From: a virus
Taxonomy: Duplodnaviria > Caudoviricetes
Strand: one strand, 5' to 3'
IMG/VR virus record: IMGVR_UViG_3300020395_000014
Coordinates: 1-54,522 of that record
DNA length: 54,522 nucleotides
Part shown: positions 1 through 54,522 of the stretch, piece after piece
Layout of the letters: every line of letters begins with the position of its first letter
How positions within the stretch are numbered: position 1 is the first letter of the stretch
The notes under the pieces: generated by a model
The model's input: the letters and a program-made list of their open reading frames with translations, nothing else
What the model was told of the DNA's origin: nothing
The model's database searches: none
Made by a program: the position numbers and the translations under genes

Positions 1-543
1 CGTAAGCTAACTTACATCAGCAATATCTACGTTGTAAAAGATCCAGCAAATCCTGAGAACGAAGGTAAAGTATTCTTATACAAATATGGTAAGAAAATCT
101 TTGACAAACTAACTGCAGCAATGCAACCTGAGTTTGAGGATGAGGAAGCAATTGATCCATTCGATTTCTGGCAAGGTGCTAACTTCAAATTGAAGGCAAA
201 GAACGTTGCTGGTTATAGAAACTATGACTCTTCTGAGTTTGCCTCTACCAGTGCATTGTTGAAAGATGATGACGCTATGGAAGCAATTTGGAAAAAAGAG
301 TACTCATTAGCAGAATTAGTTGCTGCCGATCAGTTTAAATCTTATGATGAACTCAAGACTCGTCTTGGATATGTTCTTGGCAATAAGCCAGTTCGTAACG
401 ATGCTGAAACTGTAGAGCAAGAGTTTGAAGATGTTAAAGCATCTGCTCCTGTTGAGACAGTAGAATCAGTATCAAGATCTTCTACTACAGAAGATGAAGA
501 TGATGATGCAATGTCGTATTTTTCTAAACTTGCTGCAGAATAA
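1..543 (+). CDS. 32: single-stranded DNA-binding protein gp32 (5'-truncated)
   Basis: Frame is open from base 1 (RKLTYISNIYVVKDPANPENEGKVFLYKYGKKIFDK...PFDFWQGANFKLK...GYRNYDSSEF...FKSYDEL) with an acidic C-tail (EDEDDDAMSYFSKLA); these are T4 gp32 family motifs. Confidence 0.96.
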   Translation, partial: RKLTYISNIYVVKDPANPENEGKVFLYKYGKKIFDKLTAAMQPEFEDEEAIDPFDFWQGANFKLKAKNVAGYRNYDSSEFASTSALLKDDDAMEAIWKKEYSLAELVAADQFKSYDELKTRLGYVLGNKPVRNDAETVEQEFEDVKASAPVETVESVSRSSTTEDEDDDAMSYFSKLAAE

Positions 544-674
544 TGAAAATCAAGCCTCTTAAACATTGTAGGTTATCCCAGATGAATTTCTTCTACTGGG
601 ATCCGAAAGATGATCCAAGAGAGCCTGAATATTGGAAAGACTCACCTTCGGGTGGGTCTTTTTTAATTAAATAA
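543..674 (+). CDS. possible 43-aa small protein (MKIKPLKHCRLSQMNFFYWDPKDDPREPEYWKD...)
   Basis: ATG overlaps the gp32 stop (TAATG); open to TAA at 672-674; below the ORF-track size cutoff; 3' end runs through the terminator. Confidence 0.45.
   Translation: MKIKPLKHCRLSQMNFFYWDPKDDPREPEYWKDSPSGGSFLIK
636..664. terminator. Rho-independent terminator with cUUCGg tetraloop, probably bidirectional
   Basis: AAAGACTCACC-TTCG-GGTGGGTCTTT followed by T run; lies between convergent gp32 and gp53; UUCG loops are characteristic of T4-type terminators. Confidence 0.9.
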
Positions 675-1424
675 ACGTGTATTTTCTGTTGTAATTAATT
701 TACGACTTATATATTGAGAACTTCTATGGTAATTCAATAATTCTTCAAGATCATTATTAAATATTTGTAAATATTCTGGTCTAAGTATGTCTATATTTCT
801 TTTTTGTTCATTTATACCTACTTCATATTCATAGTTAGATATACCTATTGTAGGTTTAATTGTTTCTCCAGAATAATTAATTTTTTCTCCTCCTATTATC
901 CCATACCAAGTATTTGATGTTCCATTATATCTTTTTGCTGGACCATCAATTGTAAACTCTGGTATAGCATCTGCTCCACCATTATTGTCTGCAGTTCTAA
1001 AAGTTTCATTAGGTCCGTTTACAACTTTACCTGCTTCTAATATTAATCTGTCTTTTTCATCTCTAATTTCTATAGTTTCATAATGATGAGTAGCATTTAA
1101 ATTTTCAAGACCGTATTTATTTACAGCATATTCATATAAATTTGTGTTTGATAGTGGCCATTCTGCTTCAATATTAGTGATATTTGCCACAAGAATAACA
1201 ACATAGTCTAATTCTGGATCACTGTATAAGTAATCTGCAACTATATCTGGTCTTGATTCGTCAGGAATAATGTAACTATTAAATATTACTGATTGTTCTG
1301 ATACCCAATCTAATAGTTTAACTTTCCTGAAAAGATTTTTTATAGTAATAAAATCTTTTGATGATGTTTTATTTGGTAATGGTGATGGATACCTTACATT
1401 AGGTAATTTTCTTATGTATGCCAT
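663..1424 (-). CDS. 53: baseplate wedge subunit gp53
   Basis: Y.I....RPD.VA..LY.DP.LD.V.....NI......WP and YEYE..INE.KR.I..LRP motifs; syntenic with gp48. Confidence 0.9.
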   Translation of the reverse strand: MAYIRKLPNVRYPSPLPNKTSSKDFITIKNLFRKVKLLDWVSEQSVIFNSYIIPDESRPDIVADYLYSDPELDYVVILVANITNIEAEWPLSNTNLYEYAVNKYGLENLNATHHYETIEIRDEKDRLILEAGKVVNGPNETFRTADNNGGADAIPEFTIDGPAKRYNGTSNTWYGIIGGEKINYSGETIKPTIGISNYEYEVGINEQKRNIDILRPEYLQIFNNDLEELLNYHRSSQYISRKLITTENTRLFN

Positions 1425-2578
1425 TAGTATCCAACTCCTTTGAGGTTTTCTTCATCATAATCTTCATCGTAAATTGGGTTAATCTCTTTAAATGTCATAT
1501 CTACAACTGTATGTACTGGTGTACCATCAGAGTAAGTTGCATAAGTTCCTGATCCAGTATAGTTAACATTCATTTGTGATAATACACATGGTTTAAATGA
1601 ATTTAAAAATGGATGATCTTTTCCACTTTGTAGATATCTTAATAAGAAAACATCTGGAGCACCTAAGAATATACCACTATTTTTTGAATTTTTAGATCCA
1701 GAGTTTTGATAATCTTCACCTGCTTTAGGAGCCATTGATTGTTTCATCATTCTTATTATTTTTGCAACTTTACCACCTTCACTAGAACTTCTTGGTGAAA
1801 AATTAAATCTAAATTGGAATGATCTTAGATTAACACCACTGAATAATAATTCCTTATTTGAGTTTAGGATTTGTCCAGTTGCTTTTGAAAGAACGGTATT
1901 TGCGTTAATATTAGCACCAAATTGATTAAGTGCTAAACTTGTCATAGATGCTTTTACTATTCTTGATATTGATCCATTTTGTAATCCTATATCTAAATTT
2001 GAATTAATGGCACTAACTGCTTTAGTAAATCCTTCACCAACATCTCCACCTTCTTGCATAGCAAGTTGACCCATTTCTAATGCTGCAAGAGTGAATATAT
2101 TTCTATCATCTTCTTGGAATTGGGTTGATGATGAAGCACTTATATTTTGAGGTATTGGGAGTTCTACATAAAATCTTGTTTTCTTTTTATATGCACCACC
2201 AGTATCAGAATCAGTAAATCTTTTATAACGAGTATGCATACCCGTATTCATTTTAAATTCTGCATCTATTTTTCCTTTATCTCCAATATTTCCTAACTGA
2301 CCTTTTTCAATATCCATATTAAGTTTAAAATCTGGATCTCCTGATGATGGTGCAAGGTATTTAACAGCTTGTATAAGTAAAGAATCTTCTCCATCAGAAA
2401 CGCTTCTTTTTTCTGGATAACTATAGAACTCTGGTGATCCATATTTTCCTGTTTGTCCAGAACTACTATCTCCACCATTTACTGGTGTAGTTAGTTCTGA
2501 TAAATTATTTTCTTGTCTATACTTATTCTGAAGATCTCTGTTTTCTTGCGGATCTACCCGCCAGGTTCCCATTGCCAT
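1424..2578 (-). CDS. 48: baseplate tail-tube cap gp48
   Basis: LPIP...; N.N.ELLF.G..LRSF.F.F.F.PRS..E; P.VF; FKPCVL....VNYT; F.EI motifs. Confidence 0.88.
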   Translation of the reverse strand: MAMGTWRVDPQENRDLQNKYRQENNLSELTTPVNGGDSSSGQTGKYGSPEFYSYPEKRSVSDGEDSLLIQAVKYLAPSSGDPDFKLNMDIEKGQLGNIGDKGKIDAEFKMNTGMHTRYKRFTDSDTGGAYKKKTRFYVELPIPQNISASSSTQFQEDDRNIFTLAALEMGQLAMQEGGDVGEGFTKAVSAINSNLDIGLQNGSISRIVKASMTSLALNQFGANINANTVLSKATGQILNSNKELLFSGVNLRSFQFRFNFSPRSSSEGGKVAKIIRMMKQSMAPKAGEDYQNSGSKNSKNSGIFLGAPDVFLLRYLQSGKDHPFLNSFKPCVLSQMNVNYTGSGTYATYSDGTPVHTVVDMTFKEINPIYDEDYDEENLKGVGY

Positions 2579-2599
2579 TATCGACCTATTTTAGTATTA

Positions 2600-3001
2600 T
2601 CAGCTATTTATACGAAATCTTGCAAAAGGTATACCATCAAGATCAGTTAATTCAGAATGTGTAATTTCATATAGTCCACCTATTATTTCATTCCATGTAT
2701 ATTGTCTCATTGTATTCCAGTGAAAATTGATTCCACGAAACCCCCATTCAAAAACATCAGTAACTGCTACCATTGGATGTTGATCATATCTTAAGTTGGG
2801 AGTTTTTGCTTTATATAAGAATACATAATATTTTCCTTCTGATGGTCTTTTACTACCTTCTGTTAACGATTCTATGATTTTCATCATTAGATCGTCAGGG
2901 TGTTCTGTACCAATTAAATCATTAAGTATATGTGATATTCTATTTCTTGATTCTCTTGCTTGCCTTAGTTTTTCTTTTTGGCGATTAATAAAAGATGCCA
3001 T
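2600..3001 (-). CDS. 2: DNA end-protector gp2-like protein (short form)
   Basis: GKYY.F.Y.AKT....YD.HP.V......GF.G.N.H motif; lies between gp4 and gp48. Confidence 0.7.
   Translation of the reverse strand: MASFINRQKEKLRQARESRNRISHILNDLIGTEHPDDLMMKIIESLTEGSKRPSEGKYYVFLYKAKTPNLRYDQHPMVAVTDVFEWGFRGINFHWNTMRQYTWNEIIGGLYEITHSELTDLDGIPFARFRINS
2605..2612 (-). promoter_or_regulatory. late promoter TATAAATA for gp48
   Basis: tatttata on + is the T4 late consensus on -, about 27 nt upstream of the gp48 ATG. Confidence 0.7.
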
Positions 3002-3438
3002 TATTTTATCCCAAGTTCTTTTTCAGTAACCACTTTAAATTCCAATTGTCTATCAGCACACCATTCTCTTGCTTCTTTCCATTTTGCTTGGTTCTTTGCA
3101 TATTCGTATGCTTCACGAATATAACCAGGAGTTTGACGTTTTGGTTTTTTAGGTGGAGAGCATTGCTTTAAAGGCTTTACTTCAATAACATATCTTTTTA
3201 TTTGACCATTAGTTTCTTTTACTTTCATATAGAAGTCTGGAAAATATCTATGTGGTTTTCCATCAACGGGAGATATGTAAGGTATTGCTATTTCTTCACT
3301 GTTCCATTCTAATATATTAGAGTTTTTATCACAATAAACCATAAATTTTCTTTCCCATAATGACCTAAAGATTATATTTGTTGGATCACCTTTATACTTT
3401 CGTGGGTGAGATGGTTGATATTTTCCTTTATAAGCCAT
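3001..3438 (-). CDS. 4: head completion nuclease gp4
   Basis: KY.GDP.NI..RS.WE..FM..CD....W.SEE..IPY.SP.D...HRYFPDF...IEVKP...N.AKW..A motifs. Confidence 0.95.
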   Translation of the reverse strand: MAYKGKYQPSHPRKYKGDPTNIIFRSLWERKFMVYCDKNSNILEWNSEEIAIPYISPVDGKPHRYFPDFYMKVKETNGQIKRYVIEVKPLKQCSPPKKPKRQTPGYIREAYEYAKNQAKWKEAREWCADRQLEFKVVTEKELGIK

Positions 3439-3470
3439 CTAAATAGAAATGATATAATAAAACTATTTAG
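3439..3470. promoter_or_regulatory. pair of face-to-face late promoters (CTAAATA on + at 3439-3445; CTAAATA on - at 3464-3470)
   Basis: Both motifs lie in the 36-nt gap between divergent gp4 and the gp54-like gene. Confidence 0.75.
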
Positions 3471-3474
3471 AGTA

Positions 3475-4305
3475 GTGGCAGCACCAATCCCAAAGAAAAT
3501 ATCTCAGATATTGCCAACATTTCAAAATGTCGCACAAACTTCTAATTATCTGGTGCAATTTAGTATGCCGCCAGGTGGTTTAAGAGATTTCCTTGAAAGT
3601 AAAGGAGTTGATTGGAGATTTCATTCCGATCAGATAGGATTACTTTGTAATCGTGCTTCTTTACCTGGAAGTGGATTTGCAACTGCTGATATAGTAGGTG
3701 ATTATCAAGGAGTTGTTGAGAAAAGACCGCATACAAGAAAATTCACTCAAATAACTTTAGATTTTTATGTTGATAATGAATATAAAACTCTTAAGTTTTT
3801 AGAACATTGGATGGAGTATATTAGTGGTGGTTCTCCAGCAAATTCTGTTGATGATGCCTATAATTTTAAGATGAGATATCCAGAAGAATATAGATCAGAG
3901 AATACTAAAATAATTAAATTTGAAAAAAATTATAGACAATCACTTGAATATGGTTTTCGGGGATTATTTCCTTATGAATTAAATTCTACAAGGGTACAAT
4001 ATGATAACTCTCAGGTTTTAGTTGTATCTGCTAATTTCTTATATGATAGGTATATTTGCGGAGAATCTAGTTCTTGGTCAAGAGAAAGAGGAGTAGATCG
4101 TAATAAAAAGGGAATTGATAAATCAAGATCTATGAATAGATTCATGGGTGGAGATGCATCAATAACTCAAACTCTTAATGCTAATGCACCAGGAAATAAA
4201 GAATTAAAAAATAACTTAATAAGTAATGCAATTGATCCTAATTTAGGTAAAGATGGAACAGTTGTTGGATCTCAATATAGTAGTGGATGGTATGATGCTT
4301 ATTAA
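3475..4305 (+). CDS. baseplate tail-tube initiator gp54-like (gp19 fold) protein
   Basis: LLC..ASLPG......; R.F..I.L.FYVD..Y....F.E.W..YI; G.FP..L motifs; the GTG at 3475 after the late promoter is preferred over the ORF-track start at 3406. Confidence 0.7.
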   Translation: MAAPIPKKISQILPTFQNVAQTSNYLVQFSMPPGGLRDFLESKGVDWRFHSDQIGLLCNRASLPGSGFATADIVGDYQGVVEKRPHTRKFTQITLDFYVDNEYKTLKFLEHWMEYISGGSPANSVDDAYNFKMRYPEEYRSENTKIIKFEKNYRQSLEYGFRGLFPYELNSTRVQYDNSQVLVVSANFLYDRYICGESSSWSRERGVDRNKKGIDKSRSMNRFMGGDASITQTLNANAPGNKELKNNLISNAIDPNLGKDGTVVGSQYSSGWYDAY

Positions 4306-4320
4306 CTTATTTTTACACTG

Positions 4321-4327
4321 CTAAATA
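4321..4327 (+). promoter_or_regulatory. late promoter CTAAATA for gp26
   Basis: Intergenic, 22 nt before the ATG at 4350. Confidence 0.7.
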
Positions 4328-4349
4328 AAATTACTGAATTGCGATTATT

Positions 4350-5072
4350 ATGCCTTTACCAAAGATTTCGACTCCTTCTTATGAGTTAATTATTCCTTCT
4401 ACAAAGAAAAAAGTTAAATTTAGACCCTTTTTAGTTAAGGAAGAGAAAATTCTTATATTGGCTATGGAGAGTAATAATCCTACTCAAGTAGCTAATGCTG
4501 TTAAAGATGTTATTTCATCTTGCATTCTTTCAAGGGGTGTTAAAGTAGAATCTCTTTCTACATTTGATATTGAATATATTTTCCTTAATATACGTGGAAA
4601 ATCTGTAGGTGAAGAGATTGAAGTTATGATTACTTGTCCTGATGATGAAAAGACACAAGTTTCATCCGTTATTAATATTGATGAAATACAGATACAAGAA
4701 TCAAAAGATCATTCTAAAGATATTAAATTAGATGATAATCTTACACTTAGGATGAAATATCCATCAATGAGTGAATTTATTAAATCAAATTTTGCTGTTT
4801 CTGCAGATGCTGTAGATGTAGATGATACTTTTAAATTAATTGCTTCTTGTATAGATCAAATATATTCTGAAGAGGAATCTTGGGCAGGTTCCGATTCTAC
4901 TGATAAAGAGTTGAATGAGTTTGTTGAACAATTAAGTTCAAAACAATTTAAAGAAGTTGAAAATTTCTTTAATACAATGCCTAAATTATCACATACTGTA
5001 AAAGTTACAAATCCAAATACTAAAGTTGAAAGTGAAGTTGTATTGGAGGGATTACAAAGTTTTTTCGAGTAA
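4350..5072 (+). CDS. 26: baseplate hub subunit gp26
   Basis: MPLPKI..P.YEL..PS.....KFRPFLVKEEK.L..A.E; FD.EY.F..IR.KSVGE; FF..MP.L; LEGL.SFF. Confidence 0.92.
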   Translation: MPLPKISTPSYELIIPSTKKKVKFRPFLVKEEKILILAMESNNPTQVANAVKDVISSCILSRGVKVESLSTFDIEYIFLNIRGKSVGEEIEVMITCPDDEKTQVSSVINIDEIQIQESKDHSKDIKLDDNLTLRMKYPSMSEFIKSNFAVSADAVDVDDTFKLIASCIDQIYSEEESWAGSDSTDKELNEFVEQLSSKQFKEVENFFNTMPKLSHTVKVTNPNTKVESEVVLEGLQSFFE

Positions 5073-5074
5073 GT

Positions 5075-5257
5075 ATGTCGCATGAAGATCTTGCGTCATA
5101 CTATAAAATAAATTTTGCCTTAATGCAACATCATAAATATAGCTTAACAGAGTTAGAAAATATGATACCTTGGGAAAGGGAAATTTATCTATCTCTTCTT
5201 CAGCAATATATTGAAGAAGAAAATTTAAAAGCACAACAAGCAGCAGCAAATGGCTGA
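5075..5257 (+). CDS. 51: baseplate hub assembly catalyst gp51
   Basis: YY..NFALMQHHKYSLTE.ENM.PWERE.Y..LL motif. Confidence 0.9.
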   Translation: MSHEDLASYYKINFALMQHHKYSLTELENMIPWEREIYLSLLQQYIEEENLKAQQAAANG

Positions 5258-6818
5258 ACCAGCATCACCAGTAGCAGGATCAATACAAGGTATTAGAAGA
5301 AGTGTTTCTTCTAGTATGTTTGCAGGTGGTGGTTTACCTGGTAATATGATTACCAGACCAGATCCAACAACTACTACTTTAATACAAAATAATTCATTAT
5401 TAGTAAGAGGACTTACTGGTAGAATTGGTCAATTAGAAAATAATATTGCTGTATTAACAAGTGGTTTAAATGGATTACAGCAAAGTTTAGCTTTAAGTCA
5501 AAGTTTAGAAAGGCAGAGAGAAGAAGCAAAGGCTAAAAGAGATTTTATACTTGCACAACAAGCATTAAGGGAAGGAAAAGAAAGTGCTATAGAATCTAAG
5601 ATTGTAAATGCACTTACTTCACCTGTTAGAAGAATTGGATCAAAAGTACAATCCAGTTTAGCGAATCTACAGAATTTTTTAGGATATCTTGTTGGTGGAT
5701 GGTTTAGCGTTCAGGCATTATCAATTTTAAAAGCAAGAGCTGAGGGTAATACTCAGAAATTGGGAGAATTAAGACGTAAATTATATAAAAATCTTTTATT
5801 TGTTGGTGGTACTCTTCTTTTACTTAAAAGTGGATTGGGTCTTATACTGAGAACCTTATCAACAGTTGGTAAAAGAATTGCTTTATTTTCTATTAATAGG
5901 TTAGTTAAAGCACCTCTTATTGCTTTGACTGGATTATTATCTCGTTTATTTGGTGGTATTTTTGGTAAAGGTGCTGGTAAAGCAGGTTCTTTTCAGGGTG
6001 GTGTAAGTTTATTTGGTGCAGCAGATGAAGCATCAAATATGACTAAGAAACAGAAGACAAAACAATTAAAGAAAAATAAAAATAAATGGTGGAGATCTAA
6101 TAAAAGACCAAGTTCATTAGGTACTAAGGGTCTTGGTATTAATATTGGTATTCAATCTCTTCTTTTTGGTAAAGATATTAAAGATACTATTGTAGATGAG
6201 AGTATTGCTTTTGGTGCAGGTAAAATTGTTGAACGTGGTCTTAGGAAAAAGTTTGGAATTCTTGCCGATATTGGTGGTATTTTAACATGGATAAGTGTAA
6301 GTGAGATTCTAAATTTCCTTAGATTTCAAAATAGTAAAGAATCCTCTTCACAATCTGAGAATCAAACTAGTGATAATAATAGTGGCATAAATGCAAGTCT
6401 TATGTCACCAATAAGTGCAGTGGATCTTCAGAATGATATTTTATCAAAAAAACCTCAAGAGGGTGATTATGAAACTAAAGAAGAATTTAATCGTGCTAAT
6501 GATGCATTTGCTCTTAAGTATGGTGATCGGTTACAATCTTTACAAGAAGAGATTAATAGTAGTGGGGATGAAAAAATAGTAGCAAATCAAAATAATCTTC
6601 AAATTAAAAAGAATGATAAGCAGATTAATCAATTACAAGAACCTGCACCTCTTATTGTTCCAATGAATGCTGCTTCAAATGCTGGTCAATCATCTGGTTC
6701 TTCTCCTGGTGGATCAACTTCATCTGGATCTGGTGAGATCCCTGATATAGCATCTTCTAATGGTGATAATGATTATGTATTTCTTGCATATAAGCAGTTT
6801 CAAGTAGCTCCAGTTTAA
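5250..6818 (+). CDS. tape-measure/gp29-like helical protein 1
   Basis: Position after gp51; coiled-coil N-terminus, long hydrophobic/Gly-rich helical middle, Ser/Gly-rich C-terminus. Confidence 0.5.
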   Translation: MAEPASPVAGSIQGIRRSVSSSMFAGGGLPGNMITRPDPTTTTLIQNNSLLVRGLTGRIGQLENNIAVLTSGLNGLQQSLALSQSLERQREEAKAKRDFILAQQALREGKESAIESKIVNALTSPVRRIGSKVQSSLANLQNFLGYLVGGWFSVQALSILKARAEGNTQKLGELRRKLYKNLLFVGGTLLLLKSGLGLILRTLSTVGKRIALFSINRLVKAPLIALTGLLSRLFGGIFGKGAGKAGSFQGGVSLFGAADEASNMTKKQKTKQLKKNKNKWWRSNKRPSSLGTKGLGINIGIQSLLFGKDIKDTIVDESIAFGAGKIVERGLRKKFGILADIGGILTWISVSEILNFLRFQNSKESSSQSENQTSDNNSGINASLMSPISAVDLQNDILSKKPQEGDYETKEEFNRANDAFALKYGDRLQSLQEEINSSGDEKIVANQNNLQIKKNDKQINQLQEPAPLIVPMNAASNAGQSSGSSPGGSTSSGSGEIPDIASSNGDNDYVFLAYKQFQVAPV

Positions 6819-6821
6819 TAT

Positions 6822-8327
6822 ATGTCAGATAGAAATACTAAAAGGGTACATACCTCATTAAATATTACTTCTAAAAGTCTACGAAAGATAAGTGAGACTA
6901 CTTCTAATCTTTCTCAAGGTCTTGTTAAATCAATTAGAGTGACAAGAGGTATTGTACAAAAAACTAAGTCTCATAATGAATATAAAAGGACTTTAATTGG
7001 AAGAGATGATACTTTTTTTAGGAGAAGAAGAGAAGCTGTTTTAAGAAAGGATAGAGAGGATATTATAGAAGCAGGTAAAGTTGGTGGTCCTATGAGGATG
7101 CAGGGAAAAATACCTACTTCTAGTACAAGAGGATTTTTGGGAAGAGTACTTAATTTGTTTGGTGTTGTTTTAATAGGTTGGATGGTGAGAACATTGCCAG
7201 AGTTGATTAAGAAGACAAATAAGTTTATTAAAACTATAAAGGATGCAGCTACAACTCTTAGTAATTGGATAGAATCTGTTGGTAGTAATATAACTGCTTT
7301 TACGAATGATTTTGGTGAGATATTAAGTGGTGTATTGAGATTAGAATTTACTAAAGAGAATGAAACCATCGAAACTGAGATGGAGGATATAAACAAAAAA
7401 TTTGCATTAATTGATCAGGATCTTAGTTTATCAATGGCAATGTATATGAATCCTAAAATGTATGGTTTGAATTCATTTGATCCTGATGAGATTATGGAAT
7501 CTAATATGGGAGTTAAGCCTGGAAAAAATCAATGGTGGGACTTTCTTGATTTATTTCCTAATCCTCCAAGTAATCCTACTGATGGGGAAATTGAGGAAGA
7601 AGGTGAAGTAGATCCTGATGAAGACGGTACTCTTATTAATAGTGGTGATGAGGAAACTGAAGATAAAGTTAATGTTGAAGTTGATAAAGTTAAAGAATTA
7701 GATCCAAAACAATTAATTGAAGATTCTGATGATGAAAAACTACAACAAGCTAAAAAAGAATCTGGTCTTGATAAAACTCCTGATATAAGAGGATTGGATG
7801 GTAAAGAACTTTCACCTGAAATAAATGCACAGCAAGAAAAGGCATTAGATGCTAGTGGATGGAAAATGTTTAAGAAGGGTGGGTTTATAAAAGGAAAGTC
7901 TCATGAACAAGGTGGAGAAAAGGCATTAGTTGAATCTGGTGAAGGTATTTTAAATAAAGAAACAACTGAAAAGATTGGTGGTGAGGACACTATAAATGCT
8001 TTAAATAGTAAATCTTTTTGGAATATTAAAAGAAATGATAATATAGAATCTACAATAAATAATAAATCTAATGAGGAGCAATTTGCAAGAAGAGATTTAA
8101 AAGTTCAGAATAAAATTAATACTAAAAAGAAGGTGGATTTGCAATTAGCTGAAAGGGTTAAGGTTGATAGGAAAGGTCCAGTTATAATGGTTAGTTCTCA
8201 ACCTTCTTCTGGATCTTCTTCTGCATCTCCTTCTGGTGGATCAAAAACTAAAGTTGTTATGCTTGGTAATAATAAACCTGGCAATTTTATTAAACAAGTT
8301 CAATCTTTACAATACGCATATACTTAA
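6822..8327 (+). CDS. tape-measure/gp29-like helical protein 2
   Basis: FKKGGFIKG..H..GG...L.E.GE.ILN motif typical of tape-measure C-terminal regions; partial similarity to the upstream gene. Confidence 0.5.
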   Translation: MSDRNTKRVHTSLNITSKSLRKISETTSNLSQGLVKSIRVTRGIVQKTKSHNEYKRTLIGRDDTFFRRRREAVLRKDREDIIEAGKVGGPMRMQGKIPTSSTRGFLGRVLNLFGVVLIGWMVRTLPELIKKTNKFIKTIKDAATTLSNWIESVGSNITAFTNDFGEILSGVLRLEFTKENETIETEMEDINKKFALIDQDLSLSMAMYMNPKMYGLNSFDPDEIMESNMGVKPGKNQWWDFLDLFPNPPSNPTDGEIEEEGEVDPDEDGTLINSGDEETEDKVNVEVDKVKELDPKQLIEDSDDEKLQQAKKESGLDKTPDIRGLDGKELSPEINAQQEKALDASGWKMFKKGGFIKGKSHEQGGEKALVESGEGILNKETTEKIGGEDTINALNSKSFWNIKRNDNIESTINNKSNEEQFARRDLKVQNKINTKKKVDLQLAERVKVDRKGPVIMVSSQPSSGSSSASPSGGSKTKVVMLGNNKPGNFIKQVQSLQYAYT

Positions 8328-9638
8328 ATGGCAGCAATAGATAAGTCAATTTATGAAAAAATTATAATAGAGTCAGCAGATCAATCAAAAACTGTTGATA
8401 TTGCTCCAGGTGTTGTTAGTATAGATTATTATGAGGATATTTTTTCACCTACAATTACAGTTAAACTTCAAGTAGTTAATGTTGGTAATGCTATTAAGGA
8501 TGAGAATAATAAATTTCAATCAATATATAATGGATTGCCTTTAAGGGGTGGTGAAAGAATTAGTTTAAAGGTAACTGGTAATACTGATAATAATCCAGGA
8601 TTGGATTTTAGTGAACAGGAGAATTACTTATTTGTTTCCAGTATTACTAATGTTATTTCTACTACAGAAGTTGAAGGATTTACTTTAAATTTAGTCTCTC
8701 GTGAAGCATTGACAAATGAAACTTCAAGAGTTGGTAGAAAGTATCCAGCATCATTAAAAATATCAGAAACTGCAAAGGATATTATAAAAAAATATTTGGC
8801 AACAAATAAAGATACTTATATAGATCCAACTCAAAATCCTTATGGATTTATTGGTAATATGAGAAAACCATTTACAATATTAACTTGGTTAGCATCAAAA
8901 TCTGTACCAGAATCTTCTTCCGAAGATGCTACTGCTGGATATGTTTTCTTTGAAACTAAAAAAGGATATAATTTCAGATCAATAGATGATTTAATATCAT
9001 CTGATCCTTATGAAAATTTATATGTTTTTACTGAAGTTGTACAATCAGTTCCAGATAATGATTTTAAAATTATGAAATATAATACTAATAAGAATCAGAA
9101 TCTTATAGGTAATATGCAAAGAGGTACTTATTGTAGTCAAAGAATGTTTTTTAATCCTTGTAATTTTGAATATACTTCTACAAAAGATGGTAAATTTGAT
9201 TTGGAGAAATATAAAGAAAAAAGTAGTAATCTTGGAAAGGATATAACTTTACCAAAAGTTAATCCTAATTCTGATTTAACTTTGGGTGAAATACCAACGA
9301 GGAATGTAACTGCAGTTTTAGATATTGGAACTATAGAAAAAGGTGTTTCTGTTGATGAAAATGCATCTCCTGCAAGAATACAGTCTCAAGCATTGATGAG
9401 ATATAATACGATTTTGACACAAAATATATCTATGACTATACCATCAAATACTAATCTATGTGCTGGAGATATAATTAGATGTCAATTCCCTAAAGTACAA
9501 ATGGGTACTAAAAAAACTGAAGATAGTGAGCAAACTGGTCTATATATGATTAAGGAACTATGTCATCATTTTGATTCTACTGGATCATATACTTCATTGA
9601 AATTGATTAAAGATACGTTCGGAAAGGCAGAAAAATGA
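8328..9638 (+). CDS. baseplate hub gp27-like (late control D family) protein
   Basis: YYE.IFSP.IT; LP.RGGE; Y.FFET..GYNF.SID.L; G.Y.I..L.H motifs; directly upstream of gp5. Confidence 0.7.
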   Translation: MAAIDKSIYEKIIIESADQSKTVDIAPGVVSIDYYEDIFSPTITVKLQVVNVGNAIKDENNKFQSIYNGLPLRGGERISLKVTGNTDNNPGLDFSEQENYLFVSSITNVISTTEVEGFTLNLVSREALTNETSRVGRKYPASLKISETAKDIIKKYLATNKDTYIDPTQNPYGFIGNMRKPFTILTWLASKSVPESSSEDATAGYVFFETKKGYNFRSIDDLISSDPYENLYVFTEVVQSVPDNDFKIMKYNTNKNQNLIGNMQRGTYCSQRMFFNPCNFEYTSTKDGKFDLEKYKEKSSNLGKDITLPKVNPNSDLTLGEIPTRNVTAVLDIGTIEKGVSVDENASPARIQSQALMRYNTILTQNISMTIPSNTNLCAGDIIRCQFPKVQMGTKKTEDSEQTGLYMIKELCHHFDSTGSYTSLKLIKDTFGKAEK

Positions 9639-11737
9639 TTGAAGAATCTATTATAAAATCCAATTTTATTGGAAGAGATGGGTATGTTTGGTGGATTGGA
9701 CAGGTTGCACCAGAGAAAGCTCAAGGTGCTCAAATAAATGGATCTGGTTGGGGTAACAGACGTAAAGTTCGTATAATGGGGTATCATCCTCAAAATACTG
9801 TGGAACTTCCTGATGAGGATTTACCTTGGGCAACTGTATTGTTACCAACAACTGCTGGATCTGGTAAAGGTAATAAAGCAACAACTATATCAATATCACC
9901 TGGTGATAATGTTATGGGATTTTTTGCAGATGGTGATGATGCACAACAACCTGTTATAACTGGTGTTTTTGGTAATACATTATATTCTCCAAATGGTGAA
10001 TATGAAAGACCCTTTCAACCATTTACTGGATATACAAGTAAGATAAAAAATGATGGATCTATTGTAATAGCAGATGAGACTAATGAGGAGAATGCTTTAT
10101 CACAAAAATCTCCAAGACATGTATCTACTGATATTGCAAATAAGATTAGTAGTGAAACTGAGAGAGTTGCTTCAGTTGCTGAAGGTAAAACTGTAGTATT
10201 TGGTAGTTCTTCACCAACTTCTAAAATAAGTAAGATAACAAGTGAGGTCGAAGGGCTTGTTAGTGATATTAAAGCGATAAGAAATCCTCTTGGTGAAATT
10301 TCTGATAAGATTCCTCTTAGTAAAGAAGTTGGATCAATAAAAGGTTTAATTGATTCAAAAATTGATGGGGTAACTAGTAAAATAACTGGATTATCAAATG
10401 GGTTAATTGGAGATATGACAGGGGCTCTTTATAAAGATGGAATGGCTCCAGCATTAAATGGTGGGTTAAAGACTTTATATAATGGTGTTTTTGCAACAAC
10501 TTTTGCAGCAACTAAGAGTAGAGCTAGAGCAAAACAAGCAGGAGCAGCAGCACAAGCAGCGATGTTATTACCAGTTCAAGCAATTCAGCAATTTTTACCT
10601 TGTGCAGTACAGAATGTTGCTAATTCAATTGGAGATTCAATTAAAGCATTATTGAAGGGTTTAATTGATAATGTAACAAATTTTGTTTCATGTATTGGAG
10701 AACAATTTGTTGCTGGAATTATGAATAAAATTATTGGGGGATTAACTAATGTATTGGGACCACTTATGGGAGGAGTTTCTAATATTTTAGGTGGTTTTAG
10801 TTTAGGTGGATTTCTTAGATCAAAGGCAGCAGGATTAATTGCTATTGAGAAAGCATTAAAATGTCGTCCAACTTTTAATTATGATGCTTCAAGTAATGAA
10901 TGGGTAATTGGAAAAGGTCCAAAGAGTGCTGTTGGTGTTAGTGTAGATGCTATCATGGAAGCTGCAAATGCTGCCGATGCACTTACTAAAGGTTTAGTTG
11001 ATAAGATTCAGGATCTTAGTATTGCAGGTGGTTCATTAGGAATGTTTGATTTCTTGAATCCAAGTGTATCTGCTCCAGGGTTTAGTAGTGGTCTTGGTAA
11101 ATGTTATGCTGGACCACCATTAAATTGTGCAGGAATAAAGGTTAATATTTTTGGTACTAATGGAAAAGGTGGGATAGGAAAAGCAATTGTTGGTGCTATT
11201 GTTGGTCAAGGTAATCTTGCTACTGGTAGTATTATTGGAGTAGATTTAGTAAGTGGTGGATCTGGTTATAATGCTGCACCATTTATAGAAATAACTGATG
11301 AATGTAGTAATGGATATGGTGCTATAGCAAAGGCAGTTGTTGATTTTGATGAGGATTCTCCTACTTATCAGCAAATAATTGACATTTATATTGTTTCTGA
11401 AGGTGAAAACTATCCTGTTCCTGAAACTGAAACTGGTGAAGATATTGATTATGTTCCTGGTCCTGTTGTTATTCTTGATCCTGGTGTAAAATATGATCCT
11501 GATGATAAAGTTACTGATAATGATGGAAATGAATATACAACTTATATTGACGATAATGGTAGAATAATAAATGTAATTCCACCAGATTCATCAACAACTA
11601 ATATTAAACGGGTTGAAAATCTTCCAGAACTTATTATTTCTACTAAAACTGGTAGAGGTGCTATATTAAAACCAACTCTTAGGAGAAGAGATACTTATCA
11701 GGGTGAAATAAAGCAAGTTATTGATTGTGTGAGCTAA
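9635..11737 (+). CDS. 5: baseplate hub protein gp5 (N-terminal OB fold; no recognisable lysozyme domain)
   Basis: G.DG..WW.G.V....R.KVRI.G.H......LPW; GD.V.GFF.DG..AQ.PVI.G motifs. Confidence 0.85.
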   Translation: MIEESIIKSNFIGRDGYVWWIGQVAPEKAQGAQINGSGWGNRRKVRIMGYHPQNTVELPDEDLPWATVLLPTTAGSGKGNKATTISISPGDNVMGFFADGDDAQQPVITGVFGNTLYSPNGEYERPFQPFTGYTSKIKNDGSIVIADETNEENALSQKSPRHVSTDIANKISSETERVASVAEGKTVVFGSSSPTSKISKITSEVEGLVSDIKAIRNPLGEISDKIPLSKEVGSIKGLIDSKIDGVTSKITGLSNGLIGDMTGALYKDGMAPALNGGLKTLYNGVFATTFAATKSRARAKQAGAAAQAAMLLPVQAIQQFLPCAVQNVANSIGDSIKALLKGLIDNVTNFVSCIGEQFVAGIMNKIIGGLTNVLGPLMGGVSNILGGFSLGGFLRSKAAGLIAIEKALKCRPTFNYDASSNEWVIGKGPKSAVGVSVDAIMEAANAADALTKGLVDKIQDLSIAGGSLGMFDFLNPSVSAPGFSSGLGKCYAGPPLNCAGIKVNIFGTNGKGGIGKAIVGAIVGQGNLATGSIIGVDLVSGGSGYNAAPFIEITDECSNGYGAIAKAVVDFDEDSPTYQQIIDIYIVSEGENYPVPETETGEDIDYVPGPVVILDPGVKYDPDDKVTDNDGNEYTTYIDDNGRIINVIPPDSSTTNIKRVENLPELIISTKTGRGAILKPTLRRRDTYQGEIKQVIDCVS

Positions 11738-11738
11738 G

Positions 11739-11745
11739 ATAAATA
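11739..11745 (+). promoter_or_regulatory. late promoter ATAAATA
   Basis: Intergenic, 22 nt before the ATG at 11768. Confidence 0.65.
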
Positions 11746-11767
11746 CTTAATACTAAGATATTGTAAT

Positions 11768-12430
11768 ATGGCAGAAAGACCAGATCAAAATTGGCAAAAC
11801 CGAGAGTATGTTAATTTCGGACCTGGATTTAGGATTGATACTGGAAATCCTCAGATGGGTTTGAATGGATCTACAGTCTATGACCTTTTTGGTTCTGGTG
11901 CTGATAATAACACTAGTTCTCTTGGAATGACTAATGGTGGATTGTATCACATATACAATGATCAGTGTATTGATATTGTTGGTGGTGCTAAAGCAAAAGA
12001 TGGTGAATGTTGTATTAATATTATTGGTAAGAATGGGGATGTTACCATAACTGCAATGGCAAATGGTCAAGTTAAAATAACTGGTAAAAATATTACAATT
12101 GATGCTGATGAAGATATTAAAATAGATGCTGGAAAAAAGATGACTTTAAAAGCATCGAATGAAATTGAATTGGATACACCTGTTTTAAATACCACTGCTA
12201 TGGCTGGTAATCTTGCTCCTCGTGATGTAACTTTTGGTGGATTGGTCTTTAGTGGTACTGAGGTTGGAACACCTGAGATTGCAAAATCATTTACTGGTGG
12301 TTCTTTTAAAAGTCCATTTAAAGATATGGCAAGTAGTATGGAGAAAATGGCAGCAAATTCTGGTATTAATGCTGCATCTATTGAGAGTGCTGCTTCCAGT
12401 CTTGAGGATAAACTTGGAGGACTTCTATAA
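11768..12430 (+). CDS. gp5 C-terminal-like beta-helical spike protein
   Basis: Repeated short beta strands (GDVTITAMANGQVKITGKNITIDADEDIKIDAGKKMTLKA) as in gp5/VgrG spikes. Confidence 0.6.
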   Translation: MAERPDQNWQNREYVNFGPGFRIDTGNPQMGLNGSTVYDLFGSGADNNTSSLGMTNGGLYHIYNDQCIDIVGGAKAKDGECCINIIGKNGDVTITAMANGQVKITGKNITIDADEDIKIDAGKKMTLKASNEIELDTPVLNTTAMAGNLAPRDVTFGGLVFSGTEVGTPEIAKSFTGGSFKSPFKDMASSMEKMAANSGINAASIESAASSLEDKLGGLL

Positions 12431-15400
12431 TGACTCAGGAAGAGAATTTTGGGGGACTGGATAATTTTAAGGTAGGTAATGTTGCCGAATTTTATAATGA
12501 TGTTCATGTTTATGGAAAATTATATGCTGATTTAGAAGGAACTGCTTCTGGAGGTACAGGAACAGGTGGTGATGGGACATTTATAAATCTTGACGTAGAA
12601 AAGAATATTACTATTGGTGGTGATTTAAGAGTTGAAAATCTTATTGATACCGATTATTTGACAGTAAGACACAGACTTCATGTAGGTGTTGGTGGTACTG
12701 TATTAACAGTTATATCAAAAGGTGAGATAGCTGATGGTGAATATGGTAATAGAGTAGGTATAGGTACTACCCAACCAGATACAAAATTCCAAGTAGGAGA
12801 TAAATCTTTTGTTGTTACTGAAGGTGGTTCTACAGGTATAGGTACTACTCAACCTGATGGAATATTCCAAGTAGGTAATGAATGTTTAACTGTTACTGTT
12901 AACCCGTGTAGAGTCGGAATAGCAACTACAGTACCTGATGGAAGATTTCAAGTTGGATATAGAGAAAAATCGTTTATTGTTGCTTCTGATCCAGTAACTG
13001 GAGTATCTTCGGTAGGTATAGGAACTACTCAACCGTATCAAAGATTCCAAGTTGGAAAATGGGATGACTCTTTTGTTGTTACTGATACTGGTATAGTTGG
13101 TATTGGAAGTACAAATCCTGGTAATATACCTGGATACAATGCTTCGCAAGAAGGTCCGATTAAACTTGATATTGAAGGATCTGTAAAGATTGATAAAAAT
13201 ATTATTGACTCTGCAGATTCTCCAGGTGCAAATGGATGGTATTTAAATCGAGATTCTAATGGAATTAGGTGGGTAAATGCATCTCCTGTAAATCTTGATG
13301 GAATATATGTACAGGATGAGAGTGTTTATTTACCTATTAATGGTACTTCTCAGTTATTCTCGACTATTAATTTTAGACAGGTTAATAGTCTTGGATTAGG
13401 AACTGATACCGTACTTCCTATCCCTGATCCAGAAAATCCAACACAAATTGCAAGAATACAAACTCAAGATTTGTGGGGTCATGTAGGATCTGCTAATGAT
13501 GCACCAATCTATAGGATGACTAAGGTTGGTATTAAAAATGATAATCCAAGTACTGATTTAGATATTTCTGGCACAGTTCATGCAACAGGTGCTGTTGATT
13601 TTGACACTACATTGAATACTGATGGTGCTGTTACATTTAATTCTACATTAGACGTAGATGGTGCTACAACTCTTAATAATACATTAGATGTAGATGGAAT
13701 AGCAACATTTAATGATCTTACAGATTCTACAAGTCCTACTGCTCCTGCTTCCGTTCAAATTGATGGTGGTGTTGGAATAGCAAAGAGATTATTTGTTGGT
13801 GGAGATACTAAAATTGAATCACCAACACAATCCACAACTAAAGACATTGGTGCTCTTGTAGTTGATGGTGGTGTTGGTATTGAGAAAGACGTTAATATTG
13901 GTGGTGATCTTCATATTCATGGTACTACACAATCTCCAACTAAGGATCTTGGTGCTTTAATAGTTGAAGGTGGTGTTGGAATTGAGAAGAACTTAAATGT
14001 TGGACAGAATACAAAACTTATTGGTACTTTAGAATTAGAAAGTTCTTTAATTGATTATAATAATTTAATACCAGATCCTAACGATGCGTCTAATCCAAGA
14101 AAGGATTGGAGATTAACTTCTATTGGTGTTGGTGTATCTTGGAGACCATCTGGTGTTGAAACTGAAAATATTATCTTTGTTACATTGGATGGTGATGATG
14201 ATAATGAGGGGCTATTAGAGGGTGATGCCTTAAGAACTATTGGTAAAGCAGCAGAAAAAGCACAACCAGGAGATACAATTAAAGTTCGTTCTGGTGTATA
14301 TTATGAAGATAATCCGATTGGATTAAGAACAGATGTTACTGTAAAGGGAGAAGATATTAGACTTGTAACAATTATACCTAATAATCCTAATTGGGATGTA
14401 TTCCATGTTAGAAGAGGATGTTTGATTGAAAATCTAAATTTCTCTGGTACATCAGTATCACAAGATAATACGGATTGTGCTGCAGTTGCTTTCCCACCAA
14501 CACAAGCGTATATTAGTGCTGGAGTTTCACCTGCAGCTGTAAGTGGTTTTCTTGATGTTGGTCCTGCAAATGAAGGACCAAGTGGTAGATGGAGATCTCC
14601 ATATATTAGAAACTGTACTAATTTTATGAGTAAGAGTATTGGTATGAGGATCAATGGTCATCATGTTGATGCTTCATTTACTGGAACTAATGATCTTGGA
14701 CAAGATTTAAAGAGTATGGTTTGTGACTCATTTACACAATATAATGAAGCAGGTATTGGTGTTTCTATTTCTAATAATGGATATGCCCAATTAGTTTCTA
14801 TCTTTACGATTGGAAATCAAATAGGTATTGGTTGTACATCTGGTGGGCAATGTGACTTAACAAACTCAAACTCTTCATTTGGTACTTATGGATTAGTTTC
14901 TGACGGTACTAGTGTTGTTGAATTTGATGGTAATTTAAATGCTGATATAAACGGTGAATCTGATATAGTGGTATTAAATCAAGTTAGAGATTTTAATACA
15001 CCCAGACAATTTAGAACTCCATTTGATGGACAAGGTGCTTATTTCCATTTAGATATGAATGATTATCCAGATAGTCCATCTAGTGCATCAATTACCAAAC
15101 CTTTACAATTTATAAGAGGTGTTACTGTTGTTAATGGTGGTAATCCTGGTGATTATGCTGCATCTGCACCTCCTCTTGTTACTGCTACTCTTCCAGAAGG
15201 TCCAGAATCAATTTTTGCTGAGTTTTCTCCTAATGTAAGTGCTGCTGGAACTATTACTTCTGTTGATATTATTGCTAGTGGTAGGAATTTCTTACCAACC
15301 CAAAATGTTGTTTTGAGTATTTCTGGAAATGGATCTGCACAATTAACAGCAGATATGGATCCAATTTTATATACTATTGATGAAGCAACCACAGTTTCTT

Positions 15401-15762
15401 CAGTTACTGGATTATCTACAGTAACTTTTAATGAGTTTATACCTTATAAGGTTAAGTCTACAAGTAAGATGGAATTTGTAAGATTGAGTAGAATTATAAC
15501 CAGTTCACATTCCTTTGAATATATTGGTGCAGGTACGGATATAAATATTGCGAACCCCTTCCAAGGTGGAAAACCAATACCTGAGAATGAAGTTGTTGCT
15601 ATAAACGGTGGACAATGCCCATTCACAAGTACCGATCAGAAAGGTAATTTTAGAATTGGTGATGGTCTAACTATTGACCAGACAACTTCTACTATTAGAG
15701 GAAGAGACTTTAATAGAGCAATACAAGCACAAATGACCCCGTTAATTTTAGCGTTGAGATAA
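12430..15762 (+). CDS. virion structural/fibre protein with VGIGTTxP and GGVGI repeats and a C-terminal beta-helix-like domain
   Basis: About five VGIG.T.P..FQVG repeats; three GAL.V.GGVGI.K-type repeats; TI..A...A.PGDTI.V.SG.Y.E beta-helix cap. Confidence 0.75.
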   Translation: MTQEENFGGLDNFKVGNVAEFYNDVHVYGKLYADLEGTASGGTGTGGDGTFINLDVEKNITIGGDLRVENLIDTDYLTVRHRLHVGVGGTVLTVISKGEIADGEYGNRVGIGTTQPDTKFQVGDKSFVVTEGGSTGIGTTQPDGIFQVGNECLTVTVNPCRVGIATTVPDGRFQVGYREKSFIVASDPVTGVSSVGIGTTQPYQRFQVGKWDDSFVVTDTGIVGIGSTNPGNIPGYNASQEGPIKLDIEGSVKIDKNIIDSADSPGANGWYLNRDSNGIRWVNASPVNLDGIYVQDESVYLPINGTSQLFSTINFRQVNSLGLGTDTVLPIPDPENPTQIARIQTQDLWGHVGSANDAPIYRMTKVGIKNDNPSTDLDISGTVHATGAVDFDTTLNTDGAVTFNSTLDVDGATTLNNTLDVDGIATFNDLTDSTSPTAPASVQIDGGVGIAKRLFVGGDTKIESPTQSTTKDIGALVVDGGVGIEKDVNIGGDLHIHGTTQSPTKDLGALIVEGGVGIEKNLNVGQNTKLIGTLELESSLIDYNNLIPDPNDASNPRKDWRLTSIGVGVSWRPSGVETENIIFVTLDGDDDNEGLLEGDALRTIGKAAEKAQPGDTIKVRSGVYYEDNPIGLRTDVTVKGEDIRLVTIIPNNPNWDVFHVRRGCLIENLNFSGTSVSQDNTDCAAVAFPPTQAYISAGVSPAAVSGFLDVGPANEGPSGRWRSPYIRNCTNFMSKSIGMRINGHHVDASFTGTNDLGQDLKSMVCDSFTQYNEAGIGVSISNNGYAQLVSIFTIGNQIGIGCTSGGQCDLTNSNSSFGTYGLVSDGTSVVEFDGNLNADINGESDIVVLNQVRDFNTPRQFRTPFDGQGAYFHLDMNDYPDSPSSASITKPLQFIRGVTVVNGGNPGDYAASAPPLVTATLPEGPESIFAEFSPNVSAAGTITSVDIIASGRNFLPTQNVVLSISGNGSAQLTADMDPILYTIDEATTVSSVTGLSTVTFNEFIPYKVKSTSKMEFVRLSRIITSSHSFEYIGAGTDINIANPFQGGKPIPENEVVAINGGQCPFTSTDQKGNFRIGDGLTIDQTTSTIRGRDFNRAIQAQMTPLILALR

Positions 15763-15763
15763 G

Positions 15764-16801
15764 ATGGCAATAGCACCCGTAAATAAGTTTATTAATATTG
15801 CTGTTCCAGTTTCTCCTGGATTGCAAAAAATATATGAGGTTCCAACTGGTAGTACATCTTTGTTGTTATATGCTCAAGTTGCAAATGTTGGTGTTGGCAT
15901 AACTTACCCAAAAGTTACATTTTTTCAAAGAAGAGAATCAAGAAGTACTGGTAATACAAGAGATGTAAGAATTATACAAGATGCAGAAATACCACCTAAT
16001 GATGCTTTAATATTAGTAGATGGTAGAATAGTTTTAGAAAAAACTCCTATAGTTCTTGATAGGGTTTATATTAAAGGTACTCAACAGAATGTTGGTATAG
16101 TTACTGGTGTTGATTATGATGAACCAACAGGAATTGCTACTGTAATGTGTAAAGAAAATCATGGATTTATTGCTGGAAATGAAGTTACTTTAGGTGGATT
16201 GTATTTTACTTGCTCATCATATTCTGGAATTACAACTAATGTTTTTCCAGACCCTCAACAATCTTATACTGTTGATAGTATAGTTGATAATGTTGGTATA
16301 TCAAGAACATTTTCAATGACTGTTGGAGGAGCAAGTGGTAATCCTCATACTTATAATTCTGCTTTACATAGATTCTCAAGAGCAAATTTTGAAGCAGTTG
16401 AAGTTATAAGTGGTGGTTCTTCTGGGTCTAAATTTAATGTTACTCATGCATTGTATAATGGAGATAATATTGCAAAAACTATGGAGGGTATTACTTTAGC
16501 ACCTGGAGAATTGGTATTGACTATAGGTGCTAATAGTTTATCTAATGGTGATAAAATTAAGATAGTGGATAATTCAGTATTCTTTAGATGCTCTATGGAT
16601 GATTATTATACGGAACATTCTTATCCACGAGATACTGATCCTGCTGGATCATCATCAACATCTACTAATGAACTAACAATTGCTGTTGTTGCTACTAATA
16701 GTAGTATAAGGGTTAATGTTGGTCAGAGTCGTGCTGGTGGATTTGTTGCTCCTTTGGAAATGGAATTAACTGCGAGTGTCTTAGAAAACAGTAATGTCTA
16801 A
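15764..16801 (+). CDS. virion structural protein
   Basis: Beta-rich; Y...TG..T.....HG...G..V.L.GL module typical of cyanomyovirus virion proteins. Confidence 0.6.
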   Translation: MAIAPVNKFINIAVPVSPGLQKIYEVPTGSTSLLLYAQVANVGVGITYPKVTFFQRRESRSTGNTRDVRIIQDAEIPPNDALILVDGRIVLEKTPIVLDRVYIKGTQQNVGIVTGVDYDEPTGIATVMCKENHGFIAGNEVTLGGLYFTCSSYSGITTNVFPDPQQSYTVDSIVDNVGISRTFSMTVGGASGNPHTYNSALHRFSRANFEAVEVISGGSSGSKFNVTHALYNGDNIAKTMEGITLAPGELVLTIGANSLSNGDKIKIVDNSVFFRCSMDDYYTEHSYPRDTDPAGSSSTSTNELTIAVVATNSSIRVNVGQSRAGGFVAPLEMELTASVLENSNV

Positions 16802-19163
16802 GAAGTATATTAGCGGTAGGGCTAAACGAACCCCCCAAGATCAATTAAAGGACGATAGGTATAGGTATCTTGGATTAGAACAGGCAGAGCCTAATCTTGC
16901 CGATCCTATAACTAGCCCTCCTGTTCCTTCTGGACAACAGTATCAGTTGGTTTCTGTTCCTGGTTTTGAGGGTAAAAGATATTGGGTTCCTGTTGGTGGT
17001 GGAGTAATTCCAGGTGCTATTAGTGTATATGATGAAGGTATTCTTGTTAGTGCTGCAAGTAGTATAACCCAACTTAATTTTGTAGGTGCAGCAGTAACGG
17101 CTCAAGTAGATGTTCAACATCCTTCTGGTCATCCAGGTATTGCTGCAACTGTAACAGTTATTCCTGTTACTATAGGAGAAGATCCTCCATTAGATCCAAA
17201 TCATGGTGAATTGTGGTGGGAAAATGATCATGGTGATTTGTGTATTTACTATGATGATGGTGATAGTAGTCAATGGGTAACAGTAATTGCTGGTGGTGGA
17301 GTTGGTCCTCCAGGTCCTCCAGGTTCTCCTGGACCAGGTGGTGGTCCTCCTGGACCTCCTGGACCTCCAGGTTCTGGTGGTGGTGATGGAAGTCCAGGTG
17401 AAGATGGTCCTCCTGGTCCTCCTGGTCCTCCAGGTGGTCCTCCTGGACCTCCTGGACCTCCAGGTTCTGGTGGTGGTGATGGTAATCCTGGTCCTCCTGG
17501 TCCTCCTGGACCTGGTGGTGGAACCATTGATAGTGTAAAGCAATACAGAACTCCTGGTGTAGAGAGGAGTTGTGAAAGTCCAGTATTTGTAGTTAATAAT
17601 GATACTATTGGTATTGGATCTACAAGTAATGCTTACGGAAATAGATTTTCTCAAGAGGAAGATCCAACAACTGCTCCTGGTGGTAGTTGGACTGTTTGTG
17701 ATGGTGATTTATGGTATGATACTTCAGCAACTTCAGGATCTGCTTCTGGTAGCGGTATTTCTTTAAATATAAATCTTCAAGATATTTTATCATTATCTAA
17801 TGATGGAGAACTTAGTGCTGATGATGCAAATGCGGATAATATAGTTTTTTGGGATGATTCTGAATCAAAATTAACATATTTAACTCTTGGTACAAATTTA
17901 TCAATCACTGGTAATACAATTAATGCTTCTGGTGGTGGAGTAACTGATGGAGATAAAGGAGATATAACCGTATCAAATGCTGGTACAAATTCTGAGAATT
18001 GGAATATTGATGCTGATACTGTTGGTACTACTGAATTATCTGCAACAGGTACAGCAGATGCTACAACATTCTTGAGAGGAGATAATACTTGGCAGCCTAT
18101 TAGTGGTATTGGTGGTGGAGGTGGTAGTCCAGGTGGTTCAACAACATTTCTTGGACTTACTGATACACCAAATTCATTTACTGCTAATAAGTGGTTAAAG
18201 GTAAATTCTAATGGAGATGCTCTTGAATGGACAGATGCTCCTACTGGTGCTACTGTAACTACTGATGATGTTCCACCAAGCAATCCTTCTGATGGCGATC
18301 TTTGGTGGGATTCTGTCAATGGTATTTTAAATGTATATTATGAAGATGCTGATAGTTCACAATGGGTTAATGCCAGTGGTAGAGGTACAGGTGGTAGTGG
18401 AGGTAGTGGTCTTAGTGTAGTTACTGATGATGTTCCACCAAGTAATCCTTCTGACGGTGATCTTTGGTGGGATTCTGTCAATGGTGAGTTAAAGGTATAT
18501 TACGAAGACGTTGATAGTTCTCAGTGGGTTGATGCTAGTGGCGGTGGTGCAGAAGGTCCACCTGGTCCTCCTGGTGCTGATTCAACTGTAGAAGGTCCAC
18601 CTGGTCCTCCTGGTACTCCTGGCGGTCCACCTGGTCCACCTGGTCCTCCTGGTGCTGATTCAACTGTAGAAGGTCCACCTGGTCCTCCTGGTGCTGATTC
18701 AACTGTAGAAGGTCCGCCTGGTCCTCCTGGTGCTGATTCAACTGTAGAAGGTCCGCCTGGTCCTCCTGGTGCTGATTCAACTACTCCTGGACCTCCAGGT
18801 CCACCAGGAGGTGGAGCATTAGTAACTACTGATGATGTTCCTCCAAGTAATCCTTCTGATGGTGATCTTTGGTGGAATTCTGTTGATGGTATTTTAAATG
18901 TATACTATCAAGATGCTGATAGTTCTCAGTGGGTTAATGCCAGTGGTAGGGGTACAGGAAGTGGCGGTGGTGGTACATCAGTAACTACTGATGATACTCC
19001 TCCAAGTAACCCTTCTGATGGTGATTTATGGTGGGATTCGGATACAGGTGAGTTAAAGATATATTATCAAGATGTTGATAGTTCTCAGTGGGTTGATGCT
19101 GCTAGTGGAGGAAGTTCTTCTGGCACTGGTATGTTTAGATCTAATTGGGATATGCCCCTCTAA
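16794..19163 (+). CDS. collagen-like fibre scaffold with five DGDLWW domains plus one half-domain
   Basis: GPP repeats; five P..P..G(D/E)LWW.....L..YY.D..SSQWV copies; ends MFRSNWDMPL. Confidence 0.8.
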   Translation: MSKKYISGRAKRTPQDQLKDDRYRYLGLEQAEPNLADPITSPPVPSGQQYQLVSVPGFEGKRYWVPVGGGVIPGAISVYDEGILVSAASSITQLNFVGAAVTAQVDVQHPSGHPGIAATVTVIPVTIGEDPPLDPNHGELWWENDHGDLCIYYDDGDSSQWVTVIAGGGVGPPGPPGSPGPGGGPPGPPGPPGSGGGDGSPGEDGPPGPPGPPGGPPGPPGPPGSGGGDGNPGPPGPPGPGGGTIDSVKQYRTPGVERSCESPVFVVNNDTIGIGSTSNAYGNRFSQEEDPTTAPGGSWTVCDGDLWYDTSATSGSASGSGISLNINLQDILSLSNDGELSADDANADNIVFWDDSESKLTYLTLGTNLSITGNTINASGGGVTDGDKGDITVSNAGTNSENWNIDADTVGTTELSATGTADATTFLRGDNTWQPISGIGGGGGSPGGSTTFLGLTDTPNSFTANKWLKVNSNGDALEWTDAPTGATVTTDDVPPSNPSDGDLWWDSVNGILNVYYEDADSSQWVNASGRGTGGSGGSGLSVVTDDVPPSNPSDGDLWWDSVNGELKVYYEDVDSSQWVDASGGGAEGPPGPPGADSTVEGPPGPPGTPGGPPGPPGPPGADSTVEGPPGPPGADSTVEGPPGPPGADSTVEGPPGPPGADSTTPGPPGPPGGGALVTTDDVPPSNPSDGDLWWNSVDGILNVYYQDADSSQWVNASGRGTGSGGGGTSVTTDDTPPSNPSDGDLWWDSDTGELKIYYQDVDSSQWVDAASGGSSSGTGMFRSNWDMPL
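18552..18783 (+). repeat. 39-bp tandem repeat encoding [13 protein letters not shown]
   Basis: gaaggtcc(a/g)cctggtcctcctggtgctgattcaactgta repeated about 5 times with one interruption. Confidence 0.9.
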
Positions 19164-19166
19164 ATA
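19160..19166 (+). promoter_or_regulatory. late promoter CTAAATA overlapping the upstream stop codon
   Basis: ctaaatagtaaacagga...attatggcagcaacagt; same context recurs at 38938. Confidence 0.7.
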
Positions 19167-19187
19167 GTAAACAGGAATTAGAATATT

Positions 19188-19577
19188 ATGGCAGCAACAG
19201 TCTTAACAGGAACAATACCTAATGGTGGTAGTTTTAGTTACACCAATAATACTGGTGGAAATGTTAGATTTATAGTTTATCTTTTAAGTGCTGGCTATAG
19301 CAATGGTAGTAGTGCAGCTGGAACATTTAGAATTGGTGGTTCAGGTAATAATGGGGTACAATGGACTCTATATGAAACCACTAATGTTGGTAAATATGTA
19401 GCTAACGGGGGGTCCGCAGCATTTCCACATGGATTTGCAAAACAAAATGAAGGAGAACCATTTCCAGTTGAATTTATGTTAGGTGATGGTCATTCTGTTA
19501 ACTGGAATCCACCAACAGCAACTAGTTGGTTTTCTAATCCAAAATATAATTTTGTGGTGATACCAGAAAATGGATAA
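19188..19577 (+). CDS. small beta-rich virion protein (paralog of 38967..39341)
   Basis: MAATV..G....SYTN.TG.NVR ... EF.L.DGH ... YN.VVIPE.G shared with the 38967 ORF. Confidence 0.75.
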   Translation: MAATVLTGTIPNGGSFSYTNNTGGNVRFIVYLLSAGYSNGSSAAGTFRIGGSGNNGVQWTLYETTNVGKYVANGGSAAFPHGFAKQNEGEPFPVEFMLGDGHSVNWNPPTATSWFSNPKYNFVVIPENG

Positions 19578-19581
19578 CAAA

Positions 19582-19588
19582 ATAAATA
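19582..19588 (+). promoter_or_regulatory. late promoter ATAAATA
   Basis: Intergenic, before the GTG start at 19615. Confidence 0.65.
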
Positions 19589-19614
19589 CTTTCACATTAA
19601 GAGGTTAAAAATAG

Positions 19615-22600
19615 GTGGCAATAAATTTTCCAAATAGTCCAAGTACCAACGCAAGTCATACTGAAAATGGTTTGACTTGGATTTATGATGGAACTACTTG
19701 GAATTTACAAACAACTATACAATCTGGTGCAACTACATTTACTGGTTTAACTGATACTCCAGGTTCTTATACTGCTGATAAATGGGTTAAGGTAAATGCT
19801 GCAGGAACTGGTATTGAATTAGTTTCTGCTCCTTCTGGTGGTGGAGTAACTGATGGAGATAAAGGTGATATAACTGTATCAGCTTCTGGTGCTACTTGGA
19901 ATATTGATGCTGGTACTGTTGGTACTACCGAATTATCTGCAACGGGAACAAAAGACGCTACAACATTTTTAAGAGGGGATAATACTTGGCAACTTATTAG
20001 TAGTATTACTGGTAGTGGTAGTGTATCTGATGGAGATAAAGGTGATATTACTGTATCAAACTCTGGTGCTACTTGGAGTATTGATGATGATGCTGTTGAT
20101 TCAGCAGAAATAGCAAGTGGTGCTGTAGATCTTGACCATTTATCTGCAACTGGTACGAAAAGCAATACAACATATTTAAGAGGAGATAATACTTGGGCAA
20201 CTATTACTGCTGGTAGTGGTAGTGTATCTGATGGAGATTATGGAGATATAACAGTATCATCTTCAGGTGCAAATTGGAATATTGATGCCGATACTATTGG
20301 TACTACTGAATTATCTGCTACAGGAACAAAAGATGCAACAACATTTTTAAGAGGGGATAATACTTGGCAACTTATTAGTAGTATTAGTGGTGGCGGTGGT
20401 GTATCAGTAACTACTGACGACACTCCTCCAAGTAACCCTTCTGATGGAGATCTTTGGTGGGATTCTGTTGCTGGTGTCTTAAATGTATATTATCAAGATG
20501 CAGATAGTTCTCAGTGGGTTAATGCTTCTGGTAGTCATGGTGGTGCTAATGTAGTTACTGATGATACACCACCTTCTAATCCTAATGACGGTGATCTTTG
20601 GTGGGATTCTAATAATGGTGAGTTAAAAATATATTATGAAGATGTTGATAGTTCTCAGTGGGTTGATGCTGGTGGAGGCGGTGGATCAGGTGGTGCAAAT
20701 TCTGTACAAGTACCAGTATTTGATCAATCAGAAACTACTACTGGATCTTCATTTAATGGTACAGCAACCCGTGTTGATTTTGCTAATAATCCTGCTAGTG
20801 ATCGTCATGTAGATGTTAAGTTTGAAAAATTAAATAATAATGATATATATGAATTTAAACTTGAATATTTTTCTAGTGGTACTAACAGTTATAAAGGATG
20901 GTATCTGGCTGATAAGCAATCTACAGGAATTGATGGTAATAACACTGCAGATGGACAACGTAAGATATCAGGAAAATTACCCAGTGGTCAAAGATGGAAA
21001 GCTTATAGTCAAACCCAAGATGCATCTGCTGGTGCTACTTTCTGGTTAGAGGGAGATTCCCAAGGTAATACTACTCTTCCAGGTTGGGATTGGCCATCAA
21101 CAGGTCTTGCAACAGAGTGGGATCCACAAACTCCAGGTACCTATGGTGGTATAGACACTTTTCATATCGTCATTGACATGCCACGTAAGAAGATGTGGAT
21201 CAAAGAGTACAATGAATCATATGAAGAGGGTTATGGACTCTGGTTACATGCACATAATCATCCTGCACATGCACTTAGTGTCGTTGATCCTACGTCAACC
21301 CCATCAATTTTTATAAGAGATACTGGAACTGGTGAATATTATTTCAGTGTTGGTATGTTTATACCAAGTGATGGTCAGGCATATTGTACTATGGAACCTA
21401 TACCAGAACAGTACAGTGCGTTCCGTAATCTTAGTGGAAGCAGTAGTTCTAGTAGTTCTGGTTCAACTACATTTACTGGTTTAACTGATACTCCAGGTTC
21501 TTATACTGCTGATAAGTGGTTAAAGGTTAATGCTGCTGGAACTGCCCTTGAATTTACTAATGAACCCAGTAGTGGTGTTACAGATAAGATAGAAGAAGGT
21601 GATAGTAAGGTCGAAGTAATTGATACTGGAACTGATGGAAGAGTTATAATCACAATTGATGGTGAAGAAAAGTTTAAATTTGATGAGGCTGCTCATGGGA
21701 TGGGCGGTCATTTTACAGTCAATGGTGGTGGTTTATCTGGAGAAGGGGCAAAAGTAACTTTAGATAGTGGTGATGGTACTGGTAGTGTAAGTTTCTTTAA
21801 TGCTGCAACTACTGGAGGTACTGAGACTTATAGTTTACCAACAGCATATCCAACTGATGATGGACAGATTCTATCATCAACTATGGCTGGAGTTATGTCA
21901 TGGGTAGATGATAATAGTGGTACTACTGCTACAGATAATATTTTTGAATCCAATAGTAAAGTAGAAGTAATTGATACTGGAACTGATGGAAGGGTTATAA
22001 TCACACTTGATGGTGAAGAAAAGTTTAAATTTGATGAGGCTGCTGATGGAAAAGGTGGTTGGCTTACAGTCAATGGTGGTGGTGTATCTGGAGAAGGTGC
22101 AAAATTAACTTTAGAGAGTGGTGATGGTAGTGGTGGTATAAGTTTCTTTAATTCAAAAACTACTTCAGGTAGTGAAAGTTATAATTTACCATTAGCATAT
22201 CCAACTGTTAGTGGATATGTTTTATCAGCAACTACTACTGGTGATATGTCATGGGTTGCTAATTCAGGTGGTAGTGGTCTTCAAAATATTGTAGAAGATC
22301 TTACACCACAGTTGGGTGGTAAGTTAGATACTAATACTCATAATATTGATTTTACTGATGATTCTGCTGCTTATTTTGGTGGATTCAGTTCATCTTATGG
22401 TTATGGATTATCTCTACATCATGACCCTAATAATGTTAATGGAAATATTTCTTTTATAGACGATAGGAGTTATAATGGTCTCCATATCATGTATGGAACT
22501 TCAACTGATTCTTTCGGTAATTATGTAAGTAAGGTATTATTTAAACAAAGAACGGGAAATGGTATTCCAGCATATGATCTAAAGGTATGGAATAGTGGTG

Positions 22601-25600
22601 TTCAACCACGTAATATCCTTGATAAGGATACTGAAGCAGGAACAGCAGGTCAAATATTAAGTGCTACTGGTCTTGGGGGTCTTGATGGGTTAGATTGGAT
22701 TAATAATAATTTCTTAACTCTTAGTGATACACCAAGTACATTTACTGCTAATAAGTGGTTAAAGGTTAATGCTGCTGGAAATGCTCTTGAATGGGCTAAT
22801 GAACCTACTGGTAGTGATACTAATACAACTTATAGTATATCTTGTGCTGATGGTGACAATGCAGATGAAGAAAAGATTAGATTAACTGCTGGTGGTGATG
22901 GTAGTGGAACTGATGATATAGTTTTAGAAGCTGGTACTGGATTATCAATAGCAAGGTCTGGAGATAAAATTACACTTACAAATACTGTAAGTAATACAAA
23001 TACACAATTATCAACTGAACAAGTTCAGGACATTGTTGGTGCAATGGTTGATGGTGGAACTGAAACCAGAATAGGTGTAACATATGATGATACAACAGGA
23101 AAACTTGGTTTTGTTGTTGATGATATGACTGGAGGAAGTGTTCAAGATAAGATACAAGAAGGTACTACAGTTGCAGAGGTATATCAAGCTGGTGGTGGAA
23201 CAGGAAAATTCACTGTTGATATAGAAGGTACAGAAGCAATTGCAATTGATGCAAATCGTCAAATATTAATTAGTGGTAATCAGACTGGAGATAATATAGC
23301 AAAAATTTATAATTCTGATGATGGAACAGGTGGTGGTGTACTTGGAATATATGCTTCATCAAATAATGCTACTCCAAGAGATGTAAGATTCTATAGTGGT
23401 GGTGGTACAGCAAATGAGACATTCCGTATAGGAAAAGATGGTGAAATACATTCATTTGGAAGAATGACCTTTAAGCATCTTGATTCAAGTTTAGAGGGTG
23501 GACAAATATCCTTTGAGAATATTGTTGGTGATAGAGTATATTCAATTGATGCTTATGGAAATAGCAATGCTAATTCTATTATTAGAATTATTGATGAACA
23601 AACATTGACTGGAGGTGTAGGTACTCAAAGATTCTGTGTTAATAGATCTGGTGCTTTCGGAATTGGTAATGTAGGAAATGAAGATTATGGAGCTTCAGGT
23701 AAGGTATTATTGAGTCAAGGAGCGACTCAACCACCTAAATGGGAAACTGTTTCTGGTGTTCCTGCTGCTGCTGGTGGATCTAATAATCAGTTCCAATATA
23801 ATAGCAGTTCATCACTTGCTGGAAGTGATATACTTGTAATGACTAATGATACAGGATATACTGGTAGTGGTCCAAGTTTAACTATTGATGGATCTGGTGG
23901 TAGTGGTGGTGGTTTTGGTAATATTACTTGGGAACCTGGTATTAATGGATTATCTTTCACAAGAGATGCATTCGCACTTTGGGGAGCACCTGATAATAAC
24001 ACAATAAATATGAAAGCTAGTATTGGTTATTCTAGCTCTGTTCAAAGATGGATTCTGAATAACCCTGATACTGGGGGTATGAGTATTGAGAGTAGAGGTG
24101 ATGTAATATTTCAAAAACAGAACAGTCCTAACACTGTTCATATGGTTATTAACCAGACTACTGGTGTTGAGATTAAGAATAGTTTAGATTTATCAACTGC
24201 TACTATTAAAGATAAAGATGGTGACGTAGGAACTCCAGGACAAGTATTAAGTTCAACTTCAACTGGAGTTGATTGGATTACTGTTTCTGGTGGGGGTGGA
24301 TCACCATCTACTCCAGGTGGTAGTGATACCCATGTACAATTTAATAATGATTCTTCATTTGGTGGTGATTCTACGTTTACCTTTGATACTTCTTTATCTA
24401 CAAATACATTAACACTTGAAGGTGCATTCAATTTAGCAGCAGATAGTAGTGCTACTGGTACTGGTGCTAGGATAACTGTTGGTGCTGGTGGAGAATTAGA
24501 AATATTCCATACTTCTAATAACACCTCTGGTATAAGAAGTTCTGGTACTGGTGTATTTGCTATCCAGAATAATAATCAAACTGGTAATAACAATTGGAAT
24601 AAAGCAATACAAATCCAAGCATATGGTGATATTCAATTACGTCATATGACTGGTCCTGATGCCGTCTATTGTACTGCTGGAGGATCTGTTGGTTTATATT
24701 ATAGTGGACAAGGTCCTAAATTAGAGACCACTGCAACGGGAATAAAAGTTAATGGTACTATTGAGACTGGTGGTAATATACCTGTTGTTAATGTAACTAA
24801 TTGGTCAAGTACTGCTGATGATAATGCAGGTACATCAAAATCAGGAACTATTAATAGAGCTGCTTTTGAGAAAGCAATACAGTCTTTATCTAGTACTGGT
24901 GGTATTCTATACGTTCCTCATGGAGATTATCCAATAACTGGCACAATAAATTTACATAATGGAACTTACTATTCAACAGTTAATAGTATGAAGTATAGTT
25001 TTGATGGTGAGGAACAACCTACTATTACTTTACAGAAGGGTGGTACTTATAAATTTGATATGTCAGATAGTACTAATAATAATCATCCATTAAGATTTTC
25101 AACAACTGCTGATGGTACTCATGGTGGTGGTACTGAATATACTACTGGAGTAACTCAGGTTGGTACTCCAGGTCAGGCAGGTGCATATACACAAATAACG
25201 GTAGATGCAAGTGCTCCAGTAACTTTATATTATTATTGTCAACAACATAGTAATATGGGAGGAACTAGTAATATTTCTGATTCATCTGGAGGACCTTTAG
25301 GTGATGGTGGTGGTATAGTTATAATGGGACCAAATTATAGAATTGGTTCTGCTGATTTAGAAGGAGCAAGATTAATATCACAAAACGCTACTGATGATAT
25401 ATTTAAAATAACTAATGTAAGAAATGTAGAAATTAAACAGTTAACATTTGATTCTGCAGTTACAAGAACTGCTGGTGCTGCTATTCATTGTCATTCTACT
25501 ACAAATACTCAACAGATTAAACTTGAGAGACTTTATATTAGACAACACTTTAGTGGAATTAAAATGGATGGACACTCTATTTCAATTCTTAGAGATATTG

Positions 25601-26466
25601 AAATTAGACATATTCCTGATGTAGCAAATTCGTTTGGTCTTCAGTTTAGTGCATCTGCAGGTGGTTCAGAAAAAATAGATCAAATAAGATGTCAAAATGT
25701 TCTTATTGATGGTGATGTACTTGGCGGTAATTCAAATAATGGTAATGCAAGTAATAATACGGTGGGAATTCAAATAAAAGATAGGGTAAATTCAATATGG
25801 TTTGATCATTGTGTATCTAATCGTTGTAAAATTGGATTCTTAATGGATTCATCTGTTCCTAGTGGATCAACAACTAATCCTGGAGCATTCTTCAGATTGA
25901 ATGATTGTGATTTTGATACTAATAGTTTATGTGGTATTTCTATTGAGGGTGGTAGTTTTATTTGGATTAATTCTCCATACATTGGTAGTAATAAGAAAAA
26001 TGGACTTAGAACCACCTCTGGTTTTACAGGTGTATTAAGAATAAATGATGCTGATTGTAGAGGTAATGGTGATCATGGAATTAATATTCAAAGTACAAGT
26101 CATAAGAAGATATTCATTAATAACCCACAATGTTGTGAGAATGGTTCAACAGTGTGGGGTGAAACTAATGTTTCTGATGGTATTCGTGCTGCTTCTCCAT
26201 CAAATGATATTCAGATAATAGGTGGACAATGTGGTGGTGATAATATGGGAGGAACTGGAGGTAATCAAACCAATGCAAGTAGAATGCAATCTCGTGGTAT
26301 TGCGTTAGGTGCTCTTTGTAATAGATGTACTGTAGCATTCGTTGATTGTAGTGATAATAAAGATGATGCACTTGATTTTCCAACTAGTAATGGTACTAAT
26401 AATTGGATTCTTGGTGTTGCTGGTCATCACAGTGGAGCTGATGTTAGGGGTACATGGCCAGGATAG
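19615..26466 (+). CDS. 2283-aa modular tail fibre/tailspike with C-terminal pectin-lyase-like beta-helix
   Basis: MAINFPNSP head; shared shaft modules; AFEKAI....GG.LYVP.G.Y.I beta-helix cap followed by beta-helix-like rungs; SPRY-like and cupredoxin-like inserts. Confidence 0.85.
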   Translation: MAINFPNSPSTNASHTENGLTWIYDGTTWNLQTTIQSGATTFTGLTDTPGSYTADKWVKVNAAGTGIELVSAPSGGGVTDGDKGDITVSASGATWNIDAGTVGTTELSATGTKDATTFLRGDNTWQLISSITGSGSVSDGDKGDITVSNSGATWSIDDDAVDSAEIASGAVDLDHLSATGTKSNTTYLRGDNTWATITAGSGSVSDGDYGDITVSSSGANWNIDADTIGTTELSATGTKDATTFLRGDNTWQLISSISGGGGVSVTTDDTPPSNPSDGDLWWDSVAGVLNVYYQDADSSQWVNASGSHGGANVVTDDTPPSNPNDGDLWWDSNNGELKIYYEDVDSSQWVDAGGGGGSGGANSVQVPVFDQSETTTGSSFNGTATRVDFANNPASDRHVDVKFEKLNNNDIYEFKLEYFSSGTNSYKGWYLADKQSTGIDGNNTADGQRKISGKLPSGQRWKAYSQTQDASAGATFWLEGDSQGNTTLPGWDWPSTGLATEWDPQTPGTYGGIDTFHIVIDMPRKKMWIKEYNESYEEGYGLWLHAHNHPAHALSVVDPTSTPSIFIRDTGTGEYYFSVGMFIPSDGQAYCTMEPIPEQYSAFRNLSGSSSSSSSGSTTFTGLTDTPGSYTADKWLKVNAAGTALEFTNEPSSGVTDKIEEGDSKVEVIDTGTDGRVIITIDGEEKFKFDEAAHGMGGHFTVNGGGLSGEGAKVTLDSGDGTGSVSFFNAATTGGTETYSLPTAYPTDDGQILSSTMAGVMSWVDDNSGTTATDNIFESNSKVEVIDTGTDGRVIITLDGEEKFKFDEAADGKGGWLTVNGGGVSGEGAKLTLESGDGSGGISFFNSKTTSGSESYNLPLAYPTVSGYVLSATTTGDMSWVANSGGSGLQNIVEDLTPQLGGKLDTNTHNIDFTDDSAAYFGGFSSSYGYGLSLHHDPNNVNGNISFIDDRSYNGLHIMYGTSTDSFGNYVSKVLFKQRTGNGIPAYDLKVWNSGVQPRNILDKDTEAGTAGQILSATGLGGLDGLDWINNNFLTLSDTPSTFTANKWLKVNAAGNALEWANEPTGSDTNTTYSISCADGDNADEEKIRLTAGGDGSGTDDIVLEAGTGLSIARSGDKITLTNTVSNTNTQLSTEQVQDIVGAMVDGGTETRIGVTYDDTTGKLGFVVDDMTGGSVQDKIQEGTTVAEVYQAGGGTGKFTVDIEGTEAIAIDANRQILISGNQTGDNIAKIYNSDDGTGGGVLGIYASSNNATPRDVRFYSGGGTANETFRIGKDGEIHSFGRMTFKHLDSSLEGGQISFENIVGDRVYSIDAYGNSNANSIIRIIDEQTLTGGVGTQRFCVNRSGAFGIGNVGNEDYGASGKVLLSQGATQPPKWETVSGVPAAAGGSNNQFQYNSSSSLAGSDILVMTNDTGYTGSGPSLTIDGSGGSGGGFGNITWEPGINGLSFTRDAFALWGAPDNNTINMKASIGYSSSVQRWILNNPDTGGMSIESRGDVIFQKQNSPNTVHMVINQTTGVEIKNSLDLSTATIKDKDGDVGTPGQVLSSTSTGVDWITVSGGGGSPSTPGGSDTHVQFNNDSSFGGDSTFTFDTSLSTNTLTLEGAFNLAADSSATGTGARITVGAGGELEIFHTSNNTSGIRSSGTGVFAIQNNNQTGNNNWNKAIQIQAYGDIQLRHMTGPDAVYCTAGGSVGLYYSGQGPKLETTATGIKVNGTIETGGNIPVVNVTNWSSTADDNAGTSKSGTINRAAFEKAIQSLSSTGGILYVPHGDYPITGTINLHNGTYYSTVNSMKYSFDGEEQPTITLQKGGTYKFDMSDSTNNNHPLRFSTTADGTHGGGTEYTTGVTQVGTPGQAGAYTQITVDASAPVTLYYYCQQHSNMGGTSNISDSSGGPLGDGGGIVIMGPNYRIGSADLEGARLISQNATDDIFKITNVRNVEIKQLTFDSAVTRTAGAAIHCHSTTNTQQIKLERLYIRQHFSGIKMDGHSISILRDIEIRHIPDVANSFGLQFSASAGGSEKIDQIRCQNVLIDGDVLGGNSNNGNASNNTVGIQIKDRVNSIWFDHCVSNRCKIGFLMDSSVPSGSTTNPGAFFRLNDCDFDTNSLCGISIEGGSFIWINSPYIGSNKKNGLRTTSGFTGVLRINDADCRGNGDHGINIQSTSHKKIFINNPQCCENGSTVWGETNVSDGIRAASPSNDIQIIGGQCGGDNMGGTGGNQTNASRMQSRGIALGALCNRCTVAFVDCSDNKDDALDFPTSNGTNNWILGVAGHHSGADVRGTWPG

Positions 26467-26471
26467 AGTTA

Positions 26472-26478
26472 ATAAATA
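26472..26478 (+). promoter_or_regulatory. late promoter ATAAATA
   Basis: Intergenic, before the ATG at 26503. Confidence 0.65.
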
Positions 26479-26502
26479 TAAAAAAGATAGTATAAAAGTA
26501 TA

Positions 26503-29500
26503 ATGGCTATTAATTTTCCTAACAGTCCAACTACAAACGAAACACATACTGCTAGTGGTAAAACTTGGAAGTGGGATGGTACATCTTGGAATTTAGAATC
26601 AAATGCAAGCAATTATACTTTACCTATTGCTACTGCTTCTGCTCTCGGTGGTATTAAGATAGGTGATAGATTAACAATAGATTCTTCCACTGGTGTTTTA
26701 GACGCAGATGTTCAGTCAGGTGGTGGAGGAATATCTGATGGAGATAAAGGAGACATAACAGTATCAGCTTCAGGTGCTACTTGGAATATTGATGCTGATA
26801 CTGTTGGTACTACTGAATTATCTGCAACAGGTACAGCAGATGCAACAACATATTTAAGAGGGGATAATACTTGGCAACTTATCAGTGGTATTGGTGGTGG
26901 AGGTGGTGGTCTTCAAAATATTGTTGAAGACACGACTCCCCAGTTAGGTGGAACTTTAGATACAAACAATCACGGTATTAATTTTGCTGATAACGTAGAG
27001 ATGCGTCTTGGTACAGGCAATGGTGCTGGTGGTGATGGAAGAATAAAACATGATGGTAGTAAATTTTTAATTGATAATCCTGTTGAAGGTACTATTCAAT
27101 TAGGTCCAGCTCCTAATGGTCACGTTGAGATATGGAATAATACTTTTAGACTAAAGAATGGTGATGGAACTAAGACATACATGATGACCAATCATCAAAA
27201 TGCAAAAGAAATTTCTTTGTATTTTGATGGTAATAAAACTTTTGAAACTACATCAGATGGAATTCAGGTTTTTAATGGATATTCTGCTGGTGGTAAAGTA
27301 AGTTGCCACAAGTTAAATATTAGTTCTGATGATGATGCTGGTAATGATGCTTGGATTCAGATAGGATCTAGTGCAGACCTCAAACTGTACCACGATTCTA
27401 CAGACAGTTACATTAATAATATTACTGGTGCTCTTAAATTAGTTAGTCCTAATGGTATAAACATTGGAGGACTTACATACCCTCAAGTTAATGGTTCGAC
27501 TGGAGAAGTTCTTACTTCTGATGGATCAGGTGGTATCTCATGGCAATCTTCATCTAGTAGTGGTAGCACGGTTAAGAATATTACAGTTACAGTAAGCACA
27601 GCTGCTAATGGTCAGGCATCAGGTGTTTTTTACATGGATGGCGTACAGAATCCTCCAATGGATCATATTGAGAGGGGAGTCACTTATGTCTTTGATCAGG
27701 CAGATTCATCTAACGAAACTTTTAATAGTTCAAATCATCCTTTGATGTTTAGTGCAGGTGATGATGGTGACCATAATGGTAATGGACACTATATGACAGG
27801 CATTCAATATAAATTGGATGGTGTAAACAAGACTATGGCAGAGTATGTTTCTGGATTCAATGCTGCCACTGATCGTACAGTAACATGGGTAGTTCCTACT
27901 GATGCACCTGATACAATTTACTATTGGTGTCATCACCATACAAATCAAGGTAATAGTATTAGTATCAATAATGCTTGGACTGCTTTACCTACATTTACTG
28001 AACTTACTGATACTCCAAGTTCTCTTACTGCTGATAAGTGGCTAAAGGTTAATGCTGGTGGTACTGCTTTAGAATATACCAATGAACCTACAGATACTAC
28101 TTATAGTAATGTTACTACGTCTGCTGCTGGATTAGTCCCTATATTACCAGCTTCATCTACTGGTAAGTTCTTTAAAGATGATGGTACTTGGACTGACACA
28201 ACTGATACAACATATTCTCAATCATCAGTTGCTGATAGTAGTAATGTAAAATTAAGATTGAGTGATGGTACTACTGATGATGATATTCTTCTTTCAGCAG
28301 GTACTAATGTTACTTTCAGTAATATAACTGCTGCAGGATTTACTATTAATTCTGCTGGAGGTGGAAGTGGAGGTGGAAGTGGAAGTGGACCTCAATGCCC
28401 AACAATAGACACAACTGCTTCTTCTAGTGGTTGGACATATTCAAATATGGTTGATGGTCATAATCGTACTGTAAGTGTTGGTGCTGCAGGTCATATGGAC
28501 CTTAAGTGTATAAAATTAGATAATGATACAATTTATGAATTTAGAGCTGCTGCTAATAGTGGTCAGTATTGGGGATGGTATATGAGTGATGATGCAAGTA
28601 TTAAAACTGAGGGTCAATCTCAAGATCTAACAAATAATTTATATAAAGTATTCCAAGGTGGTTTTCCAAGTGGTAATTGGATAGCAAATGGTGATCAGGC
28701 TGGTAATATTGTAATGAATTCTGGATTTGATTGGACTACTCATGGTGCTACAGAAAAATTAACCAGTATAAATTGGGGCAATGAACTTCATTTTGTAATT
28801 GATATGCCACATCGTAAGGTGTGGATAAAGGGTATTGACCATTATGGTAATCAAGAAGCAGCTTGGTGGGTTTATACTACTAATCAAACTCCTGGTACTC
28901 CTGTTCGTGCAGATAGTAATCCAACTTTCTTCTTAAGAGAAGATGGTGACATGGCATCTCTTTCTGGAGATTATTACTTTAATATGGCAGTGTTTGCTGG
29001 TCATTTTGGAACTATTACCATAGAACCAATACCACGAACAGAATCCGTATTCCGTTCTATTGGTGGTGGTATATCTGATGGAGATAAAGGTGATATTACT
29101 GTATCAAACTCAGGTGCAACTTGGAATATTGATTCTGGTACTGTTGGTACTACTGAATTATCTGCTACAGGAACAAAAGATGCGACAACATATTTAAGAG
29201 GTGATAATACTTGGGCAACTGTTAGTGGTGCAACTGATACAACATATGACTTAGTATATACAGAGCATAGTTTAGGATCTGGTAGTGGACTTGGTAATGA
29301 TTTAATCATTAAGTTAAGAGATAGTAATAATAATGATGATGAGATTAGTATAGTTTCTGGTCCTAATGTATCATTTAGTCATGATACTACTAATAAGAAA
29401 CTTACTATTTCTTCTTTTAATAATGGAATTAGTGATGGTGACAAAGGAGATATTTCAGTAACAAATACTGGTGCTGTTTGGAGTATTGATAATGATGTAA

Positions 29501-31665
29501 TAGAAGAGAAACATATTAATGCTGGTGGTACTGTTGGTGCTAATAAAGTTTTAGTATATGATGCTGCTGAAGCTACTAACTGGAAATGGGCAGATCAATC
29601 TGGTTCTGGGGGCGGTGCTACAGATAAGATAGAAGAAGATAATAGTTCAGTAGAAGTAGTAGATAGTGGATCTAACGGAAAGATTGCACTTACACTTGAT
29701 GGCAATGAAAGGTATCGCTTTACGGACGGTGTTTTGAGTTTTGCTAGTGGAAGTTCTATAAGGATGACTGGTATAGCAGGTGGAATTACTGCTGGTTTGC
29801 ATATGGATGGTGCTGGTACTACTGGTTCTGATGGACATGGTAGAGTAGCTATTTTTGGTAATACTGGAGATTTCAAGATATTAGATAGTACTGGTTCTGG
29901 TGACACCAATATGGCTGTCTTCACCAAAAATGATTCAGTTGATTTGTACTTTAATGGAACAAAACGTCTTGAAACAGCAAGTTCGGGAATTAATGTTGTT
30001 GGAACTACCACTACAGGACAATTAAATGTAACTGGAGTTTCTACATTTGTTGGTGGTATAAAGGATAAAGATGATAGTACAGGAACACCAGGTCAGGTAT
30101 TAACTTCTACTGCTGGAGGTCTTAAATGGGATACTGTTAGTGGTGGAAGTGGTGGTGCTAATGTAACTACTGATGATACTGCACCATCAACTCCTTCAGA
30201 TGGTGATTTATGGTGGGATTCTGTTGCAGGAGAATTAAAGATATATTATCAAGATGCTGATAGTTCACAATGGGTTGATGCTGCTGGTAGTATTCCATCA
30301 TCCACACATCCTACATTTACTAATGTTGCGACTTCATCTATTAATGTATCTGGTATGGCTACATTAGGTGATACTGGGATTGGTCATACTGTTGGTATAG
30401 GATCTACTGCTTATTTTGGTGATGGTGGAATACACCTTCAAGGAGTATTGAAGGGTAGGGAAGTTGGTAATAAAATTAGAATTTCCAGTCATATAATTCC
30501 TGAATCAAATGCACAATATGATTTGGGTAATGCTGAGTATAAGATTCGACATTTATTCTTATCGGATAATAGTATAAAGTTTGTATCTGATACCAATGTA
30601 GAGAAATCGTTAGGTGTTGATTCTAATAACTTAATGTTTGATGGTAAACAAGTTCTATCAAATGTTGTACTTACTGGACTTGATAATAATGATACTTTAA
30701 AATATAATGGTACTAATTGGGTTAATACACCAATAGCAGCAGGTTCATTTACTGGATTAACTGGTACACCTTCAACATATACTGCTGATAAGTGGTTAAA
30801 GGTTAATTCTGGTGGTACTGCTTTAGAATATACTGATGCTCCATCAGGTTCATTTACTGGATTAACTGGTACACCTTCAACATATACTGCTGATAAGTGG
30901 TTAAAGGTTAATTCTGGTGGTACTGCTTTAGAATATACTGATGCTCCAAGTGGTGGCGGTGGAAGTCCAGGTGGGTCTGCTAATCAACTCCAAATTAATG
31001 ATGGAAGTGGTTTTGCTGGTTGTAATTTACAGTATGATAGTTTTTTAAATGGTTCACTTGCATTTCATGATGATGCTGGTGTATTTGGTTCAAGAATAAC
31101 TTGCTACCATAGTAGTATTGGTGGAGGAGATAGTTCTATGCTCTTCTATGTTGGTGGTACTACTTTCACCTTCCCTTTACAGTTAAAGAATACTGGTGGC
31201 ACATCTGGTGGTAATGAAGTTTATGTTAATGGTACTCTTAGTAAAGCTGGTGGTTCGTTTAGAATACCTCATCCTGTTGCTGGTCTTACAACTACAAAGG
31301 ACTTAGTTCATTCATTTATTGAAGGTCCACAAATGGATCTTATCTATCGTGGTACTGTTGCTTTAGTTGCTGGTATTGCTACAGTTAATCTTGATACTAA
31401 GGCTGGTATGACTGAAGGTACTTTTGAAGCATTGAATAGAGATGTACAATGTTTTACATCAAATGAAACGGGATGGACTGTTGTTAAAGGATCTGTTACT
31501 GGTAATAAATTAACCATACAATCAAAAGCTACTACTTCTACAGATACTGTTTCGTGGATGGTTGTTGGTGAAAGACAAGATGCTACTATTAAAGGATTAA
31601 ATATGACAGATGCTGATGGTAATCTTATTGTAGAACCAAATCAAACTTCAACACCTACCAGCTAG
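26503..31665 (+). CDS. 1720-aa modular tail fibre
   Basis: MAINFPNSP head; LP.AT...LGG.K.G repeat; shared modules; C-terminal K..GSF.I.HP......L.HS..EGP......RG...ER.D domain. Confidence 0.85.
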   Translation: MAINFPNSPTTNETHTASGKTWKWDGTSWNLESNASNYTLPIATASALGGIKIGDRLTIDSSTGVLDADVQSGGGGISDGDKGDITVSASGATWNIDADTVGTTELSATGTADATTYLRGDNTWQLISGIGGGGGGLQNIVEDTTPQLGGTLDTNNHGINFADNVEMRLGTGNGAGGDGRIKHDGSKFLIDNPVEGTIQLGPAPNGHVEIWNNTFRLKNGDGTKTYMMTNHQNAKEISLYFDGNKTFETTSDGIQVFNGYSAGGKVSCHKLNISSDDDAGNDAWIQIGSSADLKLYHDSTDSYINNITGALKLVSPNGINIGGLTYPQVNGSTGEVLTSDGSGGISWQSSSSSGSTVKNITVTVSTAANGQASGVFYMDGVQNPPMDHIERGVTYVFDQADSSNETFNSSNHPLMFSAGDDGDHNGNGHYMTGIQYKLDGVNKTMAEYVSGFNAATDRTVTWVVPTDAPDTIYYWCHHHTNQGNSISINNAWTALPTFTELTDTPSSLTADKWLKVNAGGTALEYTNEPTDTTYSNVTTSAAGLVPILPASSTGKFFKDDGTWTDTTDTTYSQSSVADSSNVKLRLSDGTTDDDILLSAGTNVTFSNITAAGFTINSAGGGSGGGSGSGPQCPTIDTTASSSGWTYSNMVDGHNRTVSVGAAGHMDLKCIKLDNDTIYEFRAAANSGQYWGWYMSDDASIKTEGQSQDLTNNLYKVFQGGFPSGNWIANGDQAGNIVMNSGFDWTTHGATEKLTSINWGNELHFVIDMPHRKVWIKGIDHYGNQEAAWWVYTTNQTPGTPVRADSNPTFFLREDGDMASLSGDYYFNMAVFAGHFGTITIEPIPRTESVFRSIGGGISDGDKGDITVSNSGATWNIDSGTVGTTELSATGTKDATTYLRGDNTWATVSGATDTTYDLVYTEHSLGSGSGLGNDLIIKLRDSNNNDDEISIVSGPNVSFSHDTTNKKLTISSFNNGISDGDKGDISVTNTGAVWSIDNDVIEEKHINAGGTVGANKVLVYDAAEATNWKWADQSGSGGGATDKIEEDNSSVEVVDSGSNGKIALTLDGNERYRFTDGVLSFASGSSIRMTGIAGGITAGLHMDGAGTTGSDGHGRVAIFGNTGDFKILDSTGSGDTNMAVFTKNDSVDLYFNGTKRLETASSGINVVGTTTTGQLNVTGVSTFVGGIKDKDDSTGTPGQVLTSTAGGLKWDTVSGGSGGANVTTDDTAPSTPSDGDLWWDSVAGELKIYYQDADSSQWVDAAGSIPSSTHPTFTNVATSSINVSGMATLGDTGIGHTVGIGSTAYFGDGGIHLQGVLKGREVGNKIRISSHIIPESNAQYDLGNAEYKIRHLFLSDNSIKFVSDTNVEKSLGVDSNNLMFDGKQVLSNVVLTGLDNNDTLKYNGTNWVNTPIAAGSFTGLTGTPSTYTADKWLKVNSGGTALEYTDAPSGSFTGLTGTPSTYTADKWLKVNSGGTALEYTDAPSGGGGSPGGSANQLQINDGSGFAGCNLQYDSFLNGSLAFHDDAGVFGSRITCYHSSIGGGDSSMLFYVGGTTFTFPLQLKNTGGTSGGNEVYVNGTLSKAGGSFRIPHPVAGLTTTKDLVHSFIEGPQMDLIYRGTVALVAGIATVNLDTKAGMTEGTFEALNRDVQCFTSNETGWTVVKGSVTGNKLTIQSKATTSTDTVSWMVVGERQDATIKGLNMTDADGNLIVEPNQTSTPTS
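30740..30948 (+). repeat. exact tandem duplication, 105-bp period
   Basis: 30740-30843 is identical to 30845-30948. Confidence 0.95.
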
Positions 31666-31672
31666 CTAAATA
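31666..31672 (+). promoter_or_regulatory. late promoter CTAAATA
   Basis: Immediately after the stop, 30 nt before the ATG at 31703. Confidence 0.65.
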
Positions 31673-31702
31673 CAATTATAGGTAAATTTCAGTAATTAAA
31701 TA

Positions 31703-34474
31703 ATGGCTATAAATTTTCCAAACAGTCCGAGTAATGGTCAAGTACATAGTGCTTGGACAGGTGTTATTAATAAGTCTTGGAAATGGGACGGAACCAAGTG
31801 GAATATAATTGGTGGTGATGGTGGTAGTGGATTCCAATCCAGTTTTCTTTCACTTACTGATACTCCAAGTTCATTTACTGCTGATAAATGGATTAAGGTA
31901 AATGCTGCTGGAAATGCTCTTGAATTAACTAATGCTCCTTCAGGTGGTGGAGGATCTACTACATTAGATAAGATAGAAGAACTTGATAGTAAGGTAGAAA
32001 TAACTGATAGTGGAAGTAATGGTACAGTTATAACCACCATAGATGGTACAGTTGCTGCTACATTATCAGCTAATAGTGGTGTTGCAAAGTTTACTCTTGA
32101 AGGTGATGTTAATACATCAGGTTCTGGTGCAATACTTGATCTTTCTGGTGGTGGATCTAGTGTAGGAAATATAACATTCCAGAATAAAAGGACAACAAGT
32201 GGAACTAATGCTTATGAATTACCATTAGCGTATCCAACTTCTAGTGGATATGTTTTATCATCAACTACTGGTGGAGAGATGTCATGGGTTGCCAATTCAG
32301 GTGGTGGAATTACTATGGATTCATCCATAGGATCTATATTTTCAGTAAGTGGTAGTGGAGTATTTTCTGCTGGTGATCCAGAAGCAGATAAGATTCTGTT
32401 TTGGGATGATTCTGCAAGTGAATTAAGATATTTAATGATGGGTACTAACGTTACTATCAATGGAACTACTCTTGATGTTAGTGGTGGATCAGCATCTGCT
32501 GGAGGAAGTGCTAATTATATTCAATATAATGATGGTAGTAATGGATTTGCTGGTTCTTCTCTGTTTAGAATTAATACGTCTAGTGTACGATTATTAGAGT
32601 TTTGGGATTCAGGAAATTCAGGTGCAACTGCCACTGCTGCTATAGGAGTCTATTGGGAGTCTATAGCTGGAAATATACCTGAGAAAAATGAACTTTTGTT
32701 CTATGGAGCAATGTCCAATGCTTCTGGTCCTGCTTTTAGTGTTGGAACAGATTATGTACAGCTTCGTCAAAAGTTAAAAGATGGAACAGGTGCTTTTGGT
32801 ACTTCAGGACAGTTTTTAAGGGTAGATACAAACGGTAGTACTAAATGGGAAACTTATAGTGGTGGTGGAGGAGGAGGTAGTAGTCTAACCTATGATTTAC
32901 TATATGCTGAACATAGTTCATCAAGTGGTTCGGGAACTGGTAATGATGCGATTATTAGACTAAGAGATAGTAGTAGTAATGATGATGATGTTTATTTGGT
33001 TGCTGGTAGCAATGTTACATTATCTCACGATACTTCTAGTAAAAAGATTACTATTGCTGCCTCTGGTGGTAGTGGTGGCGGTGGTGCTACAGATAAGATA
33101 GAAGAAGGCAATACAAGTGTAGAATGTATTGATACGGGTACTGATGGTAATATTGTATTTAAAACAGAAGGAAGTACTACAATTGAGCTTACAACACTTA
33201 AACAGTTGAAAGTTTATGGTACTCAGACTGGAAATAATGTAGCAGGTTTCTATAATGATACTAACTATTTTGGAATATTTGCTTCATCTAATAATCTAAC
33301 TAATAGACCTATTACATTATATACTGCTTCTGGTACTGCTTCAGCAGCTTTGACAGTTGCTGCTACTGGTGAAACTCTTCTTCATGCAACAGATGACATG
33401 AATAATGAAGGTGGTCATTTACAATTTGAAAATTCACAAGGAAATCAGGATTATGCAATTGATGTTTATGGTGGAAATTCAGGTGTTGCTGGAGAGGCTG
33501 ATCATGTAATAAGAATTATTGATCAGATAACACAAACTGGAGGTACTGGTACTCAAAGATTTGCAGTTAATAGATCTGGTGCTTTCGGAATAGGTCATGT
33601 AGGATCAGTTGATTATGGAACTTCAGGTGAAGTATTAATGAGCCAAGGTGCTAATACACCACCTAAATGGGAATCTGTTTCTGGTGGCGGTGGCGGTGGA
33701 TCCGATACAACCTATGATTTAATATATGCCGAACATAGTTCATCAAGTGGTTCGGGAACTGGTAATGATGCTATTATTAGATTAAGAGATAGTGGTAACA
33801 ATGATGACGATGTTTCTTTGGTTGCTGGTAGTAATGTTACATTAACTCATGATACTTCTAATAAAAAGATTACTATTGCTGCCTCTGGTGGTGGAGGTAG
33901 TAGTCTTTCTATAGGTACAAATGTAACGGATGTTCTTTCAATAAGTGGTGGTGACATTATTGCAGATGATGCAGGTGCAGATAAATTAGTATTTTGGGAT
34001 GATTCTGCAGGTAAATTAACGTATTTAACTGTTGGTTCTAATCTTACTGTTACTGGAACTACTATTACTGCCTCTGGTAGTGGTGGAGGTGGTGGTACTT
34101 TAGCATCAAGAACTTCGATCACTATACCTACTGAAAGTTATACTGGAGGAGAAATAAAGAATAAGACCTTTACAGGATTTAAATCTTATGCTCTTTTCAA
34201 AATCCTTACAACAAGCGATGCATGGGTAAGATTATATACAGATTCAACTTCAGCAAATGCTGATGCTAATAGACTTGAAGGAACAGACCCTGCTCCAGGT
34301 TCTGGTGTTATTGCAGAAGTAATTGGTAATGGTACTTTTATGATGTCTCCTGGAGTTATTGGATTTAACGGTGAGGCGAACTACTCTACAACCATGTATG
34401 CAAAAATAAAAAATAGATCCAGTTCTTCTGCATCTATATCTGTTAGTTTCCAAGTATTACAGTTGGAGGCTTAA
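31703..34474 (+). CDS. 923-aa modular tail fibre
   Basis: MAINFPNSP head; DKIEE, ADK..FWDDS and YDL.YAEHS modules shared with neighbours; C-terminal GFKSYAL...AWVRLY.D.....D..R....DP.PGSGVIAEV domain. Confidence 0.85.
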   Translation: MAINFPNSPSNGQVHSAWTGVINKSWKWDGTKWNIIGGDGGSGFQSSFLSLTDTPSSFTADKWIKVNAAGNALELTNAPSGGGGSTTLDKIEELDSKVEITDSGSNGTVITTIDGTVAATLSANSGVAKFTLEGDVNTSGSGAILDLSGGGSSVGNITFQNKRTTSGTNAYELPLAYPTSSGYVLSSTTGGEMSWVANSGGGITMDSSIGSIFSVSGSGVFSAGDPEADKILFWDDSASELRYLMMGTNVTINGTTLDVSGGSASAGGSANYIQYNDGSNGFAGSSLFRINTSSVRLLEFWDSGNSGATATAAIGVYWESIAGNIPEKNELLFYGAMSNASGPAFSVGTDYVQLRQKLKDGTGAFGTSGQFLRVDTNGSTKWETYSGGGGGGSSLTYDLLYAEHSSSSGSGTGNDAIIRLRDSSSNDDDVYLVAGSNVTLSHDTSSKKITIAASGGSGGGGATDKIEEGNTSVECIDTGTDGNIVFKTEGSTTIELTTLKQLKVYGTQTGNNVAGFYNDTNYFGIFASSNNLTNRPITLYTASGTASAALTVAATGETLLHATDDMNNEGGHLQFENSQGNQDYAIDVYGGNSGVAGEADHVIRIIDQITQTGGTGTQRFAVNRSGAFGIGHVGSVDYGTSGEVLMSQGANTPPKWESVSGGGGGGSDTTYDLIYAEHSSSSGSGTGNDAIIRLRDSGNNDDDVSLVAGSNVTLTHDTSNKKITIAASGGGGSSLSIGTNVTDVLSISGGDIIADDAGADKLVFWDDSAGKLTYLTVGSNLTVTGTTITASGSGGGGGTLASRTSITIPTESYTGGEIKNKTFTGFKSYALFKILTTSDAWVRLYTDSTSANADANRLEGTDPAPGSGVIAEVIGNGTFMMSPGVIGFNGEANYSTTMYAKIKNRSSSSASISVSFQVLQLEA

Positions 34475-34477
34475 TAG

Positions 34478-36421
34478 ATGTCTACTAAAAAATATGTTGT
34501 TACTCTAAAAAAATATGATGATTTGGACAACTTTTATACTGAGATGGAAGCATCATCTGGTAATGCAACTGTACCAACTAGAGTTTGTAACTGTACTGAG
34601 AAAAGAGATATTAGTAGAAATACAAATTATGAATTAACTGATGAGGAAGCAGTAGAACTGAGAAAAGATTCAAGAGTATTGGCTGTTGAATTAGAACCAT
34701 CTGCTCTTGGTATATTTCCAGAACTTAATGCGAGTGGTCCATATCAGAATGAATCTAAAACTTATACTAGATTTTGGAACCAGACTGATCAAGCATCTAC
34801 TTGGAATAATACACATAAAAATTGGGGAATTGCAAGACATTTAGATGGTTCTAATATTCCACCAGATTGGGGAATGTTTAATGCTTCTGGTATAGAAAAT
34901 CAAACAAAGATTACTAATACAACAAGTTCTGGTAAAAATGTTGATATTGTGATTATGGATCATTTTATTAATTCAGATCATCCAGAATTTGCAATAAATG
35001 CTGATGGTAGTGGTGGATCTAGAGTTAATCAAATAAATTGGTTTGGGAGTGATTATGCATCTATGATGTCGGCTAATAACATGGTTACTTCTGATACGTA
35101 TAGTTATGGTTCACAGAGTTATACTATTAGTGGTACTACATGGAGTGAGGGATCTGCTGGAAGTAATCATGGAAATCATGTTGCTTCACTTGCGGCTGGA
35201 AATACTCATGGTTGGGCAAGAGATGCAAACATTTATAATATAACTTTTCAAACCAATTTATTGAAAAGAAATCATGGAAATTCTGCTATAGGTGGTTCTG
35301 CACCAGATTTTTCTTATGATTGTATAAGACACTGGCATAATAATATAAAGACAGTAAATCCAGCAACAGGTAGAAAGAATCCAACTATTATTAATATGAG
35401 TTGGGGTAATACTAACAGAATGCGTCTTAGTCAAGTGACTGGTATGGATGGTCGAACTGGATTTTCTGATATGGCTGGAAGAAGTGATTTTGAAAAAAAA
35501 GCAATACTTGAGGCTGAAGGAATATTTTGTTATTATGCCTATAGTGCTGTTGATAATGATAATGTTTGGTGGTGCGAAATGGGATTTTATACCTATTTTT
35601 TGGCAGGACCAATAGCTGATTTAGAGGACATGTTTGAGGAGGGAATAATTGTAGTTTCTGCAGCAGGTAATTATTCTACAAGAGGTACAATACAGAATGA
35701 AATAGATTATAATACTAAAGTATATGGTAAGCCCGATTGGGCAATTGGATTAACAGGATACAATGAATGGTGGGCAATGAGAGGATCTACACCTCAGAAT
35801 TTAAGAACTACTACAGGTGATGTAATTGCTGTTGGATCTGTTAGTCCTGATGAAGCAGAATATAGAGATAATTTTAGTACATATAGTAAAGCAGTTGATA
35901 TATGGGCTGTAGGAAATGGAACTGTTGGTGCTTATTATGATGATAAAGGTGATGGAGGTAGTAATAATAATGGTAATGGGGTAAATGCTCGTATTAAACA
36001 AGATCCAAGAAGTAGTAGTTTTTTTATTGGACCAATGACTGGAACAAGTATGGCATCTCCTCAAGTGGCAGGAGTAATTGCTTGTCTTTTGGAACAGGAA
36101 CCAAATTTAAAACAATCAGATGTTCTTCAACATTTAATAGAGAATGCAACAGATAATGTTGGTAATGATGGTGATATAACCAATTATGCACTCCGAAAAA
36201 AAGGACTGTTGGATTCTCCTAATAGAATGTTAAAATATGTTAAAAAAAGACCAGAAACTGGAACTGTTTATCCACATCCTAATCATAGTAATCGTAGACC
36301 AGATATAGATAGTACATCTGTAACAGGAAGGAAATATCATAGTAATGGTGGAAGTTTTACTAGTGGTGCAACTGGAGTTAAATGGCCAAGAACAAGGCAG
36401 GTAGTGACAAAACCTATTTAA
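34478..36421 (+). CDS. subtilisin-like serine protease (S8) with I9-like prodomain
   Basis: Catalytic D (VDIVIMD), H (HGNHVASLAAG), oxyanion N (AAGN) and S (GTSMASPQVAG); SD GGAGG at 34465-34469. Confidence 0.92.
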   Translation: MSTKKYVVTLKKYDDLDNFYTEMEASSGNATVPTRVCNCTEKRDISRNTNYELTDEEAVELRKDSRVLAVELEPSALGIFPELNASGPYQNESKTYTRFWNQTDQASTWNNTHKNWGIARHLDGSNIPPDWGMFNASGIENQTKITNTTSSGKNVDIVIMDHFINSDHPEFAINADGSGGSRVNQINWFGSDYASMMSANNMVTSDTYSYGSQSYTISGTTWSEGSAGSNHGNHVASLAAGNTHGWARDANIYNITFQTNLLKRNHGNSAIGGSAPDFSYDCIRHWHNNIKTVNPATGRKNPTIINMSWGNTNRMRLSQVTGMDGRTGFSDMAGRSDFEKKAILEAEGIFCYYAYSAVDNDNVWWCEMGFYTYFLAGPIADLEDMFEEGIIVVSAAGNYSTRGTIQNEIDYNTKVYGKPDWAIGLTGYNEWWAMRGSTPQNLRTTTGDVIAVGSVSPDEAEYRDNFSTYSKAVDIWAVGNGTVGAYYDDKGDGGSNNNGNGVNARIKQDPRSSSFFIGPMTGTSMASPQVAGVIACLLEQEPNLKQSDVLQHLIENATDNVGNDGDITNYALRKKGLLDSPNRMLKYVKKRPETGTVYPHPNHSNRRPDIDSTSVTGRKYHSNGGSFTSGATGVKWPRTRQVVTKPI

Positions 36422-36427
36422 TATATT

Positions 36428-38155
36428 ATGGCAGTTAAGATAAGGAAGGATGGTCAGTGGGTAACTATTAGTGGCGATGCTGCTGTTGGTCCTCCTGGTC
36501 CCGCAGCAAGTTTAAACGCAGGAACTACATCTACTGCTTCTGCTGGAACTCCTGCATCAGTTACTAATACTGGTACTGCTTCTGCTGCTGTATTTGATTT
36601 TGTTATACCAGCAGGTGCTGATTCTACAGTTCCTGGTCCTCCTGGTCCTCCAGGAACTCCAGGTAATGATGGTAATGATGGTACTGATGGTACTCCAGGA
36701 ACACCAGGATCAAATGGTACTAATGGTGTTGATGGAACACCAGGAAATAATGGAGATGATGGACCTCCTGGTCCTCCAGGACCTCCAAATGGACCTCCTG
36801 GACCTCCTGGTGGTGATGGAACACCAGGTAGTCCTGGACCTCCTGGTCCTGCTGGTGGTCCTCCTGGACCTCCTGGACCTGCTGGTGATGATGGCACTCC
36901 AGGTAATGATGGTACTCCAGGAACTGATGGAAACCCTGGTCCTCCAGGATCTGCAGGAGGTGATGGTAGTGGATGGACAGGTGGTACATATGCTTCTTCT
37001 ACAGGAAAAGTAACATTTACATCAACTGATGGTCTTGGTTTTGTAACTGGAGATTTAAGAGGTACTGATGGAAATCCTGGACCTCCAGGAACTGATGGAG
37101 ATGATGGAACTCCAGGTGCTGCAGCAACTATAGCAGCAGGACCTACAACAACTGTTGCTGCTGGAACTCCTGCATCAGTTACTAATAGTGGTACTTCTTC
37201 TGCTGCTATATTTGATTTTAGTATACCTCAAGGTTCTTCTGGACCTCCTGGTCCTCCTGGAACTGATGGTGATGATGGTACTCCAGGTACTAATGGTAAT
37301 GATGGAACCCCAGGTACTAATGGTAATGATGGAAACCCAGGATCTGATGGAAATCCAGGATCTGATGGAAACCCTGGTCCTCCAGGTCCTCCAGGTTCTG
37401 CAGGAGATGATGGTCCTCCAGGTGGTGCTGGAAACCCAGGTCCTCCAGGTCCTCCAGGAACTGCAGGAGATACTGGAATACCTACTGGTGTTATTTTAAT
37501 TTGGTCTGGTGCATCAAACGCTATCCCTTCTGGGTGGACACTTTGTGATGGTAATAATAGTACACCAAATTTAACTGATAGATTTGTACTTGGTGCAGGT
37601 AATAGTTATTCTGTTGATGCTACTGGTGGTAGTAAAGATGCTGTAGTTGTTTCTCACAATCATTCTGCTTCATCTTCATCTTCATCTTCTTTAAGTGGTA
37701 CGAATCATACACACTCATTCTCAGATTCTTTCTCTGCATCTGGATCTCATGACCATTCATTTTCAGGATCTGGATCCGATTCGCATAGTCATGGTGTTAC
37801 TGTAAGTGATTCTGGTCACCAACATTATATGCCAGCACCAGCGTATAATACTCTTTGGGGACAACAATCTTATACGTATCCTGCTTGGGGTAGTATGCAG
37901 AATATGTACAGTGGTAGTGGATCTGCTAACGTTAGTGGTAGTTCTGGAAGTGAAACCGTATCAATATCTGTATCTGGTAGTACAAGTAATGAAAGTGTAA
38001 GTATATCTGGATCTGTATCTGGTAATACAGGTAATCCTTCTGCAACTCCTTCTGTAAGTACATCTACATCTACATCTGTTGGTAGTGAAGGTGTTAGTGG
38101 AACTGATAAAAACTTGCCACCATACTATGCTTTATGTTATATTATGAAAACCTAA
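36428..38155 (+). CDS. collagen-like fibre with tail-collar domain and HxH needle tip
   Basis: Gly-X-Y repeats; IP.G.I..WSG....IP.GW.LCDG...TPNL.DRF..GA collar; five HxH motifs; [12 protein letters not shown] end. Confidence 0.88.
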
Positions 38156-38157
38156 GA

Positions 38158-38164
38158 ATAAATA
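38158..38164 (+). promoter_or_regulatory. late promoter ATAAATA
   Basis: Intergenic, 21 nt before the ATG at 38186. Confidence 0.65.
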
Positions 38165-38185
38165 AGAGAGGTATAATAGTACAGA

Positions 38186-38941
38186 ATGTCGAACCATATT
38201 GATTTTCCTAATAGTCCTACTATAAATGAGACTTACCAATATGGTAGTGCTATATGGAAGTGGGATGGTGTAGTATGGAGAAGAATCGACGGTGCTGGAA
38301 ATACAGGTGCTCCTGGACCTGAAGGTCCTCCAGGACCTGGTGGATTAACTGGTCCTCCAGGTACTCCTGGAACTCCTGGTGATGATGGGGATGAAGGTCC
38401 TCCTGGTCCTCCAGGTCCTCCAAATGGACCTCCTGGACCTCCAGGTCCCGATGGAGATGATGGAACTCCTGGTAATCCTGGTCCTCCAGGAACTGGAAGT
38501 CCAGGTACTCCTGGTACTCCTGGAACTCCTGGACCTCCAGGTGAAGATGGTAATCCTGGACCTCCTGGTCCTGCTGGTGGTCCTCCTGGTCCTCCAGGAA
38601 ACCCAGGTCCTCCTGGTCCTCCCTCTCCTGGACCTCCAGGTCCTGATGGAGATGATGGAACTCCTGGTACTCCAGGTACTCCTGGACCTCCTGGTCCTGC
38701 AGGTATTGCTGGACTACAAATCAGTGAAACTCCACCAACTTCTCCTGCACCTTCAGAGGGTGATTTGTGGTGGGAAAGTGACACTGGAGCATTATATGTG
38801 TATTATAATGATGGTAATAGTGATCAATGGGTAGCAGTAGCACAAGGTCCTGCTGGATCTCCTGGTCCTCCAGGTTCTGCTGCTGGTAGTGGTGCTGGTC
38901 CATTTGAAAGTCAATGGCATATTCCAATGGGATTGCCATAA
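38186..38941 (+). CDS. short collagen-like fibre/adaptor (FPNSP head, one GDLWW domain)
   Basis: IDFPNSP...WKWDG..W; GPP repeats; [19 protein letters not shown]...QWV; ends [12 protein letters not shown]. Confidence 0.82.
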
Positions 38942-38944
38942 ATA
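38938..38944 (+). promoter_or_regulatory. late promoter ATAAATA overlapping the upstream stop codon
   Basis: Same context as 19160. Confidence 0.7.
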
Positions 38945-38966
38945 GTAAACAGGAAATTAAAAGATT

Positions 38967-39341
38967 ATGGCAGCAACAGTATATTCAGGATCGGGTAATT
39001 GGAGTTATACCAATAGCACTGGTGAGAATGTTCGTGTGATTATTGGTATTGCTCTTGCAGCAGATAATTCTCAAGCATCGACTGTTGGTATTAAATTGAG
39101 ATTTGGATCAGCTGGATCTGGTTATATGTTTGAAGAAACTAGTGGAACTAATGATAGATTTGTAGGTTTTGGTAAACATATTACAAGTTCTGGTCAAATG
39201 ACCAGAGCTGTAGCAACTAATGGTGGAACTTTTGTAGATGAATTTTGGCTTGCAGATGGACATACTGCTAATTTAGATGCTGTTAGTGGTTCGTACCCTA
39301 TTAAATGGTACAATATAGTGGTGATACCAGAGAGTGGATAA
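38967..39341 (+). CDS. small beta-rich virion protein (paralog of 19188..19577)
   Basis: Shared N- and C-terminal motifs with the 19188 ORF. Confidence 0.75.
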   Translation: MAATVYSGSGNWSYTNSTGENVRVIIGIALAADNSQASTVGIKLRFGSAGSGYMFEETSGTNDRFVGFGKHITSSGQMTRAVATNGGTFVDEFWLADGHTANLDAVSGSYPIKWYNIVVIPESG

Positions 39342-40819
39342 TGGCAGCATTTGATTTTCCAAATAGTCCTGAACTAGACGAGACTCATACCGAAAATGGT
39401 GTGATGTGGAAGTGGAATGGGTATGCTTGGGATAGAGTTCCAAGTAATGGACCTGAAGGTCCTCCTGGTCCTCCTGGTCCTGCAACTCCTGGACCTCCTG
39501 GTCCTCCAGGAACTGGTAACCCTGGTCCTCCTGGTCCTCCAGGAAATACTCCAGGACCTCCTGGTCCTCCTGGTCCTCCAGGCACTGGTGGTGGTGCAGG
39601 AACATTTTTAGAATTAACAGATACTCCTGATACTTCTCCTGGATATTCTGGACAATCTGGTAAAACAGTTAAAGTAAATTCGGGAGAAACTGCTTTAGAG
39701 TTTACTCCATTAGATTCTGGTCCTCCAGGACCTCCTGGTAATCCTGGTCCTCCAGGAGAAGATTCAACTACACCAGGTCCTCCTGGTCCTCCAGGCAGTG
39801 GTCCTCCTGGTCCTCCAGGTGAAGATGGTGAGGATGGTACTCCTGGAACTGGTAATCCTGGTCCTCCTGGTCCTCCAGGAACTGGAACTCCTGGTCCTCC
39901 TGGTCCTCCAGGTACTAATGTCGATACAACTTATTCATATACTGTTGAAAATGCTGGCGGTGGAAATGTTAATTTAAAATTAGACGGAACAGAAAATACT
40001 TCATCCGCAACTGATTATACTATTAAATTCAATGCTGGAACTGCTCTTACAAATTCAGTTCAGAGTCAGAATGAATTTACAATGAATCTGGATAATACTG
40101 CTGTAACTCCTGACTCATATACTAATGCAAACATAACTGTTGACCAACAAGGTAGAATAACAGCAGCATCGAATGGTTCTGCTGGTGGTGGCGGTGGTGG
40201 TGCAAATTTACAAACATTTACATCATCTGGAACTTGGACAAAACCATCTGGATATAGTCATTTTTGGGTAATTTGTATTGGTGGAGGTGGTGGATCTGGT
40301 GGTGCTAATGCACAAGATGATGATGGATGTGATGGTGGTGCTACTGGTGGTGGTGGAGCTGGTGGTATGGGTATGTGGATTTATGCTGCATCAAGTTTAC
40401 CTGCTTCAATGTCTGTAACTGTCGGAACTGGTGGAGGTGGTGGTTCCTCTGGTGGTGGATGGGTTGGTGGAACTGGTGGAACTGGTGGAACAACAACATT
40501 TGGAAATACTGGTCTTTATGGTGCAGGTGGTACTGGAAGTAGTGGAACAGATTACTCTCCTAATACTAGAGTATCTGAGGGTGGTACTGGTGGAGCAGGT
40601 AATGGTTTTGGGATGAATGGTGCAAATGGTGGAGATGGTAATATGGCCACAAGTGCTGGTAATACTACTGTCGATGAACATGCTGCAAGAGCTCAAGGTG
40701 GAATGTCTGCTTGGGGTGGTAGAAGTTATGGAGAAGGTGCAGATGGTGTTGTAACCTGTGATCAGAATACTTCTGGTAATTCTGGATCAAATGGGTGTAT
40801 AATGGTATTTGGTTTTTAA
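39341..40819 (+). CDS. collagen-like fibre with Gly-rich C-terminal domain
   Basis: Start coupled by TAATG ([10 protein letters not shown]...WKWNG..W); GPP repeats; V.P.SYT.ANITVD..GRIT.AS; FTSSGTW.KP.G.....V..IGGGGG domain. Confidence 0.85.
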
Positions 40820-40831
40820 GAGGTAATTAAA

Positions 40832-41251
40832 ATGGGTAGGTATGCTATTATTGAAAATAATATAGTAACAAACATTATAGAATGGGATGGTAATACAACT
40901 ACTTGGACACCTCCTACTGGATCTGTTCAGGTTGCTTTAGCAGCAACTGGAATTGCAGATGGTGTTGGTGTTGGGCAATCTTATTTTGAATCAACAATTG
41001 TAGTTCCACAACCAGTAGATTTACGTACTACAAGTGACCATTATAAACAACTTAGAATGAAAAGAAATAAAAAATTATCTGCTTCAGATTGGACTCAATA
41101 TCCTGATTCCCCATTAGATTCTACTAAGAAAGCAGAATGGAGTACATACAGACAGGAATTAAGAGATTTGCCAGCAAATGTTACTGATAGTAATGTAAAG
41201 GATATCGCATATAAAGCATCACATTCATCTTGGCCAACAAAACCATCATAA
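40832..41251 (+). CDS. tail fibre assembly chaperone
   Basis: YA.I....V.N.I.W N-terminus; LR..RN..L..SDWTQ..D.PL......W..YRQ.LRDLP....WP.KP C-terminus. Confidence 0.85.
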   Translation: MGRYAIIENNIVTNIIEWDGNTTTWTPPTGSVQVALAATGIADGVGVGQSYFESTIVVPQPVDLRTTSDHYKQLRMKRNKKLSASDWTQYPDSPLDSTKKAEWSTYRQELRDLPANVTDSNVKDIAYKASHSSWPTKPS

Positions 41252-41290
41252 ATGTGTTATAATAATTATTATTAATATTTGGCATTTGTA

Positions 41291-41890
41291 ATGAATGATT
41301 TAATACAAATTATTAAAATTCTTAGTGATGAAGATTTAAAAATAATTAATAAGCATATAGACGAAACATGTGAATTTAAAAAAGCGACTGTTTTTAGTGG
41401 AAATATAAAAAATAAAGCTAAAGTTGATACTACTATAAGATCAAGTGTTTCAACATCATTAGTTGATGGTGATGAAGCGACTAATCTTTTACATGATAGA
41501 ATCAATTCTGCTTTAGTTGATTATAAATTTAAAGTATCAAAATTATGTCAGAATTTTACATATTATCCTGTTCCTGGTGGTAGAGGCACAAAATCTTGGA
41601 GAGAAAGTATACAGATACTTGAATATAGTGGTGGACAAGAGTATAAATTTCATCACGATGCTGCTCAAAGACCACAATTACCTGAATATGAAAGAAAAAT
41701 ATCTGTGATTGTTTATTTGTCTAATGGATTTGAGGGAGGTGGAACAGAATTTCCACATGCAACTTTTAAACCAAAGGCAGGGTATGGTTTAATTTTTCCT
41801 TCTAATTGGTGTTATCCACATTCGGGTCAATCTGTAACTAAGGGTAAGAAAAGAGTAGCAGTTACATGGTATTATGTAACATTATCTTGA
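41291..41890 (+). CDS. 2OG-Fe(II) oxygenase, prolyl 4-hydroxylase-like
   Basis: E..Q...Y..GQ.Y..H.D; YL....EGG.T.FP; H.G..V..G.K......W; ATG at 41291 preferred over TTG at 41279. Confidence 0.88.
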   Translation: MNDLIQIIKILSDEDLKIINKHIDETCEFKKATVFSGNIKNKAKVDTTIRSSVSTSLVDGDEATNLLHDRINSALVDYKFKVSKLCQNFTYYPVPGGRGTKSWRESIQILEYSGGQEYKFHHDAAQRPQLPEYERKISVIVYLSNGFEGGGTEFPHATFKPKAGYGLIFPSNWCYPHSGQSVTKGKKRVAVTWYYVTLS

Positions 41891-41915
41891 CGAGATTTAA
41901 TTTTTGTGGTATCAT
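41887..41915 (+). promoter_or_regulatory. sigma70-type promoter TTGACG-17-TATCAT with extended -10 TG
   Basis: Direct match, 22 nt before the ATG at 41938. Confidence 0.65.
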
Positions 41916-41937
41916 ATTAAAAAATTGGTATAGTTAA

Positions 41938-42144
41938 ATGGATAATGATCCGAATGAATCTGTAGAAAGTATATTAATTAATATATGTAAAAGAACTATT
42001 ATACTTTTTAGTGATCTGGGTGATCAGAAAGTGGTTGAGTGTGATAATATTGATCAATTTATGTCTGTTATGGAAGTTATAAAAGATACTGCAGATCCAG
42101 AAATTATTACCTATATTGATCCTGTAATTAACAAAGCTAAATAA
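41938..42144 (+). CDS. small acidic hypothetical protein
   Basis: 68-aa ORF filling the gap, with its own promoter-like sequence. Confidence 0.7.
   Translation: MDNDPNESVESILINICKRTIILFSDLGDQKVVECDNIDQFMSVMEVIKDTADPEIITYIDPVINKAK
42137..42143 (+). promoter_or_regulatory. late promoter CTAAATA
   Basis: 37 nt before the ATG at 42181. Confidence 0.6.
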
Positions 42145-42180
42145 AGTATAGAAATACCACCTGGACAGTAGTATAAGAAG

Positions 42181-45100
42181 ATGCCTCTTAATAAGTTAGA
42201 GAATTTTATAAAGAATAGTGAAGGTCGCATTCTTTATGTAAATCCCAATGATCTTGATGCCACTGATGGAATTGAAAATCAGGGTAACTCATTAACAAAA
42301 CCATTTAAGACCTTACAAAGAGCACTCTTAGAGTCAGCAAGATTTTCATATTTAAGAGGTAATGATAATGATATAGTAGAGAAGACAACTATATTATTAT
42401 TTCCTGGTGAACACCTTGTAGATAATAGACCAGGCTTTGGTATTAAAAATGAATCTGGTGTTGCAAAGGCAATAAGTCCAAATGGATCAGAGAGTGGAGC
42501 ACAGAATACACTTACTTTAACTCTTAATTCAAACTTTGATTTAACACAAGAAGATAATATACTTTATAAGTTTAATAGTACAGAAGGTGGTGTTATAATT
42601 CCAAGAGGAACTTCTGTTGTTGGATTAGATTTAAGAAAGACGAAGATAAGACCTAAGTATGTTCCTAATCCTACTGATGAGAATGTAAAGGGATCTGCAC
42701 TCTTTAGGGTTACTGGTGCTTGTTATTTCTGGCAATTTACTATTTTTGATGGAGACGAGAATACTTTAGTATATACTGACCCAACTAATTTTGACCTTAC
42801 TAATAGATCAAAACCAGTATTCTCTCACCATAAACTAACTGTATTTGAATATGCTGATGGTATTAATAAGTTAGATTCTTTTGGTGGATTAACTGATTTA
42901 GATGTTTATTATAGTAAACTATCTAATGCATATAATAGGGCTTCAAGTAGAGATATTGATCAAAAATTCCCTTCTGATGCAAAATCTTTTGCGAAACAAA
43001 GACCTGAGTATGAAATTGTAGGTGCTTTCTCATCTGATAGAATTCAAATTACAGCACTTAGATCTGGTGATGGTGCAACTCCTGGTCCAGTTGTTACTGT
43101 AACTACTGCTATTCCTCATGAATTAACTGGTGGAACTCCAATTAAAATTGAAAAGGTTAATGTACCAGATTATAATATTTCTACAAAGGTTCAGAGTGTT
43201 TTAAGTGATACTCAATTCACATATCTATTACCACAAGTAGATCCATTTTTACCTGCTGGAGTTGCAGGTGGATTAAGTGTTGGTAATGCAACAGTAAGTG
43301 TTGAAGTTGATACTGTTACTGGTGCATCTCCTTATATCTTTAACTGTTCATTGAGATCAGTTTATGGTATGCAGGGTATGAAGGCAGATGGATCTAAGGC
43401 AACTGGATTTAAATCTATGGTTGTTGCCCAGTTCACTGGTGTCTCTTTGCAGAAAGATGATAGAGCATTTACAAAGTACAATGCTAGAAGTAGAGATTTT
43501 GATGTTATAGATTACACCAAACAAACTGGTGAAACTTTATCATCTAAATCATCATCACCAAATCCTTCAAAGGTATATCACTTAGATAAGGATGCTGTTT
43601 ATAGGAATGGGTGGAAGACTGCACATATTACATTAGCAAATGATGCTGTATTACAGATCGTTTCTGTGTTCGCTATTGGTTATCACATTCACTTCTTAAT
43701 GAAGTCTGGTGGTGACGCATCAATTACAAACTCTAACTCTAACTTCGGTCAGTTTGCTCTTGCTGCTGATGGATTTAAGAAAGAATCGTTTGATAAGGAT
43801 AATAAAGGATTTATCACTTCAGTTATTACACCAAAAGCAGTTGTTTCTGCAGATACCAGAGTAGATTTACCCCAATTAGATAAAGCAAGGATTGTTGCTG
43901 CTGCTAATGATGAAAGAATATACTTATTAGGGCAAGACAATAAATCAGTTCTACCTTCAGAGATTGCTCAAGGATTTAGAATTGGTGCAAAAGTTAATGA
44001 AAAATTATACATTGAGAAGGGTGGTAGTACTTGGGAAGCAAAAATTGTATGTTCTACTCGTGATGCTGGTGATAATCCAACAGGTACTTCATTTACTTCA
44101 GAAAAAGCATACGAAGCAATTCATAATGATACTACTAATAATTCTTCCAATGCAATTCATAAGATAACAATTGCTGGTGGACATGAGTTAAGTAATGGTG
44201 AGTCTATAAGAATTTTTAAAGATAATGCAGATCTTCCTGAAGGATTAGATCCTCATAAGATATACTATGCAATTACTGATGGTAAGAATAGTACAAGACA
44301 AGATGGTATTCAGTTAAACAGTCTTGAAATACAGATTGCAGCATCTAAGACTAACGCAGAAAGAACAACACCTGCATATATTAATACAATATCAAGCCCT
44401 GATGCTGGTATTTTACATATTATTAGTAGAGTATCTGATAAGGATCCTGGTGAAATTGGTCATCCAATGCAGTTTGATACCTCAACATATACTATTGGTA
44501 GTGAAACTAAAGTTGGTGGTTGGTTTATTCATGTAGAAGGTGGTTCTGGAAATACGATTTATGCTAATAGAGCAACGTTATCTGATACAAATGATGAGAT
44601 ACCTTATATTACCAGAAAGAGTGATAGTAGAAGTTTAGATGATAAACTATACAAGTTTAGATATGTTATTCCTAAAGAATTAAAGAATGCACGAGATCCA
44701 CAAGATAGTTTTGTTATACAGGAATCCAGTGATACAAATGTTAGAGATGATGTTGATTTTACATTAAATGATATAATAACTGATTCTGCTACATTAGGGT
44801 ATGATTTTGAAAGAAATACAAGATTTATTTCATATCTTGATTATAATGTAAGTACAAAAATTGTTACTATTAGATCTGATAAAAATCATAATTTAAATCC
44901 TGATGAAGTTATTACTCTTAAAAACCTAACTTGTACTGTTAATCCAACTGGTATTGAGAATCGTGGATATAATGGAACCTTTAAAGTAATTAGTGTTATT
45001 GATTCTAAAACCTTTACATATAAGACAACTGATATTTTAGATGTAGTTCATAATGTAGGAACTTGGAATAATGACGTTCATACAAGATCACTTTCTTTAC

Positions 45101-47829
45101 CAAGATTCCAAAGAAACAATAATGATCAAAACCTATTCATCTATAGATCTGAAACTATAAACAAATATGTTGAAGGATCTCAGGATGGTGTTTATCATCT
45201 ATATGTTTTAAATGGTGGAAACAAACTTGAAAAACAATTTACTGATTCGAGATATAATCAGAATGTTGTTAATCTTTATCCAGAATTAGATCGAGATAAT
45301 GTTGAAGATAATCCACAGGAAGCAACAAGTTATGCAAAAAGATTCCCTCTTGGTGATGTTGTAACTAATGATCTTAAGAAGAGTATTACCAGAGAAACTG
45401 CTAATAAAGCACTATTAAATTTTGGTATTAGTAATAGTATTACTAATGTTACTAATAACGATGGAACTTCTCCTATATTGAATTTAGATAAGGAGCATGA
45501 TCTTCAAGGTTTGAATTATGGTGGAACATTAACAGGTGGATCAGGTCATACTGATGGTACATATCATAATATAAAATTATTTGATGATGCATCTGCACCA
45601 GCTTCTGCTGTATGGAAAGGTGCTACTGCTAAAGTTGTTGTTAGTGGTGGAGCAGTTACTGAATATGAAATCGAACAATCTGGTTCTGCTTATAGTTCAA
45701 GTTTAAGTCCATTATACTTTGATAGTTCATTACCATCTGCTGGTGGTATTGGTGGAGCTCCAAGTTCAAATGTCGCTTTTGTAGAGGCTGGTATAACAAC
45801 TGCAACAGGTAATTATGTTCAAGTAACAGGTATAAGTACAGGAACTGATGCTTATTATAGAATAAATGCTGTTCCTTCTACAAAATCTATTGCAATTAAG
45901 AAACCTCTTACAGATAGGATTCTTGATGGTCAACAAGTAATTGATTTAGGTCCTTGGGTAGCGGTTTCATCTGCTGCTTTACCAAGTCCAAACCCTGATG
46001 ATATTACAATAAGTACAGTTACATGTACTGCTGCTCATGGTTTATTAGAGGGTAATTCATTCAGAGTTCTTGATAATAATGATAACAATCTTGGTGATTT
46101 TATAGTTTCTGAAGTTATTGATGTTACTTCTTTCAAAGTAGATATTGGATCTACTACTGATTTAGTAAATCCTACTTACATCCTCAAGCATGGAATGTCT
46201 TCTAATAATGCAGGATCTGATAAGGCTGGTGAGAATTTAGGTACAAGAGGATTATCATTCTTTGAGCATGAGAATTTAATACTTGGTGAAGAGATTAATA
46301 GTGCAACAAGTGATAAGTTTACAATTAAATTATCTGATGGAACAACCACTCAAGAGTCAATAGAAAGTAGATTACCTTTAGGTTCTTACATTCAAATTGA
46401 TGGAGAGATAATGAGAGTTGTTAAGAGTACACTCTCATCTGGTAAAATAACAGTTCTTCGTGGTGCATTAGGTACTATTGTTGATAATCATGTTATTAAC
46501 TCTCAGATTAAGAAGATTAAACCAATACCTATTGAATTAAGAAGACCTTCTATACTTCGTGCATCTGGTCATACGTTTGAATATCTTGGTTATGGTCCAG
46601 GTAACTATTCAACTGCTCTTCCACAGGTTCAATTAAAGACACCTACTGAAAGGGAAGAGTTCTTATCACAATCACAAGAAACATCTTGTGGTACTGTTGT
46701 TTACACAGGTATGAATGATAAGGGTGATTTCTATATTGGAAACACTAAGATTTCATCTGACTCTGGTGAACAGATAACATTTGATATTCCAGTTCCAACT
46801 GTAACGGGTGAAGATCCAAGTCAATTGAGTGTTGTATTTGATGAAGTAATTATTAAACAGAGATTACTTGTTGAGGGTGGATCATCCAAACAGATTCTAT
46901 CTCAGTTTGATGGTCCTGTTACATTTAATGGTAAGGTTAGATTTAATGAAACTGTTACTATTACTAAGGACTTCACCGTTGATGCTAAAACCTTTATTAA
47001 TGATTCTACAGATTCTGATCCTTCTACTACTGTTTGTACTACTGGTTCTCAAACTTTACAAGGTGCTTTCACTGTTAAAGGTGGAGTTGGAATTGGTAAG
47101 AGATTGAATGTTTGTGGAGATACTAAGATATTCTCAACATCTGCAACAGCATTTACTGTTATGGGTGGTGTATCTATTGGTGGTGATACCTCTCTTGGTG
47201 GAGATTTAACAATCACAGGAACATCAACCTTTGGTGATATAAAACTACCTGATAATAAGAAAGCCTACTTCGGGACTGGGTTGGATATGGAAATCTTCCA
47301 TGACGGGACCGACTCAATTATCAAAAATGATAATGGTATTCTTAAGATTCAAGGTGGTACTGATGCCAGTGAGCATGTTGAAATTTATACTGGTTCTAAT
47401 GTTGCATTAAGAGCAGTAAACACTTTAGGTGCAAACTCAATACAGTTGATGTATAATGGAGCAACTAAATTACAAACTTCTAATAATGGAGTTGGTATTA
47501 CGGGTGATCTTAGTTGTACTGGTGATATTACTGCGTACTTCTCTCCATCTGATAGTACATTAAAAGATAGTGTTACTCCTATATCTAATGCCTTAGATAA
47601 AGTAATATCAATTAGTGGTAATACATTTACTTGGAAGGAATTTAGAGATCAAACTCTAGCAGGTACACAAGATACTGGTGTAATTGCACAAGAAGTTGAA
47701 GCACTTGGTCTTCCTGGTTTAGTTAGAACTAATGAAGATGGTCATAAATCAGTTTCATATCAAAAACTAATTCCAGTTTTGATTGAGGCAATCAAAGAAC
47801 TATCAGCCAAGGTTGATGCTCTATCCTAA
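42181..47829 (+). CDS. 1882-aa virion fibre/baseplate-associated protein with C-terminal S74 intramolecular chaperone
   Basis: YV.P.......G.S...PFKT.Q.A beta-helix cap; H.L..G..I repeats; C-terminal SD..LK..V..I..AL.K......G.IAQEV......V.Y..L...LIEAIKEL. Confidence 0.88.
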   Translation: MPLNKLENFIKNSEGRILYVNPNDLDATDGIENQGNSLTKPFKTLQRALLESARFSYLRGNDNDIVEKTTILLFPGEHLVDNRPGFGIKNESGVAKAISPNGSESGAQNTLTLTLNSNFDLTQEDNILYKFNSTEGGVIIPRGTSVVGLDLRKTKIRPKYVPNPTDENVKGSALFRVTGACYFWQFTIFDGDENTLVYTDPTNFDLTNRSKPVFSHHKLTVFEYADGINKLDSFGGLTDLDVYYSKLSNAYNRASSRDIDQKFPSDAKSFAKQRPEYEIVGAFSSDRIQITALRSGDGATPGPVVTVTTAIPHELTGGTPIKIEKVNVPDYNISTKVQSVLSDTQFTYLLPQVDPFLPAGVAGGLSVGNATVSVEVDTVTGASPYIFNCSLRSVYGMQGMKADGSKATGFKSMVVAQFTGVSLQKDDRAFTKYNARSRDFDVIDYTKQTGETLSSKSSSPNPSKVYHLDKDAVYRNGWKTAHITLANDAVLQIVSVFAIGYHIHFLMKSGGDASITNSNSNFGQFALAADGFKKESFDKDNKGFITSVITPKAVVSADTRVDLPQLDKARIVAAANDERIYLLGQDNKSVLPSEIAQGFRIGAKVNEKLYIEKGGSTWEAKIVCSTRDAGDNPTGTSFTSEKAYEAIHNDTTNNSSNAIHKITIAGGHELSNGESIRIFKDNADLPEGLDPHKIYYAITDGKNSTRQDGIQLNSLEIQIAASKTNAERTTPAYINTISSPDAGILHIISRVSDKDPGEIGHPMQFDTSTYTIGSETKVGGWFIHVEGGSGNTIYANRATLSDTNDEIPYITRKSDSRSLDDKLYKFRYVIPKELKNARDPQDSFVIQESSDTNVRDDVDFTLNDIITDSATLGYDFERNTRFISYLDYNVSTKIVTIRSDKNHNLNPDEVITLKNLTCTVNPTGIENRGYNGTFKVISVIDSKTFTYKTTDILDVVHNVGTWNNDVHTRSLSLPRFQRNNNDQNLFIYRSETINKYVEGSQDGVYHLYVLNGGNKLEKQFTDSRYNQNVVNLYPELDRDNVEDNPQEATSYAKRFPLGDVVTNDLKKSITRETANKALLNFGISNSITNVTNNDGTSPILNLDKEHDLQGLNYGGTLTGGSGHTDGTYHNIKLFDDASAPASAVWKGATAKVVVSGGAVTEYEIEQSGSAYSSSLSPLYFDSSLPSAGGIGGAPSSNVAFVEAGITTATGNYVQVTGISTGTDAYYRINAVPSTKSIAIKKPLTDRILDGQQVIDLGPWVAVSSAALPSPNPDDITISTVTCTAAHGLLEGNSFRVLDNNDNNLGDFIVSEVIDVTSFKVDIGSTTDLVNPTYILKHGMSSNNAGSDKAGENLGTRGLSFFEHENLILGEEINSATSDKFTIKLSDGTTTQESIESRLPLGSYIQIDGEIMRVVKSTLSSGKITVLRGALGTIVDNHVINSQIKKIKPIPIELRRPSILRASGHTFEYLGYGPGNYSTALPQVQLKTPTEREEFLSQSQETSCGTVVYTGMNDKGDFYIGNTKISSDSGEQITFDIPVPTVTGEDPSQLSVVFDEVIIKQRLLVEGGSSKQILSQFDGPVTFNGKVRFNETVTITKDFTVDAKTFINDSTDSDPSTTVCTTGSQTLQGAFTVKGGVGIGKRLNVCGDTKIFSTSATAFTVMGGVSIGGDTSLGGDLTITGTSTFGDIKLPDNKKAYFGTGLDMEIFHDGTDSIIKNDNGILKIQGGTDASEHVEIYTGSNVALRAVNTLGANSIQLMYNGATKLQTSNNGVGITGDLSCTGDITAYFSPSDSTLKDSVTPISNALDKVISISGNTFTWKEFRDQTLAGTQDTGVIAQEVEALGLPGLVRTNEDGHKSVSYQKLIPVLIEAIKELSAKVDALS

Positions 47830-47835
47830 TAAATA
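47829..47835 (+). promoter_or_regulatory. late promoter ATAAATA
   Basis: 17 nt before the ATG at 47853. Confidence 0.6.
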
Positions 47836-47852
47836 ACTAAAAATTATTATAA

Positions 47853-49778
47853 ATGGCTAATATCAGGAAATCATTTAATTTTCGTAATGGTGTTCAAGTT
47901 GATGATGATAATCTAATTGTCAATCCCTATGGTCTGGTAGGTATAGGAACTACTATACCTACTGAGGCACTTGATGTTAGAGGAAAGGTTAAAGTTATTC
48001 AAGATCCTAATGTTCTTGGATCTGGAGTACTTAATGCAACTACTGGTATTGTTACTTCTTTAACAGTTGTTGAGTTAGAAGTTAATGGAAATGATTTTTC
48101 TGCTGGTGTAATTGGTGCTGGTATTAGTGTTGGAAAGGCAGGTGTTATAACAGCAACAGATCCTACGGGTGTTGTTACTTATTATGGTGATGGTAAGAAT
48201 TTATTAAATTTACCAACATCCCAATGGTTAGATATGGATGTTGGTTTAGGTTATACAAGTATATACGCTCAAGGTGGGGTAGGTATTTCAACTGATGATC
48301 CAAGATTTTTCTTACAGGTTGGTGGAAATACTGATTTAGGATATTTTGCTGATGGTGTAGGAATTAATTCTCGTGGTGGTGTTGTAGCAACAGGAGTTGT
48401 TACTGCTACTACATTTAATGGAAGTGTATTGGGTGATATTCAAGGTGGAATTGGAACTATTACACAGATTTTATCCACTAATGCTCATGCTACTGGTATT
48501 GTAACTGCTGGTATTGGATTTACTGGAGATGTAAGGGGTAATATTCTCAGTGGTATATCAACTATAGTTCAAATTAAATCCACTAATGCTCATGTTACTG
48601 GTATTGTAACTGCTGGTATTGGATTTACTGGTAATCTTACTGGTAATGTAGTAGGTCATGTAGAAGGTAATATAGTAGGTAATGTAGATTCAGTCGGTGT
48701 TTCTACATTCCACGAACTTAAAGTTACTGGAAGTATTTCTGGAGACACTGTATCTGGTATTCTTACCACTGGTGATCTAACTTCCAGTAGATCTGTACTT
48801 GGTATATCAACTGCAAGTAAACTTCACGTTACTAATCAACTTGGAGTTGGAATTAATAATCCATTAAAACAAATTGAAGTTTTTAGTGTAGGTATATCAA
48901 CTGTTGATATTCAGAGTGAAGAGACTGCAATATTACAGTTAAGTCAAAAATCATCTGTTGGAATAGGAGAAAGTACTGCTCAATTTAAGTTTGGTCAAAG
49001 TCCTAAGACTCTTGACATAATTAATGGTGATACTGGTAATGTCAATACTGTTATACATGGTGGTGGATTTGTTGGTGTAAATACTGGATCATTTAATTGG
49101 GTTTATGGTAAGACTAATACTAATTTAATGACTCTTGATTATAAGGGTAATTTGGGTATTAATAAGATACCAGAATATCCTTTAGATGTTGCTGGAATAG
49201 CAACATTTGCTGATAATGTTTATGTTAAGAGTAATTTAGATGTTCAGGGTGATACTGTTATTGATGGTAACTTAACTGTTTCTGGAACAACTCAATTTAG
49301 TTTACCTGATCTTATAAGTTCTAATATTAATAGTAGTAGTGGAATATCTACTTTCTTAAATATCCATGTTGAACAGATTATTTCTGGTGTAACAACCATT
49401 GGAATTGGTACTGCTTTGGAAAATATTGGTCCAAATATTGATCTTGATTGTCCGTTTGGAACAGCAGTCTTTAATAAAGTTGGAATTGGATCAACTCAAC
49501 CAATGGCTCAGTTGGATGTTGCTGGATCTATTCAAGGAAAATCATTCTTTGGTATAGGTGAATCTTTAGCATGTGCTGTTGACTTCTCTTCTGCTGGTAA
49601 GAATTTAGGTGGAGCATTAGGTAATAAGTCATTTATGGTTCCACCAAGAGTAACAAATACTGAAAGGAATAATTTAATTAATATAATAGGTGGGGCAATA
49701 GTTTACAATACAACAAATAGTAAACTGCAAGTCTATGTTGGATCTTATCCATCTGGTTCATGGGTTAATCTTCATTAA
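47853..49778 (+). CDS. fibre protein with G(I/V)xT beta-repeats
   Basis: Many VGIGT / TGIVTA repeats; C-terminal PPR.T..ER......GA.VYN.T..KLQ.Y.....W motif. Confidence 0.75.
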   Translation: MANIRKSFNFRNGVQVDDDNLIVNPYGLVGIGTTIPTEALDVRGKVKVIQDPNVLGSGVLNATTGIVTSLTVVELEVNGNDFSAGVIGAGISVGKAGVITATDPTGVVTYYGDGKNLLNLPTSQWLDMDVGLGYTSIYAQGGVGISTDDPRFFLQVGGNTDLGYFADGVGINSRGGVVATGVVTATTFNGSVLGDIQGGIGTITQILSTNAHATGIVTAGIGFTGDVRGNILSGISTIVQIKSTNAHVTGIVTAGIGFTGNLTGNVVGHVEGNIVGNVDSVGVSTFHELKVTGSISGDTVSGILTTGDLTSSRSVLGISTASKLHVTNQLGVGINNPLKQIEVFSVGISTVDIQSEETAILQLSQKSSVGIGESTAQFKFGQSPKTLDIINGDTGNVNTVIHGGGFVGVNTGSFNWVYGKTNTNLMTLDYKGNLGINKIPEYPLDVAGIATFADNVYVKSNLDVQGDTVIDGNLTVSGTTQFSLPDLISSNINSSSGISTFLNIHVEQIISGVTTIGIGTALENIGPNIDLDCPFGTAVFNKVGIGSTQPMAQLDVAGSIQGKSFFGIGESLACAVDFSSAGKNLGGALGNKSFMVPPRVTNTERNNLINIIGGAIVYNTTNSKLQVYVGSYPSGSWVNLH

Positions 49779-49788
49779 GGAGTAATTA

Positions 49789-52530
49789 ATGGCAGTTAGT
49801 GTAACAAAAGCTGGTCCATATTTCACTTCAGGTGAAATAAAGTGGAGTGAGTTTAGATCTAAATTTAAAGAAAAAAGTTCTGGATCAGTATCTGCTTCAG
49901 AACTTTTTCGTGACGTTAGATTAGCAGAGAGAGATCCAATTGTACCTGATTCTACTGAGAATACTTCTATACCAGTAGATTCATATCCAAATGGAACATT
50001 TTCTGGTAATAGTAATAATTGGAAAGCATCTTTAATGAGAAATTCCATTAAAAGATATACTGCTAATCAAAGTGGAGATAATAAGTTTTTAGATTTGGGA
50101 TTGAAGAGTGGATCTGATGGTATTGATTGGGATGGTCAAAATGATTTAGATACTGTTGGAAAAACAACTGGAAATTATACAAGAAATGTTCAGAAGATAA
50201 TCAATATAGCAGGAAGAGCCTTTTCTGATGATACTGGAACTAATGGATTAACTGGTGATGGTGGAACGGGAAAGGATAAGAAACCAGCAGCAAAATTAGT
50301 TTTACCTGATCCATTAAAAGCATTAAATGTAAGACTTTATGTTACTGGTGGAATATATGGATCTGCTGGAAGATCAGGATTTTATAATTATGCATCTCAA
50401 CCTGATAAAACTTTAAGTGATCCTGGTAAGGATGGTGGACCTGCTTTGACCATAAGACATATGGGTTCAGAGAGTAGAACATACATTTACAATCAAGGTG
50501 GAGAGATATTTGGTGGTGGAGGAGGTGGTGAGCAAGGTCAAATGGGTGCATGGCCTACTCAAGCAGGTATATGTCAACCAGCATCTTCAACATCATGTAG
50601 TACTTCATATTATCTTGGTGGGTATAATGAAGGTTGTCATGGTAGTGGAACTGGTGGATGTCCCAGTGGTGGATCTGTGTATGCAAGTTTACATATAGCA
50701 ACATTACCTTGTCCTCCAGGAACTCATGATGATCCCTCTGCTGGATATGGATCTATTTCTGCAGATTATTGTAGAGTAATTAATTGTACAACATATACTC
50801 CAAGTCCTTGTTCATCTACCACACCAGAACAGGGTTTAGGTGGTGCTGGTGGAGAAGGTGCTGGATGGGGATATAGACAAGCTATTAGTGGTGGAAAACA
50901 AACTAGAACATTAGGTCAACCAGGAAGATCTGAAAATATATACGCTGAATGTCAAGCTTGTGCTCAAGGTCAATCACCTTCAGGTGCTACAAACTCTACT
51001 CCTGGTGGTAAAGGTGGAGATGGTGGTGATTATGGACAACCTGGTGGAAACACTCTTGGTAGAAGTCCTCTTGCTACTGGATTATCACAAGGAGAAGGTG
51101 GTGGTAAAGGTGGTGCTGCTATTTGTGGAAAATTCTTTAAAACACCTATATTTGGTAGCACAGGAAGTGCTAATGTTAAAGGATCTGTTGGTTTAGAATG
51201 TGATGGAAGTGAAGGTACTCCAGATCCAGTTCCTGACATGCCAACAATTACTGCAAGTCATGCTGAACATATTAGATTTAATTATCCTGCAATAGATAAT
51301 ACAAATAAACAAACTTTAAATGTAACTAGTGCTTATAATTCCAGTGGATTTGCTCAAGGACCAGTTAGATGTAAACTTTATTTCTGGTGGAAAGAGATAT
51401 TTAATATTGGTTCTTATGGTGTAGAAAAGATTGAGATAAAAAAATCTGATGGTACTTTAGTTTGGTCGGTAGAAGTTGATAAAAGTAAACAAAGAGGTAA
51501 TAATTTAGTTAATGGAGATTTACCAATAACTGAATTTGAAGAAGGAATTTACGATGTTATATACACTGGATTATCCTTCTTTAACCAACCTTCTTCTGGT
51601 GCGAATTGGTTGATTAATGATAGAATAATGGAATATGGTCAGAAATTAAGATTCTTTGATGATACTCAAAATTTAACTTCACAGAATTCAGAACTTGTAA
51701 TAGCACCAGCAGATGCCACTTTTGATAGTGGTGATGGTAAGACTACAAGATGGATTGAATCATATAATTCTCAAACTATGGGTAATAAACTTGAAGATGG
51801 GTCTTGGGAATATATTGCTATTCAACAGTATTGGTCACAATTTATGCGAGATTATGCAATGTGGGGAAGTAATGATCCTGGTACTCAAGATGGTACTGAT
51901 CAAGATTACACTACAACTTGGCTTTGGAATATTCCTGATGTAAGTAAGGAAGGTGAATATACCTTCGAGATTGAGTCAGATAACTTAGCAGAATGGACTA
52001 TTGATGGTGTATCGAAAGGTAAAACTACAGATTATGATAGTCATTATCCTGCTAATGATGCTGTTAGTAAAATGGGTAAATGGGTAGATACTCAAACTGG
52101 AACCTCAATTACAGATGGTACTCCATACAAACAGTCTTTTGCTGTAGGTAATCATACAATCTCGATAAAGGTAACTAATAGACATGTAGGAGGAAGTGAT
52201 CCTGAAAATTGGCAATATAACCCTGCTGGTGTTGCATTTAGAGTTACTTTTGGTGGTCAGGAAGTATTTAATTCAACAGATATTGTAATGTCAGAAGGAA
52301 CTACGTATGGTAGATCATCAATATCTTGGGTTGCAACAAATGTAGATACAAGTGCAAGTTCTTCTGACTCAATATTTGGAACAGATACTCCTATGGATGC
52401 AAGTTTTAATGTAACTAAAACATTGCAAGGAACTACTCCAATTGCTCCTACCAGTGGATCAACTGTTTATAAGTTGTATGCGAAGAACGATGCTGGTACT
52501 TCTAATCCTGTTGTGATTAACATCAAGTAG
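49789..52530 (+). CDS. gp38-like Gly-rich adhesin with Cys-rich loop and PA14-like C-terminal domain
   Basis: G.IYG.AG..G...G..GG.AL.......I.N.GG.IFGGGGGG...GG.GG..G..G polyglycine pattern; G.YTF....DN.....IDG ... GNH.I.....N ... NPAG.A motif. Confidence 0.6.
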   Translation: MAVSVTKAGPYFTSGEIKWSEFRSKFKEKSSGSVSASELFRDVRLAERDPIVPDSTENTSIPVDSYPNGTFSGNSNNWKASLMRNSIKRYTANQSGDNKFLDLGLKSGSDGIDWDGQNDLDTVGKTTGNYTRNVQKIINIAGRAFSDDTGTNGLTGDGGTGKDKKPAAKLVLPDPLKALNVRLYVTGGIYGSAGRSGFYNYASQPDKTLSDPGKDGGPALTIRHMGSESRTYIYNQGGEIFGGGGGGEQGQMGAWPTQAGICQPASSTSCSTSYYLGGYNEGCHGSGTGGCPSGGSVYASLHIATLPCPPGTHDDPSAGYGSISADYCRVINCTTYTPSPCSSTTPEQGLGGAGGEGAGWGYRQAISGGKQTRTLGQPGRSENIYAECQACAQGQSPSGATNSTPGGKGGDGGDYGQPGGNTLGRSPLATGLSQGEGGGKGGAAICGKFFKTPIFGSTGSANVKGSVGLECDGSEGTPDPVPDMPTITASHAEHIRFNYPAIDNTNKQTLNVTSAYNSSGFAQGPVRCKLYFWWKEIFNIGSYGVEKIEIKKSDGTLVWSVEVDKSKQRGNNLVNGDLPITEFEEGIYDVIYTGLSFFNQPSSGANWLINDRIMEYGQKLRFFDDTQNLTSQNSELVIAPADATFDSGDGKTTRWIESYNSQTMGNKLEDGSWEYIAIQQYWSQFMRDYAMWGSNDPGTQDGTDQDYTTTWLWNIPDVSKEGEYTFEIESDNLAEWTIDGVSKGKTTDYDSHYPANDAVSKMGKWVDTQTGTSITDGTPYKQSFAVGNHTISIKVTNRHVGGSDPENWQYNPAGVAFRVTFGGQEVFNSTDIVMSEGTTYGRSSISWVATNVDTSASSSDSIFGTDTPMDASFNVTKTLQGTTPIAPTSGSTVYKLYAKNDAGTSNPVVINIK

Positions 52531-52599
52531 TGTTTAATTCTTAATTATTATACATACGTTTGTATGGGTTGTAAGCGAAACTTTATATTTTTTTAAGAA

Positions 52600-52656
52600 C
52601 CAGTGGCACGACTGGCACAAGGACTCCCTGACAAGGGAGTTTTTTAATGGTATAAT
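52600..52656 (+). promoter_or_regulatory. sigma70-type early promoter CTGACA-17-TATAAT (extended -10) with upstream CCAGT-N6-ACTGG inverted repeat
   Basis: -35 at 52628-52633, -10 at 52651-52656, inverted repeat at 52600-52615. Confidence 0.75.
52623..52645 (+). terminator. Rho-independent terminator ending the late fibre operon
   Basis: ACTCCCT-GACA-AGGGAGT followed by TTTTT. Confidence 0.75.
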
Positions 52657-52677
52657 ATATCCAACTGAGAAACATTG

Positions 52678-53859
52678 ATGCCATTACGTCCACACCAAAC
52701 TGATGCTCTGGATGCTATGGCAAACCATTCTAAGGGGCAAATTATCGTTCCTACAGGTGGTGGTAAGACCATGTGTATGATAGAGGATGCTAAGAGAGTA
52801 TTCCGTACACAAGAGGTTGCAACCATTGTCGTAGTCGCTCCACGTATCCTATTAGCAGAGCAACTATGTTCTGAGTTCTTGGAAACAGGAGAGTTTAACG
52901 ATGTAAGAGTCATGCACGTTCACAGTGGTGAGACTGACCATTTCTCTTCAACTAAAGTTGATGATATTAGATACCATAATTTCCTATGCTATGAGTCTAA
53001 TCAGTTAATCTTTACAACATATCATTCATTACACAGAATACAAGAGAGTAATATTGTAGTTGATGTAGTTTACTTTGACGAGGCACATAATAGTGTACAA
53101 CGAAACTTTTTCCCTGCTGTGGAACATTTTGCAACTATGGTTGCTGACAGGAGTTTTTTCTTTACTGCTACTCCTAAGCATAGTCTTACTCCTTTCAAGG
53201 CAGGAATGAATGATACTAAGGTGTATGGTCAGGTAATTGCTAATGTACCAGCACCTAAGTTAGTAGATCAGGGTTATATCCTTCCACCTAAAGTTGAGGT
53301 ATATAAGACTCGTTTGCTACGAAAGGATGAGATATTTGCTGATGTAGAGTCAGAGCAAATGCTCAATGCTATCGAAAGATTGAATGTTGATAAGGTTCTT
53401 ATATGTGCCAAGTCTACCAAACAGATTGTTAATATTACTTCTCAGTCTGATTTTTGTTATGAATTAAATCTTCGTGGTTATAATTGGATGTATATCACTG
53501 CTAAGACAGGTGCTATCATCAATGGTAAGAAAGTAGGTAGAGATAAGTTCTTTGAGACTCTCAATGCGTGGGGTAAGGATGATGATAAGAAGTTTGTAGT
53601 ATTACATCACAGTATATTGGCAGAAGGTATTAATGTAAAGGGATTAGAGGCAGCATTGTTTATGCGTAACATGGATTATATTACTATCTCTCAAACGATT
53701 GGTAGAGTAATTCGTTTAGGTAATATTAATAAGACACATGGTAAAGTTTGTATTCCAGTGTATAATAATGTTGGGATCAGTACCGCACGTAAGGTTGAGT
53801 CAGTAGTTGATACTGTATTCAATAAAGGTGAACCAGCAATTTCAGTAATAACACGATGA
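52678..53859 (+). CDS. superfamily 2 DEAH helicase (Res/UvsW-like)
   Basis: LRPHQ (Q motif), PTGGGKT, DEAH, TATP, LAEGIN, QTIGRVIR. Confidence 0.92.
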   Translation: MPLRPHQTDALDAMANHSKGQIIVPTGGGKTMCMIEDAKRVFRTQEVATIVVVAPRILLAEQLCSEFLETGEFNDVRVMHVHSGETDHFSSTKVDDIRYHNFLCYESNQLIFTTYHSLHRIQESNIVVDVVYFDEAHNSVQRNFFPAVEHFATMVADRSFFFTATPKHSLTPFKAGMNDTKVYGQVIANVPAPKLVDQGYILPPKVEVYKTRLLRKDEIFADVESEQMLNAIERLNVDKVLICAKSTKQIVNITSQSDFCYELNLRGYNWMYITAKTGAIINGKKVGRDKFFETLNAWGKDDDKKFVVLHHSILAEGINVKGLEAALFMRNMDYITISQTIGRVIRLGNINKTHGKVCIPVYNNVGISTARKVESVVDTVFNKGEPAISVITR

Positions 53860-54374
53860 TTAATTTTGAACTATTTGATTTTCCCTCTATCTTTGGTGTG
53901 GTTAAATCCACAGATGGATTAAAGAGGCAACAGACACGCCCATTAAGGGCAGAAGTACAAGAGATTGCCATTGCAAAGTATAGTGGTGGTCAATTAAAAT
54001 ATGTTGGTGATACTGAGAATGGTAGAGACTTCTTAGGTATTCACGATAATATCTATTATGAATCAAAGGGTATGGATGGATTGTTTCTTAAAACAAAACC
54101 ATATACCAGAGAGGTAACACTTATGAATTTTAAAGGTAGGAATAAAGGGTTGCCAGAACAAACATTTGATTATATGCTATTATGGGATACTAAGAATTAT
54201 ACTGCTGGAATATGCAGTTGGAACTCCTGTATGAAAAATACAAAACTTAAAGATGATTCTGTATCATTTAAAGTCAATTTTGATGATATTACATTTGTTG
54301 CAAAGAATGTAGTACCTAAAGAGAAAGGTGACTTTGGTGCTAAACTTTATAATCTAATCAAAGAAAGCGTATGA
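53856..54374 (+). CDS. hypothetical protein, possible PD-(D/E)XK nuclease
   Basis: ATGA overlap with the helicase; E...A ... GRD ... YYESK pattern. Confidence 0.55.
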   Translation: MINFELFDFPSIFGVVKSTDGLKRQQTRPLRAEVQEIAIAKYSGGQLKYVGDTENGRDFLGIHDNIYYESKGMDGLFLKTKPYTREVTLMNFKGRNKGLPEQTFDYMLLWDTKNYTAGICSWNSCMKNTKLKDDSVSFKVNFDDITFVAKNVVPKEKGDFGAKLYNLIKESV

Positions 54375-54522
54375 ATATCAAAGAAGACGAATACATGTCA
54401 AGTGATGTGTGGAAAAGAAATATTCCACCAGTTACTAATTTTAAGAGAGGAAGTACCTACAATCAATTTGGTATGTGGGTTATGTGGACTTATTATATCA
54501 TTGTTGCTATGATGATAGTAAG
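54371..54522 (+). CDS. small membrane-protein-like ORF (3'-truncated)
   Basis: ATGA overlap; MNIKEDEYMSSDVWKRNIPPVTNFKRGSTYNQFGMWVMWTYYIIVAMMIV with a hydrophobic end. Confidence 0.6.
   Translation, partial: MNIKEDEYMSSDVWKRNIPPVTNFKRGSTYNQFGMWVMWTYYIIVAMMIV

Follow-up and report, generated by a model that had tools for sequence, protein, structure and literature searches.

The fibre genes of this marine cyanophage may encode a multi-fibre apparatus built from a shared kit of very small parts, namely node modules, heads and a three-part joint, an explanation that we advance tentatively and consider plausible, if a little short of probable. Gene order suggests that a small connector protein links the fibres end to end and that they do not plug into a repeated module; of the possible attachment sites in this lineage, the candidate joint has the strongest genomic backing. 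The window, that is the whole IMG/VR record analysed here (54,522 bases), is estimated to represent 22% of a genome, so the five heads and nine modules found in it are not genome totals.

Heads and modules of the fibre cluster

Five genes had been predicted to begin with a common FPNSP head. In a six-frame translation of the window, FPNSP occurred five times, each time within seven residues of the start codon of one of those genes (ORFs 19615, 26503, 31703, 38186 and 39341). A degenerate DNA pattern for the same peptide matched six sites, these five and an out-of-frame site at 2289. The nine modules were likewise recovered at their predicted places as full matches to G[DE][LIVM]W[WFY]...YY.D...QWV, all on the + strand, with five in ORF 16794, two in 19615 and one each in 26503 and 38186; a degenerate tenth copy, DGDLWYD, lies at nt 17703 within ORF 16794. 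The nine share 15 invariant columns, and HMM scores within the window range from 62 to 77 bits for heads and from 73 to 85 bits for modules. The features are as follows.

16794..19163, +: putative primary (virion-anchored) fibre, 789 aa, PHROG tail-fibre families; a conserved domain at the N-terminus (aa 1-130) is combined with five modules, with collagen-like runs and with a C-terminal tail
17178..17306, +: module 1 of ORF 16794, between the N-terminal domain and a collagen-like run and adjoining both
18267..18557, +: modules 2 and 3 of ORF 16794, tandem pair (18267-18395, 18429-18557)
18834..19121, +: modules 4 and 5 of ORF 16794, tandem pair (18834-18962, 18993-19121)
19128..19160, +: C-terminal tail of ORF 16794, GMFRSNWDMPL, after a Gly/Ser linker
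19188..19577, +: small 129-aa protein, candidate joint or adaptor
19615..26466, +: fibre of 2283 aa, translated from a GTG, with a head (nt 19615-19734) and a tandem module pair spanning nt 20419-20691 (20419-20547, 20563-20691)
26503..31665, +: fibre of 1720 aa with a head (nt 26503-26622) and a single module (nt 30175-30303)
31703..34474, +: fibre of 923 aa without module; its head (nt 31703-31834) is lengthened by a 4-residue insertion
38186..38941, +: connector-like protein of 251 aa; from the N- to the C-terminus, a head (WxWDGxVWRRI subtype), a collagen-like run, a module (nt 38732-38860), a Gly linker and a tail
38900-38938, +: tail of ORF 38186, 13 residues
38967..39341, +: small 124-aa protein, paralogue of ORF 19188 (34% identity, E 5e-15)
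39341..40819, +: fibre of 492 aa, ATG at 39341 in a frame that is open from 39305; the head (nt 39341-39460) precedes collagen-like runs and a C-terminal domain rich in Gly

A separate Phage_tail_APC chaperone gene comes after ORF 39341, and the window fibre proteins have further modules in common (GDKGDITVS...GATWNID and LTDTP...KWLKVN).

The prediction that the head is confined to N-termini holds widely: it lies at residue 6 in 45 of 45 database proteins, and all 171 head HMM matches in 79 IMG/VR loci, the window and part of P-SSM2 stand beside a start codon. Among module-seeded loci, 132 of 133 head matches are N-terminal. In ORFs 38186 and 39341 the head leads straight into a collagen-like run, as it does in most of the 45 database relatives; 15 of the 45 carry a module between two such runs. 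Proteins with a head appear to be secondary fibres, without a recognisable virion anchor and adjacent to module-bearing fibres. Relatives of both kinds occur in virions: once head and module searches are matched by position to the ORFs of S-CREM2, Table 3 of PMC10665884 lists the module proteins ORF112, 115, 122 and 126 and the head proteins ORF114 and 127 among those detected in the virion proteome.

The module recurs very widely in fibres: 9983 cluster representatives match it at E<=1e-3 and 2587 do so at E<=1e-10, and the search counted as many as 18 stretches in a single protein. At our own cut-off, the best 150 representatives carry two to eight copies each, often in tandem and ~45 aa apart; there are also long arrays that lack collagen. 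Modules were predicted to be internal only, which is true inside the window and fails in general, since P0133 begins with a full module in the place of the head and several proteins end with one.

An AlphaFold2 model of the tandem pair formed by modules 2 and 3 of ORF 16794 shows two separate four-stranded mini-domains (block-mean pLDDT ~85-91) joined by a Gly linker of low confidence, and the monomer model of the module folds confidently alone. No sequence match to PDB chains was found. Structural comparison returned the collagen XV trimerisation domain 3n3f_B (Z 4.6, rmsd 4.8, 45 aligned), residues 583-625 of CBA120 TSP3 (Z 4.6, rmsd 2.5, 41 aligned, 27% identity) and 9bnb_A (Z 4.3, rmsd 3.8, 44 aligned), all weak and, with Z below 5, in the range of chance arrangements. 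From these fold matches and the module's position, we infer that it may trimerise and act as a trimer-registering knot.

Head and module look homologous, as if each were a variant of a single mini-domain. Aligned with hhalign, profiles of 154 modules and 130 heads gave a probability of 74% (E 2.7e-5, score 22.8, 33 columns), against scores of at most 16.6 in 30 reversed or column-shuffled controls. The head is strictly N-terminal and the related module position-free, suggesting that a free N-terminal end matters for attachment. In the explanation that we tentatively favour, the module would be an autonomous four-stranded beta mini-domain of ~40 aa reused along the shafts of fibres, where it stands directly behind N-terminal anchors, separates collagen-like runs, forms tandem arrays or closely precedes the C-terminus; it would serve as a generic tandem repeat and structural node and not as a dedicated socket. 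The FPNSP head would be its short N-terminal relative, marking secondary fibres that lack their own virion anchor and attach through their N-terminus.

A candidate three-part joint

The small proteins form a family of 24 distinct frames, the PSSM2_025 family, whose member ORF 19188 is modelled as an eight-stranded jelly roll (pLDDT 80.9) and matched no family in Pfam and PHROG searches. A gene ends within 100 nt upstream of all 24 frames, at a gap of 23-27 nt in 20 of them. In 23 cases this upstream gene ends in the tail motif (F.S.W.IP) and carries the module; the 24th frame is preceded by another small gene. A head gene lies at -1 to +40 nt downstream of 21 of the 24, and of the other three, one precedes a second small gene and two lie where the locus leaves no space for a further gene. 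Seen from the tails, a small gene was scored after 21 of 22 tail-ended frames, the 22nd overlapping its small gene by 1 nt, and tail flavour varies together with small-protein subfamily. The window shows this succession of tail, small gene and head at two places: ORF 19188 starts 24 nt after ORF 16794 and ends 37 nt before ORF 19615, and ORF 38967 starts 25 nt past the end of ORF 38186 and directly adjoins the ATG of ORF 39341.

By analogy, we read the three elements as a joint like that of T4 gp34-gp35-gp36. In the contacts and the assembly order that we infer, a protein ending in a module, a Gly linker and the tail F-x-S-x-W-x-(I/M)-P would meet the ~130-aa jelly-roll protein, which would receive the head of the next fibre; 16794 -> 19188 -> 19615 and 38186 -> 38967 -> 39341 would then be end-to-end joints. 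Very short proteins consisting of head, module and tail alone, such as the tipless 157-aa protein of locus L010, look like connectors. Of the five heads in the window, the candidate joint accounts for two, and a minority of the loci contain the small-protein family. The other three heads (ORFs 26503, 31703 and 38186) may be rivals for these joints, or may instead bind to modules or to the baseplate. Among 8000 scored candidates, no 'Rosetta stone' fusion of the small protein to a tail-bearing or head-bearing protein was found, the sole match being a small-protein variant with a Gly-rich insertion.

The small protein could also be an assembly chaperone of the upstream fibre; fibre chaperone genes usually lie downstream of their fibre. 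Such a role belongs to a rather unlikely alternative in which each head-bearing fibre is anchored separately on the baseplate, heads and modules are homotrimerisation or registration knots, and the shared gene order comes from cassettes inherited within a mosaic fibre cluster. Consistent with it, many headless module proteins are complete fibres with tips of their own (C1q, Collar, Laminin_G_3 and Peptidase_S74 domains), the module shows its weak fold likeness to collagen trimerisation domains, and collagen-like runs directly behind heads would suit a nucleating knot. The several other modules common to the window proteins point to rampant shuffling, which the treatment of P-SSM2 fibres in PMC1079782 also notes. 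The invariable N-terminal place of the head beside a position-free module argues against independent anchoring, as do the connector-like tipless proteins and the Phage_tail_APC gene, which already supplies a chaperone. Moreover, the spacing is fixed (24 nt upstream, ~1 nt downstream) and tail, small gene and head are tied nearly one to one, which is tighter than cassette inheritance alone needs.

Modules as possible sockets for heads

The original prediction saw the modules as sockets and the heads as plugs, with ORF 16794 as a hub and further branching on the modules of ORFs 19615, 26503 and 38186. We consider this tree improbable as a whole; the part supported in outline is that heads appear to belong to anchorless secondary fibres adjoining module fibres. 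Head and module counts do co-vary (Spearman 0.83 over 15 records, uncorrected for phylogeny or fibre-gene number), and none of 13 head-bearing records lacked a module. A head is present in 63 of 78 module-seeded loci, and a head gene follows within 600 nt in 47 of the 75 headless module proteins that have room downstream. In P-SSM2, L010 and L011 the head gene lies 28-49 nt after a hub-type gene. The N-terminal domain of ORF 16794 is common to nine frames of other loci, including the PSSM2_023 homologue of P-SSM2, and a module stands straight after the N-terminal domain in six hub-type proteins, the window's and five others (L001, L008, L010, L011 and L041, at frame aa 131-176). In the T7-like phage S-TIP28, the first fibre has a T7 tail-anchor domain (aa 6-103), one module (aa ~138-172) as the sole element recognised before the spike body (from aa 206), and the next gene begins with a head; passages of PMC6872550 place the branching domain of KP32 and G7C where S-TIP28 has the module.

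Against the socket reading, the module is a generic repeat in long tandem arrays, appears homologous to the head and can stand in for it at an N-terminus, and occurs at C-termini and in 75 of 289 head proteins. The proposed match of five sockets to five heads does not extend to relatives: hub orthologues carry one to five modules irrespective of head number, a related record has one hub module and seven head matches, S-B68 has two heads and ten modules, and the window itself has five heads and nine modules. SS120-1 and Thrax1 show a weak module match and no head. In head-seeded loci, 68 of 103 run-initial head genes away from the locus edge come after a gene that has no module. Finally, the tail and small jelly-roll protein give two of the window's five heads a much more specific neighbour.

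Comparison with known fibre systems

The T4 fibritin foldon belongs to the class of small trimerisation domains next to collagen triple helices. The module resembles the trimerisation domains of multiplexin collagens XV and XVIII in being a beta-rich unit of ~40-55 aa directly flanking Gly-X-Y runs, and differs in also forming long tandem arrays without collagen.

The T4 long tail fibre joint consists of gp34, gp35 and gp36/37, of which gp35 has ~370 aa. The candidate joint resembles it in the order of proximal fibre, small connector and distal fibre, in the virion anchor on the proximal protein and in having a small, distinct protein as connector. Pfam and PHROG searches of the window fibre and small proteins revealed no sequence similarity to gp34, gp35 or gp36. 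Unlike in T4, the connector here is modelled as a jelly roll of ~130 aa, the signature is a short C-terminal peptide plus an N-terminal mini-domain, and one head is common to five fibres. The T4 gene roles are summarised in a passage of PMC1079782.

Anchor-branched systems with two or more receptor-binding proteins include G7C gp66/gp63.1, CBA120 TSP1-4, K1-5 and the KP32-like Klebsiella phages. As PMC6872550 and PMC13352976 describe them, the first fibre has an N-terminal virion anchor followed by a small domain, later fibres lack the anchor and carry a short N-terminal element conserved within a phage group, and the corresponding genes are adjacent, all of which is paralleled here. The modules had been predicted not to resemble gp10-type docking domains, and neither Pfam nor PHROGs detected a T4gp10-like domain in the window fibre ORFs. 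The candidate docking element is instead an unrelated 40-aa mini-domain, repeated many times and apparently homologous to the N-terminal element, and S-TIP28 reproduces the anchor-branched layout with the T7 tail-fibre N-terminal domain.

Composition of the fibre cluster

Among the viruses that infect the ocean's main primary producers, marine cyanomyoviruses rank with the most abundant. The nearest relatives of the window are the Prochlorococcus phages P-SSM2 and P-SSM5, with ~79% nucleotide identity across 1.3 kb, and the record, taken whole (54,522 bases), is estimated to represent 22% of a genome. T4-like baseplate and tail genes (baseplate wedge, tube cap, hub and hub-lysozyme) are located upstream of the fibre cluster, in which fibre-like ORFs follow one another in an unbroken series from 12.4 to 47.8 kb, all on the plus strand. 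A search of all six frames of the window confirmed that the FPNSP head, a motif of ~30 aa, opens five ORFs (19615, 26503, 31703, 38186 and 39341). The GDLWW..YY.D..QWV module, a mini-domain of ~40 aa, was recovered as nine full copies where the original prediction had placed them, and a tenth, degenerate copy lies at nt 17703. Several copies of a ~50-aa unit, GDKGDITVS..GATWNIDA.TVGTTELSATGT.DATTFLRGDNTW, are present among the head- and module-bearing fibres (19615-31665, 16794-19163, 31703-34474, 39341-40819). Other units common to these fibres are LTDTP.S(Y/F)TADKWLKVNAAGTALE (as LTDTP..KWLKVN), which lies close behind the head in ORFs 19615, 31703 and 39341, and KIEEGDSKVEVIDTG. The following features complete the cluster:

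34478-36421, mid fibre cluster: subtilase-like protein, 647 aa (PF00082, E 5.8e-25)
36428-38155, plus strand: collagen-rich fibre, 575 aa, its N-terminus with another small hairpin-like motif
Within 40832-41890, after the last head-bearing fibre: Phage_tail_APC chaperone gene (ORF 40832; PF16778, E 7e-19)
Within 40832-41890, after the last head-bearing fibre: 2OG-Fe(II) oxygenase gene (PF13640, E 5e-15)
42181-47829, plus strand: fibre, 1882 aa, ending in a Peptidase_S74 intramolecular chaperone domain (PF13884), with neither head nor module; conserved with P-SSM2 PSSM2_033

The subtilase-like protein may possibly serve in fibre processing. For the oxygenase, we speculate that it may hydroxylate the collagen-like fibres. 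The C-terminus of the collagen-rich fibre matches the ends of hub-type proteins, which share the N-terminal domain of the headless primary fibre ORF 16794 (the hub, 789 aa, with five modules and a C-terminal tail), in P-SSM2 and two IMG/VR loci (L010, L011). The window hub therefore seems to have swapped its tip, the original having seemingly been exchanged for extra modules and the tail. Judged from their sequences, the window fibres are mosaics of shared units, a character already noted for the fibres of P-SSM2 in PMC1079782.

Range and probable kinship of the head and the module

The head is N-terminal in all 45 database proteins, in 171/171 HMM hits from 79 head-seeded IMG/VR loci, the window and part of P-SSM2, and in 132 of the 133 hits from module-seeded loci. 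Collagen-like runs lie directly behind it in most relatives. The five window ORFs and the 45 relatives thus possess the short conserved N-terminal element that anchor-branched systems require on their secondary fibres. The module was predicted to occur only internally, which holds inside the window; elsewhere, it can open a protein (as in database protein P0133) or close one. In 15 of the 45 head proteins it is flanked on both sides by collagen-like runs, and a shorter form lacking the D..SSQ loop is common.

Searched with a profile built from the nine window copies, a library of 1.84 billion proteins contains 9983 matching cluster representatives (E<=1e-3), and a single protein can have as many as 18 module stretches. 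The best 150 of these matches carry 2-8 copies at the chosen cut-off, often in tandem at ~45 aa spacing, and only 13 of them carry a head. Tail fibre and tail collar PHROG families cover head and module alike, and a Pfam scan of the window ORFs identified no family for either. PF18050 (Cyclophil_like2) scores 35.4 bits against the whole of ORF 16794 (cut-off 22.7), yet no single stretch passes, the score being a sum of weak per-module matches to profile positions 46-84; the same summed match is found in 6 of 48 other module proteins.

AlphaFold2 models a tandem pair as two separate four-stranded mini-domains, with block-mean pLDDT of ~85-91 for the modules and low confidence for the linker. 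Foldseek found no match to the module model in the PDB at E<=0.001, and PDB profile searches with module, head and tandem pair returned no meaningful sequence relatives. VIA-align gave weak similarities to the collagen XV trimerisation domain (3n3f_B; Z 4.6, rmsd 4.8, 45 aligned) and to 9bnb_A (Z 4.3, rmsd 3.8, 44 aligned), both tied with unrelated rows, and to residues 583-625 of CBA120 TSP3 (Z 4.6, rmsd 2.5, 41 aligned, 27% identity), again weak. We presume a likeness of the module to the foldon of T4 fibritin; fibritin/foldon chains are absent from the PDB profile matches at E<=10 for the module, head and tandem-pair alignments. In the T7-like phage S-TIP28 (MZ803112.1), a motif EAPNDGQQYGRQNQSWTVIV stands behind the head of the second spike (35568-37019), and we take it to resemble the foldon-like hairpin motif that is widespread in phage fibres. 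The module is probably a structural node of fibre shafts, a knot that registers the trimer. Its family is very large, with no solved structure or Pfam model of its own in the PDB and Pfam searches.

Cluster C cyanophages also have modules in their ~1940-aa 'baseplate wedge protein, intermediate' (S-CREM2, OR473000.1, 77594-83407, with homologues in S-H34 and S-B68), so the baseplate itself carries modules; the S-CREM2 protein has been detected in virions. Among the S-CREM2 virion components in Table 3 of PMC10665884 are relatives of head proteins and of module proteins alike. No printed description of FPNSP- or GDLWW-type motifs was found in a full-text literature search, none of the papers listed being about phages, and supplements, such as those of PMC10665884, may hold relevant tables.

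Profile comparison makes it probable that head and module belong to a single family. The signal was seen with broad alignments only: hhalign of 154 modules against 130 heads gave a probability of 74% (E 2.7e-5, score 22.8, 33 columns), pairing P-x-x-P, a Gly, the aromatic hairpin and the last Trp, whereas none of 30 controls, reversed or column-shuffled, scored above 16.6. With 105 modules and 42 heads the probability was only 6% (P 0.006), and shallow window-only profiles gave no signal. We take the head to be an N-terminal derivative of the module that marks fibres attached via their N-terminus. A bolder proposal, to which we give little credence, is that both are forms of one self-complementary mini-domain, heads co-assembling with modules or with the tail and jelly-roll joint as a universal connector kit. 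If this were true, many unrelated phages, T4-like and T7-like cyanophages among them, could link their fibres into chains and branches in varied combinations, and one primary fibre of a single virion could bear several alternative tips.

The tail, the small jelly-roll gene and the next head

Certain fibres end in a recurrent arrangement: a module (or related hairpin) is joined by a Gly-rich linker to a short tail at the C-terminus, and a gene for ~125-150 aa begins 23-30 nt later. The tail reads GMFRSNWDMPL in ORF 16794, and ORF 38186 has a tail of 13 residues. We surveyed 24 distinct small-gene frames from the window, part of P-SSM2 and non-duplicate loci. A gene with tail and module lies upstream in 23 of them, the exception being preceded by a second small gene. 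A head gene comes next after 21, while two stand at a locus end and one before a second small gene; the gap between small gene and head gene is -1 to +7 nt in 20 of these 21 cases. Conversely, 21 of 22 tail-ended frames were scored as followed by a small gene, and the last overlaps its small gene by one base.

The two window copies of the small protein, ORFs 19188 and 38967, share 34% identity and belong to no known family (Pfam and PHROG), and none of 14 family members has a relevant Pfam match at E<=1. ESM Atlas returned unnamed clusters only. ORF 19188 was modelled as a jelly roll of eight strands (pLDDT 80.9); Foldseek found no PDB match to this model at E<=0.001, and VIA-align identified generic jelly rolls only (Z <=8.0; Ena pilins, GOLD, CUB, C1q/TNF). 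A search for longer proteins holding the domain found none fused to a head or tail; the one protein recovered, P0196 (354 aa), has its jelly roll split by a Gly-rich insertion. This insertion resembles the Gly-rich C-terminal domain of ORF 39341 (39341-40819). Some tail-bearing proteins are tiny, consisting of head, module and tail alone (157 aa in one locus, L010, for example), a composition that suggests connectors more than receptor-binding fibres.

We propose that tail, small protein and head would form a joint like that of T4 gp34-gp35-gp36, through putative contacts between the three. The window would then hold two chains, 16794-19188-19615 and 38186-38967-39341, with the heads of ORFs 26503, 31703 and 38186 assigned to neither joint. 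Alternatively, the small protein may be a new type of chaperone, for which its generic modelled fold (best Z 8.0) leaves room; unlike ORF 40832 with PF16778, it matches no fibre assembly chaperone family in Pfam or PHROG.

In other clades, the module is followed by a different short hydrophobic C-terminal tail (for example ..FLLMGA, ..AIAMSIVFGG or ..LMEIGP), in loci L015, L017, L030, L033, L043, L050, L059, L071, L072 and L075. Such tails could represent joint peptides of a second type.

Three signatures (the N-terminal head, the C-terminal tail with its small jelly-roll gene, and the 40-aa module) would allow primary, secondary and chained fibres to be sorted from sequence alone, and they also offer cheap recombinant tests.

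The proposed role of modules as sockets, and known fibre systems

The original prediction took modules as sockets and heads as plugs, the five modules of the hub being matched to five heads. This model is partly supported. Loci seeded by the module alone contain a head in 63 of 78 cases, 14 of the 15 headless ones being cut by a contig end, and a head gene lies <=600 nt downstream of 47 of the 75 headless module proteins with room there. Tallies of heads and modules co-vary (Spearman 0.83 over 15 whole records of our own choosing, ignoring relatedness and fibre-gene number), and a search for heads without modules found no module-less record among 13 bearing heads. In S-TIP28, the first fibre joins a T7 tail-fibre anchor (PF03906, aa 6-103, E 3.5e-18) to one module (aa ~138-172) and a beta-helix, and the next gene encodes a head with a pectate-lyase-like spike, a layout that is that of anchor-branched systems as described in PMC6872550.

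The correspondence in number, however, fails. Hub orthologues hold 1, 2, 3 or 5 modules, one record combines a one-module hub with 7 head matches, and S-B68 has 2 heads against 10 modules. The near equality observed in our first eight records was ruled out by this phage together with S-CRM01 (6 vs 10) and S-H34 (10 vs 13). Also against a dedicated socket, head and module are apparently homologous and the module is a widespread generic repeat; modules lie within 75 of 289 head proteins themselves, a module-less gene precedes 68 of the 103 heads that begin a run in head-seeded loci, and in SS120-1 and a Bacillus phage a weak match to the module comes without any head. Apparent modules without heads in S-TIP28, S-RSM4 and S-CAM1, from single-query tblastn, were dropped, as the head profile found heads there. 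Complex prediction with the hub C-terminus (module 5 and tail), the ORF 19615 head (the scored partner) and ORF 19188 gave an ipSAE of 0.01 twice (mark 0.32, without controls), a score that weighs neither for nor against binding; with one copy per chain, the stoichiometry may be wrong for trimeric fibres. The head subtype of ORF 38186 directly follows a hub-type gene in P-SSM2, L010 and L011, and from this gene order a head-on-hub contact is possible there. What survives of the prediction is a group of secondary fibres that lie next to anchored ones and have an N-terminal docking element in common, and not sockets matched five to five.

Compared with known systems, the first fibre of S-TIP28 resembles the G7C/CBA120/KP32 type in its anchor. 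In the window, the conserved 130-aa N-terminal domain of the hub, shared with 9 frames in other loci, has no Pfam family (Pfam scan) and no PDB relative (profile search), with weak ESM Atlas leads to PF18050, PF26696 and Mtd_N, and none of 15 window ORFs scanned against Pfam and PHROG was assigned a T4gp10-like branching domain. In P-SSM2, none of the T4 fibre genes 10, 11, 12, 34, 35 and 37 was identified (PMC1079782). The gene order of proximal fibre, small connector and distal fibre is like that of T4 gp34-gp35-gp36 (21 of 24 small-gene cases), whereas ORFs 19188 and 38967 have no homology to these proteins in Pfam and PHROG. The window fibres are a variant of the known jointed or branched systems, assembled from uncharacterised parts.

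Follow-up and report, generated by a model that had tools for sequence, protein, structure and literature searches.

The window, by which we mean the whole stretch of 54,522 nucleotides analysed here, encodes two fibre proteins, and comparison of their sequences with those of related phages leads us to lean modestly towards a plug-and-socket relation between them: the hairpin head of gene 36428 would dock on a socket domain of gene 16794, and this non-covalent joint would mount a second receptor-binding fibre. Both elements exist as conserved units, and across the relatives they are found fused, split at the same boundary or side by side. In the proposed mechanism, the GDLWY motif flagged by an earlier sequence-only reading would be the exposed C-terminal strand of the socket in the baseplate-anchored protein 16794, and the first 16 residues of 36428 would form a foldon-like beta-hairpin (the plug). 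The trimeric head of 36428 would then dock onto the socket and mount its collagen and tail-collar fibre, and the contact would recreate in trans the strand-plus-hairpin arrangement of the complete DGDLWW modules. That the two elements bind, that they do so here despite the 19 kb between their genes and that strand addition is the mode of contact is what we infer. The features are listed in Table 1.

Table 1. Positions of the socket, the plug and neighbouring features in the window
Feature	Position	Strand	Basis or remark
Anchor ('scaffold') fibre gene	16794..19163	+	ORF and translation, 789 aa
Complete module (..HGELWWENDHGDLCIYYDDGDSSQWV..) running into collagen	17169..17306	+	uninterrupted junction form
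Socket domain, about 68 residues, T244-S311	17523..17726	+	profile match, E 5.5e-44, single in window
First conserved cysteine, C260	17571..17573	+	co-varies with C302
Second conserved cysteine, C302, directly before DGDLWY	17697..17699	+	invariant in A1
GDLWY ('half module', proposed docking edge)	17703..17717	+	motif scan; aligns to first half of complete modules
Ser/Gly linker ATSGSASGSG after socket	17727..17756	+	ORF translation
Hairpin-headed collagen and tail-collar fibre gene	36428..38155	+	ORF, 575 aa
N-terminal hairpin (putative 'plug'), 16 residues	36428..36475	+	profile A8, E 6.6e-11

The socket domain of gene 16794

Positions 17619-17729, which lie within the open reading frame 16794-19163, translate to STSNAYGNRFSQEEDPTTAPGGSWTVCDGDLWYDTSA and are followed by the Ser/Gly linker. 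When the window was scanned in six frames for G[DE][LIVM][WF][WYF], ten matches were obtained and nine of them belong to complete modules (..DGDLWW..L.VYY..QWV). Only the motif at 17703 lacks the hairpin and continues with DTSATSGSASGSG instead, so that the sequence-only reading had correctly picked out a GDLWY motif without hairpin ahead of a Ser/Gly linker. Its interpretation of this motif as a free or truncated half module did not hold. In the window and 18 related loci, all 19 distinct 'half' motifs form the last strand of a larger two-cysteine domain and the remaining 44 of the 63 motifs are complete modules. The GDLWY region forms the C-terminal strand of the socket, a conserved domain some 68 residues long, and is not a truncated module. 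An initial interpretation, in which the half module was merely a part of this domain and the two elements were unrelated, was revised after the split gene pairs described below.

The socket is laid out as a VKQY strand, ERSC, a IGIGSTSNAYGN core, DPT and finally CDGDLWYDTS, and the window copy follows the family pattern VKQ(Y), first Cys, P(I/V).V, IGIGSTSNAYGN, PT, second Cys, GD(L/I)WYD. In alignment A1 (19 sequences), K, Q, R, C, IGI, TSNA, GN, PT, C, GD and WYD are invariant, and all of these columns are present in the window. A profile search yielded 197 representative relatives at E<=1e-3, of which 88 also passed E<=1e-10. In Pfam and PHROG the socket had no match at E<=1, and its profile retrieved no relative from the PDB (best E 0.36). 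Below threshold, the Protein Atlas gave PF26696 PTL_trimer with a score of 0.88 in 16% of one cluster.

All 203 distinct socket copies carry either both cysteines or neither of them. In 174 copies both residues are aligned, in 16 the first one is shifted by a few residues (DNYC subfamily), 13 copies have neither and none has a single one. The two residues probably form a disulfide that staples the domain. In a monomer model of 80 residues, which is of low confidence (pLDDT 62), GDLWY is a beta strand (residues 67-70) and the LWYD strand pairs with strands of its own chain; a Foldseek search of the PDB with this model gave no match at E<=10. These data suggest that the socket looks self-sufficient and may fold on its own. 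The sequence-only reading had itself counted folding of the half module together with flanking sequence against its proposal, and the paired cysteines and the in-chain pairing of LWYD tell against it in part.

Gene 16794 encodes, in this order, an N-terminal anchor, a complete module, collagen, the socket, the linker, more beads, four complete modules and a tail ending in ..FRSNWDMPL. The anchor N-terminus (MSKKYISGRAKRTPQ..DDRYRYLGLEQAEPN) is common to PSSM2_023. It also begins the socket-terminated upstream proteins of split pairs in L026, L039, L041, L042 and L098, and the fused forms of L057 and L058, which are homologues of the anchor (see below). The protein matches PHROG 2097 and 9729 'tail fiber protein'. 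Pfam listed no Collagen row for it at E<=0.01, although its translation shows clear Gly-Pro-Pro runs. Neither a T4 gp10-like docking domain nor a known anchor peptide was found in 16794 with Pfam and PHROG. In all 18 related loci, a Gly/Ser-rich linker or collagen directly follows the socket.

The hairpin head of gene 36428

The second gene starts at a Met1 two codons past a stop, lacks the FPNSP head and matches Pfam Collagen PF01391 (E 1e-25, 89.6 bits, cut-off 27.2), which agrees with its earlier description as a collagen fibre without such a head. Residues 345-575 match PHROG 1800 'tail collar fiber protein' (E 9e-21) and annotated tail-collar proteins are among the tblastn matches; Pfam gave no collar row at E<=0.01. 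The C-terminus is homologous to that of PSSM2_023 and the head is homologous to PSSM2_027.

With the hairpin profile A8 (51 sequences, one of which is the window sequence itself) the head of 36428 was the only match in the window. Its residues 1-12 follow the pattern M-x-x-K-(V/I)-R-x-x-G-x-W-(V/I) and then linker or collagen begins. All 51 heads align from M1 and 21 of them run directly into collagen-like repeats, and in P0092, P0103 and L018 unrelated domains follow the hairpin. At least 11 of the 51 proteins are no longer than 200 residues and consist of the hairpin, a short linker and a collar domain. For these minimal proteins, the hairpin is therefore the sole candidate attachment element. 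Comparison of the hairpin head with the FPNSP head by hhalign gave no significance, and the FPNSP-head profile found no foldon in the PDB (one weak match, 8y6v_I, E 0.63).

The sequence-only reading had proposed that the two elements resemble the two halves of a complete DGDLWW module, the socket end its first half and the 36428 head its second. This resemblance can be measured by hhalign, but it is short. The aligned stretch of socket and module is 11 columns long (CDGDLWYDTSA = SDGDLWWDSVN, probability 53%), and that of head and module, against SQWVDASGGGA, likewise has 11 columns (probability 32%). Such short alignments might be expected if GDLWY and QWV were just aromatic motifs that are common in fibre proteins, but we consider a chance likeness most improbable since each element belongs to a conserved family with strong statistical backing and the two are linked in the genomes far more often than in the controls. 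The complete modules differ from the two elements in carrying both halves in one chain and in having WW where the socket has WY. Moreover, their hairpin is acidic or aromatic (LKVYYED) whereas that of the 36428 type is basic (VKIRKDG), and the socket has some 45 extra residues and two cysteines upstream. A PDB search with the complete-module profile gave no match.

Positions 4-15 of the hairpin profile match residues 13-24 (YVRKDGEWVLLS) of the foldon in the single-copy chain 1rfo_A with an E-value of 0.012; for the window head alone the corresponding value was 0.63. The best 60 PDB matches of the profile are the foldon hairpin, in T4 fibritin chains and engineered fusions, and the foldon-collagen fusions 1nay and 9gfr are among the matches. 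The likeness to the T4 fibritin foldon (PDB 1rfo, 1aa0, 1avy) consists of a 12-residue beta-hairpin with a ..VRKDGEWV.. core, and both the foldon and the phage heads are found in fibres of T4-like phages, where trimeric fibrous segments adjoin them. According to the Introduction of PMC12644675, the foldon comprises 27 residues, a type-II polyproline segment and then the hairpin. The polyproline-II segment is absent from the head of 36428, which starts at Met1 with the frame closed two codons upstream. In addition, the foldon is C-terminal and follows a coiled coil, whereas the 36428-type hairpin is N-terminal and precedes collagen or collar. The Pro-rich ..DPT..CDGDLWYD segment of the socket may stand in for the missing half of the foldon.

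The match to the foldon, which is a known self-trimerising unit, also fits another reading, which we regard as possible but rather unlikely. The socket might be an autonomous bead of the neck or shaft, and the hairpin either a foldon-like element that nucleates trimerisation in a generic way or a virion-attachment head that binds elsewhere, for instance to the baseplate or to another module. The heads that run directly into collagen-like repeats and the unrelated domains that follow the hairpin in three proteins are in line with this reading, as are the monomer model and the cysteine covariation, which suggest that the socket folds by itself. Against it speaks the absence from the heads of the polyproline half, which PMC12644675 treats as part of the foldon's fold.

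Linkage of socket and hairpin across related phages

A tie between GD(L/I)WYD ends and M.xK.R..G.W starts, whose co-occurrence in related phages the sequence-only reading had put forward as a check, was borne out by split pairs, fusions in module order, synteny and co-occurrence. For the split pairs, we restricted the count to socket-terminated genes for which the downstream DNA is known. Here, we found that all 11 genes that end 3-5 residues past GD(I/V)WY are followed, 5-65 nt downstream, by a gene that starts with the hairpin, and the open reading frames of the pairs are in differing frames. Six pairs have the canonical hairpin (L026, L039, L041, L042, L049, AG-345-L05) and five a variant (L096, L098-L100, phage S-SKS1), in which an upstream end ..WYQ(I/V)(T/S), directly before the stop, is combined with a downstream start M..(S/K)FIKKSDGN(Y/F)Y(L/M)RL. 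The split pairs have been kept in at least three canonical and in two to three variant lineages. If socket and hairpin were independent beads, synteny, fusions and splits would reflect a conserved order of fibre genes and recombination at shared module boundaries, and module shuffling among fibre genes is indeed evident. Nevertheless, this leaves unexplained why every one of the 11 socket-terminated genes is followed by a hairpin start and why domain end and hairpin type change jointly in the variant pairs.

Socket and hairpin are fused in module order in 3 of 222 distinct socket copies (P0067, L057, L058), and P0106 is a weaker case. Split pairs and fusions are both collinear with the complete modules that run into collagen. 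In L058, what follows the hairpin looks similar to the next gene of L022 and L023, which is hairpin-headed; this likeness was judged by eye, without alignment or E-value.

A different arrangement, which also favours a link between the two elements, was found in 20 of 150 socket representatives, which carry the hairpin at their start; in 16 of these 20 it lies 3-11 residues ahead of the socket. Among 56 loci obtained in IMG/VR for relatives of the fused protein P0015, no protein with the hairpin ahead of the socket was found. Together with the three or four proteins in which the hairpin directly follows the socket, these 16 representatives would suit an interpretation in which the hairpin is only an in-chain cap, and in which hairpin and socket, once separated, no longer interact, their separation being left over from the splitting and shuffling of genes. 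This appears improbable to us, since after fission the distal protein would be left without a means of attachment to the virion, yet the split pairs are conserved, and since the minimal proteins of hairpin and collar require an attachment element.

Synteny extends beyond the split pairs. The next gene is hairpin-headed for 30 of 66 socket genes but for only 33 of 311 of the remaining genes (OR 7, p 5e-10). Within 2.5 kb downstream, 41 of 55 socket genes have a hairpin-headed gene as compared with 52 of 278 others (OR 12.7). Since the loci are related to one another and the socket served as bait in fetching them, the p-values overstate independence. Downstream linkage is present in 11 of 14 clusters formed at 60% identity, and in L019, L021, L022 and L023 a position-weight scan located hairpin-headed genes next to that of the socket. 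Among whole records, six contain both elements and six or seven contain neither, and the canonical hairpin without a socket was found in none of 15 records, which the reading as independent beads again leaves unexplained. The window has one socket and one hairpin, and in P-SSM2, too, there is a single socket (gp024) and a single putative plug (gp027).

Other counts favour independence of the two elements. The record G007/L061, estimated to be 100% complete, has a socket and no hairpin at E<=0.01, and about half of the hairpin-headed next genes (33 of 63) come after a gene without socket. L053 and L091 have no hairpin gene near the socket. The same applies within 2.5 kb downstream to 14 of 55 socket genes, among them those of the window and of its nearest relatives. 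The socket of 16794 is internal, being followed by about 480 more residues, which may complicate the geometry of a trimer-on-trimer joint, and 36428 is about 19 kb away, whereas in the clearest cases the two genes are neighbours. L016 also counts against the joint, as it has hairpin, collagen and socket within one chain.

The putative joint and known modes of fibre attachment

In chaperone-usher pili, one subunit donates a strand that completes the fold of its neighbour, and the acceptor cannot fold without it. The proposed joint would be similar in that a strand or hairpin of one subunit would complete the fold of another one. However, the socket appears to be folded alone, unlike the pilus acceptor, and strand addition at its edge would thus be the likelier mode.

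In the branched systems of receptor-binding proteins (RBPs) of E. coli phage G7C, CBA120 and Klebsiella phages of the KP32 type, the N-terminal peptide of a second RBP attaches it to an anchor fibre that has a docking domain. These systems resemble the plug-and-socket joint proposed here, as an anchored fibre bears further RBPs via a short N-terminal element on an internal domain. They differ from it in their T4 gp10-like domain, which was not detected here, and the putative plug is only 16 residues long and the socket family is unannotated. Branched dual-RBP systems are also mentioned in the abstract of PMC13579863. Our literature search, which included the available portions of PMC1079782 and PMC12644675, retrieved no description of the socket domain or the hairpin plug. 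Judged from the sequences, the joint is probably a new form of modular fibre attachment in this ocean cyanophage.

Ocean cyanomyoviruses have many fibre genes each. If the plug-and-socket joint is true, it would explain how the small proteins of hairpin and collar are mounted on the virion, and one fixed boundary would be the place where recombination, or the fission and fusion of genes, exchanges host-range modules. It would also define two conserved families, neither of which has a Pfam or PHROG entry, and would connect the foldon, which is in wide use, with a family of half-foldon heads that occurs in nature. Taken as a whole, the sequence-only reading, which had joined the two genes by strand complementation, is partly supported.

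We tentatively consider a more specific form of the joint, a split foldon-like unit in which three socket tails and three hairpins would come together in trans as a single trimeric beta module. Each socket tail would consist of the Pro-rich segment and the GDLWYD strand and would be stapled to its domain by the disulfide. The 16-residue plug would then be a universal device by which receptor-binding proteins of marine phages are mounted and swapped. Proteins with a hairpin followed by their own socket would act as pass-through adaptors on which several tips could be stacked.

Proposed socket domain of the anchor fibre protein

The window (54.5 kb, the entire assembly; estimated completeness 22%) represents the tail-fibre region of a cyanomyovirus that is T4-like, and its closest annotated relatives are the Prochlorococcus phages P-SSM2 and P-SSM5. 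The protein encoded by ORF 16794 shares its N-terminal anchor with PSSM2_023. This anchor is followed by a complete DGDLWW module, collagen, the flagged region, a Ser/Gly linker, more beads and four complete modules. In the flagged region, the sequence-only reading had seen a half module without its hairpin, and translation confirmed the peptide. Ten G[DE]LW[WY]-type motifs were found in the window; nine belong to complete modules and the hairpin is absent only at 17703.

Features of the window (nt)
Feature	Position	Length	Content
Fibre gene	12430-15762	1110 aa	repeated (V/T)GIGTTQPD.(K/I/R)FQVG motifs
Upstream gene	15764-16801		
ORF 16794	16794-19163	789 aa	anchor fibre gene
Socket domain	17523-17726	~68 residues	GDLWY (17703-17717) in its C-terminal strand
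Half-module peptide	17619-17729		
Cyclophil_like2 match	18249-19121		in 16794
Tail + MAATV pair	19130-19577		
Subtilase	34478-36421		Peptidase_S8
ORF 36428	36428-38155	575 aa	hairpin head, collagen (Pfam), tail-collar domain (PHROG 1800)
Tail + MAATV pair	38900-39341		

The proposal that GDLWY is the loose half of a DGDLWW module is not supported. The stretch around the motif also occurs in 18 IMG/VR loci and in P-SSM2 gp024, and their alignment revealed a domain, here called the socket, with invariant K, Q, R, C, IGI, TSNA, GN, PT, C, GD and WYD. Among 63 motifs in these sequences, all distinct hairpin-less ones (19/19) end such a domain and the other 44 are complete modules. Searched against 1.84 billion representatives, the domain profile matched 197 proteins with E<=1e-3 and 88 with E<=1e-10, the majority over its full length, and there was no family at E<=1 in Pfam or PHROG and no match among PDB sequences. 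In 203 distinct copies, both cysteines were aligned in 174, the first was shifted by a few residues in 16, neither was present in 13 and none carried one alone. Since the cysteines are kept or lost together, these data argue for a putative disulfide, or at least a contact, that would tether the segment with GDLWY to the core of the domain. The AlphaFold2 monomer model of the socket is of low confidence (mean pLDDT 62, pTM 0.50) and involves only the strands SVKQ, RFSQ and LWYD, so that LWYD must have an intrachain strand partner in this model. Because of the conserved domain, the cysteine covariation and the monomer model, we consider the motif part of a folded unit.

The motifs repeated in the 1110-aa fibre protein are akin to the IGIGSTSNAYGNRF core of the socket, which may originate from a common fibre repeat of this type. 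In phage S-B68 (L177, record from 104608), a 3110-aa fibre starts with a GVASTPNSVFQVG..GDTWY..LSVW..YW unit; this unit lacks the cysteines, is distantly related to the socket and has its hairpin in the same chain.

Hairpin head of 36428

The M-x-x-K-V/I-R-x-x-G-x-W-V/I start of 36428 opens 51 distinct ORFs among the fetched loci. When a profile of these heads was compared with the PDB, foldon chains made up all of the best 60 matches listed. The T4 fibritin foldon (1rfo_A) was matched at residues 13-24 (YVRKDGEWVLLS) with E 0.012, two-copy foldon constructs reached 3e-4, and the single 36428 head gave 0.63. In the foldon, a beta-hairpin comes after a polyproline-II segment (PMC12644675); the phage heads have the hairpin alone. 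For both the socket and the hairpin head, the libraries and literature searched gave no description.

The heads lead directly into collagen-like repeats in 21 of the 51 ORFs. In at least 11 cases the whole protein is no longer than 200 aa and is built from hairpin, short linker and collar domain; in these, the hairpin is the sole element that could keep the protein on a virion. Taken together, the two elements are a conserved socket domain and a plug resembling the foldon, not two halves of one module.

Split pairs, fusions and gene order in relatives

In 11 of 150 representatives the C-terminus falls exactly at ..GDIWYDTS(T/S/G). In the DNA taken for this form (79 loci), nine of 77 domain hits lie in an ORF that terminates no more than 5 residues from the GD.WY motif. 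For five of these, the following ORF, 23-37 nt downstream in varying frames, starts with MPIKIRQGGAWV.., MALKVRKDGAWV.. or MAIKVRQGGAWV.. and continues into collagen-like repeats; the other four end with ..GDIWYQIT* and are followed by a hairpin-like variant (MAASFIKKSDGNYYLRL). One further canonical pair was found in marine virus AG-345-L05 and one variant pair in the isolated phage S-SKS1 (..GDVWYQVS* then MGAKFIKKSDGNFYMRL). Thus, a hairpin start comes after 11/11 domain-terminated genes, and socket end and hairpin type vary together. Since the 16794 anchor also opens the upstream proteins of L026, L039, L041, L042 and L098, homologues of 16794 stop at the socket, where a hairpin-headed gene takes over.

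Fusions in the same order account for 3/222 distinct domain copies (P0067, L057, L058; e.g. ..CEGDIWYDTSTPSVRIYKDGAWVNLS..), with P0106 as a weaker case. The fused L057 and L058 proteins are also anchor homologues, and past its hairpin L058 resembles by eye (no alignment or E-value) the hairpin-headed next gene of L022/L023. In permuted order, 20/150 representatives open with the hairpin, in 16 of them 3-11 residues ahead of the socket.

The next gene was hairpin-headed for 30/66 distinct domain genes vs 33/311 others in the same loci (position-weight score; OR 7, p 5e-10). A hairpin-headed ORF started <=2.5 kb downstream of 41/55 domain genes vs 52/278 others (OR 12.7). The significance of these comparisons is to be read as a guide, since the loci are related and were baited with the domain, ORF calls were naive and the matrix was trained on the hairpins counted. 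At 60% identity, 9/14 clusters had an adjacent pair and 11/14 a pair within 2.5 kb; the exceptions were L057 (same-chain hairpin), L096 (variant hairpin) and L091.

When whole records were scanned with both profiles (E<=0.01), P-SSM2, P-SSM5, G006 (estimated 100% complete), G008, G009 and AG-345-L05 carried one copy of each element, as does the window. Neither was detected in S-H9-1, S-N03, S-CRM01, S-WAM2, Sf-FR1 and S-TIM54 at this threshold, and S-B68 gave only a weak partial match (E 0.003), to the distant relative with its own same-chain hairpin. The domain was present and the canonical hairpin absent in G007 (estimated 100% complete) and S-SKS1 (variant hairpin instead); a canonical hairpin without the domain was found in 0/15 records at this cut-off.

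From split pairs, fusions, synteny and co-occurrence, we infer a probable joint between the 16794 and 36428 proteins, which gains substantial comparative support beyond the sequence-only reading. Beta-strand complementation may be its mode. It is also plausible that socket and hairpin are independent beads held together by gene order and module-boundary recombination. Several observations speak against docking. The socket can apparently fold by itself, it lacks a nearby plug in G007, L053 and L091, and about half of the hairpin genes are preceded by a gene without the domain. Moreover, the window and its P-SSM2-like relatives have an internal socket and a plug gene that is not adjacent but 3.5-19 kb off, and L016 combines plug, collagen and socket in a single chain.

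In distant relatives (L021, L036, L038, L040, L045, L048; L062-L065, L074, L085), other conserved small genes lie 3' of socket fibre genes, namely MSTL(V/I)TQT..KNSSGTEKGQL and cysteine-rich MKLEQGKYCPLIKKDC.. (compare PSSM2_029); at several loci a hairpin-headed gene comes after them.

Neighbourhood of the fibre genes

Compared with P-SSM2, the fibre parts are shuffled: 16794 combines the gp023 head with the gp024 body, and 36428 the gp027 head with the gp023 collar. The break points of this mosaic (vs 6744-12897 of the P-SSM2 fibre locus, L001) lie within collagen repeats. The first 8 nt of 16794 are shared with the upstream gene, an overlap also present in P-SSM2 (022/023), which suggests coupled translation. 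The Cyclophil_like2 (PF18050) assignment looks spurious, since its E-value of 1e-8 arises only by summing weak matches over the DGDLWW modules, which are repeated; a stretch of two modules by itself scored 17.9 bits, under the 22.7-bit cut-off.

The hairpin-headed gene is immediately preceded by the subtilase (Pfam, E 6e-25), and in L011 the gene 5' of the hairpin-headed gene (upstream of 5718) ends in a similar tail. Fibres might be processed by this protease encoded inside their own cluster. At a distance of 24 nt, each fibre gene with a short F..NW.(M/I)P(L/F)* tail has a small downstream gene (~125-140 aa) starting MAATV..., in the window as well as in L006, L008, L010, L012, L013, L017 and L001 (PSSM2_024/025). 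Here a second pair of neighbours is conserved, and the small product may be a tip protein or chaperone.

What the first reader, a model, noticed from the sequence alone, without database searches (positions are those of the whole stretch)
19130..19577. Duplicated C-terminal peptide + late promoter + small cap-protein cassette (second copy 38895-39341)
Seen: two collagen genes end in a similar short peptide ([23 protein letters not shown]). Each stop codon is part of a TAAATA late promoter, followed by the near-identical spacer gtaaacagga..tta.aa.attatggcagcaacagt and a ~125-aa protein with conserved ends (MAATV...SYTN.TG.NVR; EF.L.DGH; YN.VVIPE.G) and a divergent middle. Inference: F.S.W..P is a docking tag for a separately encoded, variable receptor-binding cap, functionally like T-even gp37/gp38 but with a different protein family.
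Basis: partly seen in the sequence, partly recalled or inferred. Interest (0 to 1): 0.75.

Follow-up and report, generated by a model that had tools for sequence, protein, structure and literature searches.

The report
Swappable head proteins for phage fibres
In an uncultured ocean T4-like phage and its relatives, tail-fibre genes that end in a short conserved peptide always sit next to a small, fast-changing gene that probably supplies the fibre's detachable host-binding tip.

Summary
Two paralogous small genes (19188-19577, 129 aa; 38967-39341, 124 aa; 34% identical) each follow a collagen-like tail-fibre gene ending in F-x-S-x-W-x-[IM]-P. The stop codon lies inside TAAATA, and a near-identical 24-25 nt spacer follows.

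The small proteins ("caps") form an undescribed viral family with no Pfam, PHROG, NCBIfam or PDB sequence match. The AF2 model is an eight-strand jelly roll (pLDDT 83). Both ends are conserved and the middle is hypervariable and rich in indels.

In 106 related contigs plus the window there are 117 cap genes or tandem cap arrays. All 107 with readable flanks abut a gene ending in the peptide: 73 co-directional and 34 convergent. Ten are cut off by contig ends.

Caps diverge much faster than their fibres (median 37% against 68% identity). One relative is about 97-100% identical to the window on both sides of the cap, yet its cap is only 43% identical.

Best reading (about 0.55): a peptide tag plus a separately encoded, exchangeable fibre-tip head, analogous to T2/S16 gp38 but not homologous to it. 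Physical binding, presence in virions and receptor binding are untested. The complex prediction never ran. The main rival is an assembly chaperone.

The parts
16794..19163 (+). Fibre gene 1 (789 aa). It has collagen-like Gly-X-Y runs and repeated DLWW..YY.D..SQWV hairpin modules. It has no globular C-terminal domain: the last module is followed by a Gly/Ser linker and the tag.
   Evidence: Translation. PHROG tail-fibre hits, phrog_9729 at E 4.7e-58.
19131..19160 (+). C-terminal tag 1, MFRSNWDMPL (core F-x-S-x-W-x-M-P-L).
   Evidence: The same core ends every cap-adjacent gene in related loci.
19161..19187 (+). Junction 1: stop TAA inside TAAATA (19161-19166, a T4-type late-promoter-like core), AGGA at 19173-19176, then 11 nt to the ATG.
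   Evidence: Of 32 distinct co-directional junctions, 26 (+1 read by hand) share this layout, and 21 of the 26 have AGG in the spacer. Promoter function is inferred from the T4 consensus TATAAATA, which I recalled.
19188..19577 (+). Cap gene 1 (129 aa, P0001). Predicted eight-strand jelly roll with conserved N- and C-terminal strands and a variable middle.
   Evidence: It is replaced as a cassette in relative L038.
19615..26466 (+). Next fibre gene (2283 aa, GTG start). It begins with the (I)NFPNSP...W.Y.G..W N-terminal hairpin seen after almost all co-directional caps.
   Evidence: phrog_3449. 33 of 34 distinct downstream genes start this way, 26 strictly and 7 as variants.
38186..38941 (+). 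Fibre gene 2 (251 aa): N-terminal hairpin, a long collagen-like run, one DLWW..YY.D..QWV module, a linker and the tag.
   Evidence: Pfam Collagen PF01391 at E 2.4e-17. Tail-fibre PHROGs.
38900..38938 (+). C-terminal tag 2, [13 protein letters not shown].
   Evidence: An identical tag and cap occur in L007 and L008.
38939..38966 (+). Junction 2: stop TAA inside CATAAATA, followed by GTAAACAGGAAATTAAAAGATT.
38967..39341 (+). Cap gene 2 (124 aa, P0002), a paralogue of cap 1.
   Evidence: phmmer finds 62 representative clusters at E<=1e-3.
39341..40819 (+). Next fibre gene (492 aa). Its ATG overlaps the cap stop (TAATG) and it begins [10 protein letters not shown]...W.W.G..W.
   Evidence: phrog_863, phrog_3449.

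Best explanation
This is a two-part fibre end.

Some tail-fibre proteins of this T4-like marine phage lineage have no globular C-terminal tip. They end in a flexible Gly/Pro/Ser/Ala linker and a short conserved aromatic-proline peptide: F-x-[ST]-x(1-2)-[W/F]-x-[IM]-P-[LIVF].

A separately encoded late protein of about 125 aa, the 'cap', is proposed to recognise that peptide through its conserved N- and C-terminal strands. It would stay on the fibre as the distal head. Its hypervariable, indel-rich middle loops would face outward and bind the host surface.

The tag, the stop/TAAATA junction and the first codons (MAATV) are conserved at the DNA level. Caps can therefore be exchanged between phages as cassettes, changing the tip without touching the fibre shaft.

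Shown here:
- The pairing of tag and cap.
- The fold class and the variability pattern.
- The late-promoter-like motif.
- The cassette replacement.

Inferred:
- Physical docking.
- Presence in the virion.
- Receptor binding.
- Stoichiometry.
For: 1. Coupling.
- There are 134 cap ORFs in 107 sources (106 loci plus the window), forming 117 arrays.
- 73 arrays have a co-directional upstream gene ending in the tag, and 34 have a convergent gene ending in the tag whose stop abuts the cap stop.
- 10 arrays have the needed flank off the contig. None of the 107 evaluable arrays lacks a tag (hand checks).
- After removing identical arrays, 85 of 85 evaluable arrays carry it.
- In L020 the tag sits on a separate 68-aa ORF, 3 nt from the cap stop.

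2. Specificity.
- Of 240 non-cap ORFs >=120 aa in six frames (24 loci plus the window), 28 end in the motif. All 28 lie <=20 nt from a cap.
- A peptide-only scan of IMG/VR found 21 matches. It returned 2 new loci, and both have caps right behind the tag.

3. Tag type follows cap clade, not gene order. 34 of 35 GF-type tags go with one cap clade (SH-aLRT 95). That clade contains both convergent and co-directional arrangements (quick tree).

4. Tagged fibres stop right after the last hairpin module plus linker. A neighbouring untagged fibre carries its own C-terminal domain of roughly 120 aa.

5. The cap has conserved ends and a variable middle. One member has an insertion of roughly 230 aa rich in glycine. 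The AF2 model is an eight-strand jelly roll (pLDDT 83, pTM 0.79).

6. Caps change faster than their fibres.
- In 99 cassette pairs with fibre tails >=60% identical, the cap is the less conserved partner in 93. Medians are 68% against 37%. These pairs are not independent.
- The window and L038 are 54-60/60 identical per DNA bin from 18750 to 19169 and 47-60/60 (mostly 55-60) from 19578 to 19997. Across the cap they are only 13-47/60.
- Conversely, near-identical caps in L003 and L004 follow unrelated shafts.

7. Caps look like late genes. The stop lies within TAAATA in 26 (+1) of 32 distinct junctions. TATAAATA lies within 80 nt upstream in 19 of 23 distinct convergent cases.

8. A conventional tail-fibre-assembly PHROG hit lies elsewhere in the window (40832-41251).
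Against: - There is no direct evidence of binding. The complex prediction never ran (see Tried and rejected).
- There is no virion proteomics. The family is absent from cultured phages in the collection searched.
- The fold is a generic jelly roll. The top VIA-align Z of 8.7 is within the range the tool calls common, and Foldseek found nothing at E<=1e-3 in the PDB. The fold therefore does not point to receptor binding.
- A gene immediately after a fibre gene with its own strong promoter is also the classic place for an assembly chaperone.
- Tandem arrays (11 double, 3 triple) and fused two-domain caps do not fit a simple one-tag-one-cap picture.
- Tag-cap linkage is inherited together, so clade-wise covariation does not prove contact. 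Mutual information gave no clear contact pair.
- All loci except L030 and L031 were found through the cap. Tagged genes without caps could therefore exist unseen.
Confidence: 0.55

Rival explanations
1. Assembly chaperone or trimerisation nucleator only. The cap grips the three C-terminal tags to bring the chains into register, so that the collagen-like or beta-structured shaft can fold. It then leaves, or stays without any role in host recognition.
For: - The gene sits directly beside the fibre gene, as for T4 gp38, Tfa proteins and Pam3 gp25 (Pam3: abstract of PMC9608196).
- Its own late-promoter-like motif could serve a need for excess protein.
- Many tagged fibres are collagen-like. By general knowledge of collagens (recalled), these need a registration domain.
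- The conserved tag looks like a generic handle.
Against: - A factor that only handles a conserved tag has no obvious reason for a hypervariable, indel-rich middle.
- It also has no obvious reason to be swapped behind a fibre tail that is 97% identical.
- Group-B tagged fibres are giant phrog_529 fibres, not collagen.
- The model is all-beta, without the helical trimerisation domain described for Pam3 gp25 (abstract of PMC9608196).
- A conventional tail-fibre-assembly homologue is present elsewhere in the window.
- The two roles are not mutually exclusive.
Confidence: 0.22
2. Joint or hinge protein. The cap links the C-terminal tag of one fibre protein to the N-terminal hairpin of the fibre protein encoded next, like a knee piece in a multi-segment fibre.
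For: - In co-directional loci, 33 of 34 distinct genes after the cap start with the FP.SP...W.W.G..W hairpin.
- Earlier scan notes propose hairpin-and-socket joints between fibre proteins in this and related phages. These notes are unchecked.
Against: - In 34 convergent loci no hairpin gene follows the cap.
- A structural joint would be expected to be conserved, not the fastest-changing element of the locus.
- Arrays of 2-3 different caps are hard to place in a linear joint.
Confidence: 0.1
3. There is no protein-protein link. The conserved fibre C-terminus would be a by-product of DNA-level constraints of the promoter and ribosome-site junction, and the caps would be unrelated small late proteins.
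For: The last tag codons and the stop overlap the TAAATA motif. The junction is conserved at synonymous sites.
Against: - The tag is kept in 34 convergent loci, where no cap promoter overlaps it.
- It is also kept in overlapping ATGA junctions that have no TAAATA.
- Conservation extends 8-10 residues upstream of the stop at the amino-acid level, with varied codons.
Confidence: 0.03

Closest known systems
gp38 adhesin of T2/T6/S16-type Straboviridae phages, a separately encoded receptor-binding protein at the distal tip of the gp37 long tail fibre
   Same: - A small protein encoded right after the distal fibre gene.
- Conserved parts thought to hold it on the fibre, and hypervariable parts between them.
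- Exchanged between related phages.
- The abstract of PMC12032242 (seen in the listing) describes gp38 as a modular, monomeric receptor-binding protein at the distal tail.
   Different: - No sequence similarity: no Pfam, PHROG, NCBIfam or PDB sequence hit.
- The predicted fold is an eight-strand jelly roll, not the glycine-rich sandwich I recall for gp38.
- The partner fibre offers a short linear peptide after a flexible linker rather than a folded tip.
- Caps can occur as tandem arrays or as fused doublets.
Tail-fibre assembly chaperones (T4 gp38, lambda/Mu/P2 Tfa, cyanophage Pam3 gp25)
   Same: The gene is adjacent to the fibre gene. The protein acts on the distal end of a trimeric fibre. 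Pam3 gp25 has a non-conserved beta-sandwich domain that embraces the fibre tip at 3:3 (abstract of PMC9608196).
   Different: - No homology.
- No helical trimerisation domain in the model.
- The fibre end here is a conserved peptide, while the variable partner is the small protein. In chaperones that follow variable fibre tips the roles are the other way round.
Collagen stalk with a jelly-roll head (C1q globular head; phage PRD1 spike P5). Recalled from general knowledge.
   Same: A collagen-like triple-helical stalk ending in a compact jelly-roll domain. C1q and TNF-family heads are among the fold matches at Z 6.8-7.6.
   Different: There the head is fused to the stalk chain. Here it would be a separate polypeptide held by a peptide tag. 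The fold matches are no better than matches to unrelated jelly rolls (Ena, GOLD, nucleoplasmin, CUB at Z 8.0-8.7), so no kinship is claimed.
Plug-and-socket or peptide-and-cap joints noted earlier in this scan for T4-like cyanophage fibre genes (e1-6348368, e1-5964982, e1-5726213)
   Same: Short terminal peptides or hairpins are proposed as connectors between separately encoded fibre parts in related phages.
   Different: Those notes concern N-terminal hairpins with DLWW sockets, or Asp-Gly-Gly tails with N-terminal heads of the next fibre. None concerns this cap family (sequence look-up empty). They are unchecked AI notes.

Membership tests
gp38 adhesin (T2/T6/S16 type) | Sequence homology to the gp38 family | tested here: not met
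   No Pfam family for P0001 or P0002 at E<=1. No family is matched by more than 2 of the 56 members. The profile search of PDB sequences gave 0 hits at E<=10.
gp38 adhesin (T2/T6/S16 type) | gp38-like fold | tested here: inconclusive
   The model is an eight-strand jelly roll. No gp38 entry appears among the listed Foldseek or VIA-align rows. A family that is not listed is not thereby excluded.
gp38 adhesin (T2/T6/S16 type) | Encoded next to the distal fibre gene; conserved attachment part plus hypervariable segments | tested here: met
   Adjacency holds in 107 of 107 evaluable arrays. Entropy is 0.7-1.0 bits at the ends against 2.2-3.1 in the middle.
gp38 adhesin (T2/T6/S16 type) | Bound to the fibre tip in the virion and binds the receptor | not testable with these tools
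   No cultured phage carries the family. The complex prediction did not run.
Tail-fibre assembly proteins (Tfa / Caudo_TAP, Pam3 gp25) | Sequence homology | tested here: not met
   No PHROG hit at E<=0.01, no Pfam hit and no NCBIfam hit.
Tail-fibre assembly proteins (Tfa / Caudo_TAP, Pam3 gp25) | Helical trimerisation or assembly domain (as stated for gp25 in the abstract of PMC9608196) | tested here: not met
   The AF2 model has eight strands and no helix of 4 or more residues.
C1q/TNF-like jelly-roll heads | Fold similarity standing above other jelly rolls; trimeric assembly | tested here: inconclusive
   C1q and TNF-family chains score Z 6.8-7.6, below Ena, GOLD, nucleoplasmin and CUB at 8.0-8.7. 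The oligomeric state was not tested.
Collagen triple-helix repeat proteins (the fibre partner) | Gly-X-Y repeats matching Pfam Collagen | tested here: met
   P0004 matches PF01391 at E 2.4e-17, score 62.9 against a cut-off of 27.2. P0003 shows Gly-Pro-Pro runs in translation but gave no Pfam Collagen hit at E<=1.
T4-type late promoter (consensus TATAAATA, recalled) | Match to the octamer upstream of the gene | tested here: inconclusive
   Cassette 2 has CATAAATA (7 of 8) and cassette 1 has TCTAAATA (6 of 8). Convergent relatives have the full TATAAATA in 19 of 23 distinct cases. Activity was not tested. TAAATA alone is common in DNA of 35.7% G+C.

The most novel reading that the evidence does not exclude
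The tag and cap form a general 'click-on head' system for ocean T4-like phages. One conserved C-terminal peptide would let any of many jelly-roll heads be mounted on any tagged shaft (collagen-like, hairpin-repeat or giant phrog_529 fibre). Tandem arrays of 2-3 caps, or fused doublets, would give mixed or hetero-oligomeric heads on one fibre, C1q-like. The cap trimer would also act in trans as the registration nucleus that starts folding of the collagen triple helix. On this reading host range is rewired by single-gene cassette swaps at a conserved 40-nt junction.
Probability: 0.2. Interest if true: 0.8.

Novelty: new variant of a known kind. Interest (0 to 1): 0.62.

Why it matters
The host range of uncultured marine myoviruses is largely unreadable from sequence. 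If the caps are the fibre tips, they mark the exact genes where host specificity is set and exchanged.

The family is widespread:
- The metagenome scan confirmed 256 loci.
- phmmer found 62 clusters at 50% identity.
- An Atlas cluster holds 983 mostly viral members.
- This very locus is held at >=92% of its sampled words by 16 DNA runs listed. Four of these may be the source sample.

A short peptide tag that mounts interchangeable heads on a trimeric fibre would also be a simple natural scaffold for studying, and re-targeting in laboratory phage-host pairs, how fibres acquire new tips. It may also show how collagen-like phage fibres are registered without a fused C-terminal domain.

Tried and rejected
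1. Complex prediction of fibre tail (A4) with cap (A6). The job never started.
   - Queue full.
   - Not sent on.
   - No usable answer.
   - Docking therefore remains untested, and nothing can be read from this.

2. AF2 model of a natural two-domain cap (P0017, alignment of 6). Mean pLDDT was 52.9, too poor to show how two cap domains pack.

3. Fold searches.
   - Foldseek against the PDB gave nothing at E<=1e-3.
   - BFVD gave two uncharacterised proteins at E<=1e-3.
   - VIA-align gave only generic jelly rolls.
   - No function can be drawn from the fold.

4. hhalign of the cap profile against the built-in C-terminal domain of a neighbouring untagged fibre (L005:3960-4349). Probability 0.4%, so no relation was detected.

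5. Mutual information between tag positions and cap columns (50 W-type pairs). Only high-entropy columns scored and no convincing contact pair emerged.

6. RNA evidence. Four RNA-library runs held 6-10% of the sampled words. Their contigs lie on collagen repeats and the conserved 5' end of the cap at 90-95% likeness, that is, from relatives. None lies on the variable cap middle (39087-39321). This is not evidence for or against expression.

7. Cultured phages. tblastn of P0001 and P0010 found nothing. A group-B cap found only two unannotated single-cell-derived marine virus records. One of them (MH319737.1) shows the convergent tag-cap layout.

8. Prokaryote genomes: none.

9. First single-protein scan of viral contigs: none. 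The alignment-based scan worked.

10. Search for fibre-cap fusions among longer proteins. The only hit was a cap with an internal Gly-rich insertion. The tool calls such a blank weak evidence.

11. Literature. Four keyword searches gave no description of this family. An unnamed family cannot be searched reliably by words.

12. The loosest tag regex also hit 20 ORF ends not next to caps. Examples are YYFSGSWRVA (4 times) and LTT[FY]RF.R.TMI (5 times). On inspection these do not resemble the tag. Out-of-frame translations of the convergent promoter region (FHSPPF..., LSTLFTYL) matched the loose regex and were removed as artefacts.
Full report
**What the window is**

The window is a 54.5-kb virus record of 35.7% G+C, estimated to be about 22% of a genome. 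PHROG scans place it in the baseplate and tail-fibre module of a T4-like myovirus. Hits include gp32-like ssDNA-binding protein, baseplate wedge, tail-tube cap, hub and lysozyme, and a run of very large fibre genes. Its tail-tube-cap protein is closest, at only 42-43% identity, to single-cell-derived marine virus records and to Prochlorococcus phages P-SSM2 and P-SSM5. The host is therefore not known.

**The observation**

- Fibre gene 16794-19163 ends MFRSNWDMPL, and fibre gene 38186-38941 ends [13 protein letters not shown].
- In both, the TAA stop begins a TAAATA hexamer.
- A 24 or 25 nt spacer (GTAAACAGGAA(A)TTA.AA.ATT) leads to ATGGCAGCAACAGT.
- The two small proteins (129 and 124 aa) are 34% identical (E 5e-15).
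- The 15-mer at the junction occurs nowhere else in the window.
- A search of the window with P0001 finds exactly these two copies.

**The small proteins are a real, undescribed family**

- phmmer over 1.84 billion representatives gave 62 clusters at E<=1e-3.
- The word-index search gave 6 hits.
- IMG/VR gave 24 loci.
- The metagenome scan confirmed 256 loci, of which 80 were kept.
- The ESM Atlas holds a mostly viral cluster of 983 members.
- None of Pfam, PHROGs, NCBIfam or the PDB sequence set matches.
- No prokaryote genome of 185,579 species holds it.
- Among deposited phages, only two unannotated marine single-cell-derived records hold it.

The family signature is MAA[TQ]V..G.GN.SYTN.TG.NVR.I...G[KR]...PTE..L..G......YN..VIPE.G.

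AF2 with a 56-sequence alignment gives an eight-strand all-beta model (pLDDT 83, pTM 0.79). It aligns with many unrelated jelly rolls:
- Ena, GOLD, nucleoplasmin and CUB at Z 8.0-8.7.
- C1q and TNF-family chains at Z 6.8-7.6.

Foldseek finds nothing significant in the PDB. The fold class is informative, but no kinship or function follows from it.

Residues 1-30 and 121-129 are conserved, while 31-90 is variable and takes nearly all insertions. One member carries an insertion of roughly 230 aa rich in glycine at that place.

**The key result: tag and cap always go together**

I collected 106 loci plus the window and found 134 cap ORFs. These form 117 arrays: 103 single, 11 double and 3 triple.

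After regex classification and hand inspection of the residue:
- 73 arrays are directly preceded, on the same strand, by a gene ending in F-x-[ST]-x(1-2)-[W/F]-x-[IM]-[PS]-[LIVF], with 0-3 further residues.
- 34 arrays are met head-on by a gene on the other strand that ends in the same kind of peptide. A typical example is YPFTT[KR]GFS[IM]P[IL]. Its stop abuts the cap stop.
- 10 arrays have the needed flank off the contig.
- None of the 107 evaluable arrays lacks a tagged neighbour. After removing identical arrays the count is 85 of 85.

Some loci are the same contig seen in both collections, so the deduplicated count is the safer one.

In the one convergent locus where the big fibre gene ends differently (L020), a separate 68-aa ORF ending PFTTIGFFIPI lies 3 nt from the cap stop. 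The convergent partners are giant fibres of phrog_529. That is the same family as window gene 42181-47829, which instead ends in a different C-terminal module.

The motif is specific.
- With the tighter pattern, 28 of 240 long non-cap ORFs end in it, and all 28 lie within 20 nt of a cap.
- A scan of all IMG/VR for the peptide alone found 21 matches. It returned two loci not found before, each with two tag-cap pairs.
- With the loosest pattern, 20 non-adjacent ORF ends also match, but they do not resemble the tag.

One caveat remains. Nearly all loci were ascertained through the cap, so tagged genes without caps are under-sampled.

**What kind of fibres carry the tag**

They end with a hairpin module (DLWW..YY.D..QWV or LEYNGT.W.NK), a linker of roughly 5-25 residues rich in Gly, Pro, Ser and Ala, and then the tag. 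They have no globular C-terminal domain. A neighbouring untagged fibre has a C-terminal domain of its own, roughly 120 aa, which is not detectably related to the cap.

**Caps are the fast, exchangeable element**

Among 99 pairs of cassettes whose fibre tails (last 120 aa) are at least 60% identical, the cap is the less conserved partner in 93. Medians are 68% against 37%. The pairs share members and are not independent.

The clearest case is the window against L038:
- DNA identity is 54-60 of 60 per bin from 18750 to 19169.
- It falls to 13-47 of 60 across 19170-19577.
- It returns to 47-60 of 60 (mostly 55-60) from 19578 to 19997.
- This is a cassette replacement bounded by the junction and the cap stop. 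The fibre tail is 97% identical and the cap 43%.

In L030 against L031, the fibres are 91% and 97% identical and their caps 64% and 87%. Conversely, nearly identical caps in L003 and L004 follow unrelated shafts.

On a quick tree, GF-type tags go with one cap clade (34 of 35 rows, SH-aLRT 95) whatever the gene orientation. The careful tree did not finish.

**Expression signals**

- The stop lies inside TAAATA in 26 (+1 read by hand) of 32 distinct co-directional junctions, with a 22-27 nt spacer. 21 of the 26 have AGG in the spacer.
- Two junctions (+1 read by hand) overlap stop and start, and two are otherwise.
- Convergent caps have the full TATAAATA within 80 nt upstream in 19 of 23 distinct cases.

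By analogy with the T4 late-promoter consensus (recalled), caps are late genes with their own promoter. Activity was not tested. RNA-library contigs were uninformative.

**Interpretation**

The pairing survives inversion of gene order, so it is not a by-product of the promoter overlapping the fibre's last codons. It argues for a protein-level link between tag and cap.

The best-supported mechanism is that the cap is the fibre's separately encoded distal head, held by the tag. The supporting points are:
- Tagged fibres lack a tip domain.
- Caps have a conserved core with a hypervariable middle and large insertions.
- Caps are replaced behind unchanged fibres.
- A conventional fibre-assembly homologue lies elsewhere in the window (40832-41251).

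This works like T2/S16 gp38 without being related to it (confidence about 0.55).

A pure assembly or registration chaperone is the main rival (about 0.22), and the two roles could coexist. A joint between successive fibre proteins is less likely (about 0.1), because the convergent loci have no following hairpin gene. In co-directional loci, however, 33 of 34 distinct downstream genes do start with the hairpin. Tandem arrays and fused doublets show that the stoichiometry is not simply one cap per tag and remain unexplained.

**Novelty**

The kind of system is known: a small fibre-tip or fibre-assembly protein encoded beside the fibre gene. This protein family, the linear peptide tag, the orientation-independent pairing and the clean cassette junction are, as far as four keyword searches and four family libraries can show, not described.

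Earlier notes of this scan describe other connector ideas in related phages but not this family.

Binding, virion presence and receptor recognition all remain to be shown. The complex prediction that would have been the first test could not be run.

Noticed in passing
window 42181-47829 (+), compared with L016:4391-8386 (-) and L021, L025, L026: The window's giant phrog_529 fibre ends ...LIPVLIEAIKELSAKVDALS. From memory this resembles C-terminal intramolecular-chaperone ends of phage fibres. Its homologues in the convergent loci end in the tag and meet a cap instead. The same shaft family therefore uses two different end modules.
   Followed up: partly
P0073 (metagenomic protein, 354 aa): A cap with normal N- and C-terminal ends but an insertion of roughly 230 aa full of GGxGG-type glycine runs in the variable middle. 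From memory this is reminiscent of the glycine-rich receptor-binding domains of other phage tips.
   Followed up: no
L015:2015-2812; proteins P0017, P0030, P0031, P0040, P0041; arrays in L006, L012, L017: Caps also occur as fused two-domain proteins and as tandem arrays of 2-3 divergent paralogues behind a single tagged fibre. How several caps share one tag is unexplained. The AF2 model of a fused form was too poor to help.
   Followed up: partly
window 40832-41251 (+): A 139-aa protein after fibre gene 39341-40819 matches tail-fibre-assembly and chaperone PHROGs (phrog_4912 at E 2.3e-17, phrog_4697 at E 8.7e-10). The phage therefore also has a conventional fibre chaperone.
   Followed up: no
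L003:181-1317, L005:3231-4352, L042, L104: The fibre gene that follows some caps ends in a recurring ...YYFSGSWRVA, after a built-in C-terminal domain of roughly 120 aa. It matched only my loosest tag pattern and has no cap behind it.
   Followed up: partly
   Followed up: partly
window 41279-41890 (+): A 2OG-Fe(II) oxygenase-like gene (phrog_61, E 2.7e-38) sits inside the fibre gene cluster.
   Followed up: no
window 38100-39500: This stretch is held at 92-99% of its sampled words by 16 DNA runs of marine metagenomes listed. Four of these may be the source sample. This suggests the phage is widespread.
   Followed up: no
L112 (MH319737.1:17819-21190): A public, unannotated record (Marine virus AG-345-E08) shows the convergent layout. 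TATAAATA precedes a cap at 19319-19690, and the opposite-strand gene ends ...YPFTTKGFPGSFA.
   Followed up: yes
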